From: an uncultured Puniceicoccaceae bacterium
GTDB taxonomy: Bacteria > Verrucomicrobiota > Verrucomicrobiia > Opitutales > Oceanipulchritudinaceae
Reading direction: 5' to 3'
Assembly (NCBI GenBank): GCA_964430955.1
Contig: CAYSHY010000004.1
Span: 9,971-73,970, forward strand
Length of the DNA: 64,000 bases
A program made the translations under genes and the position numbers. This document shows, piece after piece, positions 1 to 64,000 of this stretch (positions within the stretch are counted from its first letter, which is position 1; each line of letters opens with the position of its first letter). Under the pieces are notes generated by a model, which was not told where the DNA came from, made no database searches, and worked only from the letters and a program-made list of their open reading frames with translations.

Positions 1-2814
1 ATCTATATCAATGGAGCCAACCCGCTCCCGGTATCCACTAACAGCGCTACTGTCACCCAACTGTCCCCCAGCACACAATTCACCTTCACTGTAAGTGCGG
101 TCGATGCGGCAAGCAACGAATCCAGCCAAAGTTCAGGCGCGAGCGTAACGACGTCAGGTTCTGGCGGCGGCGGGAGTGGCGGAGGTCCCTATACGATTAC
201 TGGCTCGACAGATGACCGTGACGTCAGGAGCACCGGCGCCATGGGATGGGTGGGAGAACCGTCCGTGCGCGTTGGCGGCGCGTCCTCAAGTTATGATTCT
301 GTCATGGTGTATGTGTTCGAGCTGCCATCCATCGCGTCGGGCGCCACTGTCACGAGCGCTTCCCTTAGTTTCGAATACACTGGCCTTTCAAACAATCCCT
401 CCGGGAAGGTGGATCTCTATGGACTACCATACGATTCCTCGGGCGCCGTATCTTCAAGTCATTATTACCAAGGCGCCTATGGAAGCGACAGCTCCGCAAC
501 TGCAATCCAGAATGATATCCTGACGACATCGACCTCCACCGGCACAATCTCAACGGATTCCACGGGATCCTCCAATCTGGTGGATTACCTGAACGCTCAG
601 TATGCGAATGGGGCCGAGGGTGGCGATTTCATCTATCTGCGGCTCAATCCCGACGTGTCCAACGAGACCAACTATCACTACTTCAATGTTGCCACCGCCA
701 ACAGCTCCACGCCGCCGGTTCTGGAGTTTGCCGTGGGTACAGGTAGTGGCGGAGGCGGTAGCGCCATTATCTCCGAGGATTTCAGCTCAGGCGCCACGGC
801 GTTTGACGTTGAGACGGGAGGGCTGTGGAGCGTTAGCGGCGGACGCTATGTTCTGACAAATCCCACGTCTGGTTCAGCCGCGGGACTCCTTGGCAACATT
901 AGCGTTCATGAGACGTCCTTGGCTGGAGACTATGTTGTGAGTGCAGTCCTGAACGCCACGGGCACGAGTTCAACCTGGAACGATGTCGCGTTGGTCTTCG
1001 GCTACCAGAATGACGACAACTACTACTACCTCTCGCTGAACGAGAGCAACGACTCCAACACAATGGGCATCATCAGGGTCCTCAATGGCTCGCCTACCGA
1101 ACTGGCTGATATCAGCCTTTCGATAAGCTCGGACACGGACTACCAGGTCGAGGTTCAGCGCATCGGCTCATCGATCGTTGCGAAGGTTGGCGGAATACAG
1201 GTTGCCTCTACGGTGGATTCTTCGTTATCAGGCGGACGAGTCGGATTTGGAACCTACAACGATTCCGCCGAGTTCGACAATCTTGTTGTGACCGGGCAAA
1301 TGGACACCCAGTCGCCAAGCGTTCCCACCGGGCTGACATCCAGCAATGTGACTGACAGTACAGTCGATCTCGATTGGAATGCCTCAACGGACAATGTAGG
1401 GGTGGCTGGGTACAACGTGTACATCAATGGATCGAACCCCTTGAGTGTGGATGCGACAAGCGTCACGGTTGAGCAGTTGACGCCACAGACGAACTACACC
1501 TTTACGGTCAGCGCCTTTGATGCCGCACTGAATGAGTCCAACCAGAGCACGGGTGTGAACGTAATAACGCAACAGCAACTCTCGCCTGTCGCCACGCCCA
1601 CGTTCTCTCCGTCCGGAGGCTCCTATTCCAGCAGCCAGAATGTGACGATCAGCACCGCTACGAGTGGAGCGACGATCCGGTACACGACAGACGGGAGCAC
1701 CCCCACGACAAGCCATGGCGCGGTGTACTCGAGTCCGGTGTCGATCACAAGCTCCACCACGGTCAAGGCGATCGCCTACAAGAGTGGAATGGCAAACAGC
1801 TCGGTCACGACGGCCAGCTATACAATCTCCACTGGCGCTCCGTTATATGGAGCACGGGGAGCATGGCCATCGCTTACCCCGGCCAGCAACGCTTCGCCGA
1901 CAGCAACGCTGAATTCGGTCTCCGATCTCGTCACCGCCTTGCGCACGGCGAACTCGGGCGACGTCTTCCACCTGAACAGTATGACGATTGGCAACACTAC
2001 GCTGAACGACGCCACCGCGAAAGCAAACTTGGCGTCCATCCAGACAAATGTGCTCGTTCGGCCGGCGCCGGGGGCTACCGTGACGATCACCGGCACGTTG
2101 ATCTCGCATTTGCCGCGAATTACCTGGGCTTACTTCAAGCTTGAAGGCACGATCTCACTCAGAGCAGACTCCACCCGGTCAAGGCTGGCGCGCATCCAGA
2201 TGGGCGATGACGCTGGGTTCACTCTCGAAGCCAACTACCTTGAACTGGTTGAGTGCCTGAAGCCCGGGCGCGGAAACGGCGGAGACGTGATGCAGATCAA
2301 GTCAACCTATGTTCAACCCGGGAACCCGCAAAATCCCGCGCCCCGTGACATCTTGTTCGATTCGTGCTGGTTTGAAGGAAACGACGCCAATCCAGGAGAT
2401 CACGCGGATACGCTCCAATGGCTGTGTTCAACCGGCTACATGAAGTTCCGTAACACCTATATTGGGCCCGCGGGCAATAACGCCACCCTGCAATGCGGCA
2501 CCGAGTGGCAGCGGCAGGATGAGCAATACGCAGTCTTCGACATGGATACAGTCTTCCTCGGCGGCGCCATTGTTTATGGTAATGGCAATGTCTTCGGCGT
2601 GCCACAGACGCCGGCCATCTACCGCCGCGTGGAGTGGACGCAAGTAAAGACCCGCTCGGAGCAGGCTTTACCTGATGTCGTAGAAGATTGTCGCTTCGCG
2701 CCGGCGGATCCTAAGTTGGTGAACGGAACCTCAATCAGCTCCATATTCCCGAACAATGAGTTTGGGGTCACGGTGACATTCCCGACATTTGTAGAGCCTT
2801 CGTGGTGGGATTAA
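1..2814 (+). CDS. Secreted multidomain protein, 5'-truncated at the window edge (FN3 repeats, LamG/concanavalin-like domain, chitobiase-C-like segment, unassigned C-terminal module)
   Basis: Frame 1 is open from nt 1 (IYINGANPL...TFTVSAVDAASNES, the end of an FN3) and continuous with ORF 241..2814. A second FN3 reads DLDWNASTDNVGVAGYNVYING...YTFTVSAFDAALNES. LamG-like block: GGLWSVSGGRYVL...VALVFGYQNDDNYYYLSL...GRVGFGTYNDSAEFDNLVV. CHB_HEX_C-like block at nt 1591-1830: FSPSGGSYSSSQNVTIS..ATIRYTTDGSTPTTS..VKAIAYKSG. Gly-rich linkers are present (GSGGGGSGGG near nt 160-190, GSGGGGS near nt 740-760). Confidence 0.8.
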   Translation: MYINGANPLPVSTNSATVTQLSPSTQFTFTVSAVDAASNESSQSSGASVTTSGSGGGGSGGGPYTITGSTDDRDVRSTGAMGWVGEPSVRVGGASSSYDSVMVYVFELPSIASGATVTSASLSFEYTGLSNNPSGKVDLYGLPYDSSGAVSSSHYYQGAYGSDSSATAIQNDILTTSTSTGTISTDSTGSSNLVDYLNAQYANGAEGGDFIYLRLNPDVSNETNYHYFNVATANSSTPPVLEFAVGTGSGGGGSAIISEDFSSGATAFDVETGGLWSVSGGRYVLTNPTSGSAAGLLGNISVHETSLAGDYVVSAVLNATGTSSTWNDVALVFGYQNDDNYYYLSLNESNDSNTMGIIRVLNGSPTELADISLSISSDTDYQVEVQRIGSSIVAKVGGIQVASTVDSSLSGGRVGFGTYNDSAEFDNLVVTGQMDTQSPSVPTGLTSSNVTDSTVDLDWNASTDNVGVAGYNVYINGSNPLSVDATSVTVEQLTPQTNYTFTVSAFDAALNESNQSTGVNVITQQQLSPVATPTFSPSGGSYSSSQNVTISTATSGATIRYTTDGSTPTTSHGAVYSSPVSITSSTTVKAIAYKSGMANSSVTTASYTISTGAPLYGARGAWPSLTPASNASPTATLNSVSDLVTALRTANSGDVFHLNSMTIGNTTLNDATAKANLASIQTNVLVRPAPGATVTITGTLISHLPRITWAYFKLEGTISLRADSTRSRLARIQMGDDAGFTLEANYLELVECLKPGRGNGGDVMQIKSTYVQPGNPQNPAPRDILFDSCWFEGNDANPGDHADTLQWLCSTGYMKFRNTYIGPAGNNATLQCGTEWQRQDEQYAVFDMDTVFLGGAIVYGNGNVFGVPQTPAIYRRVEWTQVKTRSEQALPDVVEDCRFAPADPKLVNGTSISSIFPNNEFGVTVTFPTFVEPSWWD

Positions 2815-2840
2815 TCGCTCGTCAGGGCTTGTCCTTGCAA

Positions 2841-2874
2841 GGCCGAACCGCCTCAGGCAGCGGTTCGGCCTTTT
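2841..2874. terminator. Bidirectional intrinsic terminator between convergent genes
   Basis: Perfect 11-bp stem GGCCGAACCGC (2841-2851) / GCGGTTCGGCC (2860-2870), 8-nt loop, then TTTT (2871-2874). It lies between the stop at 2814 (+) and the stop at 2878 (-). Confidence 0.7.
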
Positions 2875-2877
2875 CAA

Positions 2878-5800
2878 TTATTGTGGTATGACAAACCATC
2901 CTGCATCGGGAGACCAGAAGCCACGGTAACCCGGAGTGTAGGCGAAGTAGTACCAACCTTCAGGCAGACTTGTAGAGCCGAAGCAGTAAAGCCAGTTGTA
3001 GGTGTCGCCGTTCGTGTAGATCCAGGCTTCCAGTTGTCCGTCCCATATGAATGGCGAATCACCGCCCTCTGGCAGGTATTGCCATCCGTGAGCTGGCGAC
3101 CAGATCCACGGTTTCGTACCGCTGTAGTAGTAACCATACCAGGCCGAGTAGCTCCAGCCCCCGCCCACATCGAGCTCCTCGAGCAGGCCTTGCGGCAGCT
3201 GCCGGGTGATGATGACCTGAATCTCCTGTGGGGATGAAAGTGGGGCGGACAGATTATAGATTGTAGCGCTGCTCTCGATAAACGTATGCGGGGAGGTGAC
3301 CGGGAACGGTTGAAGCGCCTTCATTAGAATACCTCCACCTTGCGCCCGGGTTGGTGTAGCGGGCGTTACATTGAATAGTCCCGGCGCGTTGCTTACTGCC
3401 TGGATGTAAGGAGGGGAATCTACACTGCCAGCCAATGGAACCGAGGCAGTGGGCGAGTCCGGATGCAGGTAAACACGGCGCTTGAGCGGGTAAACGGCCG
3501 ACGGCGGAACGAAGGGCTCCGCTTCCGTGCTGTCCGGGTTCAACGGAGCGCCGTCATCGGCGTCGTTCACACCGTCACCATCAGTATCAGCGAGCCGTGG
3601 GTCGCTCTGCGGGACTGTGGCGCTGCCCGTGATTTCAAGACCATCTGGAATGCCGTCTCCATCGGTGTCGGCGAGGTCTGGCCGTGTGCCCAGCTCGAAC
3701 TCTTCAAGGTTCGTCAGTTGGTCGCCGTCAAGGTCCGCGTGCGCGTCGTCGATAGAAGGATTCAGCCCGTGAGCGATTTCAAAACTGTCAGGCATGCCGT
3801 CCTGGTCCACGTCGTAGAGACTGGGATCCACAGCGAGAATCCAGTCCGCCTGCATTTCGATCATTCCCGCAGGAGCGGTGGCATTTTCATCAATCTCTGC
3901 AGTGATGAAAAGTGCGTCCCACTGAGTAATGTCGCCTACGGTAAAGCTCCACTGCAATGAGGCCTCCGCACCGGGCGCCAGGGTCGGAAGGTTCTTGACT
4001 GGCTCGCTTATTGTGACCGCGCCCTCAGGAATTACCGACACTCGCACAGGCAGGACAGGAAGCGAGTTGCCGCCAGCATTGAAGGCTGTAACCTGCAGAG
4101 TGAAAGACTCTCCAGCAGCGGAGATTACTGCTGACCCCGTTGACGTGGAAGTGACGGCGCCCGGTTCAAGCACGATTGCTTGTCCCGGTGTTTCTGAAGC
4201 AGTGGCGGCCTGCGTGGAGAACGCGTCGATTGCCGAGCTGGTTTTCGTAACGGCCGTCCTGAACTCTTTCAAAGCCCGGAGGACGCTGGCGCGCCGCGTG
4301 ATGTAGGCCGCTGATGTAGGAGACTCGAATACGCCGCCAAGCACGCCTTCAAACAAGGCGCCCAGTTCTTCTCCCAGTGTAATGGCAGTCGCCATTTGCT
4401 CGATTCTCGCGGTGCGGAGCCAATCCAACAAGGAAGCAAGATCGGGGTTTGTGTACGATGCAGCGCCCGCAGCGGCTTCAAAACGCCGGCCGGCATTTCT
4501 CCAGGCTGCGTGGGCATTCACGAGTGATCCGGATTCGGTGGGATGAACCGAGGCGTTAAGCACTGTCCCAATGTTGTTTGCGGAGAGACCTTGCTCAATC
4601 GATTGAAGCGCGGCGAGAACAGTCGCCGCAGAAGGCGGTGAGGCCGATAGGGAGGCGGCTCGGATCGGGACGCTTCCCTTGGTTGAGGCTTCAGCACGCG
4701 CGGGAAGCGCACTGCCGGGGCTCTGAAGGGCTGTTGTATCTGTGGGAAATCCGAACGCTGCCCTGTTCAGACGCTCGAGGTCCATTGGGATGCCGACATA
4801 GATGGCGCTTGCGCTGGCGACAATGGCTTCTACATGAGCTGCAAATTTGAGGATCTTTGAGGCTGCTTCGGCGGCCTTTGCCTGCTTTAGCCCGACGCCC
4901 AACAGGGAAAAGTAAGATTCTGCGATGCTAGAAGCCTCAGCCGTGGTTTGGCCTATCAGCACTGCCGTCGAATACCGTTCCATGGAAACGAGGAAAGAGA
5001 GGTAGAACTGGTTGAAGTCTGCCCGGTCGCGAAGAAACTGCGGGTCGTCATAGGTATTCCACCCCTTCATGGTGTCGAGAGAGTCCTGGAGGACATCTGC
5101 AGTTACCGCAGTGAAGGAGAAAGGCGCCCCATCATAGAACACCGGGTGGAATTGTTTGGTGATACCCTTTATTATCTCCTGAATGCCCAGGCTCGTTGCA
5201 TGTACCCCCCTGCGAGCCCGGCTGGCCTCGGCGTCCTTGAGCCCGTTTGCGATGCTGCGGCCCGCCAGCACAAAGTAATAGGTAAAAGAAGCGGCCAGTT
5301 CCGGCTTCATGCCAGCCTTCACCAGTCCGGCTTCCAAGTATGGCTTAACTGATTTCAGGATCGTGGATGCGCCGCTCATCCTCTCCGCATTGCGCACCAA
5401 CGCCCAATCCGCCTGAGAGGCGGCTTCGATGAGCACCTCGCCCGGTTGCAGGACGCCAAAGTCCGGAGACTCGCGCGAGAGCGTCACCCGTTTCTTCGCC
5501 TCTCTAAGCGCATCGCTCTCCTTCTTGGCTATCTCCCCGTAAATCTCGGCCAGCAAGTTCCCGATAGACGTGAGCATCTCCTTGATGAAGATGTCGGCGA
5601 ACTCGGCGCCCATCAGGACGCTCCGTTCACTGAGGATGGCTCTCCGGAGCGCTTCACGCGTAACCGGCGATAGCTCAAGGTTATCAAGGTGATTGATCAC
5701 CTGCGTTTCAATCGGCGCCCAATAATTGGGGCCCTTGCCGGAAAGGTTCTCCGCCAGGTTTCGTTTGATTGCCGGTTCATCTGCAGGTTGAAGATTGAGC

Positions 5801-7731
5801 ACGAGATCCGCCGTGGGAACGCGTACGTTTGGCTGGATCAGCGTGAGAAAGTTGAGAGGTTGGGTGCGGGATGTATCGACGTTATGCTCGTCATCCATCA
5901 CCCATTCGTCTGTCTCGGCCGCCGAGACCTCTATCGTGTAGTATGCGTGGCGTAAGACGCCGGTATTCTGCAGCTTTACGGCTTGCAAAAGTTGTGTGGA
6001 GAACTGCCCTGCGTCGGTTTCGGTCATCACGATTCGCTGCACTTGAGCGCCGAGCTGGCTGCGCACATACTTGTGGTAGTCTATGGCGAGCTCACCGGGT
6101 TTCTGAGACCGAATCCAGCCGGACGGCTGAGAGTAGATGGTGATCACAGCGCGGTGTACCGCATGTTCACGGTCTGTCAGTGTTGGAGCGGCTGAACGGA
6201 CGACGCCGGAAAGCGAGCCTTCGATTCGTTCCGCATCCGGCGGCAGAACACGGCAGATCGCGCTCGAACCGTCAAAGAACTGCATCAGGCAGACGAGTTC
6301 GCCTCCATCAGTAAGGCCTTCCGGGTAGTAGAGCACGCTGGCGAGGGTCTTTTCCTGCCCGTCGAGTTGCAGAGCCTGTCCTCTCCACAGGAGGACATGG
6401 AACTGACCGGTGAGATCCTGGTAGATCACAGACGAAACAGGGAACTGCCCATCGCCGATGCCCGGCCCCTGAAGCTTTACTGAACTTACATTAGCCCCGT
6501 AGGGGTTCGCGGAGAAATAGTACTCGGTTTCGGTTATGCGAATGTTTGTCCCCGGCAGGAAATCACCAATCGTGTAGAGCAGTTGTAATCCGTGGGTCAG
6601 ATCTGCCTTGAAACGACCAGCGCCGGAGCGGCCGAACCCTTGGTAGTTAGCCCTGAAATAGGCTGTTCCTCCCCGAATGACCTCGTCGCCTGCAAATACC
6701 GAGGGAAGGGATAGTTTTACGGCGCCCTCGGGCGTGGTGATCTCGGTGTTGTAGGGAACCAGAAGCTTTGGCCCCAGGAAGGAAACCAGATAGAGCGCGT
6801 TAGCGTAGGTTGGCGGGGCTCCATACGCCAAGACCAACGCCACACCACTCTCATCGACATCGAGCAGAGAGTAATTCTGCGGACCATATGGAAGCCCGGG
6901 TAGCACGGAATCCGGCCCGAGGACGAGTTCCGAATTGCTTCCCAGGAAACGGTAGACCGAGTCCATTTGCCTGCTTCCGGGGCCCGGGGAGTCTGCCGTG
7001 TAGTAGCCGATGCCCACATCCCGGGCCATCTGGTAACCGCGGAACTTGGGCAGATTGGGATCGCCTGCGTGTGTGGTGAGGTGAACCGACCCTCCTAGCC
7101 CCCAATAGAGGGCCCCGCCGTAGTTGCTTACTTCGGCCACAAACGCATAAACCCCGCTATTGGATATAGAGGTTGAGTGAAAGCGGTCGAAAGACAGCTT
7201 AACGTCATTGACCGGCCCGGGGACGGTCTCGGGCAGGCCGGGCGGAGGATCGTTGAATTGGCTTAGGAGTCGTTTTATCGTGCCGCCGCCGCCGTACCAG
7301 ATGGATTCGCCATAGGGAACGCCGTCGACATTGGTTTGCGAGGAGACAGGCTGAAGGAAGAAGACGAACAGGCTTTGCCCTGAATCGTTGAAAGCCAGGC
7401 TGTGGGGATAGCCGTTGTTAAACCAGCGATTGGCGAACTTTAACCTGCTGTCTTCCGGGGATAATTCGCCGCTCAACGCAATCTCCTGGAGTCCGCCCGC
7501 TCCAGCGGCGTACACCCCTGATTTGGGTTGTTGGCCGTTGAGGCCCATCTCAAAGATGGCAGCGCCCTTCTGATTGGGAACCGGTATCCACACAGCATTG
7601 ATATCGGTCGTATCCTCCCGGTGACTGGGCCACCAGCTTGCCGCAAGCACCTCAATGATCGGCGGCTGCTGGGCGTCTGCCCGGAGCGCTATTAGACCCA
7701 GCACAGTTAGGAACACCCGAGTTAGACGCAT
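2878..7731 (-). CDS. Giant secreted protein (~1617 aa): signal peptide, beta-rich N-terminal region, long helical middle region, CARDB/Ig-like domain, thrombospondin type 3 Ca-binding repeats, Trp-rich C-terminal tail
   Basis: Uninterrupted 1623-codon ORF. The ATG at 7731 follows AGGAGA by 8 nt and is preferred over the GTG at 7749. Signal peptide MRLTRVFLTVLGLIALRADAQQ. TSP3-type repeats DVDQDGMPD / DLDGDQLTN / DTDGDGIPD / DTDGDGVNDADDGAPLNPD at nt ~3535-3815. Ig/CARDB-like block FTLQVTAFNAGGNSLPVLPVRVSV. Aromatic tail at nt 2881-3165. Confidence 0.85.
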   Translation of the reverse strand: MRLTRVFLTVLGLIALRADAQQPPIIEVLAASWWPSHREDTTDINAVWIPVPNQKGAAIFEMGLNGQQPKSGVYAAGAGGLQEIALSGELSPEDSRLKFANRWFNNGYPHSLAFNDSGQSLFVFFLQPVSSQTNVDGVPYGESIWYGGGGTIKRLLSQFNDPPPGLPETVPGPVNDVKLSFDRFHSTSISNSGVYAFVAEVSNYGGALYWGLGGSVHLTTHAGDPNLPKFRGYQMARDVGIGYYTADSPGPGSRQMDSVYRFLGSNSELVLGPDSVLPGLPYGPQNYSLLDVDESGVALVLAYGAPPTYANALYLVSFLGPKLLVPYNTEITTPEGAVKLSLPSVFAGDEVIRGGTAYFRANYQGFGRSGAGRFKADLTHGLQLLYTIGDFLPGTNIRITETEYYFSANPYGANVSSVKLQGPGIGDGQFPVSSVIYQDLTGQFHVLLWRGQALQLDGQEKTLASVLYYPEGLTDGGELVCLMQFFDGSSAICRVLPPDAERIEGSLSGVVRSAAPTLTDREHAVHRAVITIYSQPSGWIRSQKPGELAIDYHKYVRSQLGAQVQRIVMTETDAGQFSTQLLQAVKLQNTGVLRHAYYTIEVSAAETDEWVMDDEHNVDTSRTQPLNFLTLIQPNVRVPTADLVLNLQPADEPAIKRNLAENLSGKGPNYWAPIETQVINHLDNLELSPVTREALRRAILSERSVLMGAEFADIFIKEMLTSIGNLLAEIYGEIAKKESDALREAKKRVTLSRESPDFGVLQPGEVLIEAASQADWALVRNAERMSGASTILKSVKPYLEAGLVKAGMKPELAASFTYYFVLAGRSIANGLKDAEASRARRGVHATSLGIQEIIKGITKQFHPVFYDGAPFSFTAVTADVLQDSLDTMKGWNTYDDPQFLRDRADFNQFYLSFLVSMERYSTAVLIGQTTAEASSIAESYFSLLGVGLKQAKAAEAASKILKFAAHVEAIVASASAIYVGIPMDLERLNRAAFGFPTDTTALQSPGSALPARAEASTKGSVPIRAASLSASPPSAATVLAALQSIEQGLSANNIGTVLNASVHPTESGSLVNAHAAWRNAGRRFEAAAGAASYTNPDLASLLDWLRTARIEQMATAITLGEELGALFEGVLGGVFESPTSAAYITRRASVLRALKEFRTAVTKTSSAIDAFSTQAATASETPGQAIVLEPGAVTSTSTGSAVISAAGESFTLQVTAFNAGGNSLPVLPVRVSVIPEGAVTISEPVKNLPTLAPGAEASLQWSFTVGDITQWDALFITAEIDENATAPAGMIEMQADWILAVDPSLYDVDQDGMPDSFEIAHGLNPSIDDAHADLDGDQLTNLEEFELGTRPDLADTDGDGIPDGLEITGSATVPQSDPRLADTDGDGVNDADDGAPLNPDSTEAEPFVPPSAVYPLKRRVYLHPDSPTASVPLAGSVDSPPYIQAVSNAPGLFNVTPATPTRAQGGGILMKALQPFPVTSPHTFIESSATIYNLSAPLSSPQEIQVIITRQLPQGLLEELDVGGGWSYSAWYGYYYSGTKPWIWSPAHGWQYLPEGGDSPFIWDGQLEAWIYTNGDTYNWLYCFGSTSLPEGWYYFAYTPGYRGFWSPDAGWFVIPQ

Positions 7732-7857
7732 AGTTATGTCTCCTGCCACCTATTATGGCGAAGACGATACTAGGGTGTCAATAAATGCCTCTGATGGAGC
7801 CAATTCTAAAAGATTATGGCGTGCCGCATAACGGGGCCACAGGTCCATAAGGTTCCC

Positions 7858-8781
7858 CTATTTGCGCATGATGACCACGTCCTGAGCATAGTAGTGATCG
7901 AAGACCCGGATTTCCTCAATCCTGAACAGGCGGCCCCAGACGTTGCGCACGTATTCATGCGAGACAAAAACATTTGCAGTGTTCGAGGCGCCGACTGCCA
8001 AACGATCGCATACACGCTCCAAGGGCATCGGTCGATCAGCGTCCTCGGGATTGCGCGCCTTCTTTGTGAACTCGTAAACGTTTGGCGCGCGGGTCTTCAT
8101 TTCATCCCACAACTTCTCGGACATAATCGTGATGTACGCCAGCCCGCCGGGCTTGAGGATACGCCGTAGCTCGGCCAGCCAAGCCATCTCGTAGGACTCG
8201 ATGTGTGTGAAGACTGAAAATGCGCTGATGGCGTCAAAGAAATTGTCTTCGAAAGTCAGATGGGGCAGGGCGCTATTTTGTATCGCTTTGATCCTATTGC
8301 CGAGGAAGGTTGTTACCCAGGCGACGTTGCGAAAATTCAGGTCGGCGGCCCACAGGTCATAACTGTCTTCCTGGGCGCAGAACTGCCGAAGCACCCGCCC
8401 GGAAGAGCAGCCTAACTCCAGGGTGCGTCCATTATCTGGCACGCCGTACCGTTGATACGCGGCCTTGAGTTTCAGGTAGTCCCGCAGCCCCGCAACCCAA
8501 TACTCAAAATGCTCGTCTCCATGGTAATACTCCCGGTCTTCCGGAACAGGGATGGGAAATTTGTCCTCTTCAATAAACGCCTCAAGTGGCTTTGGCAGCT
8601 CTATCTCGAAAAATCCATTGAAGTTGCTGCGGTCGTGTTCACGGATCGGTGGCAAATTCTTGAATACGCCGGGATTCCATGCGCTGCTATCGGATGTATT
8701 CCAGGAGATAAAATCCTCCCAACGCATGAAGGGACGGGAGAGGGGAGTTGCCGTCGAGGTATTGCTATGGTCGCTACCCAT
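7858..8781 (-). CDS. Class I SAM-dependent methyltransferase
   Basis: Motif I LELGCSSGRVLRQF. Downstream motifs FDAISAFSVFTHI and LKPGGLAYITI. 307-aa ORF with no competing frame. Confidence 0.75.
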   Translation of the reverse strand: MGSDHSNTSTATPLSRPFMRWEDFISWNTSDSSAWNPGVFKNLPPIREHDRSNFNGFFEIELPKPLEAFIEEDKFPIPVPEDREYYHGDEHFEYWVAGLRDYLKLKAAYQRYGVPDNGRTLELGCSSGRVLRQFCAQEDSYDLWAADLNFRNVAWVTTFLGNRIKAIQNSALPHLTFEDNFFDAISAFSVFTHIESYEMAWLAELRRILKPGGLAYITIMSEKLWDEMKTRAPNVYEFTKKARNPEDADRPMPLERVCDRLAVGASNTANVFVSHEYVRNVWGRLFRIEEIRVFDHYYAQDVVIMRK

Positions 8782-8907
8782 ATCCAGGGATACGATCTGA
8801 AATGGGGAATGGATGCAAAAAAGGCTGCGGAATATTGGCGAGATGCTCTAGGTCTGGAATTTCTAGTGAGACTTCGTAGGGTTTCTGAACCCCATTGCGT
8901 TGAGCGC

Positions 8908-10134
8908 TCAAGCTTCATTAGGCGCCCGCTCGTCTTTTGGCAGGCCGGTTTCGTGATCAATACCGTTTTGGCTTAACCACATCTCCAAACGGCGGATCTT
9001 TGGGAGCAGTGTGTTGTGCGACCAGCGGCGGCCGCCTTCGTAAGACCAATAAAGGCTGTGGTAGGAGTTGTAGTACTGGTCAAACTTCTCGATATAGGTA
9101 TCGCGTTGCTCCTCGAGCTCGATCAGGGACTCGCGAGCCTTCATCAGGCTCTTTCGAATACCTTCAAAGATTTCCTTGCGCGCCTTGTGAAAGAACTCAT
9201 CGGGCAGCCCGGGGATTAGCGCCTCCAGCATGGGATGCAGTCCTTCAGCCTTCCCGTCAGGGTGAGCTTCCACCCATTTGGCCACTGCCTGTAGCAGATC
9301 TTCCTTGCCGGCAGCATCGTGTTCTTCGAATGGCCGCTTGATGCGCGATTTTTCCTGAAGGGCTTCAAATGCTGCGAACGCGTCTGGGTAGAGCTTCGCA
9401 AACAGGTTATGTAGCGTCCGGGAAATGGGGAGTCGGGTATACTCCTCGGCGTGGAAGCCTTTGTCGCCGGGGCTGCGTTGCTTCATGCTCAGGAAGTTGC
9501 GGATAACTTCCTCCAAACGGTCGAGGTTGGAGAAAGCCGCGTCGCTAATAATCGCAAAACGGTCCGGCTCATGATCGATTCGCTGTAGCAGGGCTTCGTT
9601 GTATATCGCGTAAGTCTTAAAGACCAGTGACGGATCGGAGACAGCTTCCCAGTCGCGCCGCTTGACGAAGGAGACAAACACCTCCAGCGGGTGGCGATAG
9701 ATCACCAGGCCGCGCGCAGAGGGGAGCAGGTCCATCCAAAAGTCGACAAAGAGACATGTGCGGGGCTCTTTCCAGCCCCAGAATCCCTGCCGCTCTCGGG
9801 CCTCGATCAGCGATTGCGCCTCCAGCTGCTCTTGCTCGGTGGGCTCAAACACGAGCGGCGTGCGCCTGTAAATGCCTGTGTCGAAGAAGCGGGGCACATC
9901 CTCACGATTGCGCTCCAGCGCACGCAGGTGGAAGTCCAGCACATCCTTGTCCTCGAAGTGGCCGCGCGGATTTCCTTCGTTGCCTTCGAGCAGGTTCTGG
10001 CCGATGTCGACGCCCATGCGTTGCAGCAGGCTAGCCAGGAACGATGTTCCGCTGCGATGCATGCCAAGGATCAATAAGGGACTCCCTGCCGCTGTCTTGC
10101 TTGTCTCCATCAGCGCCATAGAGGAAAGCGGCAT
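8908..10134 (-). CDS. Sulfotransferase family protein with long helical C-terminal extension
   Basis: N-terminal PAPS-binding 5'-PSB-like loop LLILGMHRSGTSFLASLL, then typical FHLRA.. and WGWKEPR (W-K-D/E-P-R) sulfotransferase motifs. Confidence 0.7.
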   Translation of the reverse strand: MPLSSMALMETSKTAAGSPLLILGMHRSGTSFLASLLQRMGVDIGQNLLEGNEGNPRGHFEDKDVLDFHLRALERNREDVPRFFDTGIYRRTPLVFEPTEQEQLEAQSLIEARERQGFWGWKEPRTCLFVDFWMDLLPSARGLVIYRHPLEVFVSFVKRRDWEAVSDPSLVFKTYAIYNEALLQRIDHEPDRFAIISDAAFSNLDRLEEVIRNFLSMKQRSPGDKGFHAEEYTRLPISRTLHNLFAKLYPDAFAAFEALQEKSRIKRPFEEHDAAGKEDLLQAVAKWVEAHPDGKAEGLHPMLEALIPGLPDEFFHKARKEIFEGIRKSLMKARESLIELEEQRDTYIEKFDQYYNSYHSLYWSYEGGRRWSHNTLLPKIRRLEMWLSQNGIDHETGLPKDERAPNEA

Positions 10135-10231
10135 TTGACCGGCATTGGCAATCCTCTAGAATCAACTGCGGTGGAGGTTCGTCGCGCATTTGCTTGTAAC
10201 CGGGCAAGGCAGCGGCCTAATTATGGGTTTT

Positions 10232-11509
10232 ATGGACGTGATGATCATCGGATCGGGGGGGCGAGAGCACGCCCTGTTGAAAGCCTGCCTGGCCAGCCCA
10301 TTGGCAAACCGCGTAATTGCGGCGCCTGGCAACGCCGGTATGGCCGCCGAAGCCGAGTGCTTTCCACTGAGCGTCGAGGACGTGAAGGGAGCGGTCGCCC
10401 TTGCCACGCAAGAGAAGGTCGACCTGGTCATCATTGGTCCTGAAGTTCCCCTCTCGCTGGGCATGGCGGATGCGATCCGCGCGGCGGGCATTCTCGTGTA
10501 TGGCCCGGACAAGGAAGAAGCGCAGTTGGAGGGGTCCAAGGCATTCTGCAAACGCTTCCTGGAGCGCTACGAGATTCCCACTGCAGCCTCGCGCACTTTT
10601 GCTCGTTCACAGACGACGGCCGCGTTGGATTATTTGGAGACGCTGAGTTTGCCGATTGTCGTGAAGGCCAGTGGCTTGGCGGCCGGCAAGGGAGTGATTA
10701 TCGCCAAGACACGCAAGGAGGCGGAACATGCCGTGATGGACATGCATAGCGGCGAGCTCTTCGGCAACGCTGGCGACGAGGTAGTGATAGAGGAGTTTCT
10801 CGACGGTGAGGAAGCATCCATCACCCTCATGGTCTGCGGCGATCGCTATGTGCAGCTCCCCGCCGCACAGGACCATAAGCGGGTGGGCGAGGGCGACACC
10901 GGCCCCAATACTGGCGGCATGGGTTGCTATGCCCCGGCTTCAGTCGCTTCGGGTGAGATGGAGGAGCGTATTCGTAAGGAGATCATCGAACCCACCATGA
11001 ATGGCTTCCGGGAAGAGGGCTTCGACTTTCGTGGAACGCTTTTCATCGGCGTCATGATTACCCGTAGCGGACCGAAGGTGCTCGAGTTCAATGTGCGATT
11101 TGGCGATCCCGAGACTCAGGTCGTGCTCCCGTTGCTTGAGAACGATCCCCTTGAGATCATGCGAGACTGCGCCAATGGATCGCTCAACCCCGCCGATGTG
11201 CGTGTAAGACCCAGCTTTGCAATCAATGTTGTCTTGGCGGCCAAGGGTTACCCCGGCGCCTATTCAAAGGGCGACTTGATCAAGCTTCCTCAGGACCTGC
11301 CCCCGGGGTGCTCCATCGTTCATGCCGGTACCGGTAGCGATTCGAACGGGAACTTTATCTCCGCCGGTGGTCGAGTTTTGGGTGTAACCGCTTTCGGAGA
11401 TACCCTCGCTCAGGCCGCCGAAGCCGCCTATAAGGTCGTCGACGCGATAGAGTGGAATAACAAATACTTCCGCCGTGATATCGGGCATCGACAGCTCAAG
11501 CGGGAATAG
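10232..11509 (+). CDS. purD: Phosphoribosylamine-glycine ligase
   Basis: MDVMIIGSGGREHAL N-terminus, ATP-grasp core (VVKASGLAAGKGV, EEFLDGEE), C-terminal GGRVLGVTA. The ORF-track start at 10190 is TTG. ATG 10232 gives a canonical N-terminus. Confidence 0.95.
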   Translation: MDVMIIGSGGREHALLKACLASPLANRVIAAPGNAGMAAEAECFPLSVEDVKGAVALATQEKVDLVIIGPEVPLSLGMADAIRAAGILVYGPDKEEAQLEGSKAFCKRFLERYEIPTAASRTFARSQTTAALDYLETLSLPIVVKASGLAAGKGVIIAKTRKEAEHAVMDMHSGELFGNAGDEVVIEEFLDGEEASITLMVCGDRYVQLPAAQDHKRVGEGDTGPNTGGMGCYAPASVASGEMEERIRKEIIEPTMNGFREEGFDFRGTLFIGVMITRSGPKVLEFNVRFGDPETQVVLPLLENDPLEIMRDCANGSLNPADVRVRPSFAINVVLAAKGYPGAYSKGDLIKLPQDLPPGCSIVHAGTGSDSNGNFISAGGRVLGVTAFGDTLAQAAEAAYKVVDAIEWNNKYFRRDIGHRQLKRE

Positions 11510-11599
11510 GCGAGCGTTTTGGGAACAGGATTGCAGCGCCTGAGATCTGCAGCGACCTCAGTTCCTTCGGCATTTATTGAGGAAGTTTGTGTGTGCGTC

Positions 11600-13375
11600 T
11601 CAGCCTTCAACTTCCGTCTGTTGAAGCTTCACAGCCAAGGCGGCTTGCTTGCGTGCTTCAATCTTCGCCTGCAGGCACATACCAAAGCCTAGCAGGAAGG
11701 TGCTGCCCGCCACAAACAGGATGCCCATGCGACCCCAGAGAGGATTGGGCACAAGGAGGAGAAGAAACATCATTCCGCCGATGGATGCGGTTGCAGCGCC
11801 AGTGAAGAGTAGTTGCCCGGCGTCACGAACGACTCCCACCTCTTTCTCATAGTCGACTGGCGTGTGCATCAACTGGAAGAAAGCGTCCACTTCTTCTTTC
11901 TCTTGCCTCGATCGGTACCGGTGGAGTGACCACGCGATAATTGAGGCTACTGTTCCGAAAATGAAGCCCCACATTGCGCGGGTTTGGATCGTCCACGCAA
12001 CACCGTTGAGCTTTTCGTCCAGGACTGAATAAGCGGAGGGCAACGCAGTACACCCCATGATAAACCAGTAGCCCCATTTGGGCATCTTTTTGAAGATGAG
12101 ACCCATGAGGGTGGGCAGAGTCAGCGGTATGCCAATGATTGAGCCAATGAGCAGGTAGGCATTGAAGAGGATCAGCTCCTGATTCATTGAGAACAAGAGG
12201 CTATAGATGATGATTAGCGCTCCAATCCCGAGGGAAAGCATCTTGCAGATGAACAGCGTGGTGTTGTCCGAGAGTTCCCTGGCGTAGCCAAACGCCGCCC
12301 GCAACTTTGGAAGGATGTTACGCGCAATGTTTCCAACTTGCTCATTGAGACCAGAGTCCATGCTGCTCATCGTTGCCGAGAACATGGCTGCAATCATGAT
12401 TCCCATCAGGCCGTTGGGGAGTAGTTCTCTAGCAATAAATGCGTAGGACATCTCGGCTGCCTTGTCGCCGTGCATGGCAATAAGCTGGTCGCCATACAGG
12501 AAGCGCGAGACCATGGGGGGAAGGAACCATACGAAAGTGCCGATCGCCATGAGCACTGCCGCAAGAAGCGAGGCGCGGGCTGCCTCTCGTCCATCCTTTG
12601 CCGAGAGGAATCGTTGAGCGCTGTTGAAGCCCACCTGAACGTAAAGCTGCATGAGGAAGATGACGACAATCCACTTCATGGTGAAGCGGTCGCCGGAAAA
12701 TGCCCCCGGCTCCTTAACGAACTTGAAGTCCTCTGCGAATCGGGGATCCGAGAAGTAACCGAAAAATTCGGACAAGCCACCCACCTTGATCAGCGCCAGC
12801 ACCCCTACCAGAATCGTAATGACAAACATAACGATTCCCTGGATGAAGTCGGTTGCCATGACGGCCCACTTCCCACCGGTTGCGGAGTAAATGACCACGA
12901 TTATGCCTACCGCGATGATCGTTGGCTTGAGTGGGAAGCCGAAAACGCTGCTGGCAAAAATGGCCAAAGCCCAGAGCTGAATTGCGGCTCCAATCGGGTT
13001 CAGAAAGAGCGCTGTGTAGGCGAAGAACTGCTCAACTTTCGGGCCAAACCGGGCGCGCAGCACATCCGGCACGGTATAGGCGCGGGTCTGCCGCATCCAT
13101 CTGCCGAGAAACCAGAAGCCAATCAGGTAGGAGCATACATTCGCAACGTAAATGACCAAGAACGTGGGCCCTGCCTCAAATGCGGCAGAAGCATTGCCTG
13201 TAAAGGTGAACGCGCTGATCCCGGCCATTAGCATACTCGTGCCAACCAGCCACCAGCTGCCTTGGGCGCCGCCGCGGATAAAGTCGCTCAGATTCGAGTT
13301 AAAGCGCGAGAACAGCTTCCCCAGCACTAGGAGGGTGCCAAAATAAAAGAGTAGGGTAACGTATTCTAGTGTCAT
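11600..13375 (-). CDS. Sodium:solute symporter (SSS) family transporter
   Basis: 591 aa and polytopic (13 or more hydrophobic segments). Has an SSS-like N-terminal block GGAQGSWWLVGTSMLMAGISAFTFTG. Confidence 0.85.
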   Translation of the reverse strand: MTLEYVTLLFYFGTLLVLGKLFSRFNSNLSDFIRGGAQGSWWLVGTSMLMAGISAFTFTGNASAAFEAGPTFLVIYVANVCSYLIGFWFLGRWMRQTRAYTVPDVLRARFGPKVEQFFAYTALFLNPIGAAIQLWALAIFASSVFGFPLKPTIIAVGIIVVIYSATGGKWAVMATDFIQGIVMFVITILVGVLALIKVGGLSEFFGYFSDPRFAEDFKFVKEPGAFSGDRFTMKWIVVIFLMQLYVQVGFNSAQRFLSAKDGREAARASLLAAVLMAIGTFVWFLPPMVSRFLYGDQLIAMHGDKAAEMSYAFIARELLPNGLMGIMIAAMFSATMSSMDSGLNEQVGNIARNILPKLRAAFGYARELSDNTTLFICKMLSLGIGALIIIYSLLFSMNQELILFNAYLLIGSIIGIPLTLPTLMGLIFKKMPKWGYWFIMGCTALPSAYSVLDEKLNGVAWTIQTRAMWGFIFGTVASIIAWSLHRYRSRQEKEEVDAFFQLMHTPVDYEKEVGVVRDAGQLLFTGAATASIGGMMFLLLLVPNPLWGRMGILFVAGSTFLLGFGMCLQAKIEARKQAALAVKLQQTEVEG

Positions 13376-13531
13376 CGAGGTTTTGAGGAAGGGGTGATTT
13401 CTTGAGCCATGGTGTGGCTTGGAGGCGTGCCGCCAAGGGAAACCCTGGAAATCTTAACGGGATAAGGGAGAAGACCAGCGCCCACAACAATAGCCTTCAA
13501 AAAAGAAAGCGCAGAGTATCAGCCGACACTT

Positions 13532-15796
13532 TTACCTGACTTCAGCCCGCACCAGAAGTCTTCCATGTCCACGATGTGTGAAATAGGCAGTCGATGCGGC
13601 TTCCAAATGATGCCACTGGGCCTCGATTTCCCGCTCATCATCATCCACCAGCTGCAGTTCCTCGGGTTTGGCGTTCAAGGTGATGGAAGCAAAGCCGAAG
13701 GCGGTAAACAAGTAGATCATGCCGTCTTCCCCAGTTTCCACATTGTCGAGTTGAACGTGTGACTTAAGCCAAAGAAGGCATGGCTCGCCCGGTACGAGGT
13801 CAATGTAATGTTTCTGGTCTGCTTGGATTGCGTCCTGAGGGATCTGAAGCGTTCCGGGAAAAGGTTTTCCATCGATCCTGATCATCAGATGCCTGGCTTT
13901 TCCCTCGGGCCACGAGAAATACAGACTAGCGCCGCGCCAGGAGTAGTTTTCCAAATGCTCGAATGCCTTGGTGGGACGCATGGCGAGACCATAGGGTAAC
14001 CGGCGCAAGCCGAGCGACGACCACGCGCCCATCCACGTTCCCATGGAGAATGCCTGGGGCCTTATGTCGTGATGAAGATCTCCCTGCGGCGCATTGAACT
14101 TCTCGGGCATGGCGCCGCCCATGGGCAGGTAAGATCCCGGCCGAAAGGTTTCCTCGGCCACGCGCTTGTGCATCGAGATGAGTCGTTCCTCTGGAAAAGT
14201 CCAGGTATCAACAGCTGCCATGGTGCTGCTTATGGCATTGATCCAGTGCATTTCCGGGTCGGCTTCAAGCGCTGCCATGGTTGTTTTCACGATGTTGTCC
14301 CATTCCGCCAGCGGTATGAAGTTCGGCAGAGTAAGTCCCCACACGCAGCAACTGGCAACCTGCCCCCAGTGCGGTACGATGATGCGCTCGCCATCTTCCG
14401 TGAGCTGCTCCGCATAGACCGGAATGCCGTCGTTTCGCTTGTTGATCAGTTTCTCCAGCTCCGGCCAAACCCGATCGGCTCGCCGCAGGTAACGATCCTC
14501 GCCACGCATCGCCGCCAACATCGTGTAGGCGCTGTGCATGATCAGGTTGAAGTAGAGATCGTAGTTCCGGACAATTCGCCTTCCCTGCCACTGGAGCGCT
14601 TCGGAGGGGCGCGCCAGGGGCTTCCCAATCGCGTAGTCCCAGCCGTAGTCGCGACAGTTCAATGTCGGGGTCTCGTCTGCAAAGTGTTCCCCGTAGAGGC
14701 CGCGTGCTGGGTCCCAGTTCACTTTCTCCATCCACTCCAGCGCTTCGTCGATAAGCTCCCAATCAGATTCCGAGACGGAGCCAAAACTGCCGAATTGCGT
14801 CCAATGGGTGAAAATCAGCTGAACAACATAATATACACCGTCGGATTCGAGCTTTCCGTAAGTACGGTCTATAAGCTGGCCGAACATACGCCCCCGGGGC
14901 AGGCAAGGGTCGCTCACACTTAAAGGATTATCGAGCAGGAGACGAATCAGGGCGTCCAGCTTGTGAGGCCATCCGGCAGCAGCCTGGTAGGGAAAACAAA
15001 ATCCCGCGTCCCGCACCCAAACGAGATAATAGATGGCCTTGAGCGATGCTCGCATTACGCCGCTCTCGTCAATCAGAGAATGCAGGGAACGCGCGCAGAT
15101 ATCCCTAAGTTTCTCAAGTTCCGGATGGGCGTTGGAGCGGATGCGTCCCTGGGCTAGAACGGGCTTCAGGCAGTCTTCGATATGCGAGCGGATTCCCTCG
15201 GGACCCAATTGGCAGCATTCGCGGATCGACTCCTCCTTTGCCGCCACATGGAGTCCAGCGCCAATTGCAATTACCTGTCCCGCAGAGAGCCGTGTGCGAG
15301 TATATCTTGGGCGCTCGGGCGCCTGTATACGGCAGTGTCGAAACGCGCCTTCTCCCGGCCCCAGCTCGGCTATAAATCGGAAGTCGTAGCGCGGCTCGCG
15401 ATGCAGCGTTTGGAACGACTGAGCGCTTTCCTCCAGCGGTGTGTCATGTCGATGGGTCTTGATCTCCACATCGAAAGGCGCATCAGCCCAGAGAAAGACT
15501 ACCGGCAAGTCCGGAGAGACTGCTAAATGGAGCTGGCGACCTTTGAAGTGCAATACACTGTGGTACGGATCGTAGTCGCAATGTGAGAAGCTTCCAAGGT
15601 CGCACCCTGGCAGCGTTATGCTCTCGAACACACACAATTGGGCGTCGCGACTTGAATAATTGCGATCCGCGCAGTCAGTCGATTCTCCAGCCTTTGGCGA
15701 CCACCAGAGCGTCAGTTGCCCGTAATCGATCGTAAATTCGACCCTGAGTGCCTGCGGATTGGAAAGGAAAACCTGAACGGGCGCGTGCATAGACAA
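13532..15796 (-). CDS. Cytoplasmic (alpha/alpha)6-barrel glycosidase-like protein (GH15/GH63/debranching-enzyme-like superfamily)
   Basis: 754 aa with no signal peptide. YYLVWVRDAGFCFPY resembles the WxRD signature of six-hairpin glycosidases. Aromatic and acidic-rich helical repeats are present. Family assignment is tentative. Confidence 0.55.
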   Translation of the reverse strand: MSMHAPVQVFLSNPQALRVEFTIDYGQLTLWWSPKAGESTDCADRNYSSRDAQLCVFESITLPGCDLGSFSHCDYDPYHSVLHFKGRQLHLAVSPDLPVVFLWADAPFDVEIKTHRHDTPLEESAQSFQTLHREPRYDFRFIAELGPGEGAFRHCRIQAPERPRYTRTRLSAGQVIAIGAGLHVAAKEESIRECCQLGPEGIRSHIEDCLKPVLAQGRIRSNAHPELEKLRDICARSLHSLIDESGVMRASLKAIYYLVWVRDAGFCFPYQAAAGWPHKLDALIRLLLDNPLSVSDPCLPRGRMFGQLIDRTYGKLESDGVYYVVQLIFTHWTQFGSFGSVSESDWELIDEALEWMEKVNWDPARGLYGEHFADETPTLNCRDYGWDYAIGKPLARPSEALQWQGRRIVRNYDLYFNLIMHSAYTMLAAMRGEDRYLRRADRVWPELEKLINKRNDGIPVYAEQLTEDGERIIVPHWGQVASCCVWGLTLPNFIPLAEWDNIVKTTMAALEADPEMHWINAISSTMAAVDTWTFPEERLISMHKRVAEETFRPGSYLPMGGAMPEKFNAPQGDLHHDIRPQAFSMGTWMGAWSSLGLRRLPYGLAMRPTKAFEHLENYSWRGASLYFSWPEGKARHLMIRIDGKPFPGTLQIPQDAIQADQKHYIDLVPGEPCLLWLKSHVQLDNVETGEDGMIYLFTAFGFASITLNAKPEELQLVDDDEREIEAQWHHLEAASTAYFTHRGHGRLLVRAEVR

Positions 15797-15897
15797 TCCT
15801 TCGAAGAGGATGATGTTTGCACCTCCGGATCGACCTTGGCGGGGGCTTTCCTCGTCAAGTGGAGGGGGCGCGTGCGAATCCAGAGAATCGAGACGCT

Positions 15898-16407
15898 CTA
15901 TGACAACTTGCCGCCCTGATCTTCGGATCCTGCCTGAGCGTCGGCTATTCTGACGACAATCCGGAATGCATCTCGGCCTACAACGACAACAGGGGCGCCG
16001 CGGTCTAGCATGCCGCTCTGGGAGAGAGCTTCATAACGGCGACCATTGATGCGGACGACACCTGAAGGCGTCAGCCGGGTCACGGCTTCGCCGCTCTTGC
16101 CGATGATTTCCTCTTCATTTGGAAGGGGGGACCGAGCAGTGCTCTTGATCTGGGACGTAAGGAAGAAACGTCTGCCCAGCGACGTACGACGCAAGATATA
16201 CAGCTCCACCAGAAGGGAGATCAGGACAAGGGCCAGTGCTGAGACGAGGGCAATAAGTCCGTAGTATGTCCCATAATCAAGCCACGCAACGGCCACGGCA
16301 GCCCCGATCGCACAAATCCCAAAAAAGCCAAGGATGCCTCCGGGCACGAAGATCTCCGCTCCAATGAGAATAAGTCCGGCGATGGTAAGGGTAATGATCT
16401 TGTCCAT
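15898..16407 (-). CDS. NfeD family membrane protein (short form: TM helices plus C-terminal OB fold)
   Basis: Three or four N-terminal hydrophobic helices, then the NfeD C-terminal pattern GKSGEAVTRLTPSGVVRINGRRYEALSQSGMLDRGAPVVVVG. Confidence 0.75.
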   Translation of the reverse strand: MDKIITLTIAGLILIGAEIFVPGGILGFFGICAIGAAVAVAWLDYGTYYGLIALVSALALVLISLLVELYILRRTSLGRRFFLTSQIKSTARSPLPNEEEIIGKSGEAVTRLTPSGVVRINGRRYEALSQSGMLDRGAPVVVVGRDAFRIVVRIADAQAGSEDQGGKLS

Positions 16408-16427
16408 GATGAGCTAACCGGTTGTGC

Positions 16428-17933
16428 CTATGATTCCAACTTGTCCACGAGGAGGTGGAAGTTGTTGTAGCCAGTAATCACGACAGTGTCCCCCCGGTCT
16501 GCCCAGCCGCCGACGAGCGTTGCCTCGTATTGGACGTTGCCGACCTCGATTCTGCCGGACGGACGTAAGTGGGTTACGGCAATGCCGCGCGCGCCAATCG
16601 CTGGCATTGTTGAGCCTGCGGCTCCGCTGGAGGCAATCTTCTCATAGGCTGGAGCGCCGCCGCTGGTTTTCTGAAGAACCAGCTTGTTCCACAACCAGCT
16701 GCGCGGCAGGAAGCGATACAGGAGCGCAAAGAAAAATATCGTGATAAGGAGACCGAAGGCTATATCTCCCATCGCGCCGAGCACATTGGCCATGTCGATG
16801 TCGAATCCTGGGCCGTCTGTCTTTGGCCAAACGTCCGACAGCGACCATAGTAGAGCGCCCAGCATCAGGATAACTCCCGTTATAGCGAGGAACATTACTC
16901 CGGGAATCAGGAGCAACTCGACCATGATCAACGCAAAACCGATTACGAAGAAGATCAACGGTTCATATCCCGCCAGGCCAGCTACGTAGTTGCTGAGGAA
17001 GACCACGCCCAGAAGGCACAGGCCGGTTATGCCCATTGCGCCAAACCCGGGAGAGTAGAATTCGAGCATTAGCAGCAGGAAGCCCAAGCCGAGAAGAATC
17101 GGTGTGATCTTCTCCATGAACATGGCGACTTCCTCAGACCAAGTGACTTCCAGTCTGGACAGAGTATATTGCTGGCCATATTCCGCCTCCAGCAACGAAG
17201 CCACGTCTTGATGGATCCCAGACGCAAGCAGCGGTGTTGGTGGGTCCCCGTATAGCTCGAACGCTTCTTCCGCAGTGAGCATCAGGAGATTTCCTTCAGG
17301 GCTAATGACCTTCCCATCCAGCTCCAGCACATATTCCGAGACCATCATGGCTCGCAATACATCTGCGCGGCGCGGGCGCTCATTGTTTATGGCGCGCACT
17401 TTGGCGTCCATGTAGCTGTTGAGCTTCTGTCTGAGAGTTTCGCCCAAATCCTGTCCGGTGGAGGTAATGATGCCGGCAGAGCCGATGACGCTGCGAGGCG
17501 CCATGAAGATGTCATCTGCAGCCATGGAGATTACTGCGCCAGCTGACGTTGCCTCCGTATTTACAAAGACAATGGTGTGGCCCTCAAAGCGGTCCAGCAT
17601 CTCCATCATCTCGAGCATGATGTCTGCACGGCCACCGGGAGTGTCCATATCCAGGAGCAGCACCTCGGCGCCCGAGTCGATCGCCTGTTTGATGGCGCGA
17701 CGCATTACATATTCCTGCGTCTTGCCAATCGGGCCATGGACGGGGATGAGCAGGACATCTGCGATGCCGTCCTCCGGTATTGGAGGCGGGGGCTTGACCC
17801 ATTGCCGGGGCGTCTCGTTTGTTTCGTTAAGCAGCGCTTCTTGCGCCGCGGAGTCTTCTGCTTCTGTATCTTCTTGTGCGCAAAGCCCGACGACGCCCAG
17901 AATCAATGACATCCAAATAAGCAGCCAGCGCAT
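16428..17933 (-). CDS. NfeD-type membrane-bound ClpP-class serine protease (long form)
   Basis: Signal/TM segment, then a ClpP/crotonase-like domain VLLIPVHGPIGKTQEYVMRRAIKQA..LLLDMDTPGGRADIMLEMM...TSAGAVISMAAD. A multi-TM block follows, then a C-terminal OB segment GARGIAVTHLRPSGRIEVGNVQYEATLVGGWADRGDTVVITG. Confidence 0.85.
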   Translation of the reverse strand: MRWLLIWMSLILGVVGLCAQEDTEAEDSAAQEALLNETNETPRQWVKPPPPIPEDGIADVLLIPVHGPIGKTQEYVMRRAIKQAIDSGAEVLLLDMDTPGGRADIMLEMMEMLDRFEGHTIVFVNTEATSAGAVISMAADDIFMAPRSVIGSAGIITSTGQDLGETLRQKLNSYMDAKVRAINNERPRRADVLRAMMVSEYVLELDGKVISPEGNLLMLTAEEAFELYGDPPTPLLASGIHQDVASLLEAEYGQQYTLSRLEVTWSEEVAMFMEKITPILLGLGFLLLMLEFYSPGFGAMGITGLCLLGVVFLSNYVAGLAGYEPLIFFVIGFALIMVELLLIPGVMFLAITGVILMLGALLWSLSDVWPKTDGPGFDIDMANVLGAMGDIAFGLLITIFFFALLYRFLPRSWLWNKLVLQKTSGGAPAYEKIASSGAAGSTMPAIGARGIAVTHLRPSGRIEVGNVQYEATLVGGWADRGDTVVITGYNNFHLLVDKLES

Positions 17934-18011
17934 AATGAGAAAGTATCGCGCTCAATTCCGAATCAGGCAAGCGCGGAGGGGGAGGGGTTTAGGAGCGGCG
18001 AGGACCGGGGA

Positions 18012-18314
18012 CTATACCTCGTAGTCGACGACTGCGCGGGTGCTGACAACGCTCTGGATGAAGTCGCGCACTTTGACGTGCTCCGGGTGTTCGATGTAAG
18101 TCTGCAATCCTTCGCGATCCTTGAATACGCTGTAGAGCGCCAGATCAAACGACGCGGGGCTGTGGACGATGTCTTCGCCGCACTCAATCTCCAGAATCTC
18201 GGGAATCAGAGGCTTCAGCGCCAGCAGCTTCTCGCGCACAAGACGCGCGTTCTCGGAGGCGCTGCGTCCATCAGCTTCTTCCTTCAACTTCCAGAAAACG
18301 AGATGCTTGATCAT
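18012..18314 (-). CDS. Dabb (stress-responsive alpha/beta barrel) family protein
   Basis: 100 aa. MIKHLVFWKLKEE...LKPLIPEILEIECGEDI...YSVFKDREGLQTYIEHPEHVKV is the typical Dabb pattern. Confidence 0.8.
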   Translation of the reverse strand: MIKHLVFWKLKEEADGRSASENARLVREKLLALKPLIPEILEIECGEDIVHSPASFDLALYSVFKDREGLQTYIEHPEHVKVRDFIQSVVSTRAVVDYEV

Positions 18315-18344
18315 GAAAATAGACTAGAATGGGAGGCGAGGCGG

Positions 18345-18372
18345 GTGGCAAGTGGCAAGTGGCGGGTGGGCT
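18345..18372. repeat. Four tandem heptamers GTGGCAA-GTGGCAA-GTGGCGG-GTGGGCT in a divergent promoter region
   Basis: Read directly at 18345-18372. It lies 31 nt from the Dabb start (18314, minus strand) and 113 nt upstream of the kdsA ATG (18485). Confidence 0.6.
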
Positions 18373-18484
18373 GCAAGGTGCAATCAGGTCATCGTATACA
18401 CTAGAAGGCGGTCTGCTGGAGCGGGACCGGGGGGGCGCTTACTTTTGCTGGCGCTGGCGGCGACGGGACTCCATTCTCCGGTTA

Positions 18485-19276
18485 ATGCTTTACGACGCCA
18501 ACCGTTTCCTCCTCATCGCTGGGCCATGCTCTCTCGAAACCTGGGACATTGCCGCACCGGTGGCCGAGCAACTTGCGCAGCTATGCGAGAGCGAGCCGCG
18601 CCTGAACATCGTCTTCAAGGGCTCCTTTGATAAGGCCAACCGCACTTCACTCACGAGCCCACGCGGTCCCGGTCTGGAGGAAGGTCTGCAGATACTGCAG
18701 CGAGTGAAGAATGAGTTTTCCCTTCCCACACTCACAGACTTCCACACTGCGGAGCAAGCTGCGCCTGTTGGAGAGGTTTGCGAAGTCCTGCAAGTGCCAG
18801 CTTTCCTGTGCCGACAGACTGATCTTCTCGTTGCCGCCGCCAAGACCGGCCGCGTCGTCAACGTAAAGAAAGGCCAGTTTCTTTCCCCGGCCGAGATGCG
18901 GTTCGTCGTGGACAAGTTAGAGGGTAGCAATGCGGCGGAGATCTGGCTCACAGAACGGGGCACAACATTTGGCTATCAAAACCTGGTCGTCGACATGCGT
19001 TCATTCCAGATGCTGGGAGCCTATGAGCACCCGGTAATTATGGACGCTACACACAGTGTGCAGCTCCCCGGCGCGGGTGGCGGCAAGACAAGTGGCCAGC
19101 GGGAATTCATTCCCCTCCTTTCGCGTGCGGCTGTTGCAGCGGGCGCCTCAGGCCTGTTTGTTGAGACTCACCCAAATCCGGATGAGGCTATTTCCGACGG
19201 GCCAAATCAAGTGCCGCTGAACCAGTTGAACGAGCTGATCGACCGCGCCCTAAAGGTCTGGGAGGCAGTAAAGTGA
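18485..19276 (+). CDS. kdsA: 3-deoxy-8-phosphooctulonate (KDO8P) synthase, Cys-containing (metal-dependent type) active-site variant
   Basis: [68 protein letters not shown] carries Cys where E. coli has Asn (GGMNVLES). ATG 18485 is preferred because the upstream extension is Gly/Arg-rich and has no homology pattern. Confidence 0.93.
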
Positions 19277-19333
19277 CAGTTGGGCCGTCAAATTCTCCGT
19301 CATTCCATTCCTTTCTGGAGTTTGCCCATTTTC

Positions 19334-20419
19334 TTACACGGCCCCATGTTCGCGCCAGATGGTGCGGATGAGGGTGCTCTCTATGTCCGGCGTGGTTTGG
19401 GCCTCTCCGAGCGTCTTCATGGTTACGAAGCGCAGCTTGCCCGCCTTTACCTTCTTGTCGCGGCGCATGGCGTCAACGAGCTTGTGAATGAGCAGGGGTG
19501 ATCGCAGTTGCAGCGGTAGCTCGTAGCGACGTATCAACTCGCGCACCCGAGTGACATCGTCCTTCTGAATGAAGCCCAGTTCTTCCGACAAGCGCGCGGC
19601 CATCACCAGTCCAATCGCCACGGCCTCCCCGTGAAGGTATTTACCATAACCAGCCACATTCTCGATAGCGTGGGCGAAAGTGTGCCCTAGATTCAGCAAG
19701 GCGCGTCCTCCTGATGCAGCTGTTTCCCGCTCGTCCTCGCGGACAATGGCGGCCTTAATCTCGCAGCTTCGGTTGATGATGCCGGGAAGCTCCGCAGAAT
19801 GGCTGTTCAGCACTGGCAGGCTTTCCAATCGGTGGAATAGTGGGGCGTCTGCCAACATCCCGTACTTGATGACCTCGGCCATCCCTGCCGAGAATTCTCG
19901 CTTTGGCAGGGTATCGAGCATTGCCACGTCTGCATAAACTCCCTGTGGCTGCCAGAATGCGCCAACCAGATTCTTTCCCGCAGTGAGATTTACGCCTGTC
20001 TTTCCGCCGACCGAGCTGTCGACCATGGCGAGAAGAGTGGTGGGAACCTGAATGTAGGGGATGCCACGGAGGTAGCTCGCTGCGGCAAAGCCCGCCAAGT
20101 CGCCAATCACCCCGCCGCCGAACGCCACGAGAAGACCGCCGCGATCGATGCGCTTCCGAGCCAGAAATTCACAAATGCGCTCGAGCTGTACGAACGACTT
20201 TGTCTTCTCTCCGGCAGGCAATACAAGATGGGGACAGTCTCCGAGCGCCTCCTCCAGGAAAACGGGTTGCGCCGCTGCTACGTTGCGGTCGATGACGACT
20301 GCGAACTTGCGGCCAGATTCGCGCAAAGGCTCGAGGAAAGCAGCAACCATGTCTGAGAGGTCGCGCCCCGTCTCTATCTTGTAGCTCCGTTCGCCAAGTT
20401 CAACAGTGAGGGAAGGCAT
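19334..20419 (-). CDS. aroB: 3-dehydroquinate synthase
   Basis: GGGVIGDLAGFAAASYLRGIPYIQVPTTLLAMVDSSVGGKTGVN, LNLGHTFAHAIE, HGEAVAIG. Confidence 0.93.
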   Translation of the reverse strand: MPSLTVELGERSYKIETGRDLSDMVAAFLEPLRESGRKFAVVIDRNVAAAQPVFLEEALGDCPHLVLPAGEKTKSFVQLERICEFLARKRIDRGGLLVAFGGGVIGDLAGFAAASYLRGIPYIQVPTTLLAMVDSSVGGKTGVNLTAGKNLVGAFWQPQGVYADVAMLDTLPKREFSAGMAEVIKYGMLADAPLFHRLESLPVLNSHSAELPGIINRSCEIKAAIVREDERETAASGGRALLNLGHTFAHAIENVAGYGKYLHGEAVAIGLVMAARLSEELGFIQKDDVTRVRELIRRYELPLQLRSPLLIHKLVDAMRRDKKVKAGKLRFVTMKTLGEAQTTPDIESTLIRTIWREHGAV

Positions 20420-20477
20420 GGCAAGAGATTACACGCATCCGGTCTTTCCTGAACAGTAAAAGTAGCGAAGATCCAGC

Positions 20478-21533
20478 TTAGTTGTTCCGCGATGCCGTTG
20501 TCCCATCCTCAAAGAGGTCAGCCTGGGTAACCGACGGGGAGGGCTCCTCCTTGCGATGCAGGTGACGCGGGGGCCGACTTACGCGCTGCGAAATCGAGTA
20601 TTTCTGCTCCTCTACAATGCGGTCGCAAATCTCGCTGACGTGCATCTTCAGCCACATATGTGTATCGCTTCCGGGACGAAAGTCTGCCCGGCCGTAGGCG
20701 TCCACCCGTCCATGACGGAGTAACTGGTCGTTCTGGCGAAAGCCCTGTTCATCCCCCGGCTCATAGACCGCAAAAGCTCGCCCGCCATTCTTGCGCACGA
20801 CGCTGAATACCGGCACGTCGCTGGGGCCGTCAGCAACGTAGATCATGTTGTCCATGGGCACACGCCGATCGCTGTGCTCAACCTTGGCGTTCACATCCAG
20901 CTCGGGCATTTTGTTGCTGCCCTTGTTGATTTCGAAAATGAAGCGGGTCTTGATCGTGTTGTCCACCATGACCCCAATCTGCGTGAACTCGCTCTCCTCG
21001 GGGTTGATGTCGATCAGTTCCGGCTGCGTCAGGTATCCCGGCGGTGGTGGATTTTCCACCAGTTCGCACCCATAGATCCCGTCCACATGTGGTGCAATGG
21101 CGCTGCCGCGAATCATCTCGGCCAAACCAGTGGAGACAATGTAATGTTCCAGAGCGATTCCGTATTTCTGGTATTCGGGGCGGCTGCGGGGAATGTCCTT
21201 CAGGGTCTGGAAAAACTCGGGAAGACCCTTGTAGAACTCCAGCTCGGCGCCCAGTTCCTTGAGCACCTTGTTGTTAAGTCCTTTGAAGATCCCCGCGCGA
21301 ACGTATGTCAACAGGTGATTCAGGTAAACTGTGTCAGGCGAGACCCTGCGCCCCTGCTTTGCGTAGTATTCTGGCAGGGTGTTCACTTCCTTCCAGAACG
21401 TGTTCTCGTCGACTCCGTAGCGTTTAAAAAGCGGCCACTGCATGTAGCCGGGGATCAGCGTGCTGTCGAAGTCCCAGATGCAGGCTATGATAGACTGACG
21501 ATGCAGACGGTCGGATGACATCTCTGCAAACAA
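20478..21533 (-). CDS. HAD-superfamily hydrolase (putative phosphatase) with extended cap and C-terminus
   Basis: Motif I IWDFDSTL (DxDxT). Late motif [10 protein letters not shown] (GDGxxD-like). 351 aa. Confidence 0.6.
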
Positions 21534-21615
21534 GCATTACGCGCCCCACGTTCACGGGCAAGCGTTGAAGCGATGGGGGAAGGAACGAATCGGGGAGCGG
21601 CGAGGTCTTCCGGCG

Positions 21616-21649
21616 CGCCATGCCTCGGGCTTACCGTGAAGGCATGGCG
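21616..21649. other. 10-bp-stem hairpin in the intergenic region
   Basis: CGCCATGCCT (21616-21625) pairs with AGGCATGGCG (21640-21649) across a 14-nt loop. There is no flanking U-tract on either strand. Confidence 0.5.
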
Positions 21650-21663
21650 AGGCGTGAGCGCTT

Positions 21664-21765
21664 GATGGACTTGGATGGACGTGGGGGCTGGGCGCCTAAT
21701 GATTCTCTTGTCCATTTCAGTCCATGACCGTCCATGCGTGTCCATTCTCGTCCATCTCTGTCCAT
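21664..21765. promoter_or_regulatory. Helically phased hexamer array: 2 x (G)ATGGAC inverted copies, then 6 x GTCCAT direct copies, all at 10-bp spacing
   Basis: GTCCAT at 21710, 21720, 21730, 21740, 21750 and 21760 (exact 10-bp period, variable 4-nt spacers). Reverse-complement copies GATGGAC at 21664-21670 and 21674-21680. The array lies 131-232 nt upstream of the HAD gene start (21533, minus strand) and 70 nt downstream of the NUDIX stop (21836). Confidence 0.9.
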
Positions 21766-21835
21766 GGGGGCGAGGATTCGGTGCGGGCGCTATGCCGTGG
21801 GTTTTCTGCGTGAGCGTAGGTCAGGTCTCGCGATT

Positions 21836-22387
21836 CTACGGCAGGGTCCAGGCCATCATGAGGGACGCAATGTGCATGGACTGGCAGAAGTCGCCGGTCT
21901 TGATTGCCTGTTCCAGCTCCTTTCGCGTCATGAAGAGAGCTTCGATCTCTTCGCTCTGATCGAGTTGCTGTTTATGCTGCAACGACAATCCGCTGGCGAC
22001 GAATGTATGAACGCGGTTGGTCTGTCGAGCCGGGTTGGGGTAAGCGGTTCCGACTGCGCGGATGCTGGAACAGGAATAGCCTGTCTCTTCCCGAAGCTCC
22101 CTCACCGCAGCCTGTTCCGGAGTTTCGCCATCGTCGATCACACCTCCGGGGAGCTCCAGACAGATCCTCTGGGCTGCGTGGCGATACTGCCGCACCAGAA
22201 GAACCCGGCCTTCCTCGTCTGTCGCCACGACGTGAACCCAATCCGATTCTTCCAGCACGTAATAGGGGGCAACCGGCTGGCCATTGGCCATCAGGCAATC
22301 ATCGACGCGCACGGTCAACCACCGGTCCCTGAGCAAGTACTGACTACCTGTTATCTTCCATGGTTCGATCTGTGTGTAGTTGCTCAC
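21836..22387 (-). CDS. NUDIX hydrolase (ADP-ribose pyrophosphatase-like)
   Basis: Nudix box [24 protein letters not shown]. The ORF-track start at 22495 would overlap the upstream gene by 107 nt. An in-frame GTG at 22387 lies directly after that gene's stop codon (22389-22391) and is preferred. Confidence 0.8.
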
Positions 22388-22388
22388 C

Positions 22389-23090
22389 TCAACGCCTTCC
22401 GTTCCATTCCAGCGACGAGAACCGTTGTATTTCTGCCTGAAGAAGCTCCAGCGGGTAGAGTGGGGGCTCGATACGCCGGCTATCCGTTCCGCCAAATCTC
22501 AGGCACAGGTTTCGTACGGTCTTTTCCGCGAAGGACTGCCAATCAAAGTCGCTCGGCAGGATCGCGCGGTCCACGCTGCCCTGCATTAGCAGACCATGGC
22601 GATTACGCTTCATGGCCGCGCCGGCAATCTTGCGCCCTGTCTCCTCTTCCACAACGTCGTGCACTTCCGGAGAGGCGAAGCAAAGTCCTTGCAATCCCTT
22701 TTCTTTGCGTGCGCGGGCAGTCGAGGCCCTGCAACCGCATTGGGTGAAAGCCATCGCCAGGGCCTCGTGCACCAGTTCGTAAACGCCTTCGGGGTGCGCC
22801 CGCACGAGCGGATGGCTGGCCGGCAGGACGAAAGCATATGTCCAATCATTGCGGTGATCGACCAATCCTCCTCCCGAAGGGCGCCTCACAAAATGCTGAA
22901 CTTCGCGGGAAGATTGACCTTTTATCCATTCAAGAGGCTGGCTGAACCCAAATGTCACGGACGGCTCAGTCCACCCATAGTGCCTGAAGCGCAATGCGTC
23001 CTCGGGCTTGAAAGCCTGAAGCAACAGAACGTCGAGCGCCATGTTTTCCGCCGCCGAGTGAGCGCCGCCATCATGGTATAGCATGAGCAT
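22389..23090 (-). CDS. Biotin/lipoate A/B protein ligase family protein (LplA/LipB-like)
   Basis: [58 protein letters not shown] (conserved Lys context). Confidence 0.7.
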
Positions 23091-23214
23091 GGGGCCTTAT
23101 TTACAGCAAGCGTGGCCAGATGTCATCTCCCGGCGCAGGGAATCAACAGGGGCTAACGACAAAAAGCAGAATTCCCGGAGTGACTTCCATGCGCTGGATG
23201 CTACTTATACGCCC

Positions 23215-24315
23215 ATGGCCTATGAGGATCTGGTGAAAAAGTCGGTGCATTCGCAGCCGGTTTACGAACCTGGCCGCCCCATCGAAATCGTGGCGCGGGA
23301 ACTGGGCATGAAGCCATCGTCTATAGCCAAGCTTGCCTCTAACGAGAATCCCCTTGGCGCCTGCCCGCGCGGGATAGAGGCCGCGCGCGCCGCCTTGGCC
23401 GACGCTTGGCTCTACCCGGAGAACAGCGCCCTGTTTCTACGTGAGAAGCTGGCTGCACATCTGGATGTCGAGACGGAGCAACTAACGATATCCGCCGGGT
23501 CCAATGAACTGCTCTACCTGATGGGGGATCTCTTTATAGAGCCGGGCGTGGAGGTGGTCATGGGCCAATGCGCCTTCATTGCTGCGAAGATCGCCACGCT
23601 GCTTTACGGCGGCACGCCGGTGGAGGTTCCTCTGAAGGATGATCTGACGCACGACCTAGACGCGATGCGCAGGGCGATTACCGACCGCACACGTATTGTT
23701 TATCTTCCGGATCCAAACAACCCAACTGGTACCGCCTGCGATCCCTACGATGTTATTCAGTTTGCCCGCGCACTGCCTGATCATGTGGTGCTGGTCTATG
23801 ACGAGGCGTATGTGGAGTACCGTGAGACCTCCCCAGACCTCCGCCCCCTTATTTCCGAAGGCCGCAAGATCCTCTGCACGCGCACCTTCTCGAAAATCTA
23901 TGGTTTGGCCGGTTTGCGCGTTGGCTATGGCTACTCCGACGCTGAACTTGCGAGCCTGCTAAATCGCGTTCGCCCTCCATTCAACATAAACAGCATTGGC
24001 TTGGCGGCGGCAACGGCGGCGCTTGAGGATCAGGATTGGGTGTCGCACAGTCGCGAGGCGAACCGCCTAGGACTCAAGCAGTTGAGCGACGGGCTGCAGG
24101 CCCTGGGGCTTGCATTTACACCCAGCCACGCTAATTTCATCCTGGTGCGTTTCAAGGACGCACAGAAAGTGAATCAGCAACTCCAGAAGAAAGGCTTGAT
24201 TGTTCGCCCGCTGGGCGGCTACGGGCTGCCGGATCACCTGCGCATCAGCGTGGGGTCCTCCGCGCAGAACCAACGGCTGCTTGAAGCCCTGCGGGAGATT
24301 GGCGCCGCTGACTAA
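23215..24315 (+). CDS. hisC: Histidinol-phosphate aminotransferase
   Basis: KLASNENPLG, YPE, NPNNPTG, DEAYVEY, TFSKIYGLAGLRVGY (PLP Lys). ATG 23215 is preferred over the 44-codon upstream extension. Confidence 0.9.
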   Translation: MAYEDLVKKSVHSQPVYEPGRPIEIVARELGMKPSSIAKLASNENPLGACPRGIEAARAALADAWLYPENSALFLREKLAAHLDVETEQLTISAGSNELLYLMGDLFIEPGVEVVMGQCAFIAAKIATLLYGGTPVEVPLKDDLTHDLDAMRRAITDRTRIVYLPDPNNPTGTACDPYDVIQFARALPDHVVLVYDEAYVEYRETSPDLRPLISEGRKILCTRTFSKIYGLAGLRVGYGYSDAELASLLNRVRPPFNINSIGLAAATAALEDQDWVSHSREANRLGLKQLSDGLQALGLAFTPSHANFILVRFKDAQKVNQQLQKKGLIVRPLGGYGLPDHLRISVGSSAQNQRLLEALREIGAAD

Positions 24316-24330
24316 GGCCGGCGCTTCCTG

Positions 24331-25632
24331 ATGGACTCGAATCTCAGTGGTTTATGGGCGTCCTCCCTTGGCGCCCTCGTTCTTCTCCTCTTGAACGGCC
24401 TCTTGGTGGCTGCAGAGCTTGCGCTCATCAAGATTCGGTTCAGTCACTTCGATACCCGGCCGGGCGAAGCGATTGCCCAGAGCCGCAGGCTCTCAAAGCT
24501 GGTGGAGAATCCTGACCCTACCGTCCGCTTGATCAGGTTTGGCGGCGTGCTGTGTACGATTGGGTATAGCCTGCTGGTGTTACCCTTGCTAAGGCTTGCT
24601 TTCTCGCTGGGCGCGGCGCAATGGGGCCAGACCGCGGGATTTGCGGCAGGCGCGCTGGCGCTATTTGCTGTGTTCGCGATCTTCTACGCCTGCGGAGAGC
24701 TGGCGCCTCGGAGCCTTGCACTCAGCTTCCCTGTCCCGTCTCTCCGGCTTGGGTCTATCGGCATCGCGCTTCTCGGTCCCCTGCGTCCCATCTCCGAGCG
24801 ACCCATTAACAACGCGACCCGTCAGGTTCTCAAGCGTCTTGGCGTGAAGGACCAACTGGATATCGAGTCGCTGGATCTGGAAGCGCAGATTGAGCTGGTG
24901 GGTGAGTCGCGGCCCATCACCAGCGTGGCCCAGACTATATTCAGGAACGCTCTGCAAATGCGTGATCTGGAGGTGAGCGACGTAATGTTGCCACGGCACC
25001 AGGTCCAGTGGTTTGACCTATCCGACGACCTGGAAGCGAATCTTGAGCTGGCCCGCAATACGGGGCACACGCGCTTTCCCCTCTGTGAAGGGGATTTGGA
25101 TCGATGCATTGGTCTCGTTCACATCAAGGACATTTTCCGTCGCAACGGAGACGCATCCTCATTGGATCTTCGCCAGATTCGCCGCGACATCATGCGCGTG
25201 GCGCCCGACGAAGGCGTTGAGGAAGCGCTACAAAAATTACTGGGAGCGCGCATGCACATGGCCTTGGTGGTAGACGAGTTCCGCGGAGCAGAGGGCATCA
25301 TAACCCTGGAGCGTATTCTCGAATTGCTCGTTGGCGACATTCGCGACGAGTTCGACGTGGAGGAAGACAACATTAAACCGCTTCCCGGAGGAGAATTCTC
25401 TGTCAGCGGTCTGACTCCCCTGCACGAGGTGGAACAAGCGTTGGATGTGGAGATCGAGAACGAAGACGTTTCAACGTTTGGCGGCCTGATCACGGCCGAG
25501 TTGGGGCGTATTCCGGAGCGCGAAGAACAGCTTGAGCTGGAGGGACTTGTAGTGACTGTTACAGAGACCGATGAGCGTCGCGTTATACGCGCCCGGGTTA
25601 AACGGCTGGAACGGGTTGAAGATGAAGACTGA
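24331..25632 (+). CDS. HlyC/CorC (CNNM) family transporter: DUF21 membrane domain, CBS pair, CorC_HlyC domain
   Basis: N-terminal four-helix DUF21 (AAELALIKIRFSH). CBS region MLPRHQV...VHIKDI...ALVVDEFRGAEGIITLERILELLVGDIRDEFD. C-terminal transporter-associated domain. Confidence 0.9.
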   Translation: MDSNLSGLWASSLGALVLLLLNGLLVAAELALIKIRFSHFDTRPGEAIAQSRRLSKLVENPDPTVRLIRFGGVLCTIGYSLLVLPLLRLAFSLGAAQWGQTAGFAAGALALFAVFAIFYACGELAPRSLALSFPVPSLRLGSIGIALLGPLRPISERPINNATRQVLKRLGVKDQLDIESLDLEAQIELVGESRPITSVAQTIFRNALQMRDLEVSDVMLPRHQVQWFDLSDDLEANLELARNTGHTRFPLCEGDLDRCIGLVHIKDIFRRNGDASSLDLRQIRRDIMRVAPDEGVEEALQKLLGARMHMALVVDEFRGAEGIITLERILELLVGDIRDEFDVEEDNIKPLPGGEFSVSGLTPLHEVEQALDVEIENEDVSTFGGLITAELGRIPEREEQLELEGLVVTVTETDERRVIRARVKRLERVEDED

Positions 25633-25635
25633 CCT

Positions 25636-28600
25636 TCAACCTGCGATATACGCCCATGCTCCGGTGGGGGTGACATGTGTTTCGGGCAAATAAAGCCAGT
25701 TGAGAAAGCTCCACGAGAAAATCCAGCCTGAGGCGTCGGGAACGATGATCCATCCGGCCAGCATGCCGGTGTCGACGTTTCCCGCTTCGTCCATGGTCGC
25801 GCCGGCCCATGTTCCTGCACCCGAGTTGTTGGCGGGAACCAGGGCTCCATCGTTCCGCAAAAAAGCCCAGGCGCCTGCACGAGTGTCCGCCGGGCCGGCT
25901 TCATTTACGAAGATCCATCCACCAGCGTTCACAAAAAGCCATGGGTAGAAGGCGTCATTAACCCATCCCAGCCATCCCCGGGTGTCTATCCATCGAGCTT
26001 CCTCCACGGTGAATGGGAGAAGGATGCCTTTCCCCGCCGGTGACTGGTAGCTGACGTCAATACTGTCAGCGCCATGCGTGAGCCGCGACCAGAGGAAAAA
26101 GTGCGCGTCCTCGCCCACCGCATCACGCCAGTGCTCTTCCACCATCTCCTTGAACACGGGGAGGTAGTTGGCGCTCTTTCGGTTAATATAGTGGTTATAC
26201 GGTGTCTCGTAATTGTCGAAACGACTGTATTCACCCTCGTAGTCGTAAGACCATTCGCTACCACATGGGGCTTCCTTACGTCCCGTCATGAGGTTTGCAA
26301 AGTACTCCAGGATGATGGCCAGACGCGGGATGGACTGACCATCGAAAGTGGCTTCGTAAAGGTCGTCATAGCCCAAGTTGTGCGCCAGCTCCGCCGAATC
26401 TCCCCAAGAGACCACACTATACTGTGAGTGCCACGTGTCCCGACACGTTTCAACGATCTCGCCGCTTGTTTGGCTCAGTTCGTCCAGTTTCCTTAGCTGG
26501 TAATCAAGTCCCACCTGGAAGATCGATTGCTCGTCGCTCCAGGCGCCGTAGCTCATTACTGCCAAGGCTGCTGAAACTGCCCAGTTATTTCGCTCGTCGA
26601 GCGCACTCGAAGCCTCCTGATACAGGATCTCCATGAAGTAATTGAAGGCCGCCATGTCTGTAGGATGCCAGTTGGAGGCGCCCCCATTGTGGTAACGCAT
26701 GATGTCGGCCGCGCTGATCCAGACAGGCAGGGCCCACGCCGCCTCGAGATGGACCTGCGCCGGGTTGGATGACTCAATCTTGCGGAACGTGCGGCCCCAG
26801 TCGTTCAGGATGGCGAGCGCCTTGTCCCGGTGTGCGGGGTTGCCGGTTACCACCCATTGCAGTGCATGACTTCGTGCGGCGGTTCCGTCATTGCGGAAAT
26901 CGTCCTCGCTGGGCCCTGTGTGGGCGGGCACTACTTCTATCGTCTCCCATGGCGTGTGCGAATAGCTCAGCGACGCATACTCCGTTTGAAGCATCGCATC
27001 CCAACCTGCGCGTGCGATTGAAGAGATCTCGTTACGCACTACGGCTCGCATCCTGTCCAGTTGCTCCTGCGTGTTGATTACCGATGGATGGGGCAGTTCC
27101 GGCTCAGTGCGGTAGTCAAACACCATCACGCTGGCGGAACTGCGTGCAATCGCCGCCCCCTGCGCGTTCCGGATGGTGATGGTGAAAGTGACGTTGCTGC
27201 GATGTCCGCTGTTGATCACTGCGTCAAAAGCGCCCGCCATTGCTGCAGGTCCTGATGTGCCTCCATTGGGAAAGCTCACATCGCCATTGCTGGTTATTTC
27301 ATACGTGCTTCCCGTGGGCAGTGGCGCGTTCACTGTATAAGCCAGGCCGAAAGGAACACCGGCGGCTGCTCCCGGCGTTTCCGGCGTCAGCTCGACAAGC
27401 GAGCGTCCCCCGATCATGCGTACGCCCCCCTTTACATCAATGTCATCAATGTAGAATCCAGTGTCGTCACCATCGGTATGGATTCCCAGATAGCGAGGAT
27501 CGCCGGGCATTGTCCCTTCCAGCACCCGCACAAACATACCGTCGCCAGTGAGAAGCCACACCTCGAACTTTCCGGGCTCAAGATCCTCCTGTCCGTAGTA
27601 ATCAATCAGGGGCTCGCTGCTGTCATTGGCGACAATGTACAGATGGTTTAATTTCCCAGTGGGGTAATCAGCGATGCCTTGTTCGGTCACGTTGCCCCGC
27701 GCTGAATGAAGCACCTTGCCGTTTAGGAGCTCGACCGCGGCGACGGGGCCACTGTTCAGATTCGTTTGATCAAACAGTCCGATCTTTACGCTTCCTGATC
27801 CATCTCCGGGGCGTTCGATGAACATCAGCGATAAGGTGCTTACTGCATCTACAGTCCCGGAACCAATGTTCTTTGTAAGACTGATCTCATCTCCAGTGAT
27901 GTGGAGAGATTTGTTGGGACTGCCAAAATCATCGACTGAGTCCTGGGTAACGATAGCGCCGCCACTACTGGAATCCCATTTCGCTGCACTTCCCTTTGAG
28001 TAGCCTTCGAAGTCCTCCTCAAAATGAGTCTCGCTCAACCCGATGCCCCGGCTAACGACGATGTTGTCGGCATAGACATCCATATCGGTGTCGGACCAGC
28101 TGCGGAATCCTGCATACTGTGGCGGACGGGCGATGCTGGCCTCGAGCACCGGCCAGATAGAGCCGCCGCGCGGTCCTATCCATACCTCGTAGCTGCGTGG
28201 CGCAAGATTCTCCAGACCTTCATAACGCACAAGTTCCTGGTCCGTGTCGTTTACGACGAGATATAGCCGATAGTCCAGTCCGAGCTCGTATCGCGAGGGG
28301 CCCAAATGTCCCAGGTGAGACATCCCTCCAATGCGATCGTGAACGATCTCTCCGTTGAGGAGAAGAATGTTTGCGGAGGACGTTACGCTGGTAAGGTCTG
28401 GACCGTTCCCAAATCCAATGGCCAGACCGAGTTTAGAGTAACCCTCGGTGAGATCAATAAAGTCGACGGCCAGGGTTGAGACATGCCCTTTGGTGATCGA
28501 GCGCACGTCCTGCATCATGCGAAGCGACTTTTGTTGCATGGAGAGGGCGCGATTGGGATTGCCCAGCAGTGGTATGGTTGCCTGGTCAACCACCAGGACG

Positions 28601-28767
28601 CCGGCGCCATCACTCCATGTTGCTATTTCACCGACATCGTAAGATTCTAAGTCATCTTCAAAGGCTTGGCTTAAAACGGAAAGCGGCCAAAACAGCAGAA
28701 TGCAGTAGAAAAGTGTGAGCGATTGGGCAAAATGCATCATGAATGATTGTCGCGTATCAGAAGGCAT
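25636..28767 (-). CDS. Secreted polysaccharide-lyase-like protein: two LamG-like repeats, Ig-like domain, alginate-lyase/heparinase-type alpha-toroid, Trp-rich C-terminal tail
   Basis: Signal peptide MMHFAQSLTLFYCILLFWPLSVLSQA. An internally duplicated ~190-aa jelly-roll starts FEDDLESYDVG.. and FEEDFEGYSKG... Toroid-like block: AARSHALQWVVTGNPAHRDKALAILNDW...HLEAAWALPVWISAADIM...RNNWAVSAALAVMSYG. Aromatic tail at nt 25639-25995. Confidence 0.6.
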   Translation of the reverse strand: MPSDTRQSFMMHFAQSLTLFYCILLFWPLSVLSQAFEDDLESYDVGEIATWSDGAGVLVVDQATIPLLGNPNRALSMQQKSLRMMQDVRSITKGHVSTLAVDFIDLTEGYSKLGLAIGFGNGPDLTSVTSSANILLLNGEIVHDRIGGMSHLGHLGPSRYELGLDYRLYLVVNDTDQELVRYEGLENLAPRSYEVWIGPRGGSIWPVLEASIARPPQYAGFRSWSDTDMDVYADNIVVSRGIGLSETHFEEDFEGYSKGSAAKWDSSSGGAIVTQDSVDDFGSPNKSLHITGDEISLTKNIGSGTVDAVSTLSLMFIERPGDGSGSVKIGLFDQTNLNSGPVAAVELLNGKVLHSARGNVTEQGIADYPTGKLNHLYIVANDSSEPLIDYYGQEDLEPGKFEVWLLTGDGMFVRVLEGTMPGDPRYLGIHTDGDDTGFYIDDIDVKGGVRMIGGRSLVELTPETPGAAAGVPFGLAYTVNAPLPTGSTYEITSNGDVSFPNGGTSGPAAMAGAFDAVINSGHRSNVTFTITIRNAQGAAIARSSASVMVFDYRTEPELPHPSVINTQEQLDRMRAVVRNEISSIARAGWDAMLQTEYASLSYSHTPWETIEVVPAHTGPSEDDFRNDGTAARSHALQWVVTGNPAHRDKALAILNDWGRTFRKIESSNPAQVHLEAAWALPVWISAADIMRYHNGGASNWHPTDMAAFNYFMEILYQEASSALDERNNWAVSAALAVMSYGAWSDEQSIFQVGLDYQLRKLDELSQTSGEIVETCRDTWHSQYSVVSWGDSAELAHNLGYDDLYEATFDGQSIPRLAIILEYFANLMTGRKEAPCGSEWSYDYEGEYSRFDNYETPYNHYINRKSANYLPVFKEMVEEHWRDAVGEDAHFFLWSRLTHGADSIDVSYQSPAGKGILLPFTVEEARWIDTRGWLGWVNDAFYPWLFVNAGGWIFVNEAGPADTRAGAWAFLRNDGALVPANNSGAGTWAGATMDEAGNVDTGMLAGWIIVPDASGWIFSWSFLNWLYLPETHVTPTGAWAYIAG

Positions 28768-29027
28768 CGCGGCGATACAGGCGGGTTATGGTGCTAATTT
28801 GGAACCCCATGCAGCAAACAAGCGGGGGTAATCATCGGTCGATGTAGCCGATCGTTTGCCGATCATCAGAAAAATCCGCGACTTCAGCTTGGGAATGTGC
28901 TGCCTGTCCCGCTGCGGCAGAGGCAGGAACGATCGTGTCATCTTGCCTGCAAGGGATTTTGGAATAACACTTCAATCCTATGTCTCCTGCTTTTCCTGAA
29001 TCATTTACTCCAAAACGGGGAAGAAGA

Positions 29028-29570
29028 ATGAAGTTAAGATTGGACCTGCCGTTTCGATTGCTCGCTGCACTTGCATTTCTGGTTTTGGGCGCTGCAATGC
29101 CTTCCATGGCAGAACCACTTCAACCCGGCGCCGATGCGCCACGTATCGATGTAACCCTGGATAACGGAGAGATCGCTAACCTCGGCACGTTCTACGACAG
29201 AGGACCAGTGCTGGTATACTTTTACCCCAAGAGCGATACCCCGGGCTGTACCAAACAGGCGTGCAACATCCGCGATAACTTCCAGGCGCTTTCAGACAAG
29301 GGGGTAACCGTTCTGGGCGTGAGCGTGGATACTGTCGAGGCGCAGAAGAAGTTCCGGGAGAAGTACAACCTGCCCTTCAATCTCGTTGCGGACAAGGACA
29401 AGGCGCTTGGCGAAGCATTCGGCATGAGCAGCGAGCGCCCCGTCCATAGCCGGCAGTCATTCCTCATCGTGGGCGGCAAGGTTGTATGGTTTGACGCCAA
29501 GGCGACCCCGGCAACACAGGCCGAAGACGCCCTGGCTGCATTGGCCCGCGCGACCGGAAGGGACAGTTGA
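29028..29570 (+). CDS. bcp: Bcp/PrxQ-type peroxiredoxin with N-terminal signal peptide
   Basis: VLVYFYPKSDTPGCTKQACNIRD (CP and CR five residues apart). Leader MKLRLDLPFRLLAALAFLVLGAAMPSMA. ATG 29028 is preferred. Confidence 0.88.
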   Translation: MKLRLDLPFRLLAALAFLVLGAAMPSMAEPLQPGADAPRIDVTLDNGEIANLGTFYDRGPVLVYFYPKSDTPGCTKQACNIRDNFQALSDKGVTVLGVSVDTVEAQKKFREKYNLPFNLVADKDKALGEAFGMSSERPVHSRQSFLIVGGKVVWFDAKATPATQAEDALAALARATGRDS

Positions 29571-29630
29571 GCAAGTTGGCGAAGGTCTTTTTGCTGGCGG
29601 CCACCTGTTTCGCGGGCTAGCAGTTCAGGC

Positions 29631-30752
29631 ATGTCCGCACCCGGTTACGCTGAGGCATTTGATACTGTTGAAGACGCTATCAAGGAGATAGCGGTAGGGC
29701 GTCCCATTGTTGTCACGGATGATGAAAATCGTGAGAACGAGGGCGATCTGATCTTTGCAGCCGAGAAGGCCACGCCCGAGCTTGTGAATATGATGATTCG
29801 CAACGGCGGGGGATTGATCTGCGTACCCACTGTAGCCGAGCAATTGAACCGGCTGGGCCTGAGCCCTATGGCGCAGGTAAACAGGGAGTCTCACGGTACG
29901 GCGTTTACTGTCAGCGTCGATGCCGCAGAGGGCGTGACGACCGGCATCAGCGCGCATGACCGCGCCAAGGCCATAAAGATTCTTGCAGATCCCAACGCAC
30001 GGCCCGAGCAGTTGGTGCAGCCCGGCCACGTTTTTCCGCTGCACGCGCGGTCTGGCGGGGTCTTGGAACGAGCAGGCCACACCGAGGCAGCCGTGGATCA
30101 GGCAAAGCTGGCGGGACTGCAACCCGCAGGCGTTCTATGCGAGATCTTGAATGAGGATGGAAGCTGCGCCCGCTTGCCTCAACTGGTAGAGTACAAGAAG
30201 CGCTTCGGCCTGAAGCTGATCTCTATTGCCAGCCTCATCGAGTACCGTCATCGCCGGGAGTGCCTGGTCGAGGATATTTATCAAGAGCCTTTCTCCAGCG
30301 CCTTTGGCGAATTCACGCTTCACGTCTTCCGCAGCCGCCTGGACGGCGCATTTCACTATGCACTGACCATGGGCCAGCTCGGCCCGGAACCGACACTTGT
30401 GCGCGTGCACTCGGAAAACGTGCTGACAGACCTCTTCGCAGAGAAAGATAATCACAACTCGGGCGTTTTCCAGAAAGCGCTGCGCCGCATTGCCCAAGAT
30501 GGACGCGGCGTGGCCGTTTACATGAGCAACCCCTGCGGCGGTGTGAACTTGCCTCCCTCGCTGCAACCGAAGGACAGTTCGTGTGGCGGGTTCCCGTCTC
30601 GGGGCGTGGACTTTCGCGCATACGGCATCGGCGCCCAGATTCTGACCTCCTTTGGGCTCTCGAAAGTCCGCCTCTTGACGAACTCCACCCGCCGCGTCGT
30701 CGCTCTCGACGGATATGGCCTCGAGATCGTCGAACAAATTGGGCTGGACTGA
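29631..30752 (+). CDS. ribB: 3,4-dihydroxy-2-butanone-4-phosphate synthase fused to a degenerate GTP cyclohydrolase II-like domain
   Basis: The DHBPS half is canonical (DDENRENEGDLIFAAEKATPELVNMMIRNGGGLICVP, GHTEAAVD). In the C-terminal half RVHSENVLTDLFAEKDNHNSG replaces RVHSECLTGD...RCDCG, so all three Zn-ligand Cys are absent, and the domain ends early. Confidence 0.88.
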   Translation: MSAPGYAEAFDTVEDAIKEIAVGRPIVVTDDENRENEGDLIFAAEKATPELVNMMIRNGGGLICVPTVAEQLNRLGLSPMAQVNRESHGTAFTVSVDAAEGVTTGISAHDRAKAIKILADPNARPEQLVQPGHVFPLHARSGGVLERAGHTEAAVDQAKLAGLQPAGVLCEILNEDGSCARLPQLVEYKKRFGLKLISIASLIEYRHRRECLVEDIYQEPFSSAFGEFTLHVFRSRLDGAFHYALTMGQLGPEPTLVRVHSENVLTDLFAEKDNHNSGVFQKALRRIAQDGRGVAVYMSNPCGGVNLPPSLQPKDSSCGGFPSRGVDFRAYGIGAQILTSFGLSKVRLLTNSTRRVVALDGYGLEIVEQIGLD

Positions 30753-30795
30753 GTGTCGAGGGTAACCGGCAGGGCAAGAGTGAGAAAGCCCTCTG

Positions 30796-32097
30796 TTAAT
30801 CAGCGCCGACAAGCTCGGGTGCGATTGCCGAACCGGGAAGTCGCTCCACATGTCCGCCCAGAGCGGCGAACTTTTCGCCCAGCTTTTCATAGCCACGGTC
30901 CAGATGGTAGATGCGCTGGATGATGGTTTCGCCTTCTGCAGCCAGACCCGCAAGAACCAGGGCTGCGCTTGCGCGCAGGTCGCTCGCCATAACAGGCGCG
31001 CCGGAGAGCTTTTCTGCACCATGGATAATGGCGTTCGGACCCTCAATCGCGATGTCTGCGCCCATTCTGGCCAGCTCGGGGACATGCATGTAGCGGTTCG
31101 GGTAGATGCGCTCGGTGATAATCGATAGCCCGGGAGTGAGGGACATCAGAGCGCACATTTGAGCCTGCAGGTCAGTAGGAAAGCCGGGGTGGGGCAGGGT
31201 GACTACATCGACAGGCTTGCGTGGGCCATCGCCAAGCGCGCGAATGGAGCCTCCTTCGGGATCCACGTGGATCATCACGCCAGACTCCTGCAGTTTGTCG
31301 ATAGTTGCGCGCATATGACCGGGCACGACACCCTGCACTGTTACATCTCCACGGGTAATTGCGCCGGCAATCAGGAATGTGCCTGCCTCGATGCGATCTG
31401 GAAGCACGGCGTGGGTGCAGCCATGCATTCCATCTACGCCTGTGATCTTGAGATAGTGGCTGCCGATGCCTTCGATCCTGGCCCCCATCTTGACGAGCAT
31501 GTTGCACAGATCGGTGATCTCTGGCTCGCATGCGGCGCTTTCTATGCGGGTCACGCCCGGCGTCATGGCGGCGGCCATTACAATGTTCGCCGTGCCGGTA
31601 ACTGTCGGGCCATGGCGGCCGCCAAGGTATATGTAGTCACCTCGCAGCTGAGACGCATCGACATCGACATAGCCGCCTTCGACCTCAATCTCGCAGCCCA
31701 AGGCCCGCAGTCCCTTGATGTGGAGGTCGATGGGGCGGGGGCCGATCACACAGCCCCCGGGAATCGATACTCGGGCGCAACGCATGCGGGCTACCAAAGG
31801 GCCCAGAAGGCAGACGGAGGCGCGCATCTTGCGGACGAGCTCGTAAGGAGCGACATGGCTGATATGGCGCGCCTCGATTTCCCAGGTTCCAGGGCTCACC
31901 TGCTCCACACGCGCACCAAGCTCCCGAATGATCTCGGCCATGAACCGAATATCAGACAGATCGGGTACGTTGCTGATTGTGCAGGGTTCGTCTGTAAGCA
32001 AGCAGGCGGCAAAGATAGGTAACGCGGCATTCTTTGCCCCGCTGATCCTCACATTTCCCCGCAGAGGGTTCCCTCCCTGGATACGCAACACGTCCAT
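30796..32097 (-). CDS. murA: UDP-N-acetylglucosamine 1-carboxyvinyltransferase
   Basis: MDVLRIQGGNPLRGNVRISGAKNAALPI, GGCVIGPRPIDLH, FPTDLQAQ, IYHLDRGYE. Confidence 0.95.
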   Translation of the reverse strand: MDVLRIQGGNPLRGNVRISGAKNAALPIFAACLLTDEPCTISNVPDLSDIRFMAEIIRELGARVEQVSPGTWEIEARHISHVAPYELVRKMRASVCLLGPLVARMRCARVSIPGGCVIGPRPIDLHIKGLRALGCEIEVEGGYVDVDASQLRGDYIYLGGRHGPTVTGTANIVMAAAMTPGVTRIESAACEPEITDLCNMLVKMGARIEGIGSHYLKITGVDGMHGCTHAVLPDRIEAGTFLIAGAITRGDVTVQGVVPGHMRATIDKLQESGVMIHVDPEGGSIRALGDGPRKPVDVVTLPHPGFPTDLQAQMCALMSLTPGLSIITERIYPNRYMHVPELARMGADIAIEGPNAIIHGAEKLSGAPVMASDLRASAALVLAGLAAEGETIIQRIYHLDRGYEKLGEKFAALGGHVERLPGSAIAPELVGAD

Positions 32098-32238
32098 GAG
32101 AGCCAGTAAAACGTAGCTTTTCCTGCTCGGGAAGCATTAACTTGACTGCTCGGTTTTTCTCGTGCTCACGACCGCTGTACAAGCGGTCCCGGCGTCTTGC
32201 TCAGAACCAATTTTACAGTTATTTTCGTGTTGAATCTC

Positions 32239-32730
32239 ATGAAAAAATCCAGCGCTGGACTCCTCCTTTACCGATGGGATACAGACGGCCTTCCGCGTGT
32301 CCTTCTTATCCATCCCGGAGGACCTTTTTTCACGCAGAAGGATGAGGGACATTGGTCAATTCCCAAGGGGGAGCTGGATGGGGATCTTGAGGAGATGCTT
32401 GATTGCGCCCGTCGGGAGTTTGAAGAGGAAACCGGACACGCTGCACCGGCAGACGCGCAGTATCTGCCACTGGGCTCGATTCGCCAGAAGGGCGGCAAGA
32501 TCGTCCATGCGTGGGCTTTCGAAGGAGAGTTCAGCCCAGAGCGTTTCCGGAGCAATGAGTTCGAGCTGGAATGGCCGCCGCACTCTGGGAGGATTCAGCG
32601 ATTCCCGGAAGCGGATCGTGCTGAACTGATGCCGTTGGACCTGGCCGAGAAAAGAATAAAGGCAACGCAGCTGCCTTTTCTGGAACGACTCATCAATACC
32701 ATTGGTCAGACAAAGCGGCCGGGGGGATGA
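32239..32730 (+). CDS. NUDIX hydrolase
   Basis: WSIPKGELDGDLEEMLDCARREFEEETGH Nudix box. ATG 32239 (MKKSSAGLLLY) is preferred over the upstream alternative start. Confidence 0.8.
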   Translation: MKKSSAGLLLYRWDTDGLPRVLLIHPGGPFFTQKDEGHWSIPKGELDGDLEEMLDCARREFEEETGHAAPADAQYLPLGSIRQKGGKIVHAWAFEGEFSPERFRSNEFELEWPPHSGRIQRFPEADRAELMPLDLAEKRIKATQLPFLERLINTIGQTKRPGG

Positions 32731-32760
32731 CCAACGTAGTGTAAATTAGATTTCTGATAG

Positions 32761-34662
32761 ATGTTGGCTACTAAAACTCAAAGGCTTGGAAGACGTGCGG
32801 GGATGCTGATTGCTCTCCTCCTGACTGGCGTCGCAGACGTTCAAGCCGTAGATCGCGCAGTCCCAATTGGCGACTCCCTGGTGGAGATGGAGCCCTATGC
32901 TCACAATGGGATGATCAACGCTCGTCTGGGAACGGGCGGTGCGCGCGGAAGCGCGGCGCTGGTGCACCCGCGGGTCTTATTGACTGCAGCGCATGTTGTC
33001 TTCGATGAAGACACGCTTACGTGGGTTACCGACGTCACCTTCGACCTGAAACGCAACGTCAATTACCAGAACAGCGGGCGGCGCACTGTGTATATCGTGA
33101 CAGGGTCAAAGGTCTGGACCGAATACTCCAAGGTGGTGAAGACATCGGGTTCCAACGGGGGAATCTGGCCGTTCAATCTTGATTTTGCCGCCGGTTATCG
33201 CGCCGGTGACTCTAGCTTTCCGTCCACCTACGCCGCCTATGTGGTAAAGGAGGATGAACTGGTTTCGCCGCTCCGCGATGAAGTTCAAAAGCTCATTGTC
33301 GGTTATCCGCTGGATAGCGATAAAGTACCCACCGCGAACCAAGGCCTCATGCACCACCTGGGGCCGAAGAACCTCAAATTTTTCGACCATCTGGAGAGCT
33401 ATGGGGGAAAAGTGGATTCGGAGGGATTTCCTTATGCCGTCTATCGGGTGGATGACGTGGAGGTGCATGGGGGCAACAGTGGAGGCCCGATCTATGTGCG
33501 GGAGGAGGCTGACGGCCAATGGCTGCAAGCGGGCGTGATCACCGGCGGTAGCGCCTCGGGCCAACCTTATACAATTTTGCGCGGCATCGACGAGGAGGCG
33601 CATAAGCTGATCGTGCAAGCGATCAAAGCCAGCGGTCTAGAAACCATTTACCGGCCCGAAGCGGTATCCGTAAAAGAGGAACCGGGCGCCATTAATATTA
33701 CTTGGGAGGATAACTCACCCTCGGATGATGGGTGGCAGATTTTTCGCCACGATGGTCTGGGTTGGGCGCTGTTGGCCGAGATTGCGGGCGCCTCCACAGT
33801 TCCAGCGACCGGCGAGATGCTGACGTTTGTGGACGACCGGCTTAATCCAGGGCAAGTGTACCGCTACAAGGTGCGGGCATTGGCGACAGATGGGGGCGTC
33901 TCACCGTGGTCAACAGAGCAGGTGGCTGACGCGATTGGAGCAAATGTGAGCCTTGGCGATGCCTTGGGAGCGCCGCGCCTTACTTGGCTGACAGGTGGCG
34001 ACGCGGCATGGGTAGCCGACGGAAACGGCGCGCGCAGCGGGTTCATCCGCAGCAGTTCACGCTCCTGGATCGAAACCCGCGTGATGGGGCCAGGGCAATT
34101 GACTTTCGACTGGAGCGCCTCCACTGAGACACCTGATCCGCCACGCATCTACGACAATCTGATGTTTGAGATAGATGGCGAGATGGTGCGTCAGATTTAC
34201 GGCGTCAATTCTGCGCGTGGGCTGTCCTTCCAGGTAGGCAAGGGCGTTCATGTCTTCCGTTGGACATACTCCAAGGATGCCTATTCAACGGGCGGGGAAG
34301 ATTTGGGACGTCTGGCGAACGTAAGATTCAGCAGCAACGATCCGGATCAGAAGATTGATGGCGCCTACGAGGTGAAGGACGGTTGGCTCTACGCCCACTG
34401 GTTTGGTTATTTCTTCGCCAGTGGCGGCGGTGACTGGATCTGGCACGAGGCTTTCGGGGCTGGTGGCGGCTGGGTGTATGTCACGGGAACGCGCGACAAC
34501 CTCTGGCTTCATCCCACGAACTCAAATGAACTTGGCTGGTTGTATACAAACCCGGACGCCTTCCCGTATCTCTGGAGCAGCGCAACCGGAAACTGGATCG
34601 CCTGGGCGGGCATGGAGAACTGGTTCTATGACATGGTGGAGGCCAGGTTTTTCCAGCTCTAA
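32761..34662 (+). CDS. Secreted trypsin-like (S1 family) serine protease with FN3, jelly-roll-like module and Trp-rich C-terminal tail
   Basis: Leader RRAGMLIALLLTGVADVQA. Catalytic His context LLTAAHVVF. Ser context HGGNSGGPIY. FN3-like INITWEDNSPSDDGWQIFRH...YRYKVRAL. Aromatic tail at nt 34378-34659. Confidence 0.75.
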   Translation: MLATKTQRLGRRAGMLIALLLTGVADVQAVDRAVPIGDSLVEMEPYAHNGMINARLGTGGARGSAALVHPRVLLTAAHVVFDEDTLTWVTDVTFDLKRNVNYQNSGRRTVYIVTGSKVWTEYSKVVKTSGSNGGIWPFNLDFAAGYRAGDSSFPSTYAAYVVKEDELVSPLRDEVQKLIVGYPLDSDKVPTANQGLMHHLGPKNLKFFDHLESYGGKVDSEGFPYAVYRVDDVEVHGGNSGGPIYVREEADGQWLQAGVITGGSASGQPYTILRGIDEEAHKLIVQAIKASGLETIYRPEAVSVKEEPGAINITWEDNSPSDDGWQIFRHDGLGWALLAEIAGASTVPATGEMLTFVDDRLNPGQVYRYKVRALATDGGVSPWSTEQVADAIGANVSLGDALGAPRLTWLTGGDAAWVADGNGARSGFIRSSSRSWIETRVMGPGQLTFDWSASTETPDPPRIYDNLMFEIDGEMVRQIYGVNSARGLSFQVGKGVHVFRWTYSKDAYSTGGEDLGRLANVRFSSNDPDQKIDGAYEVKDGWLYAHWFGYFFASGGGDWIWHEAFGAGGGWVYVTGTRDNLWLHPTNSNELGWLYTNPDAFPYLWSSATGNWIAWAGMENWFYDMVEARFFQL

Positions 34663-34748
34663 GCAAACAGGCTCAAGAACAACCTTTCCAGATCAGGCGC
34701 CGAACCATGCGGGCCCCGCCCCGTAAAAGTATCGGACGGGGTTGTATC

Positions 34749-35963
34749 TCAATTTTCGGGCGTGCTCTCAGCGTCGGAGTCAAAGTGAGATAAATGCACG
34801 TCCGTTGCTGTGGCATAGAGCACGAAAAAGTTTCGGCCGTGTGGAATCACACGAATTCGTGTGCGACCTTCACCACCTTCGACGCCACTGTAAATGGTTT
34901 GCTCCTCGCCGAAGGTTGCTCCCCCATCGTAGGAGACCTTTGCCACCAGATCGCCGGCGCCCAGTTTGCCGCCCTCGGAACGAAGCCCCGCTACGAGGAC
35001 AAGCTGCCCGTCGTCGCTGCTTCCAGCGGCGCCCCTGCCGATCGAGAGATGCCAGGCGCCAAGGTCGTCAAAGACCAGCCTCAGATCACTCTCCTTCAGA
35101 GGTTGTTTAGGGCTGCTCTTTCCCCAGTAGAGCCGCCCGTCTTGAGCTCCCATCGTGAAGTCCACCGCGTCCGGGGTCGCGGCTGTCAGTGTGGGAAATC
35201 CTCGCCGGCTCTCATTCATCGCCGCCGGCATAAACTTCGTTTGTGAAACCAGAAGGCGCTGAAAAAGGTTGTCCCCGATTTGGGCGGAAAAGAGAAACGC
35301 GGCTCCGTTGGGATCGTTCATGCCGGTTGCCAGATAAACCCATTCACCGGAACGGATGAAGGTCACCCGGTTATCACTTCGCCAAACGTCGTTGAAAACC
35401 CCTTCTTTGGTGACGCTTCCGGCTTCGATGCGATAGAAATGTACAGGTCCCCACACATTTCCGAGCCCTTCGGAAACCACGGCATAAGCCAGAGCTTCAT
35501 TGATTCCAACAACGCCAACACAGTAGTTTCGCTTCATGGGCTTACCCATCGGGATAGGCGCCCCCCATTCACCGTCGGCTGAGCGAAAGCGATATTGAAT
35601 AGGGAAACCGGCGTCGTACCCACCGGCTTCACCCGTTCTTATGAGGGTGTGAAGCCCACCATCAGGGTCGATGCTGAGGGCAGGCGGCATATCCATGGAG
35701 AACTGCTGAAGATCCCCATAGGAATCGCTGGAATGCATGGAGCCGTCGGGCAGGAGCTCCAGTGTTTCTGAACCAAGGATCACGATGCGGTCGCGTGAAT
35801 CTAGGTCAGCATCAAATTGGTTTCCTGAAAGCTGCGCTCCAGAATGGGTCCAGACGCCTCTATCGCCAGAAGCGGTGGCCCCGGCGACTCCAGTTGCCAA
35901 GATCAGGCTGAGAGAAACTACGGTTCCCAGGCAAGCCGTGAATGAGATGAACGGTTTGGTCAT
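34749..35963 (-). CDS. Secreted beta-propeller-like protein (one clear BNR/Asp-box)
   Basis: Signal peptide MTKPFISFTACLGTVVSLSLILATGVAGA. Asp-box VSYDGGATF. Repetitive beta-rich composition. Function is unassigned. Confidence 0.5.
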   Translation of the reverse strand: MTKPFISFTACLGTVVSLSLILATGVAGATASGDRGVWTHSGAQLSGNQFDADLDSRDRIVILGSETLELLPDGSMHSSDSYGDLQQFSMDMPPALSIDPDGGLHTLIRTGEAGGYDAGFPIQYRFRSADGEWGAPIPMGKPMKRNYCVGVVGINEALAYAVVSEGLGNVWGPVHFYRIEAGSVTKEGVFNDVWRSDNRVTFIRSGEWVYLATGMNDPNGAAFLFSAQIGDNLFQRLLVSQTKFMPAAMNESRRGFPTLTAATPDAVDFTMGAQDGRLYWGKSSPKQPLKESDLRLVFDDLGAWHLSIGRGAAGSSDDGQLVLVAGLRSEGGKLGAGDLVAKVSYDGGATFGEEQTIYSGVEGGEGRTRIRVIPHGRNFFVLYATATDVHLSHFDSDAESTPEN

Positions 35964-36088
35964 AGGGTAGGAAGATGGCCCCGGAACAGGTGGGCAGGAG
36001 GGCGGCCTGTACTATGTGGATCCCGTCGGGATACCAGAACCTGGATTTTCTGTGACGATTGCTCACCTCCCTATCCGAGCGCCATGCC

Positions 36089-36460
36089 CTAAATATGGCG
36101 TGAGTCTGATTCGTTCTTCTCGGCGTATCCAGACTCCTGGCGCTGGTGGTTCACCTTGTTCTTCGCCAGATAGGCCTGGTAAACATCCTCGGCGCTCATG
36201 CCCAGCACTTGCGCCAGGGAGACCAGGAAGTGAAACAGATCGACAACCTCCACGCGGGCGTTCTGGCGATCGAACTTCTGGTATTTTGCCCACCATTTCC
36301 ATGGCACGCTATCGATCAGTTCTGCCATTTCCTGCTGCATGGCGCGCGTGTAGTTTAGCACCCACTGCGTCTGTTCTTCCTCGCTCATGCCAGTCGTATT
36401 CACTCCAATACGGCTGTTTAGTTCCTCCTGCATGCGGAAGATCTCTTCAAGTTTATCCAT
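36089..36460 (-). CDS. Dimeric dUTPase / all-alpha NTP pyrophosphohydrolase (dUTPase_2, MazG-like) family protein
   Basis: MDKLEEIFRMQEELNSRIG...NYTRAMQQEMAELIDSVPWKWW...EVVDLFHFLVSLAQVLGMSAEDVYQAYLAKNKVNHQRQ. ATG 36460 is preferred over the 45-codon extension. Confidence 0.7.
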   Translation of the reverse strand: MDKLEEIFRMQEELNSRIGVNTTGMSEEEQTQWVLNYTRAMQQEMAELIDSVPWKWWAKYQKFDRQNARVEVVDLFHFLVSLAQVLGMSAEDVYQAYLAKNKVNHQRQESGYAEKNESDSRHI

Positions 36461-36648
36461 GCTGTCCTGAAATTGGCGTGGCATGCCTGTCTGGGCAAGG
36501 CAAAGCTTGCTCGCGCGAGGGCGATTGGCTATGCCTCTTGACTCACGGGTGGCAATCCGACAGTTCAAGGTGTAGCTTGCTGGGCCCCCGCACAAAAGGG
36601 GTTCATCAGGTGCACTAACGACCCAAGCCCCCTCAGGTTATCCTCCCC

Positions 36649-37413
36649 ATGCCTATTTTCGAGTCAGACCATAACGCCGCGGGGCAGAACGGTAGAACGC
36701 CGTTGATTGCTCCTCACACTGGGCCCGGTTTTGAATACCGGCCGCGCCGGCGTGAAGGCGCTTCTGGCGCTTATGGTAACAATGAGTCCTTTTCGCCGGC
36801 CCCGATCCCGCCAGAAGTAAAACAGCAGATTCAGAACAAGGTCGATGCGCTGCTGGCGAAGGGGCAGCCGCCTGATGAGAAGCTTGAACGATTCTGGGGC
36901 GGTTTCGAGTTTATCATTCTTCTGTTCAAGGCAGGGGTTCGCCTGGCCCGGCGGAAGTTGGGCATTGCCGAGCGCGACAAGGATGATGATGACGACGATA
37001 TAGCAGATTTCGACCAGCCGGATTCTGAAACCGAAGAGCAGCCCGACAAGAAGGATCGGACAGGCGGCAAGCGTCCGCCATTCCGACGGGACCGTGGCGG
37101 CGCCTCCAAGTCTGGCTCAAAGGCCACGAGCAAGGGCAATAACGGGGTCGACAAGGCCAACGCGTCTGCTGGTAATCAGGATGATGGCCCGGGCCAGGGT
37201 AAGCGAAAGAAGCGCAAACGCTCACGTAAACCGGCCGACGCTTCGCCTCCAAAACCGGTAGCAGGCGGAAGCAAGGACGGCGCCGCTAACCGCCAATCCG
37301 GCGAGGGGGCCGAGAAGCAGGGAGGCCAGGGTGGTCGCAAGCGCCGCAGGAACCGCGGCGGATCGCAGCGGCGCAAGGACAAATCAGGATCAGGCTCTCC
37401 CAAGAGCGAGTGA
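36649..37413 (+). CDS. Hypothetical low-complexity protein: short hydrophobic helix, poly-Asp run, Lys/Arg/Gly-rich disordered tail
   Basis: Longest ORF in the interval. FEFIILLFKAGVRLARRKLGI, DKDDDDDDIADFD, KRKKRKRSRKP, GGRKRRRNRGGSQRRKDK. Its stop overlaps the next gene's GTG start (GTGA at 37410-37413). Low-complexity sequence leaves coding status uncertain. Confidence 0.5.
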   Translation: MPIFESDHNAAGQNGRTPLIAPHTGPGFEYRPRRREGASGAYGNNESFSPAPIPPEVKQQIQNKVDALLAKGQPPDEKLERFWGGFEFIILLFKAGVRLARRKLGIAERDKDDDDDDIADFDQPDSETEEQPDKKDRTGGKRPPFRRDRGGASKSGSKATSKGNNGVDKANASAGNQDDGPGQGKRKKRKRSRKPADASPPKPVAGGSKDGAANRQSGEGAEKQGGQGGRKRRRNRGGSQRRKDKSGSGSPKSE

Positions 37414-38024
37414 CAGGACGGTTGACCCTTGTTCGAGCTTCTGTAGTTCTGGCTGTCGTGGTATCGAGATCTGGAAGTCGTTTTCTGCCTATCAGGATCT
37501 TCAGCATTCTGGCAATTGTGCTTGCCGGGTCTGCTTTGGACGTTGTTGCCCATGTAACCGCCAACCCAAATGAAGCAGCGGCGGGTAGCTACTTTCGCAC
37601 GGCGTTTCGCGTATCACACGGTCTGGATGGTTCGGCGACGGTCGCGGTCACGATCAGGATTCCTGAGGGAGTCATACTGGTCAAACCTCAGCCTAAGCCC
37701 GGTTGGGTAATCACAATGACCACCCGTCAGTTGGAGCAGCCAATCGATGCGGGACACGGAACCACGATCTATGAAACTGTGGACACTGTGACTTGGCGGG
37801 GCGGACCGCTCCCTGACGCCTACTTCGACGAATTTGGTCTGAGCATGAAGCTTCTGGATGAACCGGCGCAGATCCTTTACTTTCCGACGGTTCAGGAGTG
37901 TGAAAGTGGCGCAATTGAATGGGTTGAAATTCCATCGGCCGATCAGGCCTGGGGGCAACTCCCGCATCCCGCTCCCTTCGTGAAGGTAAGTGGGGAGAGG
38001 TCTCGCCATCACCATGCGAAATAG
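37410..38024 (+). CDS. YcnI (DUF1775) family copper-binding protein
   Basis: Leader ends ...GSALDVVA followed by HVTANPNEAAAGSYFRTAFRVSHG, the family pattern with His as the predicted mature N-terminus. The C-terminal end is His-rich (RSRHHHAK). Confidence 0.75.
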   Translation: MTGRLTLVRASVVLAVVVSRSGSRFLPIRIFSILAIVLAGSALDVVAHVTANPNEAAAGSYFRTAFRVSHGLDGSATVAVTIRIPEGVILVKPQPKPGWVITMTTRQLEQPIDAGHGTTIYETVDTVTWRGGPLPDAYFDEFGLSMKLLDEPAQILYFPTVQECESGAIEWVEIPSADQAWGQLPHPAPFVKVSGERSRHHHAK

Positions 38025-38180
38025 ACGACTGTGCGGCGGCAGATTGTCTCGCGCCACACATGTTCAATAAGACTCCAAGCGGAACTTGCGTCTCGATTCG
38101 AGCGTCGTAGCATTGGTTTTTTTGCTCGAAACCGCTGGGGGTAAGACCCGGCGCGTAGGGCTAGTCAGAGAGATTCCCAG

Positions 38181-39287
38181 ATGCCGAAATTGCCAGATAT
38201 CGCGCCTTTTGAACGGCGGCTTGCAGAACTGGACCAGTTAATGGCCCAGTCCGATTTTTACGCGGATAATCGTCGCGCCGCCACCTTGACCCGCGAGCAC
38301 CAGAAACTGAGCCGTCTGCTGGAATTGGCCAAAGTATATCGCGACACTGAACAGCAAATCGCCGACAACCGCGCCATGATTGATGACCCGGACGGTGATG
38401 CGGAACTAAGCGACCTGGCGAAGGAGGAATTGCCGGCTCTGGAGGAGAAACTGGAGCATACTTACCAGGACATCCTCACAAACATGATCCCTCCAGACCC
38501 ATCGGACTCCCGCAACACGATCATCGAAGTGCGCGCAGGGACGGGAGGCGATGAAGCGGCGTTATTCGCGGGCGATCTTTATCGGATGTACACCCGCTTT
38601 GCTGAAAGCAAGGGGTGGAAGATCGAGCTGCTTGGGGCGAATACATCCGAGGCTGGCGGATACAAGGAAATATCCTTCCTTGTCAGCGGTGAGGAAGTTT
38701 TCAAAACGCTCAAGTTTGAGAGCGGCGTGCACCGGGTGCAGCGTGTGCCCGTAACAGAGGCGCAGGGGCGCATCCATACTTCCGCCGCAACAGTGGCTGT
38801 TTTGCCTGAGGCGGAAGAAGTGGATATCCACATCGATCCCAGTGATCTGGAGATCACAGTGGCGCGCGCAAGCGGACCAGGTGGACAGGGCGTCAACACC
38901 ACAGACAGCGCCGTGCAGATCCTGCACAAGCCTACGGGAATGATTGTGAAATGCGCAGACGAGCGCAGCCAGTTGAAGAACAAGGCCAAGGCAATGAAGG
39001 TGCTCCGCGCCCGTTTGCTCGAGCAGAAGGAGAGCGAGGAGCAGGCAAAATACGCCGCCAATCGCAAGGCGCAGGTGGGCAGTGGCGACCGTTCGGAACG
39101 CATCCGCACCTATAACTTCCCGCAGGGCCGGGTCAGCGATCACCGCATCAATCTGACGCTTTATAACCTCGATGAAGTCATGGAGGGGGATCTTGATGAG
39201 CTTATTGGCGCTCTCCAGGACGCGGATCGCGCGCTCAAGATCGAGGAGCTCGGGCACGCGCCTATTGCTCCGGCAAAGAAGGATTAG
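38181..39287 (+). CDS. prfA: Peptide chain release factor 1
   Basis: RF1-type PVT tripeptide ([23 protein letters not shown]) and GGQ motif ([15 protein letters not shown]). The ORF is continuous with no frameshift. Confidence 0.95.
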
Positions 39288-39293
39288 GGGGTC

Positions 39294-40388
39294 TCATCCC
39301 TCAAACAGCTTGAGCAGTTCCATGACCGCCGATGCAGGGGGAACCTTGCCAGCGATCACAGCTCGCTCGAGGTCAGGGAGGCGCGACTGAACGGCCGGGT
39401 TGCGATAGAAACGGTGCTCTAGAGCTTCCTTTATGAGCTCACGCATCCAGTCAACATCCTGCTCCCTGCGCCGGCGCTCCCACACTCCATTGGCCTGGGC
39501 CGTCTCGCGAAACTTAAGGACGGTCTGCCAGATTTCGTCGATGCCGTCCCCAGTGAGTGCGCTTGCGGTCAATGCCGGAGTTTTCCAGCCTTCAGTAGCG
39601 TCCTGCAAGTAATGCAGGACCTGCCTCAGTTCTGCGCGCGCAGCTTTGGCCCGGGGAATATTGTCACCGTCTGCCTTGTTCACGACGATGGCGTCGGCGA
39701 TTTCGATCACGCCTTTCTTGATGCCTTGAAGGTCGTCTCCCGCACCTGAGATAAGGACAAGCAGGAAGAAATCGACCATGGAGCGCACGGTGATCTCGCT
39801 CTGCCCGACCCCCACTGTTTCCACCAGTAGAACGTCGAACCCCGCAGCCTCACAAAGCGTCATTGTTTCACGAGTCTTCCGGGCCACGCCGCCGAGGGTT
39901 CCCCCGCTGGGAGAGGGACGGATGAATGCCGCAGGTTCCCGCGAAAGCAGCTCCATTCGCGTCTTGTCGCCCAGGATGCTTCCGCCTGTGCGCGTGCTGG
40001 AGGGATCCACCGCCAGGACAGCCACCTTGTGACCCAAGCGACAGAGCTTTACCCCAAGCGCTTCGATTGTGGTGCTTTTTCCCGCACCCGGCACGCCGGT
40101 AATGCCTACACGAATGGCGCCGCCCGCCGTGGACTGCAGTTGGCGCAATAACTCCGCAGCCTGTTCCTGGTGCTCGGCTCGGTTGCTCTCTACCAGTGTG
40201 ATTGCCCGGGCCAGAATCGTGCGATCCCCTGCCAAAATGCCTTTCACGTAATCGTCGATTTCCAGGCTGGAGCGTCTGCGAATCGCGGCGCGCCGTGGAT
40301 TCACGTTCACACCCTTGCGAACCTGACTGTGAAACCCTTCTCCGCCGTCGTTTGGCGCCCATTCCGGCCGCTGCCCTTCATCGCTCAT
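39294..40388 (-). CDS. meaB: Methylmalonyl-CoA mutase-associated G3E GTPase (MeaB/ArgK)
   Basis: P-loop GITGVPGAGKSTTIEAL, LLVETVGVGQSE, VVNKADGD. Confidence 0.9.
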   Translation of the reverse strand: MSDEGQRPEWAPNDGGEGFHSQVRKGVNVNPRRAAIRRRSSLEIDDYVKGILAGDRTILARAITLVESNRAEHQEQAAELLRQLQSTAGGAIRVGITGVPGAGKSTTIEALGVKLCRLGHKVAVLAVDPSSTRTGGSILGDKTRMELLSREPAAFIRPSPSGGTLGGVARKTRETMTLCEAAGFDVLLVETVGVGQSEITVRSMVDFFLLVLISGAGDDLQGIKKGVIEIADAIVVNKADGDNIPRAKAARAELRQVLHYLQDATEGWKTPALTASALTGDGIDEIWQTVLKFRETAQANGVWERRRREQDVDWMRELIKEALEHRFYRNPAVQSRLPDLERAVIAGKVPPASAVMELLKLFEG

Positions 40389-40483
40389 AGCTCCATCTCA
40401 GCTCCCAAGCGCCCATTGAGTCAAAGCCAAAGGAGGAGGATGGATGGAATGGTTTGGCCCTTAACGAATGGTACGGTTGAACT

Positions 40484-41554
40484 GTGTGTTTTAGACTTCA
40501 TACACAGGCATGGATCATCCATGCTTGGGCAGTGGAGACGGGTAAGGAGTTTCTTAAGGAAGCGCTGAAGGCGGATGAGAGGGTGGATGCGGCATTGCGA
40601 CCGCTCACATTCTCAGACTTTACCGGTCAGCCAAAGACGCTGGAGCGCTTGCAGGTGATTGTTGGCGCGGCGCGTGCGCGTGGAGAGCCTCTCTCGCACA
40701 TTCTATTGTCGGGGCCTCCGGGACTTGGGAAGACGACCCTGGCGCACATCCTTGCTTCTGAGATGGGGGTTAACCTGCGGATCAGCAGTGGCCCCGTGAT
40801 CGAGCGTCCGGGAGACCTCGCGGGAATGTTGACCAGCCTGAACACTGGCGATTTGCTCTTTATCGACGAGATACATCGCATGCCGAAAACTGTTGAGGAG
40901 TACCTCTACAGCGCGATGGAGGATTTTCGGATCGATATCATGCTGGACCAGGGGCCAAACGCCCGCAGTGTGCGTCTCGACATACCGCGGTTCACGCTCG
41001 TTGGCGCAACAACGCGCATGGGACTTCTTACCGCTCCCTTACGTAGCCGCTTTACGCTACAGACGCGCCTGGACTATTACAGCCGGGAGGCGTTGGAGAA
41101 AATCGTGCGTCGGTCGTGTCGTTTACTTGGAGTGGAGATCGACACTGGCGGCGCCAGGGAGGTTGCAGGTCGCGCGCGGGGAACGCCGCGTATCGCAAAC
41201 AACCTGATTAGCTTTGTACGCGACTTTGCGCAACAGCGGGCAGATGGGCGCGTTAATCGAAAGATCGCCGCCCAGGCGCTCGAGTTGCTCGATATCGATA
41301 TAAACGGGTTGGATGAGATGGATAAGCGGGTGCTCCGCATCATTGGTGAAAACTATCGTGGCGGCCCGGTCGGCCTGGGCACGCTCGCTGTTGCCGCCGG
41401 GGAAGACGAGCAGACGCTGGAGGAGGTGCACGAGCCCTACCTTATCCAGGAAGGATACCTTGCCCGGACTCCACAAGGACGCGTTCTCACCGAGAAAGGC
41501 TGGCTGGCAGGTGGTTTGACGCCGCCTGCAAAGAGCCAATTGGAAATGCTGTGA
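40484..41554 (+). CDS. ruvB: Holliday junction branch migration helicase RuvB
   Basis: LRPLTFSDFTGQ, Walker A GPPGLGKTTLA, Walker B LFIDEIHR, sensor RFTLVGATTR, GTPRIANNL. There is no in-frame ATG. The start is GTG at 40484 or, more plausibly, GTG at 40532. Confidence 0.92.
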   Translation: MCFRLHTQAWIIHAWAVETGKEFLKEALKADERVDAALRPLTFSDFTGQPKTLERLQVIVGAARARGEPLSHILLSGPPGLGKTTLAHILASEMGVNLRISSGPVIERPGDLAGMLTSLNTGDLLFIDEIHRMPKTVEEYLYSAMEDFRIDIMLDQGPNARSVRLDIPRFTLVGATTRMGLLTAPLRSRFTLQTRLDYYSREALEKIVRRSCRLLGVEIDTGGAREVAGRARGTPRIANNLISFVRDFAQQRADGRVNRKIAAQALELLDIDINGLDEMDKRVLRIIGENYRGGPVGLGTLAVAAGEDEQTLEEVHEPYLIQEGYLARTPQGRVLTEKGWLAGGLTPPAKSQLEML

Positions 41555-41650
41555 CTGTCAGTCGGATCCTGGTTACGGGGCCCCTCCGTCCAGGCGCCAA
41601 CGACATCACATCAATTTCCCGGGGATCACGGGTATTGTTGGTTGATCCCT

Positions 41651-41881
41651 TTATTTCTTTTTCTTCTTCTTGCGGGCAGCGGATTCGTCAGCGGTGTCGG
41701 TAACTGACTGCGACTCAAGGACACTGTAAAGCGCTGTCGCTATGAAGTTTGAGCGGTTACGGTGTTCCTTTTGAGCAGCTTCATCTACGAGATCCAGCAA
41801 CTCCCGGGGGAGGCTGATCGATATTTGTGCCTGATCTGCAGCGCGACGCGGTTGAGAAGCCTGCGACTGTTTGGGGCTCAT
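41651..41881 (-). CDS. Ribbon-helix-helix (CopG/Arc/MetJ-like) protein with poly-Lys C-terminus
   Basis: ISISLPRELLDLVDEAAQKEHRNRSNFIATALYSVLE fits strand-helix-helix. The C-terminus is RKKKKKK. Confidence 0.65.
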   Translation of the reverse strand: MSPKQSQASQPRRAADQAQISISLPRELLDLVDEAAQKEHRNRSNFIATALYSVLESQSVTDTADESAARKKKKKK

Positions 41882-41954
41882 ATTGAGAATAAGATACCAC
41901 GCTAAATCGCTGTGGTAAAGTTTGATTCACAGTATCCGCTTACAAAACCGGCCC

Positions 41955-42233
41955 TCATTTAGTGACGATGCGGAGGCGGACGACTGTTGCGCCCCAAGCG
42001 CCACCGCCTTCACCGCCGAGTTTGAAATGCTCCACGTGGGGGTTTTTCCGTAATTGGCCGTGAACGAGCTCGCGCAGAGCGCCTGTGCCTTTGCCATGGA
42101 TGATGCGCAGATCGAAAATCCCCTTCTCCAAACATGCGTCGATATAGTCGCGAAGGAGGTGCTTTACCTCGTTGGGGCGAAAGGTGTGCAGGTCCAATAC
42201 GCCATCGATCGGGACTTCATGTGGTTCGGTCAT
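41955..42233 (-). CDS. Stand-alone Smr domain protein
   Basis: LDLHTFRPNEVKHLLRDYIDACLEKGIFDLRIIHGKGTGALRELVHGQL is the Smr signature (LDLHG-like, HGKGTG). Its ATG overlaps the queG stop (ATGA at 42230-42233). Confidence 0.8.
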   Translation of the reverse strand: MTEPHEVPIDGVLDLHTFRPNEVKHLLRDYIDACLEKGIFDLRIIHGKGTGALRELVHGQLRKNPHVEHFKLGGEGGGAWGATVVRLRIVTK

Positions 42234-43291
42234 TTCGCCAGAACGTTACCTGCGGTGTTTCTGCTATGGATTCGGTTGATTGCCCATTGAGCGTGCTCGG
42301 CCACCATGGGGTCGTCAGACGCAGCGGCGCTTTCCAAGGCAGTTAGGTCCTCAGCTGTTCCAATATTTCCAAGGACGGTGCACACATTGCGTTTCCAGCG
42401 ATTCAGGCCAATCCGTTTGATCGGGGAACCCGCAAAAGCCTCGGTGAAGTCCTCATCTCCCCAGAATAGCATAGGCGTGAGGTCCGGATAGTCTCGTGGC
42501 TCGAAGCGAACCTCCCGGGTGTGCTGCGCCCAGCGATTCCAGGGACATGCCTGCAGGCAATCATCGCAGCCGTAAAGATGGTCCCCAATCTTTTCCCGGA
42601 ACTCCAGTGGAATTGCCCCTTTGTGCTCAATCGTCAGGTATGAAATGCAGCGACGGGCGTCCAGTTGATAGGGGCCGGTAATCGCGCCAGTGGGGCATGC
42701 ATCCATACAGCGAGTACAGCTCCCGCAGCGATTCTTCACGGGCTCATCTGGCGGTAGCGCCAAGGTCGTGAAGATTTCGCCAAGGAATACCCAGTTACCC
42801 AGCTTGGGGTGAATTAGATTTGTATGTTTTCCCTGCCATCCCAGGCCAGCCTGATTGGCGATAGGCTTTTCGAGGACGGGCCCCGTGTCCACGTAGGGTT
42901 TGTTCTCAGCCCCTTGTTCGCGAAGCCACTCGCACAGCCGTTTCAACTTCTGGAGAAAGCTTTTGTGGTAGTCTCCGCCCAGAGCATAGGTGGCGATAAC
43001 GCCCCGTCTGTTAGGGCGCGGCTGGTAGTAATTCAGGGCGAGTGCGATGATACTGCGCGCCTCGGGCAATACCTTGGAAGGATCCAGGCGACGGTCGTTG
43101 TTGCGCTCCATCCATCCCATCTCACCGTGCCTGCCGTCGCAGATCCAGCGCATGTAGTAGTCGCGCCTTAACTCAGGTTCGATTGAGGCCACGCCGACGC
43201 CATCGATGCCAAGGCTGCGGGCGTGCGCGATCAACGCAGCCTTTAGCTTCGCACCTTGGTCACTGCTCTGTCCTGTCGAGCCTTCCACCAT
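42230..43291 (-). CDS. queG: tRNA epoxyqueuosine(34) reductase
   Basis: Ferredoxin-type clusters CGSCTRCMDACPTGAI and CDDCLQACPWN. N-terminal pattern SIIALALNYY...YALGGDYH. HEAT-like C-terminus. Confidence 0.9.
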   Translation of the reverse strand: MVEGSTGQSSDQGAKLKAALIAHARSLGIDGVGVASIEPELRRDYYMRWICDGRHGEMGWMERNNDRRLDPSKVLPEARSIIALALNYYQPRPNRRGVIATYALGGDYHKSFLQKLKRLCEWLREQGAENKPYVDTGPVLEKPIANQAGLGWQGKHTNLIHPKLGNWVFLGEIFTTLALPPDEPVKNRCGSCTRCMDACPTGAITGPYQLDARRCISYLTIEHKGAIPLEFREKIGDHLYGCDDCLQACPWNRWAQHTREVRFEPRDYPDLTPMLFWGDEDFTEAFAGSPIKRIGLNRWKRNVCTVLGNIGTAEDLTALESAAASDDPMVAEHAQWAINRIHSRNTAGNVLAK

Positions 43292-43408
43292 ATTTATACA
43301 TGCGGCCGCCCCTGCCCGGAGGCAAGCATGCCGCCAGGTTCAAGGAAGACACCTGCGAAGCGAAAGGGTTCGCCAGTTGGACGACTACCCCCTGCGCCCG
43401 CTGCCACG

Positions 43409-44911
43409 TTACTCTGTGTCAGACTGAGTACGCTTTTCAGGACGCATTGCCGGGAAGAGAATTACATCGCGGATGCTTGGCGCCCCCGTAAGGAGGATGA
43501 CGAGCCTGTCGATGCCGATCCCCATGCCGCCGGCAGGAGGCATTCCATGCTCAAGTGCTGTGAGGAAGTCCTCATCGATCTTTTGCACCTCTTCGCCGGC
43601 CTGCTCTTCCAGGGCCTTACGCTGTTCCAAAGGATCGTTCTGCTCCGAGTATGCGGGGGCAATCTCCTGGCCGTTAATACATAGCTCGAAAACCTCCACG
43701 CACTCCGGGTCTTCGCGGCTTATCTTCGCCAGTGGCACCAGTTGCCGGGGTAGGTGAGTCACGAATGTAGGCTGTATCAGCGTAGGCTCGATACGCTTTT
43801 CAAAGACATTGTTGGTGATCTCGAAATCTTCTCTCTCGGGGTCCACCTCGATTCCAGCCTCCTTGCACCACGCCAGCTTCTCTTCGCGGGAGAGGCTGAA
43901 CCAGTCGCTTCGCCCGGTGGTCTCGATGATGAGGTCCTTGTAGCGAGCCTCGCGCCACTCGCCGCCGAGATTGATCTCAACTCCGTCGTAACGCTTCACG
44001 ATTTCGCTCCCAAGGACGTCGTCGCAGATGCGCTGGATCATGCCGCGCACCAGCTTCATCATGCCCCGGTAATCGCTGTAGGCTTGGTACACCTCTAGCA
44101 TCGTGAACTCCGGGTTGTGCCGGCGGGAGAGTCCTTCGTTGCGGAAATTGCGTCCCAACTCGTAAACCCGGTCAAAGCCGCCTACGAGCAGACGCTTCAG
44201 GTGCAACTCCAGCGCGATGCGGAGATAGAACTCACAGTCGAGCGCATTGAAATGCGTGATGAATGGGCGCGCTGCAGCCCCGCCGGCCTCGGATTGAAGC
44301 ACGGGGGTTTCAACCTCCATGAAGTCCTGCTCGTCAAGATACCGGCGAATCGTGGAGACGATACGGCTGCGCATCTGGAACCGCTTGCGCGATTCCTCGT
44401 TCGAGATCAGGTCGAGGTAGCGCTGGCGATAGATTTGCTCCTGGTCGACCAGCCCGTGCCACTTTTCCGGAAGTGGCCGCAGCGCCTTGCTAACGAGCGT
44501 GAACCGCTTCACCCGCACCGTCACTTCGCCGGTCTTTGTCCGGAAGAGCGGGCCTTCTACGCCGATGATGTCGCCGAGATCCAGCTTCTTGAACAGAGCA
44601 TATTCGTCCTCGCCAATTTCGTCCCGGCGGAAGTAGAGCTGGATAAGGCCTTCGCGGTCCAGAATCTTTGCGAAGGACGCTTTACCCATAAGGCGCACGA
44701 CAGTGAGCCGGCCTGCTACTTTTACTTCAGGGCCGGTTTCTTCTGCTTCGGGCATTAGCGACAGGGCCTGCGTCGAGGTCTGGGCCTGCTCGCAGTTTGC
44801 CGCAAATGGATCCATGCCGGCCGCCCGCAGGTCCTGCAGCTTCTTTAGCCGCACTGCCTGCTGGTCGGATGTGTCCAGCTGTTCCTGGTGATTTGCGTCG
44901 TCTTCGCTCAT
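43409..44911 (-). CDS. lysS: Lysine-tRNA ligase, class II
   Basis: OB anticodon-binding domain (VAGRLTVVRLMGKASFAKI), motif 2 FRNEGLSRRHNPEFTMLE, motif 3 GGMGIGIDRLVILL. Confidence 0.95.
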   Translation of the reverse strand: MSEDDANHQEQLDTSDQQAVRLKKLQDLRAAGMDPFAANCEQAQTSTQALSLMPEAEETGPEVKVAGRLTVVRLMGKASFAKILDREGLIQLYFRRDEIGEDEYALFKKLDLGDIIGVEGPLFRTKTGEVTVRVKRFTLVSKALRPLPEKWHGLVDQEQIYRQRYLDLISNEESRKRFQMRSRIVSTIRRYLDEQDFMEVETPVLQSEAGGAAARPFITHFNALDCEFYLRIALELHLKRLLVGGFDRVYELGRNFRNEGLSRRHNPEFTMLEVYQAYSDYRGMMKLVRGMIQRICDDVLGSEIVKRYDGVEINLGGEWREARYKDLIIETTGRSDWFSLSREEKLAWCKEAGIEVDPEREDFEITNNVFEKRIEPTLIQPTFVTHLPRQLVPLAKISREDPECVEVFELCINGQEIAPAYSEQNDPLEQRKALEEQAGEEVQKIDEDFLTALEHGMPPAGGMGIGIDRLVILLTGAPSIRDVILFPAMRPEKRTQSDTE

Positions 44912-44979
44912 GAAGCGGGAAGGCTTATCAGAAGCGATCAGGGGAAGTCAGCAGGAAAGTGTCTGCTCATCTCCAAGGG

Positions 44980-46824
44980 CTACTCCTTCAGCTTCTCAAA
45001 CTCCTTCCATTCTCCGGTCTGCGGGTTGTAGTACAGTGGGAACTGCTCTGCCGAAAACCAGACTGTCCCGTAGATCGAATGCGAAGCCCAGTAAGGATCC
45101 GAGTCCAGAAAGAAGTAAAATAAGCCATACAGAGGGTGCTCCACGTAGGGAGAGTTCGCCATCCTGAACCTGCCCATCCATCCCGATTGATACCAATGAT
45201 CCGGCAGAACCATCAATTCTCCGAAGTAGGGGTGCTGGATTGTCTCATGAGGTTGTTCAAGCGGATTGAATCCATGAATCGCGGTGTAGCCGTCTATCAG
45301 GTCCTCTGGTAGTTGTTCGGGCTGTTCGTACCATGAGTAACTTTCTACGTCGATGTAGCCGCGTTGACCGGGAGGGGGGATGCCAAACGTTTCCCAGGCG
45401 ATGACCGTCAGCACCAAGGGGTGGAAGCTCTTATAGAAGCCGGTGCTCAAGTAGTTGAACTCGTCCTTGCTGGAAGGATGGTCCGGATTGTTCAGGTAAT
45501 CTTCGGGGGCGATGTAGGAAATGGAGCTTGGAAAGCTGTGGAATTGCTCCTTTAGCGCCATCTGAAGGGACCTGAACTCATGGTGGTTTGGCCACGCAAA
45601 GCCCTTCGAAAGATGATGATTCGTCTGGAGTGCGAAAACAGTGACAGCCGACAGAGAAAGGACTGGAAGGAATATGTGGGCGCTCTTTGGGGCGAGCCGT
45701 TGAATAATCCATTCACTCCCCAGCACGGCTAGGGTAACGCCCAGCGCGTAAGGCGCCGCCAAGGTGCGAAAGAAGGCTGAAGGCGTGGCAATCAGGTTTG
45801 GCGCAAAGGTGAGCCCGTAGGTAAACAGGCATAAGACCGCCAGCTGAGCTGTCGCCGCCCAGGATAAGCGGAAACGGACTCGTATTGACCAGAGGCCGCA
45901 AACGCAGAGGCCTCCGGAGGCGATCGCCCAGATCCATGTCCAGAGGGGATTAGGCTGCAGCGCACCCCAGAACCCGATCACCCGGGGCATCAAGACAGAG
46001 GCTGCAAAGCGGCCGATCTCAGGTATGTTGAGAGAGACTTTCGCGCGATCGTAGGCGGAGTCACCCTCAAAGAAATGGTTGCCCAGCCCTTTGTAGATCG
46101 TGAAGTAAACGCTGCAAACGAGGATCGTGAGGATTAGCCCTGCCCAGAGCTCGGGGAGTCGAAGTCGTTCGCCACGTTCTGTCACCGCGAGGATGAATAA
46201 GAGGACGGGAAAGAAAAGGCCCGCGGGTTGATAGATGCACAAGGCCGCAAGCAGCAAGAGACTACAGCTTGTGAGCCGCACTGGTTGCATCAGTTCATCC
46301 CGGTTGCCGGCCCGCCAGAACCGATCTGCCGCCATCACCATGAGAATCGGGGCCAGCACTACAGGGGCAAAGACCGCCCAGCCGACATAGATCGCCGTGG
46401 CGGGCGTAAGAACCGTCAAGAGGCTGATGAGCGCCGCAAGGCCGGGGCGCTGGCTGTGATTTCGGAGCAACCGGAACAGGGCATAAGCAAACACCGCCAG
46501 TAATGACAGGCCCGCCAGGCGCAGGTAGGCCAGATCATGGATCTGATCTGTTCCCGCGTAAGCAAGCTTGATCATGATGCCCCATAATGGACGGCCATGA
46601 GCGGAGAGCACATTGTGCAACCAGGGCATCGGATTGTCCTGGGACTGATAGATGTGCCAGTAATCATCAAAGTGAGCGTAGACCGTCGTCAGCGCCGGCC
46701 AATAGACGCCCATCAGCAAGACCGCTCCGCATAAGCCGGCGATCCGGTAACGCCAAGCGATCGAGACAGCCCCTGCTGTCTCGCCTGAAGCACGGCATTC
46801 CTGGGATGAGGAGCTCGCGGCCAT
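44980..46824 (-). CDS. Polytopic membrane protein, GT-C-like glycosyltransferase candidate, with soluble Trp/Tyr-rich C-terminal domain
   Basis: About 11-13 hydrophobic helices. An acidic DD motif sits in the first loop (YAHFDDYWHIY), as in GT-C/ArnT/PMT-like enzymes. The C-terminal ~230 aa are soluble, and the last ~65 aa (nt 44983-45186) align with the tails of the PQQ dehydrogenase paralogs. Confidence 0.5.
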   Translation of the reverse strand: MAASSSSQECRASGETAGAVSIAWRYRIAGLCGAVLLMGVYWPALTTVYAHFDDYWHIYQSQDNPMPWLHNVLSAHGRPLWGIMIKLAYAGTDQIHDLAYLRLAGLSLLAVFAYALFRLLRNHSQRPGLAALISLLTVLTPATAIYVGWAVFAPVVLAPILMVMAADRFWRAGNRDELMQPVRLTSCSLLLLAALCIYQPAGLFFPVLLFILAVTERGERLRLPELWAGLILTILVCSVYFTIYKGLGNHFFEGDSAYDRAKVSLNIPEIGRFAASVLMPRVIGFWGALQPNPLWTWIWAIASGGLCVCGLWSIRVRFRLSWAATAQLAVLCLFTYGLTFAPNLIATPSAFFRTLAAPYALGVTLAVLGSEWIIQRLAPKSAHIFLPVLSLSAVTVFALQTNHHLSKGFAWPNHHEFRSLQMALKEQFHSFPSSISYIAPEDYLNNPDHPSSKDEFNYLSTGFYKSFHPLVLTVIAWETFGIPPPGQRGYIDVESYSWYEQPEQLPEDLIDGYTAIHGFNPLEQPHETIQHPYFGELMVLPDHWYQSGWMGRFRMANSPYVEHPLYGLFYFFLDSDPYWASHSIYGTVWFSAEQFPLYYNPQTGEWKEFEKLKE

Positions 46825-47182
46825 TGAAAGTTGCAGCGTGGAACGCCTTTACCGGCACGTCAAGGAGACGCGATCCCGAGCTTGCTGTTGGAGTCAGCGT
46901 CTGAATTTTGGCGTCTGCAGATGCGTATGGTATGTGGAGAGTAGGACAGCAGGTTCAGCCGCCGATCATATCATTAGATTGAGACCCAATCGCAGGTAAA
47001 CTTCTGGAGCCTATCAGTTTGACTTCTACGAGAAGCAAGCGGCTATTATAAGGCGCCTAAGGATAAGTATCAGGGGCATATAAACTTTACTGTTAGGACA
47101 TAACCCATAAAAGCACAGGTCTGGGCTCAACCTTGAACCGGGCTTGGCCCAGACGAAACTTTCCCTAAGACCACGTCTTCAA

Positions 47183-47977
47183 ATGAACGGCTTCACCGCA
47201 CTTTTCCGCTCCTCCGTTGGTAAGAAATATTTGATGGCTATCTCCGGAGTGATTTTGACGGGGTTTGTGCTCGGACACATGCTCGGGAACTTGCAGTTTT
47301 TCCTGCATCCGGACTGGTTGAACGAGTATGCCCACCACCTGCAGAACATCCCGTATGGAGGTTTGTGGGTGGTGCGACTAATCCTGTTGGCTGCGGTGGT
47401 CATCCACATCTGGACAGGGATTGTGCTGACAAAGCAGAACCGGGCGGCGCGACCGGGGTACGCGCTGGAGAGGACAGTGCAGGCGAGCAAGGCCTCACGC
47501 ACGATGATCTGGTCCGGTTTGATTATCGCCGCCTTTATCATCTTCCACATCCTGCATTTTACGACCCGCGACATTTACGACTACGATTCCCTGCCGTTGT
47601 GGACGCTTGGGGGTGACGCCGCTGTTGCAGCTGGCGCCGAGGTTCCTGCGAGCGCCGCCGCTCATGGTCTGCAGGTTCCTGACGTGCACGCCATGATGTA
47701 TCTGGGCTTCAGCAAGTGGTATGTGTCGCTCTTCTACATTATCGCGGTAGGCCTGCTGATGATGCACCTCACCCATGGCGTTAGCTCCATGTTCCAGAGC
47801 GTGGGCATGCGCAACGAGCAATGGCGTTACCGGCTCGACAAGTTTGCCACAGCCTATGGTTGGATCGTATTCCTTGGCTTTGCAGTGATCCCCGTGGCTG
47901 TGATGCTGGACCTCTTCAACGTCGTGGATCTCTTTGATACAACCCGCTTCCAGAGCTTTCTGGACGCAATGCACTAA
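47183..47977 (+). CDS. sdhC: Succinate dehydrogenase/fumarate reductase cytochrome b subunit (single-subunit b558-type anchor)
   Basis: Five hydrophobic helices with conserved His residues (GHMLGNL, HIWTG, HILHF, MHLTHG). It sits directly upstream of sdhA and sdhB. The ORF-track start at 47144 is TTG, so ATG 47183 is preferred. Confidence 0.8.
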
Positions 47978-47997
47978 ATCCTTTACCGGCCGAGAAA

Positions 47998-49941
47998 ATG
48001 AAACTGGACAGCAAGATTCCCGAAGGGCGGATCCAGGACAAGTGGGACAACCACAAGTTCTCGCTCAAACTCGTAAACCCTGCAAACAAGCGCCGGTACC
48101 ACGTGATCGTCGTGGGATCGGGGTTGGCAGGGGCATCGGCTGCCGCAACGCTTGGGGAGCTGGGCTACAATGTAACCTGTTTCTGCTATCAGGATAGCCC
48201 CCGCCGCGCACACTCGATTGCGGCCCAAGGCGGTATCAACGCTTCGAAGAACTACCAGAATGACGGCGACTCCGTATACCGTCTTTTCTACGATACGGTA
48301 AAGGGGGGCGACTTCCGGGCGCGTGAGGCCAACGTTTACCGGCTGGCGCAGGTGAGCGGGAACATCATCGACCAGTGTGTGGCGCAGGGCGTGCCTTTCG
48401 CCCGCGAATATGGTGGTCTATTGGATAATCGCTCCTTCGGTGGAGCGCAGGTGAGCCGCACTTTCTATGCGCGCGGGCAGACCGGGCAGCAGTTGCTGCT
48501 TGGCGCCTACAGCGCCCTGAGCCGCCAGATCGGGCTTGGCACGGTCAAGATGTATAACCGGCACGAGATGCTGGAGCTCGTGGTGGAGGATGGTCGGGCG
48601 CGCGGAATCATCACTCGCAATATGGCGACCGGGGAAATTCAGCGTTGGGCTGCGGATGCCGTGCTGCTTTGCACCGGTGGCTACTCCAACGTCTACTTCC
48701 TTTCAACCAATGCGGCTGGGTGTAATGTAACGGCTGCCTATCGGGCCTACAAACGGGGCGCTGGCTTCGCGAACCCCTGCTACACGCAGATCCACCCCAC
48801 TTGCATTCCTCAGCACGGCGAACAGCAGAGCAAGCTCACGCTGATGAGCGAGTCTTTGCGCAACGACGGCCGTGTATGGGTGCCAAAAACACGCGAGCTC
48901 GCCGAGAAGATCCGCAAGGGGCAGGTGAAGCCGAAAGATGTTCCAGAGGAGGACCGCGACTATTATCTGGAGCGCAAGTACCCAAGCTTTGGCAACCTTG
49001 CTCCGCGCGATATCTCCAGCCGCTCAGCCAAGGAAGCTTGCGACGACGGGCGTGGGGTGGCCCCAACGGGCTTCGGCGTCTTCCTGGACTTTTCCGACGC
49101 CATCAAGCGTCTGGGTAAGGCCAAGATAGAAGAGCGGTATGGAAACCTCTTTGAGATGTATGAGCGAATTACAGGCGACGACGCCTACGAAACGCCCATG
49201 CAGATCTATCCTGCCCTGCACTACACGATGGGAGGACTATGGGTTGACTACAACCTGATGACGACCATCCCCGGCTGCTTTGCCCTGGGCGAAGCCAACT
49301 TCTCCGACCACGGTGCAAATCGTCTTGGCGCCTCGGCCCTGATGCAGGGTTTGGCGGATGGCTATTTCGTCATTCCTTACACCCTTGGCGACTACCTGGC
49401 GCGGATCCCCTTGAGCGAAGCCGGCAAGTTCAACCTTGAGAGCGAGGCCTTCCGGAGCGCCGAAGACGAAGTGCGTGGCCGGATGAGCAAGCTTCTCTCA
49501 ATCAAGGGCGAGCGCAGCGCACGCAGTTTCCACAAGGAACTCGGTCACATCATGTGGGAGCATGCAGGCATGGCCCGCAGCGAAGAAAGCCTTAAGAAGG
49601 CCTTGGAGCTTATTCCGCAACTGCGGGAAGAGTTTTGGTCGAACCTGCGCGTTACCGGCGAGGCCGAGGGCCTCAACCAGGAACTGGAGCGGGCAGGTCG
49701 CGTGGCCGACTTCCTCGAGTTTGGTGAACTACTTTGCCGCGACGCCCTTGATCGGGACGAGTCCTGTGGCGGCCACTTCCGGGTGGAGCACCAGACTCCG
49801 GACGGCGAAGCCAAACGCGACGATGAACGCTTTGCAAACGTCTCCGTCTGGCAATACACCGGCGAGAAGACCCCGCCGATCAAGCATGTCGAAGATCTCA
49901 AGTTCGAGTACGTCCAGCTTTCGGTGCGTAGCTACAAGTAA
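47998..49941 (+). CDS. sdhA: Succinate dehydrogenase/fumarate reductase flavoprotein subunit
   Basis: FAD fold [14 protein letters not shown]. Covalent-FAD His context [33 protein letters not shown]. Confidence 0.95.
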
Positions 49942-50017
49942 GGCAGACGATCAAAGGAAACTTTAACCAATTCAATTTGAATCCCGGCGCCGCCAAGGCG
50001 TCACAAGCCATTTGACC

Positions 50018-50794
50018 ATGTCAGCAGAAGGCCGCAATTACACCCTCCGCATTTGGCGCCAGGCAAACGCCAGCGCCGCCGGTAAGCTCGTCGATTACAA
50101 GGTCACCGACGTTTCCCCCGACAGCTCCTTTCTCGAGATGCTGGACATCCTCAATGAGCAGCTGATCGAACGTGGAGAAGAGCCAGTAGCCTTCGACCAC
50201 GATTGCCGCGAGGGGATCTGTGGCATGTGCTCGCTGACAATCAACGGCATCCCGCACGGGCCGGAACGTCTCACCACAGTCTGCCAGCTGCATATGCGCA
50301 AGTTCGGAGACGGCGAGACAATCACCATAGAACCTTTCAGGGCGAAGCCGTTCCCGCTGATGAAGGACCTTGTGGTGGATCGATCCGCATTCGACAGGAT
50401 CATCCAGGCCGGTGGTTTTATTGGAGTCAGGACCGGTGGCGTACCAGACGCCAACATGATTCCCATCTCAAAGACCACTGCAGACATCGCCATGGACGCC
50501 GCTTCCTGCATTGGTTGCGGTGCTTGCGTCGCGGCATGTAAGAATGCCAGCGCAATGCTCTTCACCAGCGCGAAGATCTCCCAGCTGAATCGCCTGCCGC
50601 AGGGCAAGCCGGAGAAAGATCGCCGCACATTGCGGATGGTTGCACAGATGGACTCAGAAGGTTTTGGCAATTGCACCAACTACGGAGAGTGCCAGGCCGT
50701 TTGCCCGAAGGGAATCACTCTCGATCACATTGCCAAGCTCAACCGCGACTTCGCAGCCGCCAGCTTCCGCAGCGCCTTTGGGGCGGCAAAGTAG
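50018..50794 (+). CDS. sdhB: Succinate dehydrogenase/fumarate reductase iron-sulfur subunit
   Basis: 2Fe-2[16 protein letters not shown]. 4Fe-4[12 protein letters not shown]. 3Fe-4[16 protein letters not shown]. The start is ATG 50018 or TTG 50012. Confidence 0.93.
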
Positions 50795-50892
50795 GTGGGA
50801 TGCGGCGAGTGACGTGTAACATGTGAGGGCTTGCTCGGAGCTTGGCAAAAGTTAGCCGTATCGCGTCTCCGGCCCTCGGACTACCTGCCACT

Positions 50893-51414
50893 CTAATTTA
50901 CATCGCCAAGGTAACCTTTCGGGGGACGAATATCGCCCTCCGCGAAAAATGGGATGATCGCCTTTGGAAAGAACCTCATCTTCGAAAGTTCTTCCAGCGG
51001 GGCCCAGTGGATACCGACCTGGCGGTTGTCGCAACCTTCGCCAACGCAGCATGCGTCGGGGTCGGTCACCGTGCAGCGAAAGACACACTCCAGTTGGTGA
51101 AAATTGGCGTGACGGCTACTGAATATGTGGTTGCGGCCAATATATTCGCGCACAAATAGCAACTCACCGACCTGGACCTCAACGGCAATCTCCTCCATGC
51201 ACTCCCGTTTGAGGGTCTCGACCAGGGTTTCGCCCATGCGCTGCCCGCCACCGGGCAGTAGGTAAAACGGCCCTTCGCCGTCGCGCATTTTGACTGTAAG
51301 CAAGCGCCCGTTGTGTATGATCACCGCCCGTGCGGCGTTGCGAACAATTGGATTTCGCGCCACGCAGCGACCTTGGCCCCGAGTAGTCTGTTTTGCAAGC
51401 CTCCGCTCCTGCAT
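50893..51414 (-). CDS. NUDIX hydrolase
   Basis: Nudix box LPGGGQRMGETLVETLKRECMEEIAVEV. ATG 51414 is preferred and lies 10 nt after the upstream gene's stop. Confidence 0.75.
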   Translation of the reverse strand: MQERRLAKQTTRGQGRCVARNPIVRNAARAVIIHNGRLLTVKMRDGEGPFYLLPGGGQRMGETLVETLKRECMEEIAVEVQVGELLFVREYIGRNHIFSSRHANFHQLECVFRCTVTDPDACCVGEGCDNRQVGIHWAPLEELSKMRFFPKAIIPFFAEGDIRPPKGYLGDVN

Positions 51415-51424
51415 TGAACAGCGT

Positions 51425-51817
51425 CTATGGCTGCTGATAAGCCTTGCGGGCCGTTTGCGGACTGATACGCCGCACCACAGGCGCAGCGCCTGCACGGGCG
51501 ATTGGCATGGCGGATCGTAGAAGCAATTGCTCGTTCTCCCGATCCAGCATGAAAATCTTCATCAGCTTTTTTTGCGCCGCCTCGATCTGGATACGGGCGG
51601 ACTCGCTGATTACTGCGCCTTCCCGGCGGATGCTCTTAAGTCTGTCGAGAGATTCTTCAAGGCGTGGCAGCAGCGCCTGCTTGCGCTTGAGGAAGACCTC
51701 GTCTGGCGCGGCGCCGGTTTCCCGAATCACCCGATTTTCCTCGAGCATCAACGAATGCGCTTCTTCACAAAGCTCGATGTGTAAGCGAATGATGACTTCT
51801 GGCTGCATGCTGATCAC
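51425..51817 (-). CDS. Hypothetical coiled-coil protein (weak FlgN-like heptad pattern)
   Basis: 130 aa, helical, Leu/Glu/Arg-rich (LEENRVIRE...LLPRLEESLDRLKSIRRE...LDRENEQLLL). The start is GTG 51817, abutting the upstream stop, or ATG 51808. Family assignment is not secure. Confidence 0.5.
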   Translation of the reverse strand: MISMQPEVIIRLHIELCEEAHSLMLEENRVIRETGAAPDEVFLKRKQALLPRLEESLDRLKSIRREGAVISESARIQIEAAQKKLMKIFMLDRENEQLLLRSAMPIARAGAAPVVRRISPQTARKAYQQP

Positions 51818-53026
51818 CTACAAAGCGCGGGAAACAGCAGAATTGCCATTCAATTCGTTGAGTTGTCCCTCCACGTTTTGCACCCACTGAAGGTGTTCCA
51901 GGCGCCAGATCGCCTGTTTGTGAAGATCCTGCAGGACGGCTGGAAGGCTCTGTCCATCGGCGATCGCCTTTTCTGCGCCGCGTATGATAATGCGGTATGC
52001 CTCGATAGAGCGCGGAGCCATACGCAATCGCTCAAAGCAAAGGCCAATTTGATAGATGACCGGCCACTGCCACTGCGGATCTTCACTGAGAACCGCCATG
52101 GACTGATAAATCTTCAGCGCCGATGCAAAGTCGCCCTGCTCATAGAAAGCGTTCGAAAGTTCGTTGCCCGTGCGGCGCTTCCAGTAGGCCCAGGCCCGGC
52201 CGTCCTTGCTGTTTTGCTCCTGAGTACGTAGAAGTTCCAGAACCGCGGAGAGAGCTTTGTCGGGCTGATCCATCTGCTTGAACGCATGCGCCAGTAGAAA
52301 CTGAGACTGCGGAACGAGCTCATGTTGTGGGAAATCGGCGATGAACTGGTTCAGCCCGCTGATTGCATCGCTGTAGTGACCCTGCAAGTACTTCGTGTAG
52401 GCGTGCTTGAAATCAACCATCGCCCTGTCTCCAATGGAAAGTTCAACCCGCTGGAGCCGCTCGTAGAACTGGGCCGCGTCCGCGTAGTCGCCCATCACAT
52501 GGTGCGTATCTGCAATCTCGAGCTGCGCCTTGACGGAAAGCTGACGGTAAATGTCGATCTCCTCGCGATCGATTGCCAACGATGCGTTGAGCACGGAGTA
52601 GAATTTTCGCAGCGCCGTCTCGTATGCGCCCAGTTCTCGATAGATAAAGCCGAGGCGCATGTAAATCTCTGGTGCAATGGGATCCTGCGGGTATGTCTCG
52701 ACCAGCTTCTCGTAGGTTGCGGCAGCCTTTGTGCGCTGGCGATGTTCCTCGTAATGCTCAGCCAAGCCCAATAGGGCGTCGCGGCGTTGTTTCGAGTCGA
52801 GCTTCGTACTGAGACGTTTCAGGAAGCGCTGCTCGATGATCTTATACGCTGGCGACTCGACTTGAGTCGGCGGCTCGTAACCCGATCCTCCAAACAGGCC
52901 CGTGTCTTCATAGCGGCTCCAGTCGGGGGTGTAGACTTCGGGTGCAGCCGATTGGGTCTCCGCATACGCAACTCCTGCAAGGAGAGCGATGGTATATATC
53001 GTCAGCGAAATCGACCTCTTAGTCAT
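51818..53026 (-). CDS. Secreted tetratricopeptide-repeat protein (BamD/CpoB-like repeat style)
   Basis: Signal peptide MTKRSISLTIYTIALLAGVAYA. Multiple TPR units, e.g. AAATYEKLVETYPQDPIAPEIYMRLGFIYRELGAYETALRKF and AISGLNQFIADFPQHELVPQSQFLLAHAF. Confidence 0.8.
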   Translation of the reverse strand: MTKRSISLTIYTIALLAGVAYAETQSAAPEVYTPDWSRYEDTGLFGGSGYEPPTQVESPAYKIIEQRFLKRLSTKLDSKQRRDALLGLAEHYEEHRQRTKAAATYEKLVETYPQDPIAPEIYMRLGFIYRELGAYETALRKFYSVLNASLAIDREEIDIYRQLSVKAQLEIADTHHVMGDYADAAQFYERLQRVELSIGDRAMVDFKHAYTKYLQGHYSDAISGLNQFIADFPQHELVPQSQFLLAHAFKQMDQPDKALSAVLELLRTQEQNSKDGRAWAYWKRRTGNELSNAFYEQGDFASALKIYQSMAVLSEDPQWQWPVIYQIGLCFERLRMAPRSIEAYRIIIRGAEKAIADGQSLPAVLQDLHKQAIWRLEHLQWVQNVEGQLNELNGNSAVSRAL

Positions 53027-53843
53027 TGGCGCTTCCTGCGTTTACGGATTCCGGGACAATCCGGTAGCGGGCTCTCCCTTCCAGGATGAGGGGAGGTGAT
53101 TGATAAGGAAGAAAGAAAGGGAGCTCGATGATCGGTGCGTTCGTTTCGATGGGCGCTTCGAAATAATGCATATACATTCCAGCATCCGAGAAAGGAGGAG
53201 CGGCAATCGCATAGTTTGAGGAAAGCGTACGCCCGGCTTGCTCCTGCGTCTGCTGTTCCTGGGACCTTGTTGACGGAGCTGGAGCCGGCTTCGCTCCACT
53301 TTCCCTAGACGCAAGGGCAGGATCTGCCGTCGACTTCTTTTCACGGGAGGCGACCTCATTTTCCGTCAGCTCCTCCTCAAGTTCCGGTTCCGTAGGGTCG
53401 GGCAAGACTATGTCTTTTAGACCGATCAGACGGGAACGATCAAATTCGTCATCGTAGAACGTGGAGATCTCGCCTGCTCCCAGCACTGGCAAATAGCCAC
53501 CGCCACGGATTGGTTGGGCGACCTGCACCGATTCTTTGAATTCAGGGGCCGGTTCTGTTGGAACCTCGGTTACTTGAGGCAATGCGTGCGCCAGCTCTGG
53601 GAGACAGTCCTGTTTGTCGGGTTCGATGTCTACCTGCGGAGCCTCCTCCTCTTGCTCAGAAACTCGAGGCCCTGCCGGTTGTGTGAGGATCTGCTTCCAC
53701 GACTGTTTTGGTACCGGACGCGCAGGCCGAAGGGTCCTCTGCCCTAGCGCTTGGGTTGGGCACAGGAAGAAGCAGGCCAGCGCCATTGCGCCAGCCAAGC
53801 TGCAGCATCGCAGCCAAGCGTGCCTATTTCTCCAGCAGGTCAT
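53019..53843 (-). CDS. Hypothetical secreted Pro/Glu/Gln-rich protein
   Basis: ATG 53843 gives the leader MTCWRNRHAWLRCCSLAGAMALACFFLCPTQALG. The middle is low-complexity and acidic. The C-terminus is an ordered-looking block YMHYFEAPIETNAPIIELPFFLPYQSPPLILEGRARYRIV. The stop overlaps the TPR gene start by 8 nt. Confidence 0.5.
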   Translation of the reverse strand: MTCWRNRHAWLRCCSLAGAMALACFFLCPTQALGQRTLRPARPVPKQSWKQILTQPAGPRVSEQEEEAPQVDIEPDKQDCLPELAHALPQVTEVPTEPAPEFKESVQVAQPIRGGGYLPVLGAGEISTFYDDEFDRSRLIGLKDIVLPDPTEPELEEELTENEVASREKKSTADPALASRESGAKPAPAPSTRSQEQQTQEQAGRTLSSNYAIAAPPFSDAGMYMHYFEAPIETNAPIIELPFFLPYQSPPLILEGRARYRIVPESVNAGSAND

Positions 53844-53916
53844 TCGTGTGCTCTCTAGATATCGACCCGCCGCAACAGCACTTAAACGAAGAGCGAGGTG
53901 ATGCGCCCGGAATGGA

Positions 53917-54966
53917 TCACTCCCACCAGAATAGATACCAGTATCCCCAGTTCCAGAGAATGTCCTTCTGCCAAAGGACAAACGGATCCTTCCCTTCCGT
54001 CTCATTCAGTATCAGCGCCTTTCCCAGGGACATGGCCAGCTCCCGGTTTCCCTGTTGGAGGTGAAGCCAGATCCGCCCAAGTTCTACGGCGCCTCGTCCC
54101 GTTACATTCAGGAAACTGCGGCTCCAATCTACAGCAGCATCGATTTCTTCAGGGCTAATTTCGCTCAAGCCTGACGGCAACGAGTCCAGGGAAGCCGTGT
54201 CTGGAGGGCTGATGCATTGGAAGGCGACGGCATTGCCTTTTGGCACCTGGAAAACCGGTTTAAAGAATTCTCTCAGCCGGTACATGTACACCTGAACCAA
54301 GGCATCCGTACACCAGAGATAGTCCTGATTTATAAGCATTCCCCCGGGCTGGATCTGAGGGAAGAAAGCTCTGGCCGTAGACTTGGCGATCGTGAAGTTC
54401 TTCCACACATCATTGATGAGCAGCGAGATTGGCCCTCCATTCCACGTGGCGTTCTCCAGGTCTTCACTACAGGCCACCAGCAAGTCGGCATTCTCCTGTG
54501 TCTGTTGCACGAACGCATCGAGGAAGTTGTCGCCTTCCTGGTAACGGCCTGCCAGCGGAGTGTTGCGGACCCAATCTTCAAAGCAATCTGTCCACGTGAA
54601 GCGATCGAAAGCGTAGACAAGTTTCTTTCCAACAGGGGCAGTTGGATTACGGCGAATACCCTTTGAAGCAGCGTTTGAAAATGATCCCAACCAGCATCCA
54701 AGGTCAACGATCACGCCCTTTGAAAGGTCGACTTGAGATGACAGCCACTCCACATAAGTCTGTTCCTCAATTACGGTTGCCCCAAGATATCTGGGACGTT
54801 CGCCATTCATCAGCGCCTGGAAGCCGGCGTGATCATATTCCACCATTTGGTAGATTAAGTCTGTTGGCGTGAGTTTCGACAAGCTCGTGCTGTCGAATTC
54901 CAAAGTTTCCAAAAAAGACTTGAAACCTCCGAGGTCAGCGGCTTGTCTGTCCCGCTCATGACGCAA
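53917..54966 (-). CDS. Putative SAM-dependent methyltransferase-fold protein
   Basis: Rossmann-like motif VIVDLGCWLGSFS. Later ISLLINDVW and IQPGGMLINQDY. The ORF-track start at 54966 is TTG and the first ATG is at 54846. Confidence 0.45.
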   Translation of the reverse strand: MRHERDRQAADLGGFKSFLETLEFDSTSLSKLTPTDLIYQMVEYDHAGFQALMNGERPRYLGATVIEEQTYVEWLSSQVDLSKGVIVDLGCWLGSFSNAASKGIRRNPTAPVGKKLVYAFDRFTWTDCFEDWVRNTPLAGRYQEGDNFLDAFVQQTQENADLLVACSEDLENATWNGGPISLLINDVWKNFTIAKSTARAFFPQIQPGGMLINQDYLWCTDALVQVYMYRLREFFKPVFQVPKGNAVAFQCISPPDTASLDSLPSGLSEISPEEIDAAVDWSRSFLNVTGRGAVELGRIWLHLQQGNRELAMSLGKALILNETEGKDPFVLWQKDILWNWGYWYLFWWE

Positions 54967-54982
54967 GCTGCGTCGTGAATTC

Positions 54983-55066
54983 GCTCAGGTGGTGGAATGG
55001 CAGACACGCACGCTTGAGGGGCGTGTGCCGCAAGGCGTGGGGGTTCAAGTCCCCCCCTGAGCACCA
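54983..55066 (+). tRNA. tRNA-Leu (anticodon GAG), type II long variable arm, CCA encoded
   Basis: Acceptor stem GCTCAGG/CCTGAGC. Anticodon stem CACGC/GCGTG with loop TTGAGGG (anticodon GAG). Variable arm TGCCGCAAGGCG. T-arm GGGGGTTCAAGTCCCCC. 3' ACCA. Its layout parallels E. coli tRNA-Leu. Confidence 0.93.
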
Positions 55067-55398
55067 TTTTCTCCTGGATTCAAGGGCTCCGAGACACCTC
55101 AATATCGGGATCTTTCAAGACTTTGTCTGAGAACAGCGTCGATGCGCATTTCAGATCCCGTTTCATTCCATGATCTTCCGCGCAGGGGTGTGAAGTTATA
55201 ACTTTTTGCACGAAAATGTGAACTTAGCCTTGTCAGCGCGCGATAAGTTTCTCATTTATAAGGGGTCGCTGAAGTTTACATTGTTTTTACAAGTTAACCG
55301 GGAAGGAAGATTATGTCGCTATCGATCCTGACCCAGGCACAAGTGCATTGCTCTGCTGTTACGCCTTGGGAGAAAAATTTGAAAAAGGGGGAACTTTG

Positions 55399-55773
55399 AT
55401 GAGTGCGAGTGAAGTGAGAGATGAGCTTGAAGCATCGGTGGAGCTTGAGAGCCCGCAGAACAGTCGCAATCGGCTAACACCGCTATCGGAGGCAAAGCCC
55501 CGAATCCGACGTCGAACCAACACTTCCCGCCGTTCCCGCGCAGATACCTTGGAGCGCACGTCAATAACGCTCAAGGACGCAGACCGCGCTGCCCTGCAGA
55601 AACTGTCCATGTTTTTTATCGAGCGAGGCTACCATCGTGTACAGACATCGAGTCTGGTGCAGCTGGCGCTTCAGGTGACTGCAGAGCTGCTTGAAGATTG
55701 CGAAGACACTGTGATCGACACTCACGAAAAGATTCGTAGTGGCGACCGGCGCAAGAGCCGGGGTTCGGTATAG
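55399..55773 (+). CDS. Hypothetical small protein, possible ribbon-helix-helix C-terminal half
   Basis: ATG 55399 (MSASEVRDE..). The N-terminal half is Arg/Ser-rich and looks disordered. The segment RTSITLKDADRAALQKLSMFFIERGYHRVQTSSLVQLAL is compatible with strand-helix-helix. The call is weak. Confidence 0.4.
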   Translation: MSASEVRDELEASVELESPQNSRNRLTPLSEAKPRIRRRTNTSRRSRADTLERTSITLKDADRAALQKLSMFFIERGYHRVQTSSLVQLALQVTAELLEDCEDTVIDTHEKIRSGDRRKSRGSV

Positions 55774-55835
55774 ACAGTTCGACTCGCGGCTTCAGATGGT
55801 TGACCGTCGGGGGGCGTGCCAGCAAGGTAACGCCC

Positions 55836-56393
55836 ATGATCGCCATTGTTTCGGGGACGAACCGCCCCAAGAGTCGCAGCCGCGTTATTGCAGGAGTGCT
55901 GGAAAAGGCATATCGTGAGGCCGGAGTGGAGGCCCGCGTGCTCGACCTTCACGAGCTGCCTCTCGAGCTGTTCAGCCCCGAGGCCTACTCGAAGAAACCC
56001 GAGAGCTTCGAGAAGCAGTTCATAGAGCCGATTCTGCAGGCGCAGGGCGTTCATTTCGTGACCCCCGAGTATAATGGGAGCTTCCCCGGGGCTTTGAAGT
56101 ACTTCATCGACATGTTGCCATTTCCCGCCAGCTTCGAGGCGCGCCCCATGGCCTTGACTGGGATCAGTAGTGGGCGATTTGGCGCGCTGCGCCCAGTCGA
56201 ACAATTGCAGATGGTGCTGGGCTACCGTAATGCCTTTGTTTACCCGCAACGTGTTTTCATCGCCAGCGCTTCCCAAGCCTTGGGGGCGGAAGGCGTCTTC
56301 GCCGATCCAGCATTAAGAGAGCGATTGGAGGCGCAGGCCCGCGGGTTTGCCGCATTTGCTCGAAAATTCAGCCCGGGCAGCTTGGAAGAGTGA
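55836..56393 (+). CDS. NAD(P)H-dependent FMN reductase family protein
   Basis: MIAIVSGTNRPKSRSRVIA..., VTPEYNGSFPGALKYFIDML. ATG 55836 is preferred. Confidence 0.8.
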   Translation: MIAIVSGTNRPKSRSRVIAGVLEKAYREAGVEARVLDLHELPLELFSPEAYSKKPESFEKQFIEPILQAQGVHFVTPEYNGSFPGALKYFIDMLPFPASFEARPMALTGISSGRFGALRPVEQLQMVLGYRNAFVYPQRVFIASASQALGAEGVFADPALRERLEAQARGFAAFARKFSPGSLEE

Positions 56394-56435
56394 GCATGGT
56401 TTGATCTTCAGTGAAACTGTTGGCAACTTGAGGCG

Positions 56436-56849
56436 ATGATCAAGTTCCTGCATACCCGAATTCGTGTCAGCAATCTGGAGAAATCTATCGAGTGGTACTG
56501 CAAGTACTGCGGCTTTCAGGTTCACAAGCGCAACGACAAGTCGCCCGCCGGCAATCAGATCGTGCATCTGGCCCTGCCTGGTAATGAGCATATGTTGGAG
56601 CTTACCTACTCCCCGGACTTCAAGGTGGAGTTCCCCGAAGACCTGATGCACACCTGCATTGGTGTCGACGATATTGTGCAGTATTGCCAGAAGATCGAAG
56701 ACGAAGGCGCCGTTATCTGGCCGTCGGACTGGAAACAGAAGTTTACCTCCGGCGGGATGAAGATGGCCTTTATTACGGATCCAGACGGCTATGAGGTAGA
56801 AATTCTGGAGAATAAACAGTCGGCTGGACCACAGGGGGTTCGCAAGTAG
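56436..56849 (+). CDS. gloA: Glyoxalase I (lactoylglutathione lyase) / VOC family protein
   Basis: Aligns to GloA including the metal-ligand positions: FLHTRIRV, LELTYS, HTCIGVDD, DPDGYEVEILE. Confidence 0.75.
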   Translation: MIKFLHTRIRVSNLEKSIEWYCKYCGFQVHKRNDKSPAGNQIVHLALPGNEHMLELTYSPDFKVEFPEDLMHTCIGVDDIVQYCQKIEDEGAVIWPSDWKQKFTSGGMKMAFITDPDGYEVEILENKQSAGPQGVRK

Positions 56850-56888
56850 CGAAAGCGACGCCCCCGTCACAAGTTTCCTGTCAAAAGA

Positions 56889-56918
56889 GAAGCGCTCCTG
56901 GTTTCCCGGGAGCGCTTC
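56889..56918. terminator. Bidirectional intrinsic terminator between convergent genes
   Basis: Stem GAAGCGCTCC (56889-56898) / GGAGCGCTTC (56909-56918). The minus-strand reading is followed by TCTTTTGA and the plus-strand reading by GTTCTTG. Confidence 0.65.
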
Positions 56919-56942
56919 GTTCTTGAAATAGTTCAGCCGTGA

Positions 56943-58577
56943 CTACCTTGGGAAATAGGTCCAGGGGAAGCTGGACTCGCTTGTGTGGAACCAACTGTCG
57001 GTGTTGGTGCTGTAGAGCCACATTCCCTGGGCGTTACCGCTGATCGAGAACAGCCAACCCATGCGCTCCTGGTGGAACCAGGGGAAGGCGCTGTCGTCAA
57101 CATAGCCCATCCATGTTTCGCGCTGGCCGGGTTCGCCGGGGAAGGGGTTTTCCGCACTCGGGGGCATAAGCGTTTCCAAGCGGTATACGCGGCCATCGCT
57201 CTTTGCCATGATGTAGATTTCCCCATCGAGATCCTGACCTAAACGCAGGTCTGCTCGGTCGCGATTCACGTATTTCTTGACCATGTCCATGACAGTTGTG
57301 GACTTGCCCTGCTCATCCTCCAGAGCCAGCCAAGTAACGGTCTGTTGCTGGTTTTGCTCAACACTGTCAGCGTCGATGTACATCAACTTGCCGCTCACGA
57401 TCTCGCCGAAGACATACTTGCCGTAGAGCTCGGGGGTCTTGTTGCCGCGGTAAACGAAGCCGCCTACGATCGACGCCCAGGCGTCGGTAGGGATGCCGCC
57501 ATTCGGATGGTTGGGGAACTGCGAACGCTTGTGGTCAAACTGTGCAACAGGGTAGGTGTAGCCCAGCGTGTCGTCATTTGCCGGCAGTGGGTAAACATGC
57601 GTGCCGGTGTCGTAGCCCATATTGCGGTTGTAGAACCAGGTTCCTTCGCGGTCTGGCCAGCCGTAGTTGCGGCCGGGCTCAACAAGGTTGACCTCCTCGA
57701 TGTTGATTTCACCGATATCGCCAAGATACATGTTGCCGTTCAACCGGTCCCACGAAATACGATGCGGGTTACGGAAGCCAAGGGCCCAAATTTCGGGACG
57801 CGCTTCCGGGTCGTTTACAAACGGATTGTCTGAGGGAATTCCGTATTTGCCATTCTCGGAGTTGTTACCCAGCGGATCGATGCGCATGACTGTGCCGTAC
57901 AGACTGTCCTTGCGGCCCGTGTTTCCTGGCGACTCGTAGTACATTGATCCGGTGTCGCCCAAGGTTAGGTAGAGCATGCCGTAGTCGGGGTCGCCAGGTT
58001 GGGCTGTCGGGTTGAAGCCGATATCCTGCATGCCGTGCCGGGTTTGATGGCAATTTACGCGCAAGAGTTCGCGGAAGGTGCCTGAGAAAACGTCGGCAGA
58101 TGGATCGGTCACCGTCCACTCCATCCATACGGCCTGCATCCCGTAGGTTACGTTAATCGGGGGGCTAAAGTCCGCCGTCCCGCTGCCGGGTTCTTCGGAG
58201 TGGGCAGTATAGAACTTGCCGTTCGTGGCGAACTCCGGGTGGAAAGCCATCGCAGAAAGACCGTTGGCAAGGCCGGTGGAGCGCAGCTTGTTCCCCACAT
58301 GCGTCTTCAGGTCCAAATAGGTGGATACCTTACCATCCTTGATGAGGTAAATGTAGCCATAAAGGTCTGTCACAAAATAGCGTCCCGTGCCGTCAGGTGA
58401 CTCGGTCAGGTTGAGGACTTTTGTGCGAGGCGACGAGCCTGCCGATGGAATAGTGGCGATGTAACGGGCCTTTACAGTGATGTCCGCCGGCTGCGGTACT
58501 GGCGTCGGGTTCTTTAGCTGCGCATTGGCTGTGAAGCAGGCCAACACTGGCAGCGTAGCAAACAGAACTTTTTTCAT
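56943..58577 (-). CDS. Secreted PQQ-dependent sugar (glucose/sorbosone) dehydrogenase-like beta-propeller with Trp-rich C-terminal tail, paralog 1
   Basis: Signal peptide MKKVLFATLPVLACFTANAQ. FHPEFATNGKFYTAHSE, HGMQDIGFNP, LYLTLGDTG, GFRNPHRISWD, GDIGEINIEEVNLVEPGRNYGWPDREG. Tail at nt 56946-57119. Confidence 0.8.
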   Translation of the reverse strand: MKKVLFATLPVLACFTANAQLKNPTPVPQPADITVKARYIATIPSAGSSPRTKVLNLTESPDGTGRYFVTDLYGYIYLIKDGKVSTYLDLKTHVGNKLRSTGLANGLSAMAFHPEFATNGKFYTAHSEEPGSGTADFSPPINVTYGMQAVWMEWTVTDPSADVFSGTFRELLRVNCHQTRHGMQDIGFNPTAQPGDPDYGMLYLTLGDTGSMYYESPGNTGRKDSLYGTVMRIDPLGNNSENGKYGIPSDNPFVNDPEARPEIWALGFRNPHRISWDRLNGNMYLGDIGEINIEEVNLVEPGRNYGWPDREGTWFYNRNMGYDTGTHVYPLPANDDTLGYTYPVAQFDHKRSQFPNHPNGGIPTDAWASIVGGFVYRGNKTPELYGKYVFGEIVSGKLMYIDADSVEQNQQQTVTWLALEDEQGKSTTVMDMVKKYVNRDRADLRLGQDLDGEIYIMAKSDGRVYRLETLMPPSAENPFPGEPGQRETWMGYVDDSAFPWFHQERMGWLFSISGNAQGMWLYSTNTDSWFHTSESSFPWTYFPR

Positions 58578-58794
58578 TGGGGAATATAGGGTTGTTCGCT
58601 GTGGGAGCGAAGGGGGGATGCTTTGCAACCAGTTGAGCGCGGTCAGGCACAAGGAAGCGAAGCTTATCACCTGCGAAAAGTAACCTAATGAAGGCTGCCT
58701 ACAAGCAGCAAATGAGAAGAGAGAAGAGGGGGTTCACGGCAAGAAGAGAATGAGCACGGTCTTGGCGCCGATGAAGCCAGCAGGAACTGGCGAC

Positions 58795-58828
58795 AAAAAA
58801 GAGCCCTCTGCACGGGCAGAAGGCTCTT
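58795..58828 (-). terminator. Rho-independent terminator of the upstream dehydrogenase paralog
   Basis: The minus strand reads AGAGCCTTCTGC-CCGT-GCAGAGGGCTCT, a 12-bp stem with one G-U pair, followed by TTTTT. It begins 27 nt after the stop at 58855. Confidence 0.8.
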
Positions 58829-58854
58829 GGTAAATCTTGATTTGCAGAAGCCGC

Positions 58855-60468
58855 TTAGCGGGCAATGTAGATCCAGGGGTAGGCGTCCTGGGAGCTCCAC
58901 ATCCAGCTATCCCGATGCTGGTAAAGGAACCACATGCCGTCTGCATCACCCTGCATCATGAAGAGCCAGCCAAGCTGTTGATGCTCTACCCATGGATAGC
59001 TGGTATCGTCCAGCTCGCCCATCCAGGTATCTTTCAATCCCGGCTCGCCCTCGAAGGGGTTCTCTGGAGGTGGAGGCGTCAGGGATTCAAAGCGGTACAC
59101 TGCACCATCGATCTTGGTTAGCAGGTAAATGTTGCCCTTGAGGTCCTGGCTGAAGCGCAGATCCGCACGGTTGCTGTTCTTGTTGCGCTTTACAAGGTCG
59201 AGAGCGGTGAAGCTCTGATTGTTGTCCAGCTTCGCCTTGAACTCGTAAACTGGAACCTGGTTCCCCAGTTGGACCGCGTCGGCCTCAAAGTACTTCATAC
59301 GGCCGCTGGCGATGTCGCCCAAGACGAACTTGCCCTTAAGCTCGGGAAGCTCATTGCCACGGTAAACGCCGCCCAATGCGATGGCGTTGACGCCGTTCTT
59401 ATCCTCCTGGTGGTCGTATTGCGCTACTGGATAGGTGAAGCCGAAGGACTCGTCATTATCTGGAAGCTCGTACAGGTAGAAGCTGTTGGCGCCGCTGTTG
59501 CGATCAAACAACCAGGTGCCTTCGCGGTCTGGCCAACCGTAGTTATGACCGGGAAGGATAAGGTTCACTTCCTCGATGTTCATTTCCCCGATATCGCCCA
59601 GGTACATGTCTCCGGTGGCTGGGTCCCAGTTCATGCGGTGCGGGTTGCGGAATCCCATTGCCCATATCTCCTTGCGTGCTTCGGGATCGTTAGCGAAGGG
59701 GTTGTCGGCAGGAATTCCATATTTTCCGTTGGGTGAGTTGTTGCCCAGCGGGTCAATACGCATGATCGTGCCCAGCAGGCTACCTTTGTGGCCGAGATTT
59801 CCCGGTCGCCCGTCCCTCATGGATGCGCCATCACCGAGGGTCATGTACAAAATTCCATAGTCCGGATCGCCAGACTTTGCGGTGGGGTTGAAGGCAAGCT
59901 CCTGCACCCCGTGCAGGTTTCCGGGAACATTTACGCGTAGGAGCTCGCGGCGCGTACCGGTGAAAGTGTTCGCAGAGGGATCATCTGCAGTCCACTCCGT
60001 CCAGACCCCCTGCAGGGTGAAGGTCGCCACATTTGGTGGAGTAAAATCAGGTGTTCCGGATCCGGGAGCTTCGGCATGGCCCGTGTAGAATTTACCGTTG
60101 GTGGCAAAATCGGGGTGGAATGCAAACGCAGACAGCCCCGTGCCCATCCCGGGAGCATCGATGAACTTGTTGCCGATCTGCTGCTTTACATCGATATAAA
60201 CCGAATAATCGCCGTCCTCGATCAGGTAGATCTTGCCGCGCAGGTCCAGGACAAACAGACGCCCAGAGCCATCAGGCGCCTCACGAAGCATGTTTATGCC
60301 CTTGGCGAGAGCGCCAACGGCCGGAAGTCTGACAATTTCGGTAGCCTTAACTCGTACGTCAGACGGTAATACAGAAGGGGCCGGGTTCTGCAATTGTGCG
60401 CTGACAGGGGCAACGCACGCGCAGAGAAGCGCCGGAATGAGGTAGTATTTTGGGGACATTCGAAGCAT
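58855..60468 (-). CDS. Secreted PQQ-dependent sugar dehydrogenase-like beta-propeller with Trp-rich C-terminal tail, paralog 2
   Basis: Leader MLRMSPKYYLIPALLCACVAPVSAQ (ATG 60468 or 60459). Collinear with paralog 1: FHPDFATNGKFYTGHAE, HGVQELAFNP, LYMTLGDGA, GFRNPHRMNWD, GDIGEMNIEEVNLILPGHNYGWPDREG. Tail at nt 58858-59031. Confidence 0.8.
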   Translation of the reverse strand: MLRMSPKYYLIPALLCACVAPVSAQLQNPAPSVLPSDVRVKATEIVRLPAVGALAKGINMLREAPDGSGRLFVLDLRGKIYLIEDGDYSVYIDVKQQIGNKFIDAPGMGTGLSAFAFHPDFATNGKFYTGHAEAPGSGTPDFTPPNVATFTLQGVWTEWTADDPSANTFTGTRRELLRVNVPGNLHGVQELAFNPTAKSGDPDYGILYMTLGDGASMRDGRPGNLGHKGSLLGTIMRIDPLGNNSPNGKYGIPADNPFANDPEARKEIWAMGFRNPHRMNWDPATGDMYLGDIGEMNIEEVNLILPGHNYGWPDREGTWLFDRNSGANSFYLYELPDNDESFGFTYPVAQYDHQEDKNGVNAIALGGVYRGNELPELKGKFVLGDIASGRMKYFEADAVQLGNQVPVYEFKAKLDNNQSFTALDLVKRNKNSNRADLRFSQDLKGNIYLLTKIDGAVYRFESLTPPPPENPFEGEPGLKDTWMGELDDTSYPWVEHQQLGWLFMMQGDADGMWFLYQHRDSWMWSSQDAYPWIYIAR

Positions 60469-60672
60469 AATTTCAGAAATTCTAATGGGAATGACAAGCC
60501 GTTTGATTAAAGTTAGCTTGAAATTAGCCATTGAGGTAGCGGCGTTGCACCCCAACGCCTTGTCAATCATTGAGATTTTTTAAGGTTAACAAATCTCAGT
60601 GAAGGCGACGTTACCGCACGAATCTTGCCGTGGCTCTCCCATTAGCCACTTATCCCGGCAGTAGGACAATCC

Positions 60673-62226
60673 TCAAACCAGGCGGATAAGGTCGCGAACT
60701 TCCGGAACATCCTTGATGATCTGCGATGGATCAGGACCCACGCCGATGTAGCGCAGGTTTGGCAGTTCGCGTTGTTCGTTTAGCTGGCCTTCGTAGGCGA
60801 CTTCAAGAGTTGTCTTCACCATCGCTGCCACATAGCGGCGGGCGTTTGCCGGAAGATCGTTGAAGTGGCGCACTGTGCTGATGTCCTCCTCCCATCCGGG
60901 TAGCTGGAGGTAAACAGGCCTTAATGTTGCGTGAACCGCTGCGTTGCGGGGCACGTGCTTGACGAGATTGCCTTGGCTGTCCCGGTAGCCGACGCAAATC
61001 AGGAGCTCTCCTCCCTGCCAATCATCTGAGTAGGTCAGCGCGTCGAGCTTGTTGATCATTAGATCGGTAAATCCACCGTAGCGGAGCGCGTCGCCCTTCT
61101 CAACGGCGTCGTACCAACCCACCATGCGCTGACGCCCCGTGGAAGTGCCGAACTCCAGTTTCTTCAGCTTCACCGCAAGGGGATGGGCGTCGTCCATCTG
61201 AGTGATAAAGACGTGATTGCCCACCTTGGTGTCATAAGCCTTGCATACACCGATCGTGTGCACCGGTTGAATCGGCACGCAGACGCTGTTGAAGAACTCC
61301 GGCGTATAAGTGTGGGATGCCGTCAGGCTGCGGGTAAAGCCAAACCGCTTGTCTAGCCAGAAGCTCTGGCCAAACTCTCCGATAACGTAGCGGCCTTCCC
61401 TGAGGCTCGCGAGCACCCGTTCGCGAAGGTCGCCAATCTGATTGCGAAGCTCCTGGCCGGCCTGCCAATAGGTTTCCACAATTGCCTGGATGTTCAGACT
61501 GAACGGTTCCTCGCCACGGAATCGGGTAAAGTCGAACTCGCTCTCGGTAAATCGGCCAGTTTCCAATGTAGGAGCATTTGCGCGCAACTCAGCAGCTGTA
61601 AGTGTATCGAAGAAGCTGTTCCAGACGTCTTCGGGAACCATGCAGACGTGCTGGATTGTGCGGGCCGCGCGAACCAGGCGAGCTTCCATCTTCCGTGCAA
61701 ACTCTGCGCGGTCGCCCAGGAACTCGTAGTAGAAAATCTGTAAATGGGCGGTTTCCTCGCCAAAGGCCGGCGAAATGCCCCGGCCGGTGCTCCCACGGGC
61801 AGGCTCTCCAATGACCTGTGTGCGATAGTATTCCCAGGCCAGGTCCAGAAGCCGGTGAGATACGTCGCTCACCATGGTCTTCTCATCGATGAGCAGACGC
61901 TTGCGCACATCGTGGCCGTTTTGCTCGATATAGGCGCCTTCCCACAGGAACTTGCGTGGATCAGCCACAACGCCCGCACCGATGCCAAGAGTCTGGATGC
62001 CTGTGTCCACCACCCCTGCCGGGTAGAGGTTCAGCTTCAAGCCGCCACAGGTGTGCCCGCTGTTGGCCCCGCCGTTGACTTTCACCACCACCCCAACGGG
62101 ATCTTTTTGACCGGTCGTTTCCTGAAGTTCGGTTACGACCTCGGGGATGAGACGGCCTTTGCCCTCATCTCCCATGCTTATACCGCAATCTGCAATGATC
62201 TGACTGGTGAATGCTTTCAGCGCCAC
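60673..62226 (-). CDS. purA: Adenylosuccinate synthase family protein, long divergent form (517 aa)
   Basis: Family motifs are present but altered: SMGDEGKGR, VNGGANSGHT, GSTGRGISPAF, GEFGQSFWLD, KAYDTKVG, EFGTSTGRQRMVGWYD, NKLDAL, GVGPD. It is about 85 aa longer than the canonical enzyme. Confidence 0.75.
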   Translation of the reverse strand: MALKAFTSQIIADCGISMGDEGKGRLIPEVVTELQETTGQKDPVGVVVKVNGGANSGHTCGGLKLNLYPAGVVDTGIQTLGIGAGVVADPRKFLWEGAYIEQNGHDVRKRLLIDEKTMVSDVSHRLLDLAWEYYRTQVIGEPARGSTGRGISPAFGEETAHLQIFYYEFLGDRAEFARKMEARLVRAARTIQHVCMVPEDVWNSFFDTLTAAELRANAPTLETGRFTESEFDFTRFRGEEPFSLNIQAIVETYWQAGQELRNQIGDLRERVLASLREGRYVIGEFGQSFWLDKRFGFTRSLTASHTYTPEFFNSVCVPIQPVHTIGVCKAYDTKVGNHVFITQMDDAHPLAVKLKKLEFGTSTGRQRMVGWYDAVEKGDALRYGGFTDLMINKLDALTYSDDWQGGELLICVGYRDSQGNLVKHVPRNAAVHATLRPVYLQLPGWEEDISTVRHFNDLPANARRYVAAMVKTTLEVAYEGQLNEQRELPNLRYIGVGPDPSQIIKDVPEVRDLIRLV

Positions 62227-62432
62227 GTCTGGAATCCTTTAGTGAGGCGCCGTCGGTAGCGCCCAAACAGGTGATGCTTGTCTCGAAAAATGCCTGCGGC
62301 AACCGAAAAGCTCAGCTTTGTTGTCCAAGGAACATTCGAGGGCATTGCCGACCACGCCAATTGCTCAAGATCCTGTGATCTTGTCGCGCGCCGCTTTCCG
62401 TTCTGGGCGCGAAGCGATTGTGCGGAACTTAA

Positions 62433-62975
62433 CTAGTCGGCGTTCTTCGCCCCGGCGTCCTGTTCGGCGAGCAGCCATAACAGGTCTGAGAGGCGGTTCA
62501 TATAGTGAAGAGGCTCCCGCCGGCAGGGGAACCCGGCCTCATTCATAGCGACAATGGCGCGCTCTGCGCGGCGGCACACGGTGCGGGCATGGTGCAGTTG
62601 GGCGGAGAATAAGGTCTCGCCGGGTTGGACAAACCCTTCGAATGATCCAGTGCGTGCTTCGAGTTCATTGACCAGCGCGTCCAGACGAATGACATCGTCT
62701 TCTCCAATTGGGGTGGTCTTGCTCTTGGCGTGAGCTTTCTCAAGGTCTTCGTGAGCGACTGCCAGCCACGCTCCCAGCCTTAGGAGATCGACCTGGAAAC
62801 TATGCAGGAGTTCTCTCAGGTCTGCCTTTTGAGCTGAGGCCCGAGCCACGCCGATCACGGCGGAGAGTTCGTCCACAGAACCATAGGCAGTTACACGCGG
62901 GTCTGTTTTTGAGACCCTGCGCCCATAGGCGAGGCTTGTCGTTCCATCGTCGCCACGCCGTGTGGAAATGCTCAT
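62433..62975 (-). CDS. ATP:cob(I)alamin adenosyltransferase, PduO type
   Basis: [38 protein letters not shown], then a helical bundle with LRLGAWLA and RRAER. Its ATG overlaps the guaB stop (ATGA at 62972-62975). Confidence 0.88.
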
Positions 62976-64000
62976 GGCTTTGCTTCGCTGGTGGTTTTTA
63001 CCTCAATAACATCGTGTGGCGCGGCCTCGCGCATACCGGCGGCGGTAACGCGGATATAGCGAGCGCGCTCCCGCAGCTGAGAGAGATCTTCCGCGCCCAG
63101 GTAGCCCATCCCGCTCTGGATGCCGCCAGCGAGCTGCCGCAACACCGTGTCCAGCGAACCTGACACTTCCTTTAGCGCTTCAATGCCTTCTGCAGCAGCC
63201 TTTTGGAAGCGGAGGCTCTTTGAGTCATGACCATACCGAGCGGCGGAACCAGCCTTCATTGCTTCTAGCGAGGCCATACCGCGGTATTGCTTATAGAACT
63301 TGCCGTTGATCTCGATGACCCTGCCCGGACTTTCACGGCAGCCAGCGAGCAAGCCCCCGAGTATGGCCGCGTCTGCGAGGGTGAGAGCCTTTACGAGGTC
63401 GCCGCTCTTGGAGATGCCGCCATCGGCAAGGATGCGTACGCCCCGTTTTGCGGCAGCGCGGGAGGCTACATAAAGAGCAGTGAGCTGAGGGATGCCCACG
63501 CCGGCCACCACGCGGGTTGTGCAGATACTTCCCGGCCCCTGGCCCACCTTGATAGCGTCTGCCCCGCAATCTGCCAGAAACTCGACGCCCTCTGCGCTGG
63601 TGACGTTGCCAACGACCAATGTTACGCGATCGCCAAACTCGGAACGCAATAGCCGCACCATCTCGCCGACACCTACGGTGTGGGCATGCGCACTTGAGAC
63701 CGCCAGGACATCCAGCCCTTCGCGAACGAGGTCATGTGCGTGGCCCAAAACGCGATCCCGATCGAGCTCGCCGCTCTTTTTGCGGGTAGCACTGATGGCA
63801 GCTCCGCAGACAAGGCGAAAGCTGCTGTCGCGCGCCGGCTTGAGTTCGGATCGCGCTTCCTCCTTAATGCGCTCGATGTCCGTCAGCGTGAACATGCCGC
63901 GCAGGCGGTATTCATCGTCGACTACCAGGAGCTTGTGAATGCCCATGTGGGCGTCAAAGAAGCGGTCTGCCGCCTCGATCGGATCGCCGTCGATCTCTTT
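62972..64000 (-). CDS. guaB: IMP dehydrogenase, 5' end beyond the window
   Basis: The frame stays open to nt 64000 (..[29 protein letters not shown], a CBS subdomain). Catalytic loop [38 protein letters not shown]-like LGGLLAG, YRGMAS. Confidence 0.93.

Follow-up and report, generated by a model that had tools for sequence, protein, structure and literature searches.

Choline-binding repeats (CW_binding_1; present in LytA, CbpA and the clostridial toxin CROPs) are aromatic hairpin units of the GW..Y type, some 18-20 residues long, which form an open-ended array, usually at the C-terminus of unrelated secreted proteins of Firmicutes, and are known or thought to retain them on a surface polymer or glycan. 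The C-terminal domain (CTD) of the T9SS of Bacteroidota (Por_Secre_tail, TIGR04183) is an all-beta domain of approximately 80-100 residues that terminates a wide variety of secreted enzymes and adhesins and is present in tens of copies per genome. The signals of the PEP-CTERM/exosortase, LPXTG/sortase, GlyGly-CTERM and MYXO-CTERM systems are also C-terminal on many unrelated envelope proteins. Such sorting signals are tripartite, with a short motif, then a membrane helix, then a basic cluster, as described in a preprint (bioRxiv 10.1101/2023.06.07.544157) and as is otherwise well established. Finally, carbohydrate-binding modules (CBMs) and dockerins are small, non-catalytic, linker-joined domains that have been combined with many different catalytic domains; most sit at a terminus, but their position varies and they are sometimes duplicated. 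The module described here shares with the first its predicted aromatic hairpin units and usual C-terminal position, with the second its approximate length, predicted all-beta nature, copy number and range of passengers, with the third its usual position, and with the last its small size, linkers, variable position and occasional duplication. By analogy with the choline-binding repeats it may retain proteins on a surface polymer.

The six carriers and their tails

Six open reading frames in the window (the whole 64,000-nucleotide stretch that was analysed) end in tails rich in aromatic residues, and each was found where an earlier note had placed it. The carriers and their module copies are as follows, with HMM E-values referring to the external profile introduced below.

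2878..7749, minus strand: giant secreted protein, carrier; 1623 aa, signal peptide from Met7
2890..3180, minus strand: module copy in the giant protein, aa 1524-1620; HMM E 6.7e-14, profile positions 4-78, envelope to aa 1620
25636..28767, minus strand: alginate-lyase-like secreted protein, carrier; 1043 aa, Pfam Alginate_lyase E 2.2e-9 at aa 622-817
25846..26010, minus strand: recognisable N-terminal module part in the lyase; HMM E 2.1e-5, profile positions 12-42
25639..25845, minus strand: divergent Trp-rich rest of the lyase tail; motifs GWIIV, GWIFS, NWLYL and AWAYI seen in translation
32761..34662, plus strand: trypsin-like serine protease (S1), carrier; 633 aa, signal peptide, fn3-like middle region
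34357..34659, plus strand: complete module copy in S1, aa 533-633; HMM E 2.4e-16, profile positions 3-95
44980..46824, minus strand: polytopic GT-C-like membrane protein, carrier; 614 aa, acidic soluble C-terminal domain of ~215 residues
44983..45219, minus strand: module copy in the GT-C-like protein; HMM E 6.9e-10, profile positions 6-77
56943..58670, minus strand: GSDH paralog 1 (glucose/sorbosone dehydrogenase family), carrier; Pfam GSDH E 7.5e-31
56946..57149, minus strand: truncated module copy in GSDH paralog 1; HMM E 2.3e-15, profile positions 11-67 of 104
58855..60570, minus strand: GSDH paralog 2 (glucose/sorbosone dehydrogenase family), carrier; Pfam GSDH E 6.3e-32
58858..59055, minus strand: truncated module copy in GSDH paralog 2; HMM E 3.7e-18, profile positions 13-67

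A heuristic, as distinct from SignalP, agreed with the earlier assignment of signal peptides to five carriers, whose N-termini resemble signal peptides with AxA-type sites and which lack any further membrane segment, and of a polytopic topology to the sixth. In the giant protein, the signal-peptide-like segment RVFLTVLGLIAL is followed by ADA, and the only Pfam and NCBIfam matches are weak ones to NPCBM_assoc, an MtsD/CglD-type Ca-repeat and NxxGxxAF. The N-terminus of the lyase is similarly signal-peptide-like, and in GSDH paralog 1 the signal peptide lies after an internal methionine, Met32 (segment MKKVLFATLPVLACFTANA). GSDH paralog 2 is identical to the database protein P0001. The match of the S1 protease to Pfam Trypsin (E 4.4e-4) equals the family cut-off, and that of the GT-C-like protein to Glucos_trans_II (E 1.9e-4) falls below it. 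The latter protein has at least nine hydrophobic segments, an HFDDYW motif in its first loop, and a C-terminal domain containing 27 D+E against 11 K+R; its tail is kept in P0166, an ortholog from Verrucomicrobiota bacterium JB022 that is 40% identical.

As read from the sequence, the six tails comprise two complete copies of the module, three truncated copies and one that is largely degenerate. The whole domain is carried by the S1 protease, where a GAGG insertion lies within hairpin 2, and by the giant protein, whose copy appears full-length with divergent final hairpins. The GT-C-like tail lacks the last hairpin and stops at profile position 77-78, while the two GSDH paralogs share a truncation point after hairpin 4 (profile position 67 of 104); in paralog 1 the YPWxY strand is followed directly by the stop codon, leaving about two-thirds of the domain. 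Pro-rich linkers lie upstream of the GSDH copies, and the paralogs are 44% identical in the tail versus 58.5% in the catalytic part. In the lyase, the first two hairpins (WLGWV..YPWLF..GWIFV) are recognisable, such that the initial ~30 of 119 tail residues match the family; the remainder scores -0.5 bits against the family profile and is probably either a degenerate continuation or a second module copy.

Homology and predicted fold

Tryptophan makes up 5-11% of the last 100 residues of the six proteins, compared with 1-3.5% elsewhere in each carrier. Tails of this kind could be alike in composition only, as a chance Trp/Tyr-rich set without common ancestry, and profiles built from the window alone left room for that reading: leave-one-out profiles failed to recover the S1 and GT-C-like tails above noise and gave the lyase an E-value of 0.84, ranked under a chance match, while the small profile made from all six sequences drew in one false positive, the repeat protein P0002. 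Conversely, when an HMM built from 145 sequences, none of them from the window, was run against the 1273 six-frame segments of the window, the matches were precisely the six named ORFs, and the next E-value was 0.19. Furthermore, the tails of both GSDH paralogs align with that of the giant protein over 57 residues without a gap, with six Trp positions coinciding. Because of this gapless alignment and the recovery of only the six ORFs by the external HMM, the six tails are, at the level of sequence, homologous rather than merely similar in composition. The near-invariant columns of the family alignment (W, G, W, H, G, W, T, P, W) include the non-aromatic residues G, H, T and P, and alignable columns, the loss of which the earlier note had named as grounds for abandoning its proposal, persist in the family alignment. 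Together with the external-HMM result and the confident AlphaFold2 models described below, these columns refute the compositional explanation, to which we assign a negligible probability.

The unit is predicted to be a discrete all-beta domain of ~95 residues with about five Trp/Tyr-rich beta-hairpins. The family consensus is GW..S.WFG.F.....PWIYH...GWLYv......LWLYd..lGWLWTs...YPYLY.....WLYY..g..nPRwFYdf.t..W, and upon realignment 149 of the top 150 members span a domain of ~100 columns. The hairpin units are ~18 aa each, and comparison of the middle with the C-terminal half by hhalign indicates internal duplication (probability 96%, E 1.9e-9). The aromatic hairpin repeats recognised earlier are thus borne out; what had been described as a loose repeat tail is instead a domain whose length is fixed at ~95 aa across the family alignment. 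The AlphaFold2 model of the S1 segment (pLDDT 92.3, pTM 0.82) contains 11 beta-strands, and a second model (pLDDT 95.3, pTM 0.83) also contains 11 short strands; in both, the strands are 3-8 residues long, mostly 4-6. The conserved Trp residues may do no more than pack into the hydrophobic core, a point against the binding role discussed below.

The family does not correspond to any named one, as had been suspected: Pfam-A, NCBIfam, PDB sequences, PDB folds and BFVD folds yielded no match to the module, and Foldseek searches with the two AlphaFold models found no neighbour in BFVD or the PDB (in the latter, none at E<1). No significant Pfam HMM match to known CBM families, SLH, GW/SH3b, LysM, dockerin or cohesin falls on the module. 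With an E-value of 0.004, short of the cut-off, the sole weak Pfam match of the consensus is to OCRE, a eukaryotic domain that is another Tyr-rich beta motif. Pfam searches gave no match to CW_binding_1 (PF01473), whether at E<=1 for the six carriers, at E<=1e-3 for 82 family members or at E<=10 for the consensus together with four individual domains, and Foldseek gave none to solved choline-binding structures. An open-ended superhelix of the choline-binding type was also rejected, and with it the hairpin solenoid anticipated earlier, since the domain is of fixed length and the models are compact (pTM 0.82-0.83); unlike the Firmicutes hosts of choline-binding repeats, moreover, those of the module are diderm Verrucomicrobiota. 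An outer-membrane beta-barrel or autotransporter beta-domain was likewise rejected: the short strands lie within ~95 aa, not at least eight strands of ~10 residues in at least ~150 aa, and they contain polar His, Thr and Asp, while copies of the module also occur at the N-terminus.

Hosts, carriers and position of the domain

An exhaustive HMMER profile search returned 825 cluster representatives at E<=1e-3. The hosts are Verrucomicrobiota, Lentisphaerota and Desulfobacterota-type MAGs; genome matches are mostly from Opitutia, with Victivallales and Syntrophobacteraceae-type MAGs in addition. The domain is common in marine Verrucomicrobia (class Opitutia), where tens of copies occur per genome: one Opitutales MAG has at least 11 matches to a strict pattern to which only ~36% of the family conforms. 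At 6 copies in 64 kb, the window lies about five-fold above the flanking-DNA rate of roughly 1 extra copy per 58 kb, measured as extra copies in the DNA around other module copies, in keeping with the density that had been called unusual.

The portability of the module on unrelated extracytoplasmic proteins also held up. Among 82 carriers there are 80 different Pfam families, none of which covers the module, and no Pfam or NCBIfam family is common to more than 7 of the 82. They include subtilase, cyclophilin, GSDH, FGE-sulfatase, DUF1800, CAP, BNR, cadherin/Ig/PKD, LTD+CotH and thioredoxin-like proteins. Several come from families whose members usually carry a terminal sorting signal (choice_anch_Q, 3; myxosortase-dependent M36, 2; rhombotarget A, 2), and a Stf0-like sulfotransferase carrier in L054 lacks a signal peptide. 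The module is also found on integral GT-C membrane enzymes of two phyla, namely the window protein with P0166 and a GT39 protein from Syntrophobacteraceae.

This range of carriers bears on the possibility that the domain is a new family of substrate-targeting CBM that would bring enzymes to polysaccharides of the environment, for instance algal glycans. An aromatic-rich, all-beta domain of this size, linked to enzymes including the alginate-lyase-like protein, would suit such a role, as would its variable position and duplication, which are typical of CBMs, and the host taxa are known marine polysaccharide degraders. However, CAZymes form a minority of the carriers (among the others are cyclophilin, thioredoxin-like, GSDH, CAP and DUF1800 proteins, proteases, adhesin-like repeat proteins and GT-C enzymes), so that a classical targeting role is not obvious, and the domain has no similarity to any CBM in Pfam or the PDB. 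We regard this explanation as rather improbable.

In the window, the module always lies at the extreme C-terminus, as claimed earlier; across the family, this does not hold. The module is C-terminal in about 80-85% of carriers, whereas 22 of 149 (~15%) have N-terminal copies directly after the signal peptide, 11 of 149 (~7%) have internal copies, and 8 of 149 contain two full copies. Of 129 genome copies, 109 lie within 15 residues of the end of their protein, which often coincides with the last strand of the domain, while 16 are followed by over 100 further residues; these 16 include a subfamily with an InlB-B-repeat-like domain after the module. The window tails end in beta-strand motifs, and no membrane-helix-like segment after residue 70 was detected in the five secreted window carriers.

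Retention, targeting or export

The C-terminal bias is what would be expected of a secretion or surface-attachment signal following T9SS-CTD logic, recognised by a dedicated machinery of Opitutia and other PVC bacteria, whereby the passenger would cross the outer membrane, after which the domain would be taken off or would serve in attachment. The ~78-84% of copies at the extreme C-terminus, the CTD-like size and predicted all-beta nature, the copy number, and the enormous diversity of passengers (proteases, adhesin-like Ig/cadherin proteins, enzymes), some of them from "choice-of-anchor", myxosortase-dependent and rhombotarget families, are all consistent with it. Yet N-terminal, internal and duplicated copies exist; the polytopic GT-C carriers reside in the inner membrane and so cannot be outer-membrane cargo; and both GSDH paralogs keep copies without the last three strands. 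A recurrent neighbour gene encoding dedicated machinery was not found in 118 loci, the top neighbour family occurring in 9. No HMM match to the T9SS CTD (PF18962 / TIGR04183) or another sorting domain falls on the module, no fold match to that CTD was obtained either, and the phyla are also different. The analogy drawn earlier with the T9SS CTD found no support in these HMM searches, and a strictly C-terminal position of the T9SS type was rejected on account of the N-terminal, internal, double and GT-C-linked copies. On balance, such a signal is unlikely. A more specific version, in which the domain is the cargo-recognition and attachment part of an undiscovered secretion or surface-display pathway, analogous to the T9SS CTD but of an unrelated new fold, specific to Opitutia/PVC bacteria and laterally shared with some Desulfobacterota, with the N-terminal and GT-C-linked copies as secondary co-options, seems to us improbable.

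A tag of the PEP-CTERM kind, also proposed earlier, was rejected, because the tails contain no PEP-like motif with membrane helix and basic tail and gave no NCBIfam sorting-signal match. The carrier families do overlap with those of tripartite signals (choice-of-anchor, M36, rhombotarget A), but the module is predicted to be a folded domain without a membrane-helix-like segment.

Internal duplication, a mostly C-terminal position with exceptions, and many diverse carriers per genome are, from established knowledge, also the distributional features of dockerins, and the domain could accordingly be a protein-protein docking or oligomerisation module that gathers diverse enzymes in the envelope, either on a scaffold protein or on one another. 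However, the genes adjoining the carriers include no candidate family for such a partner or scaffold, and there is no similarity to dockerin or cohesin, which makes this reading quite improbable.

We instead favour, with somewhat less than even confidence, the reading that the six tails are one undescribed, mobile extracytoplasmic domain acting as an unprocessed, non-catalytic binding module. Its extracytoplasmic placement is indicated by the signal peptides of the window carriers and by the N-terminal copies lying immediately behind such peptides. The N-terminal, internal, doubled and GT-C-linked copies, together with the lack of a membrane helix, argue against a cleaved sorting tag and favour binding or retention; the truncated forms kept in both GSDH paralogs and the absence of a conserved neighbour gene for machinery in the 118 loci point the same way. 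Against the binding module, the C-terminal bias, the passenger diversity and the tens of copies per genome suit a sorting signal equally well, and carriers from sorting-signal families and the Stf0-like carrier must also be counted. The domain is a new family in a familiar role, most likely holding proteins on a cell-envelope or glycan ligand, and polysaccharide binding or protein retention, as first suggested, still appears the best reading. The ~five hairpins would have arisen via internal duplication, and the module, which would remain uncleaved in mature carriers, would tether or target the fused enzyme or adhesin to its ligand in the periplasm or at the cell surface, this ligand probably being a glycan of the cell's own envelope.

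Opitutia are major ocean degraders of sulfated algal polysaccharides, and to our knowledge little is understood of how their many exo-enzymes and adhesins are positioned in the envelope. A domain fused to hundreds of different secreted proteins, present in tens of copies per genome and with a confidently predicted fold that has no solved relative, marks a shared, unstudied step in envelope biology, which could be surface-polymer retention, glycan targeting or recognition by an export pathway. The family model should improve the annotation of many "hypothetical" C-termini in PVC genomes and offer an easy entry point for experiments on localisation and binding. A glycan-binding function would make the domain the founder of a new CBM-like family, whereas a sorting function would imply a new system for secretion or attachment.

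Six carriers and the homology of their tails

The six open reading frames that the earlier note had reported as ending in a shared aromatic tail are present in the window as described. These carriers, which were compared with Pfam, are as follows.

2878-7749, minus strand: giant protein, 1623 aa
25636-28767, minus strand: protein with an Alginate_lyase domain (lyase), 1043 aa
32761-34662, plus strand: trypsin-like protease (S1), 633 aa
44980-46824, minus strand: GtrII/GT-C-like polytopic membrane protein, 614 aa
56943-58670, minus strand: glucose/sorbosone dehydrogenase paralog 1 (GSDH1), in tandem with paralog 2
58855-60570, minus strand: glucose/sorbosone dehydrogenase paralog 2 (GSDH2), in tandem with paralog 1

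In each carrier, tryptophan makes up 5-11% of the final 100 residues, as against 1-3.5% of the remainder. By heuristic assessment only, the N-termini of five carriers resemble signal peptides with AxA-type sites, and these five proteins are otherwise free of hydrophobic segments; the GT-C-like protein has at least nine membrane segments. The carriers are dispersed among ordinary housekeeping genes (for example purD, an aroA-type gene, ribBA, lysS, prfA, ruvB and an sdh/frd operon); the region is a normal chromosomal one and not an island.

The GSDH tails align with that of the giant protein over 57 residues without gaps, sharing six tryptophan positions. In leave-one-out tests, profiles built solely on the window copies performed marginally and were too weak to decide the matter, and the six-sequence alignment was therefore run in an exhaustive HMMER search against 1.84 billion cluster representatives, which returned 825 proteins at E<=1e-3. 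Among the best 150 of these 825, 149 can be realigned across approximately 100 columns, some of them almost invariant (W, G, W, H, G, W, T, P and W), and one is an FG-GAP-like false positive. An external profile was built from 145 of the best-150 sequences, leaving out the proteins of the window and one relative that resembles the giant protein; against 1273 six-frame window segments it recovered precisely the six carriers (E 3.7e-18 to 2.1e-5), the next-best segment having an E-value of 0.19. A compositional artefact as the source of the similarity is excluded. No stretch of 7-10 columns is conserved within the tail alignments. Word-indexed homology searching, a method ill-suited to a short divergent domain, yielded zero candidates with the 72-aa GSDH2 tail and just two matches with a 70-sequence domain alignment.

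The external profile also delimits the window copies. S1 contains the full-length domain and the giant protein appears to do so as well, the GT-C-like copy ends at about profile position 77, and the family match in the lyase, whose tail is 119 residues long, is restricted to positions 12-42, with a divergent, Trp-rich stretch making up the remainder. Both GSDH modules, which are preceded by Pro-rich linkers, stop at the stop codon after position 67 of 104. The paralogs are 44% identical in their tails and 58.5% identical in their catalytic part; as both are cut at the identical point, the truncation is older than the duplication and has been retained.

A further Trp-rich C-terminus, that of a 349-aa reading frame at 53917-54966 (minus strand), fails the module profile. 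Its tail, ...FVLWQKDILWNWGYWYLFWWE, carries seven tryptophans in the final 60 residues and is of another type; the protein has a weak Methyltransf_24 match only, and the overlap of its 3' end with the reading frame at 53019-54005 makes the gene call uncertain.

Several other features of the window were recorded. Residues 117-170 and 1307-1401 of the giant protein show a sub-threshold match to an NxxGxxAF 'choice-of-anchor' repeat and thrombospondin-type-3-like calcium-binding repeats, the latter (partial MtsD/CglD matches) directly preceding the module. The adjoining gene (241-2814, plus strand) encodes an fn3 and CHB_HEX_C_1/Fn3_assoc protein that lacks the module and has domains in common with P0005, a two-module LTD+CotH giant from a Verrucomicrobiota MAG. 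Two reading frames lack any Pfam hit at E<=0.01: one of 754 aa (13532-15796, minus strand) and one of 404 aa (34749-35963, minus strand), whose N-terminus is signal-peptide-like by eye.

An unannotated domain and its predicted fold

The tail had been put forward as belonging to no named family, and the library searches bear this out: the six tails have no Pfam-A or NCBIfam match at E<=1. Eighty-two full-length family members carry 80 different Pfam families, the commonest being Flg_new_2 (7 of the 82), yet no Pfam family covers the module, which all 82 contain, and NCBIfam likewise places no family on it. The consensus gave a single weak Pfam match, to the eukaryotic OCRE domain, at an E-value (0.004) below the cut-off. 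Literature searches turned up no description of the domain, and it is not mentioned in the Verruconatronum alginivorum paper (PMC13274419). The domain family is unannotated in current libraries.

Across the family the domain is approximately 95 residues long, not 57, with the consensus GW..S.WFG.F.....PWIYH...GWLYv......LWLYd..lGWLWTs...YPYLY.....WLYY..g..nPRwFYdf.t..W. Its middle part (PWIYH..GWLY..LWLYD..GW) aligns with its C-terminal part (YPYLY..WLYY..RWFYD..W) at an hhalign probability of 96% and an E-value of 1.9e-9, a value that the Trp-rich composition may flatter; this match indicates that the domain is an array of about five aromatic hairpins, some 18 residues each, with an internal duplication. 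A beta-hairpin solenoid had been expected if the tail were a binding repeat; AlphaFold2 models made with family alignments predict a compact, all-beta fold with confidence both for the S1 tail (pLDDT 92.3, pTM 0.82) and for a canonical copy (pLDDT 95.3, pTM 0.83). The fold is possibly new. Two other structural readings were rejected: an outer-membrane beta-barrel, since the strands are too short, the domain is too small and N-terminal copies exist, and a curli-like amyloid repeat, since the composition differs and a monomer fold is confidently predicted.

Carriers, position and taxonomic spread

The module constitutes a real, mobile, extracytoplasmic domain family that is mostly but not always C-terminal. 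Its carriers are overall envelope and secreted proteins with few CAZymes, and include subtilases, cyclophilin-type isomerases, GSDH, FGE-sulfatase/GldK-like, DUF1800, CAP, BNR and RCC1 proteins, cadherin/Ig/PKD/He_PIG adhesin-like proteins, LTD+CotH giants and thioredoxin-like proteins. The single detectable ortholog of the GT-C-like window protein, from Verrucomicrobiota bacterium JB022 (40% identity), keeps the tail; together with the spread of the family, it is the basis for inferring that the window belongs to Verrucomicrobiota/Opitutia. An unrelated GT39 protein, also of GT-C type (P0021; MGC9197203.1, Syntrophobacteraceae MAG), ends in the module. One carrier of 1097 aa with a C-terminal module (P0041) has a PEP-synthase/PPDK_N-like ATP-grasp region at residues 349-552, unexpected for a secreted protein.

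The initial proposal that the tail is always at the extreme C-terminus holds for the majority only. Among the 149 database hits (from the best 150 of 825), 116 are C-terminal, with at most 25 residues following, but 22 are N-terminal, directly following the signal peptide, and 11 are internal; two full copies occur in 8 of the 149 proteins. Similarly, among 129 copies in genomes for which a stop codon lies downstream, 109 have at most 15 residues after the module, and in 16 the stop lies more than 100 residues downstream. In one subfamily (L003, L012, L016, L017, L032, L075, L108 and L114) the module is followed by about 110-120 more residues, comprising a segment of InlB-B-repeat/Flg_new_2 type (GGSV.G.G.Y..W..V.L.A....GY.F.GW.GD) and, at the C-terminus, a conserved helix (L..LS..E....A..L..GKS).

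Only one candidate cytoplasmic carrier was seen: a 513-aa Stf0-like sulfotransferase with an RSGSTY P-loop (L054; Puniceicoccaceae MAG CAWVVV010000007.1, plus strand, frame 2), which has no signal peptide and a weak C-terminal module (45 bits). Many metagenomic database carriers are fragments with false starts, which limits crude signal-peptide heuristics.

A degenerate DNA pattern for WFG..PW.xH...GW, scanned across one genome per species, matched at least 118 loci. Among the loci listed, 116 have an HMM-confirmed module, and two, in Planctomycetaceae (L035) and Nocardioides (L117), are chance matches with no HMM hit. About 95 of the 116 come from MAGs and single-cell genomes assigned to Opitutia, Opitutales, Puniceicoccaceae or unclassified Verrucomicrobia, 3 from Verrucomicrobiales or Verrucomicrobiia, 4 from Victivallales, and 14 from MAGs labelled Syntrophobacteraceae, 'Deltaproteobacteria' or Thermodesulfobacteriota. 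A few of the Syntrophobacteraceae/'Deltaproteobacteria' MAGs (the Desulfobacterota-type loci within L001-L065) hold the module in abundance, in highly canonical form and exclusively at the C-terminus; the remoteness of these genomes from the PVC phyla suggests that the module, or whatever it binds, has spread laterally.

At least 11 matches fall in a single Opitutales MAG, and since the pattern misses all six window copies and detects only about 36% of the family, tens of copies per genome are likely. Additional copies occur in the flanks of the pattern loci at about 1 per 58 kb, so that six copies in 64 kb, earlier remarked on as unusually dense, is roughly five-fold above this rate. The commonest neighbouring gene family was found at only 9 of the 118 loci listed.

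Possible function of the module

The reading tentatively favoured here is that the module would act as an unprocessed binding or retention unit for the protein to which it is attached. This reading is favoured because the module occurs at either end of proteins, internally and in two copies, because it is present on integral inner-membrane GT-C enzymes, because truncation is tolerated, and because it has no membrane helix and, at the loci listed, no linked machinery gene. In characterised GT-C enzymes, C-terminal domains are periplasmic; for the GT-C-like window protein, an HFDDYW first-loop motif and an acidic C-terminal domain are the sole support here for a periplasmic tail.

The main rival, a secretion or attachment signal resembling the T9SS CTD, is unlikely, although the strong terminal bias, diverse passengers and high copy number support it. 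Some carrier families also normally terminate in a sorting signal, namely choice_anch_Q, myxosortase-dependent M36 and rhombotarget A, which account for 3, 2 and 2 of the 82 members, respectively. The T9SS CTD, too, is a beta domain carried by diverse cargo at the C-terminus, but it is strictly C-terminal and the module is not. PEP-CTERM-type signals are tripartite, an architecture that the module lacks.

The nature of the carriers, which are periplasmic and surface enzymes rather than CAZymes, suggests that the module, as a binding or retention unit, may have its ligand in the cell's own envelope more than in an environmental substrate. A substrate-targeting CBM is improbable, and a dockerin-like docking module slightly more so, despite the resemblance of both families to the module as shuffled accessory units. 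Choline-binding/CROP repeats are alike in their aromatic hairpins and surface-retention logic. By the HMM and fold criteria examined, the module matches none of the choline-binding/CROP, T9SS CTD, CBM or dockerin families, and it is a new domain family in a familiar role.

Unannotated domains are common; this one is widespread, is found in ecologically important polysaccharide degraders, and raises the testable question of how envelope proteins are positioned in PVC bacteria.

Follow-up and report, generated by a model that had tools for sequence, protein, structure and literature searches.

An array of eight helically phased GTCCAT hexamers between a NUDIX and a HAD-like hydrolase gene of an Opitutales bacterium, a possible platform for an oligomeric DNA-binding protein

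The DNA analysed here, a single stretch of 64 kb that is referred to as the window, contains a minus-strand run of genes consisting of a lipoate-ligase-like (lplA-like) gene, a NUDIX hydrolase gene, a spacer of 314 nt, a gene for a HAD-like hydrolase (HAD) and aroB. The NUDIX gene overlaps the lplA-like gene in the same orientation, and the surroundings, which include hisC-like, DAHP synthase, aroA, ribBA and purD genes, form a cluster of genes for aromatic amino acids and housekeeping. The spacer, both flanking genes of which lie on the minus strand, harbors an array of GTCCAT hexamers, upstream of HAD and downstream of NUDIX, which is accompanied by further repeats:

19334-20419, minus strand: aroB, 58 nt after the HAD-like gene
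20478-21521, minus strand: HAD-like hydrolase, conserved in Opitutales, 347 aa
21617-21648: hairpin-capable inverted repeat, GCCATGCCT-14 nt-AGGCATGGC, in the interval between the array and HAD
21652-21660, plus strand: 9-nt direct repeat GCGTGAGCG, left copy
21664-21680, minus strand: inverted pair, GTCCATC on the minus strand and GATGGAC on the plus strand, 10 bp apart
21681-21709: gap separating the inverted and the direct set, GTGGGGGCTGGGCGCCTAATGATTCTCTT, 29 bp, 59% GC
21710-21765, plus strand: direct set, GTCCAT six times, exactly every 10 bp, with 4-nt spacers that are not conserved
21808-21816, plus strand: 9-nt direct repeat GCGTGAGCG, right copy
21836-22387, minus strand: NUDIX hydrolase; database entries have 183 aa, and the reading frame stays open as far as 22495

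The direct copies start at 21710, 21720, 21730, 21740, 21750 and 21760 and are separated, in order, by TTCA, GACC, GCGT, TCTC and CTCT, and the reverse-complement hexamers occupy 21665-21670 and 21675-21680 (21664-21670 and 21674-21680 if read as GATGGAC), with 35 bp from the inner centre of this pair to the first direct copy. All eight hexamers (8/8) are perfect and keep the exact 10-bp period in both orientations, and the bases that flank them are not conserved, with the exception of a C that follows the T in three of them, the inverted pair and one of the direct set. The GC content is 52% in the array and, as listed, higher in the gap. The coordinates of hexamers, spacers and gap had been given in a sequence-only reading of the same DNA, and re-inspection of the sequence found all of them to be correct, together with the distance of 70 nt between the array and the NUDIX stop codon (21836-21838). 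The distance to HAD had been put at 131-232 nt, which holds for a TTG start at 21533; however, the ATG at 21521, which agrees with the orthologue alignment and is the start of an identical protein in the databases, gives 143-244 nt and lies 188 nt from the direct set (from 21710). The array is a real and striking feature, and within the kind of helically phased short-repeat platforms it is set apart by its divergent 2+6 layout, its unusually perfect copies and a word without a known match.

Six-unit arrays of any hexamer with periods of 7-22 are expected about 1e-12 times per 64 kb of this composition, which bears out the earlier statement that the array cannot plausibly arise by chance, and the two-unit GTCCAT pattern has zero further exact matches within the 64-kb window. 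On the presumption that the six direct units descend from one decamer, none of the 36 hexamer positions has changed, as opposed to at least 11 of the 20 spacer positions (Fisher p = 1.1e-6). Since the spacers alone have diverged, and since inverted copies cannot be created by slippage, the hexamer itself is under constraint rather than neutral. The same array is present in the NCBI contig and in the Logan contigs L120, L121 and L122, which stem from different sequencing runs of the same strain, hence it recurs in independent assemblies and is not an assembly artefact. The sole polymorphism among three same-strain sequences is one T-to-G change in L121, which falls inside a hexamer. A microsatellite-like expansion that varies between strains had been named as the observation that would speak against a functional array; copy number is constant across the same-strain contigs and divergence is confined to the spacers. 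A peptide repeat or another structure of period 30 was considered as well and rejected, as spacer matches between units 30 bp apart amount to 4/12, which is the chance level.

Signals for transcription are sparse at this locus. No sigma-70-like promoter was found in 21300-22000, in a phylum for which promoter rules are not established, and a sigma-54 promoter with the array as upstream activating sequence was rejected, as the candidate TGGGGCGCGTAATGCT at 21533-48 has three mismatches and such sequences match 88 times in the window against 112 expected. A canonical terminator was not found after NUDIX, and the array is therefore probably transcribed on the minus strand. On that strand the interval from the array to the HAD region is free of intrinsic terminators, the terminator-scan matches being a weak 5-pair stem before the HAD start (21551-21539) and a stem inside HAD (21450-21432); on the plus strand, the array is followed by a weak terminator-like hairpin plus GGTTTTCT at 21782-21799. 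The hairpin-capable repeat at 21617-21648 is not followed by a U/T tract on either strand. Among the subset of window ORFs scanned, no regulator, response regulator, kinase, pst or pho gene was recognised, and neither was a gene for a transposase, integrase or relaxase, nor rep, dnaA or par.

Protein matches assign the uncultured organism to Opitutales/Puniceicoccaceae (Verrucomicrobiota), with distant nearest relatives. For a comparison of the spacer, no relative is informative, since the best matches reach 73% identity for HAD and 58% for NUDIX, and the databases contain no orthologous NUDIX-HAD spacer. The sequence-only reading had suggested that conservation be looked for in orthologous intergenic regions, but the array is absent upstream of 85/85 HAD orthologues, the closest of which are not syntenic. 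In 80 metagenomic orthologue loci (55-65% identity), no 5-mer recurs upstream at a 9-11-bp period; five closer orthologues (~70% identity) likewise lack a periodic motif upstream and have no array and no GTCCAY pair at 9-11-bp spacing, and no motif is shared upstream of the 85 orthologues (80 + 5). The upstream spacers of the five closer orthologues measure 35-110 nt, and the preceding genes are nadA, prfA and a transglutaminase-like gene. Because the closest relatives have short spacers, other neighbours and nothing conserved, the array is not part of an ancestral HAD control region. A further copy was found neither in the 64-kb window nor in 513 kb of related Opitutales DNA, and outside the array the spacer sequence likewise recurs nowhere in the DNA compared, within which the array is thus a lineage-specific orphan. 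When 580 kb of unselected Opitutales DNA were surveyed for hexamers of whatever sequence that occur four or more times at a constant period of 8-22 bp and are separated by diverged spacers, it was the sole non-coding array of its kind, hence it is a specific feature and not a genomic habit.

Beyond Opitutales, a scan of reference genomes for GTCCAT arrays returned more than 119 loci. Most of the matches listed represent a different, slippage-type phenomenon, in which a 10-bp unit, GTNCATYNGY, is perfectly repeated in tandem, frequently with GGTT at its end and frequently in inverted pairs; diverged-spacer arrays number about 29 among the matches listed. The ORFs that flank 27 arrays of other genomes, mostly of the variable-spacer type, have no protein family in common. 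In viral contigs, GTCCAT gave 28 stretches, as compared to 48, 103 and 43 for three control hexamers of the same composition, and the numbers of variable-spacer arrays of the controls were comparable to those of GTCCAT. Since short words with a 10-bp period are common for any word, GTCCAT is not a universal code, and a universal GTCCAT-binding system was rejected in view of controls that are as frequent or more so and of the missing common flanking family. A literature search for the hexamer found nothing relevant, and BLAST against plasmid and phage collections gave zero matches.

Two groups of metagenome-assembled genomes (MAGs) nevertheless carry elements built from the same word. Among the matches listed, three Chlamydiae MAGs have many-copy arrays at four loci (L009, L014, L068 and L075), with the same outward polarity as the window array, ATGGAC(n)...GTCCAT(n), and one of these MAGs contains at least three palindromic 6+6 copies (L068 twice, L075) among housekeeping genes. 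Since Chlamydiae contribute well under 1% of the reference bases by our estimate, GTCCAT arrays are enriched in them against the background rate elsewhere. In Rhodospirillales MAGs, a GTCCAT element of ~200 bp occurs at several loci, upstream of unrelated genes. We know of no description of palindromic GTCCAT-array elements from environmental Chlamydiae. Like the window array, they combine the hexamer and the 10-bp period with variable spacers, outward polarity and an intergenic position among housekeeping genes, and both come from the PVC superphylum. The window array has an asymmetric 2+6 arrangement and occurs once in 64 kb, whereas the Chlamydiae elements, which come from AT-rich genomes, are present several times per genome and show a symmetry of about 6+6 with the terminal hexamers doubled. 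Homology between the two is unproven, because arbitrary words give rise to such arrays too, as seen with the control hexamers.

Several well-characterized systems share the geometry of the array. MraZ binds GTG(G/T) boxes separated by 6-nt spacers, with one subunit of the ring per box, in the major groove and cooperatively, a geometry known from cryo-EM structures of MraZ-DNA complexes (PMC12957436). The MraZ boxes resemble the array in their exact 10-bp period, short invariant core, free spacers and direct repeats on one face, but upstream of the dcw cluster they are three or four and direct, whereas six direct and two inverted copies are found here. An MraZ array proper was rejected, as the core ATGGAC/GTCCAT contains neither GTGG nor GTGT on either strand and the flanking genes are NUDIX and HAD-aroB, not mraZ or the dcw cluster. 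In multi-repeat sites of the OmpR/PhoB family, dimers are bound head-to-tail and several adjacent repeats tune occupancy (PMC4173790), and a run of repeated boxes, the tor boxes bound by TorR, lies upstream of torCAD (PMC9239176). Six copies at 10 bp agree with the spacing of this family (6-7-bp direct repeats at 10-11 bp), and direct repeats with a 10-11-bp period are common to the OmpR boxes of ompF and ompC, to Pho sites, to the three-to-five-repeat ArcA sites and to the tor boxes. These sites differ from the array, however, in being degenerate, usually paired and abutting or overlapping the -35 element, as opposed to eight perfect copies beside which no sigma-70-like promoter was recognised. 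The Pho box has the form CTGTCAT N4 and a period of 11 bp, in contrast to the 10 bp and the hexamer GTCCAT of the window array, and to our knowledge GTCCAT fits no consensus of the OmpR/PhoB family.

The reading that we favor, at a probability of about 0.45, is that the array forms a cooperative one-face platform for a putative oligomeric double-stranded DNA (dsDNA)-binding protein, which would act on HAD-aroB. One component of it, recognition of the hexamers by a sequence-specific dsDNA-binding protein of whatever purpose, is probable, and is common to the repeat-element and iteron explanations considered below. An oligomer that reads dsDNA is suggested by the 6-bp word, which is invariant, by 4-bp spacers that vary freely and by a period of exactly one helical turn that the inverted copies keep as well, and equally spaced inverted copies make sense for a dsDNA reader, not for a reader of single-stranded RNA. 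In such a complex, one sequence-specific protein would oligomerise cooperatively on the eight hexamers, into a filament or into a ring, with each subunit reading one 6-bp site in the major groove. The exact 10-bp period would set six subunits on one face of the helix, and the DNA would be laid along, or wrapped around, the protein surface, while the two oppositely oriented sites 35 bp off would take a further pair of subunits that may cap the complex or loop the 29-bp gap. Most likely, the platform would set how much transcription enters or starts at HAD-aroB, for which an operator, a roadblock or an upstream activating platform are possible modes. Control of HAD-aroB transcription would be the most economical role because of the position of the array, and HAD-aroB is the presumed target if the array is regulatory.

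Selection on the hexamer only, with the flanking bases left free, argues for this platform, as do the lack of an RNA family or a significant RNA fold (see below), the intergenic position on the upstream side of HAD-aroB and the missing canonical terminator after NUDIX. Against it stand the search for an adjoining promoter-like site, which found none, the 188 nt between the direct set and the HAD start codon, the lack of a recognised candidate regulator gene among the window ORFs scanned and the lack of anything conserved upstream of the 85 HAD orthologues. Eight perfect sites are, moreover, unusually clean for a transcription-factor operator, such perfection being rather what iterons, centromeres or young repeat elements typically show, and the sole same-strain polymorphism falls within a hexamer. 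A cooperative platform of direct repeats had been the general idea of the sequence-only reading, and this idea is the best supported one, but its OmpR/PhoB-Pho specifics are not. No support was found for an OmpR/PhoB-type regulator: the hexamer is not a Pho box, no sigma-70-like promoter was recognised next to the array and no response regulator among the ORFs scanned, and conservation in orthologues is lacking; for the proposed HAD phosphatase as Pho target, no pst or pho gene was recognised among these ORFs, and in a Pho-like reading GTCCAT points away from HAD. We know of no transcription-factor operator from Verrucomicrobiota. If a protein coats the array, it would provide a very clean handle on a DNA-binding factor of this phylum, and given the position among cofactor and aromatic amino acid genes, a regulatory array would be a first example of operon subdivision in this group.

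A possible but rather unlikely alternative is that the array lies at the heart of a small element, inserted or dispersed and resembling a MITE or REP, or of what is left of one, that came to lie between NUDIX and HAD, so that the hexamers would serve a transposase, a recombinase or a nucleoid protein and have no dedicated role for NUDIX or HAD. The 314-nt spacer is lineage-specific, as opposed to the short HAD spacers and different neighbours of the relatives, and perfect hexamers would suit a young copy. The 9-nt repeat GCGTGAGCG brackets a 147-bp segment (21661-21807) that encloses the entire array, which resembles a target-site duplication; by our estimate, about 0.5 such pairs are expected by chance per 500 nt, and the pair could be either a target-site duplication or chance. 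Terminal inverted repeats are lacking at the edges defined by GCGTGAGCG, as the inverted arms (21665-81 and 21749-65) are internal and the right arm stops 42 nt before the right copy. Multi-copy intergenic GTCCAT elements do occur in a Chlamydiae MAG and in the Rhodospirillales MAGs, but the window array is single in 64 kb, has zero copies in the 513 kb of related Opitutales DNA and no match in plasmid or phage collections, and none of the scanned ORFs of the window could be recognised as a transposase or integrase. Should the array belong to a dispersed element, helically phased hexamers would be the basis of an additional class of repeats, and the Chlamydiae and Rhodospirillales elements suggest that such a class exists and is so far undescribed.

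It is improbable that the repeats act at the RNA level, where the six minus-strand AUGGAC motifs, which have the ANGGA form, would bind an oligomeric RNA-binding protein within NUDIX read-through or a HAD leader, leading to titration or attenuation as with CsrA, TRAP or HutP. The two downstream GUCCAUC copies could then pair with two of the six AUGGAC motifs; alternatively, a small RNA from the plus strand would carry six GUCCAU motifs. The known oligomers of this type recognise 11 GAG/UAG triplets (TRAP), two times three UAG motifs (HutP) or ANGGA motifs in sponge RNAs (CsrA), and in Bacillus, the biosynthesis of aromatic amino acids is controlled by the repeat-binding protein TRAP. Their targets resemble the array as regular trains of a short motif with free spacers near amino acid genes, and AUGGA fits ANGGA, but these motifs have 3-5 nt and periods of 5-7 nt or irregular ones, whereas the array lacks a terminator switch and has inverted copies that such binding leaves unexplained. 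In favor of an RNA-level function, minus-strand transcription is probable as NUDIX has no canonical terminator, the neighbouring genes serve aromatic amino acid biosynthesis, the GAUGGAC and GUCCAU arms are able to pair, 21690-21704 in the gap is complementary at 13/15 positions to 21532-21546, which shortly precedes the HAD start codon, and the weak terminator-like hairpin with GGTTTTCT follows on the plus strand. However, the latter pairing of 21690-21704 with 21532-21546 is absent from the minimum-energy fold, neither strand has an RNA fold that significantly surpasses those of shuffled sequences (z = -1.7, -2.1 and -0.9), and no terminator/antiterminator pair is present. Rfam yielded zero matches in the window at the gathering score and just a chance-level scaRNA match at E <= 10, and no family at the GTCCAT arrays of 17 other loci. 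Inverted copies at a 10-bp period would be accounted for by pairing only, and we know of no RNA-binding precedent for an exact 10-nt period with an exact 6-nt motif, which further counts against an RNA-level role. Two specific forms are not supported: a sponge of the CsrB/RsmZ type or a CsrA leader, for which there is no Rfam family, no significant fold and no minus-strand terminator before HAD, and an attenuator of the TRAP/HutP type, for which there is no intrinsic terminator between the array and HAD on the minus strand.

The shared outward polarity would also allow a broader view, in which GTCCAT arrays of Opitutales and Chlamydiae are recognition sites of one putative oligomeric DNA-binding protein of the PVC superphylum, and which we regard as very doubtful. 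The code would take the form of a single asymmetric 2+6 platform in Opitutales and of multi-copy 6+6 palindromes in environmental Chlamydiae and, if true, would be a new pair of cis-element and protein for chromosome organisation or global regulation.

A set of iterons or a centromere-like site, whether still active or a remnant, that would serve a replication initiator, a Rep protein of the rolling-circle type or a partition protein, is still less probable. Near-perfect repeats in helical phase are typical of iterons and parC-type centromeres, and the order of hairpin (21617-21648), two repeats, gap and six repeats may recall the layout of the double-strand origin in rolling-circle plasmids such as pMV158. 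The type II parC sites bound by ParR and the heptad arrays bound by omega likewise consist of short, near-identical repeats, both direct and inverted, which are cooperatively coated into a superhelix or ring; unlike the window array, they lie on plasmids, directly upstream of par or regulated operons, and their units of 7, 10-11 or 20 bp leave no free spacers. A parC-type centromere is not supported, as no partition genes are found among the window ORFs scanned. Hexamer iterons, as in the bind loci of rolling-circle plasmids, the origins of SaPIs and circoviruses, are repeats in helical phase next to a hairpin and often have a hexameric initiator; they are alike in these short phased repeats beside a hairpin, but here no initiator gene was recognised among the window ORFs scanned, a nick-site motif and an AT-rich region are lacking and the context is chromosomal and housekeeping. 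The earlier suggestion of an iteron-like element is thus disfavored: the window ORFs scanned include no recognisable gene for rep, par, a relaxase or an integrase, an AT-rich unwinding element is absent (the gap has 59% GC) and the cumulative GC skew has no turning point near 21.7 kb, on which grounds an origin of replication was rejected, plasmid or phage similarity is lacking and the units hold 6 bp of information, in contrast to the 11-22 bp typical of iterons.

Hardly credible, finally, is an array that has no ligand at all and is either a neutral 10-bp tandem repeat generated by slippage or intrinsically curved DNA, even though perfect GTCCAT-containing 10-bp tandem repeats are very common in many phyla, including Verrucomicrobiota, which shows that slippage can create 10-bp periods, and even though a sequence repeated in helical phase sums its small bends, as divergence is confined to the spacers (p = 1.1e-6), slippage cannot yield inverted copies and copy number does not vary among the same-strain contigs. 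Intrinsic bending had also been offered by the sequence-only reading, but in a wedge model with approximate figures, the predicted bend of ~37 degrees per 76 bp is unremarkable, corresponding to the 88th percentile of window segments, as opposed to 146 degrees for a control of phased A-tracts.

The GTCCAT array of the window lies entirely within a 147-bp segment that is enclosed by a perfect 9-nt direct repeat:

Window 21652-21660, first copy of GCGTGAGCG
Window 21808-21816, second copy of GCGTGAGCG

This pair resembles a target-site duplication, a 9-nt repeat being at the same time about what chance is expected to produce in the region. Within the gap between the inverted and direct copies, positions 21690-21704 are complementary at 13 of 15 positions to 21532-21546, just upstream of the start codon of the HAD-like hydrolase gene. 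Pairing at the RNA level could mask the translation start region of the hydrolase gene; the minimum-energy fold does not use the pairing. Across 400 nt, the three same-strain sequences differ at a single position, a T-to-G change in L121 inside one hexamer (aligned to window 21710-21715; read on the minus strand, ATGGAC becomes AGGGAC). The hydrolase gene is separated from aroB by 58 nt, and the two may form an operon. Between about 18300 and 32100, the window carries the shikimate-pathway genes for DAHP synthase, aroB and aroA together with a hisC-like aminotransferase gene, clustered with unrelated housekeeping genes.

Among the matches listed from the reference-genome scan, environmental Chlamydiae MAGs contain palindromic elements of about 115 bp, each of which consists of approximately 6+6 copies of the GTCCAT hexamer, spaced with a 10-bp period, with the terminal hexamers doubled (ATGGACATGGAC...GTCCATGTCCAT). 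The loci, by matched contig, are:

L068 2747-2860, palindromic GTCCAT element
L068 7472-7594, palindromic GTCCAT element
L075 1740-1823, palindromic GTCCAT element
L014 2470-2613, GTCCAT element
L009 5324-5388, GTCCAT element

One Chlamydiae MAG holds at least three copies of the palindromic element, and the neighbors of the copies are housekeeping genes (lpxB, DUF374, UDPGP and frr). To our knowledge, these elements have not been described before.

Scans for GTCCAT at a 10-bp period are dominated by perfect decamer tandem repeats, (GTNCATYNGY)n, which are very widespread over phyla among the matches listed (e.g., L045, L074, L103, L108, L037, L089, and L029), usually end in GGTT and often have an inverted partner array (AACCACGGATG...) opposite them. 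A hairpin (e.g., AGTCATGCCCAGTCGGGCATGACT) followed by GTCCATgtaaGTCCATgtgtGTCCATggct is common to MAGs of Deltaproteobacteria and Thermodesulfatator (L019, L031, L038, and L099), and it has no match in Rfam. In Rhodospirillales MAGs, an element roughly 200 bp long is dispersed over several loci of each genome (among the matches listed, L012, L016, L028, L042, L065, L082, L102, L109, and L111). In this element a palindrome, GGGAGGTACCTCCC, is followed by TGTCATCAAA and then by three or four TGTCCATNAA units; its flanks are conserved, and the genes downstream of it are unrelated to one another (arsR-like, carB, and ispH).

Two separate GTCCAT arrays with variable spacers, of five and four copies, are present in one Mu-like viral contig:

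L215 2502-2560, GTCCAT array
L229 1420-1455, GTCCAT array

One of the two directly precedes the ribosome-binding site of a gene located after the terminase gene.
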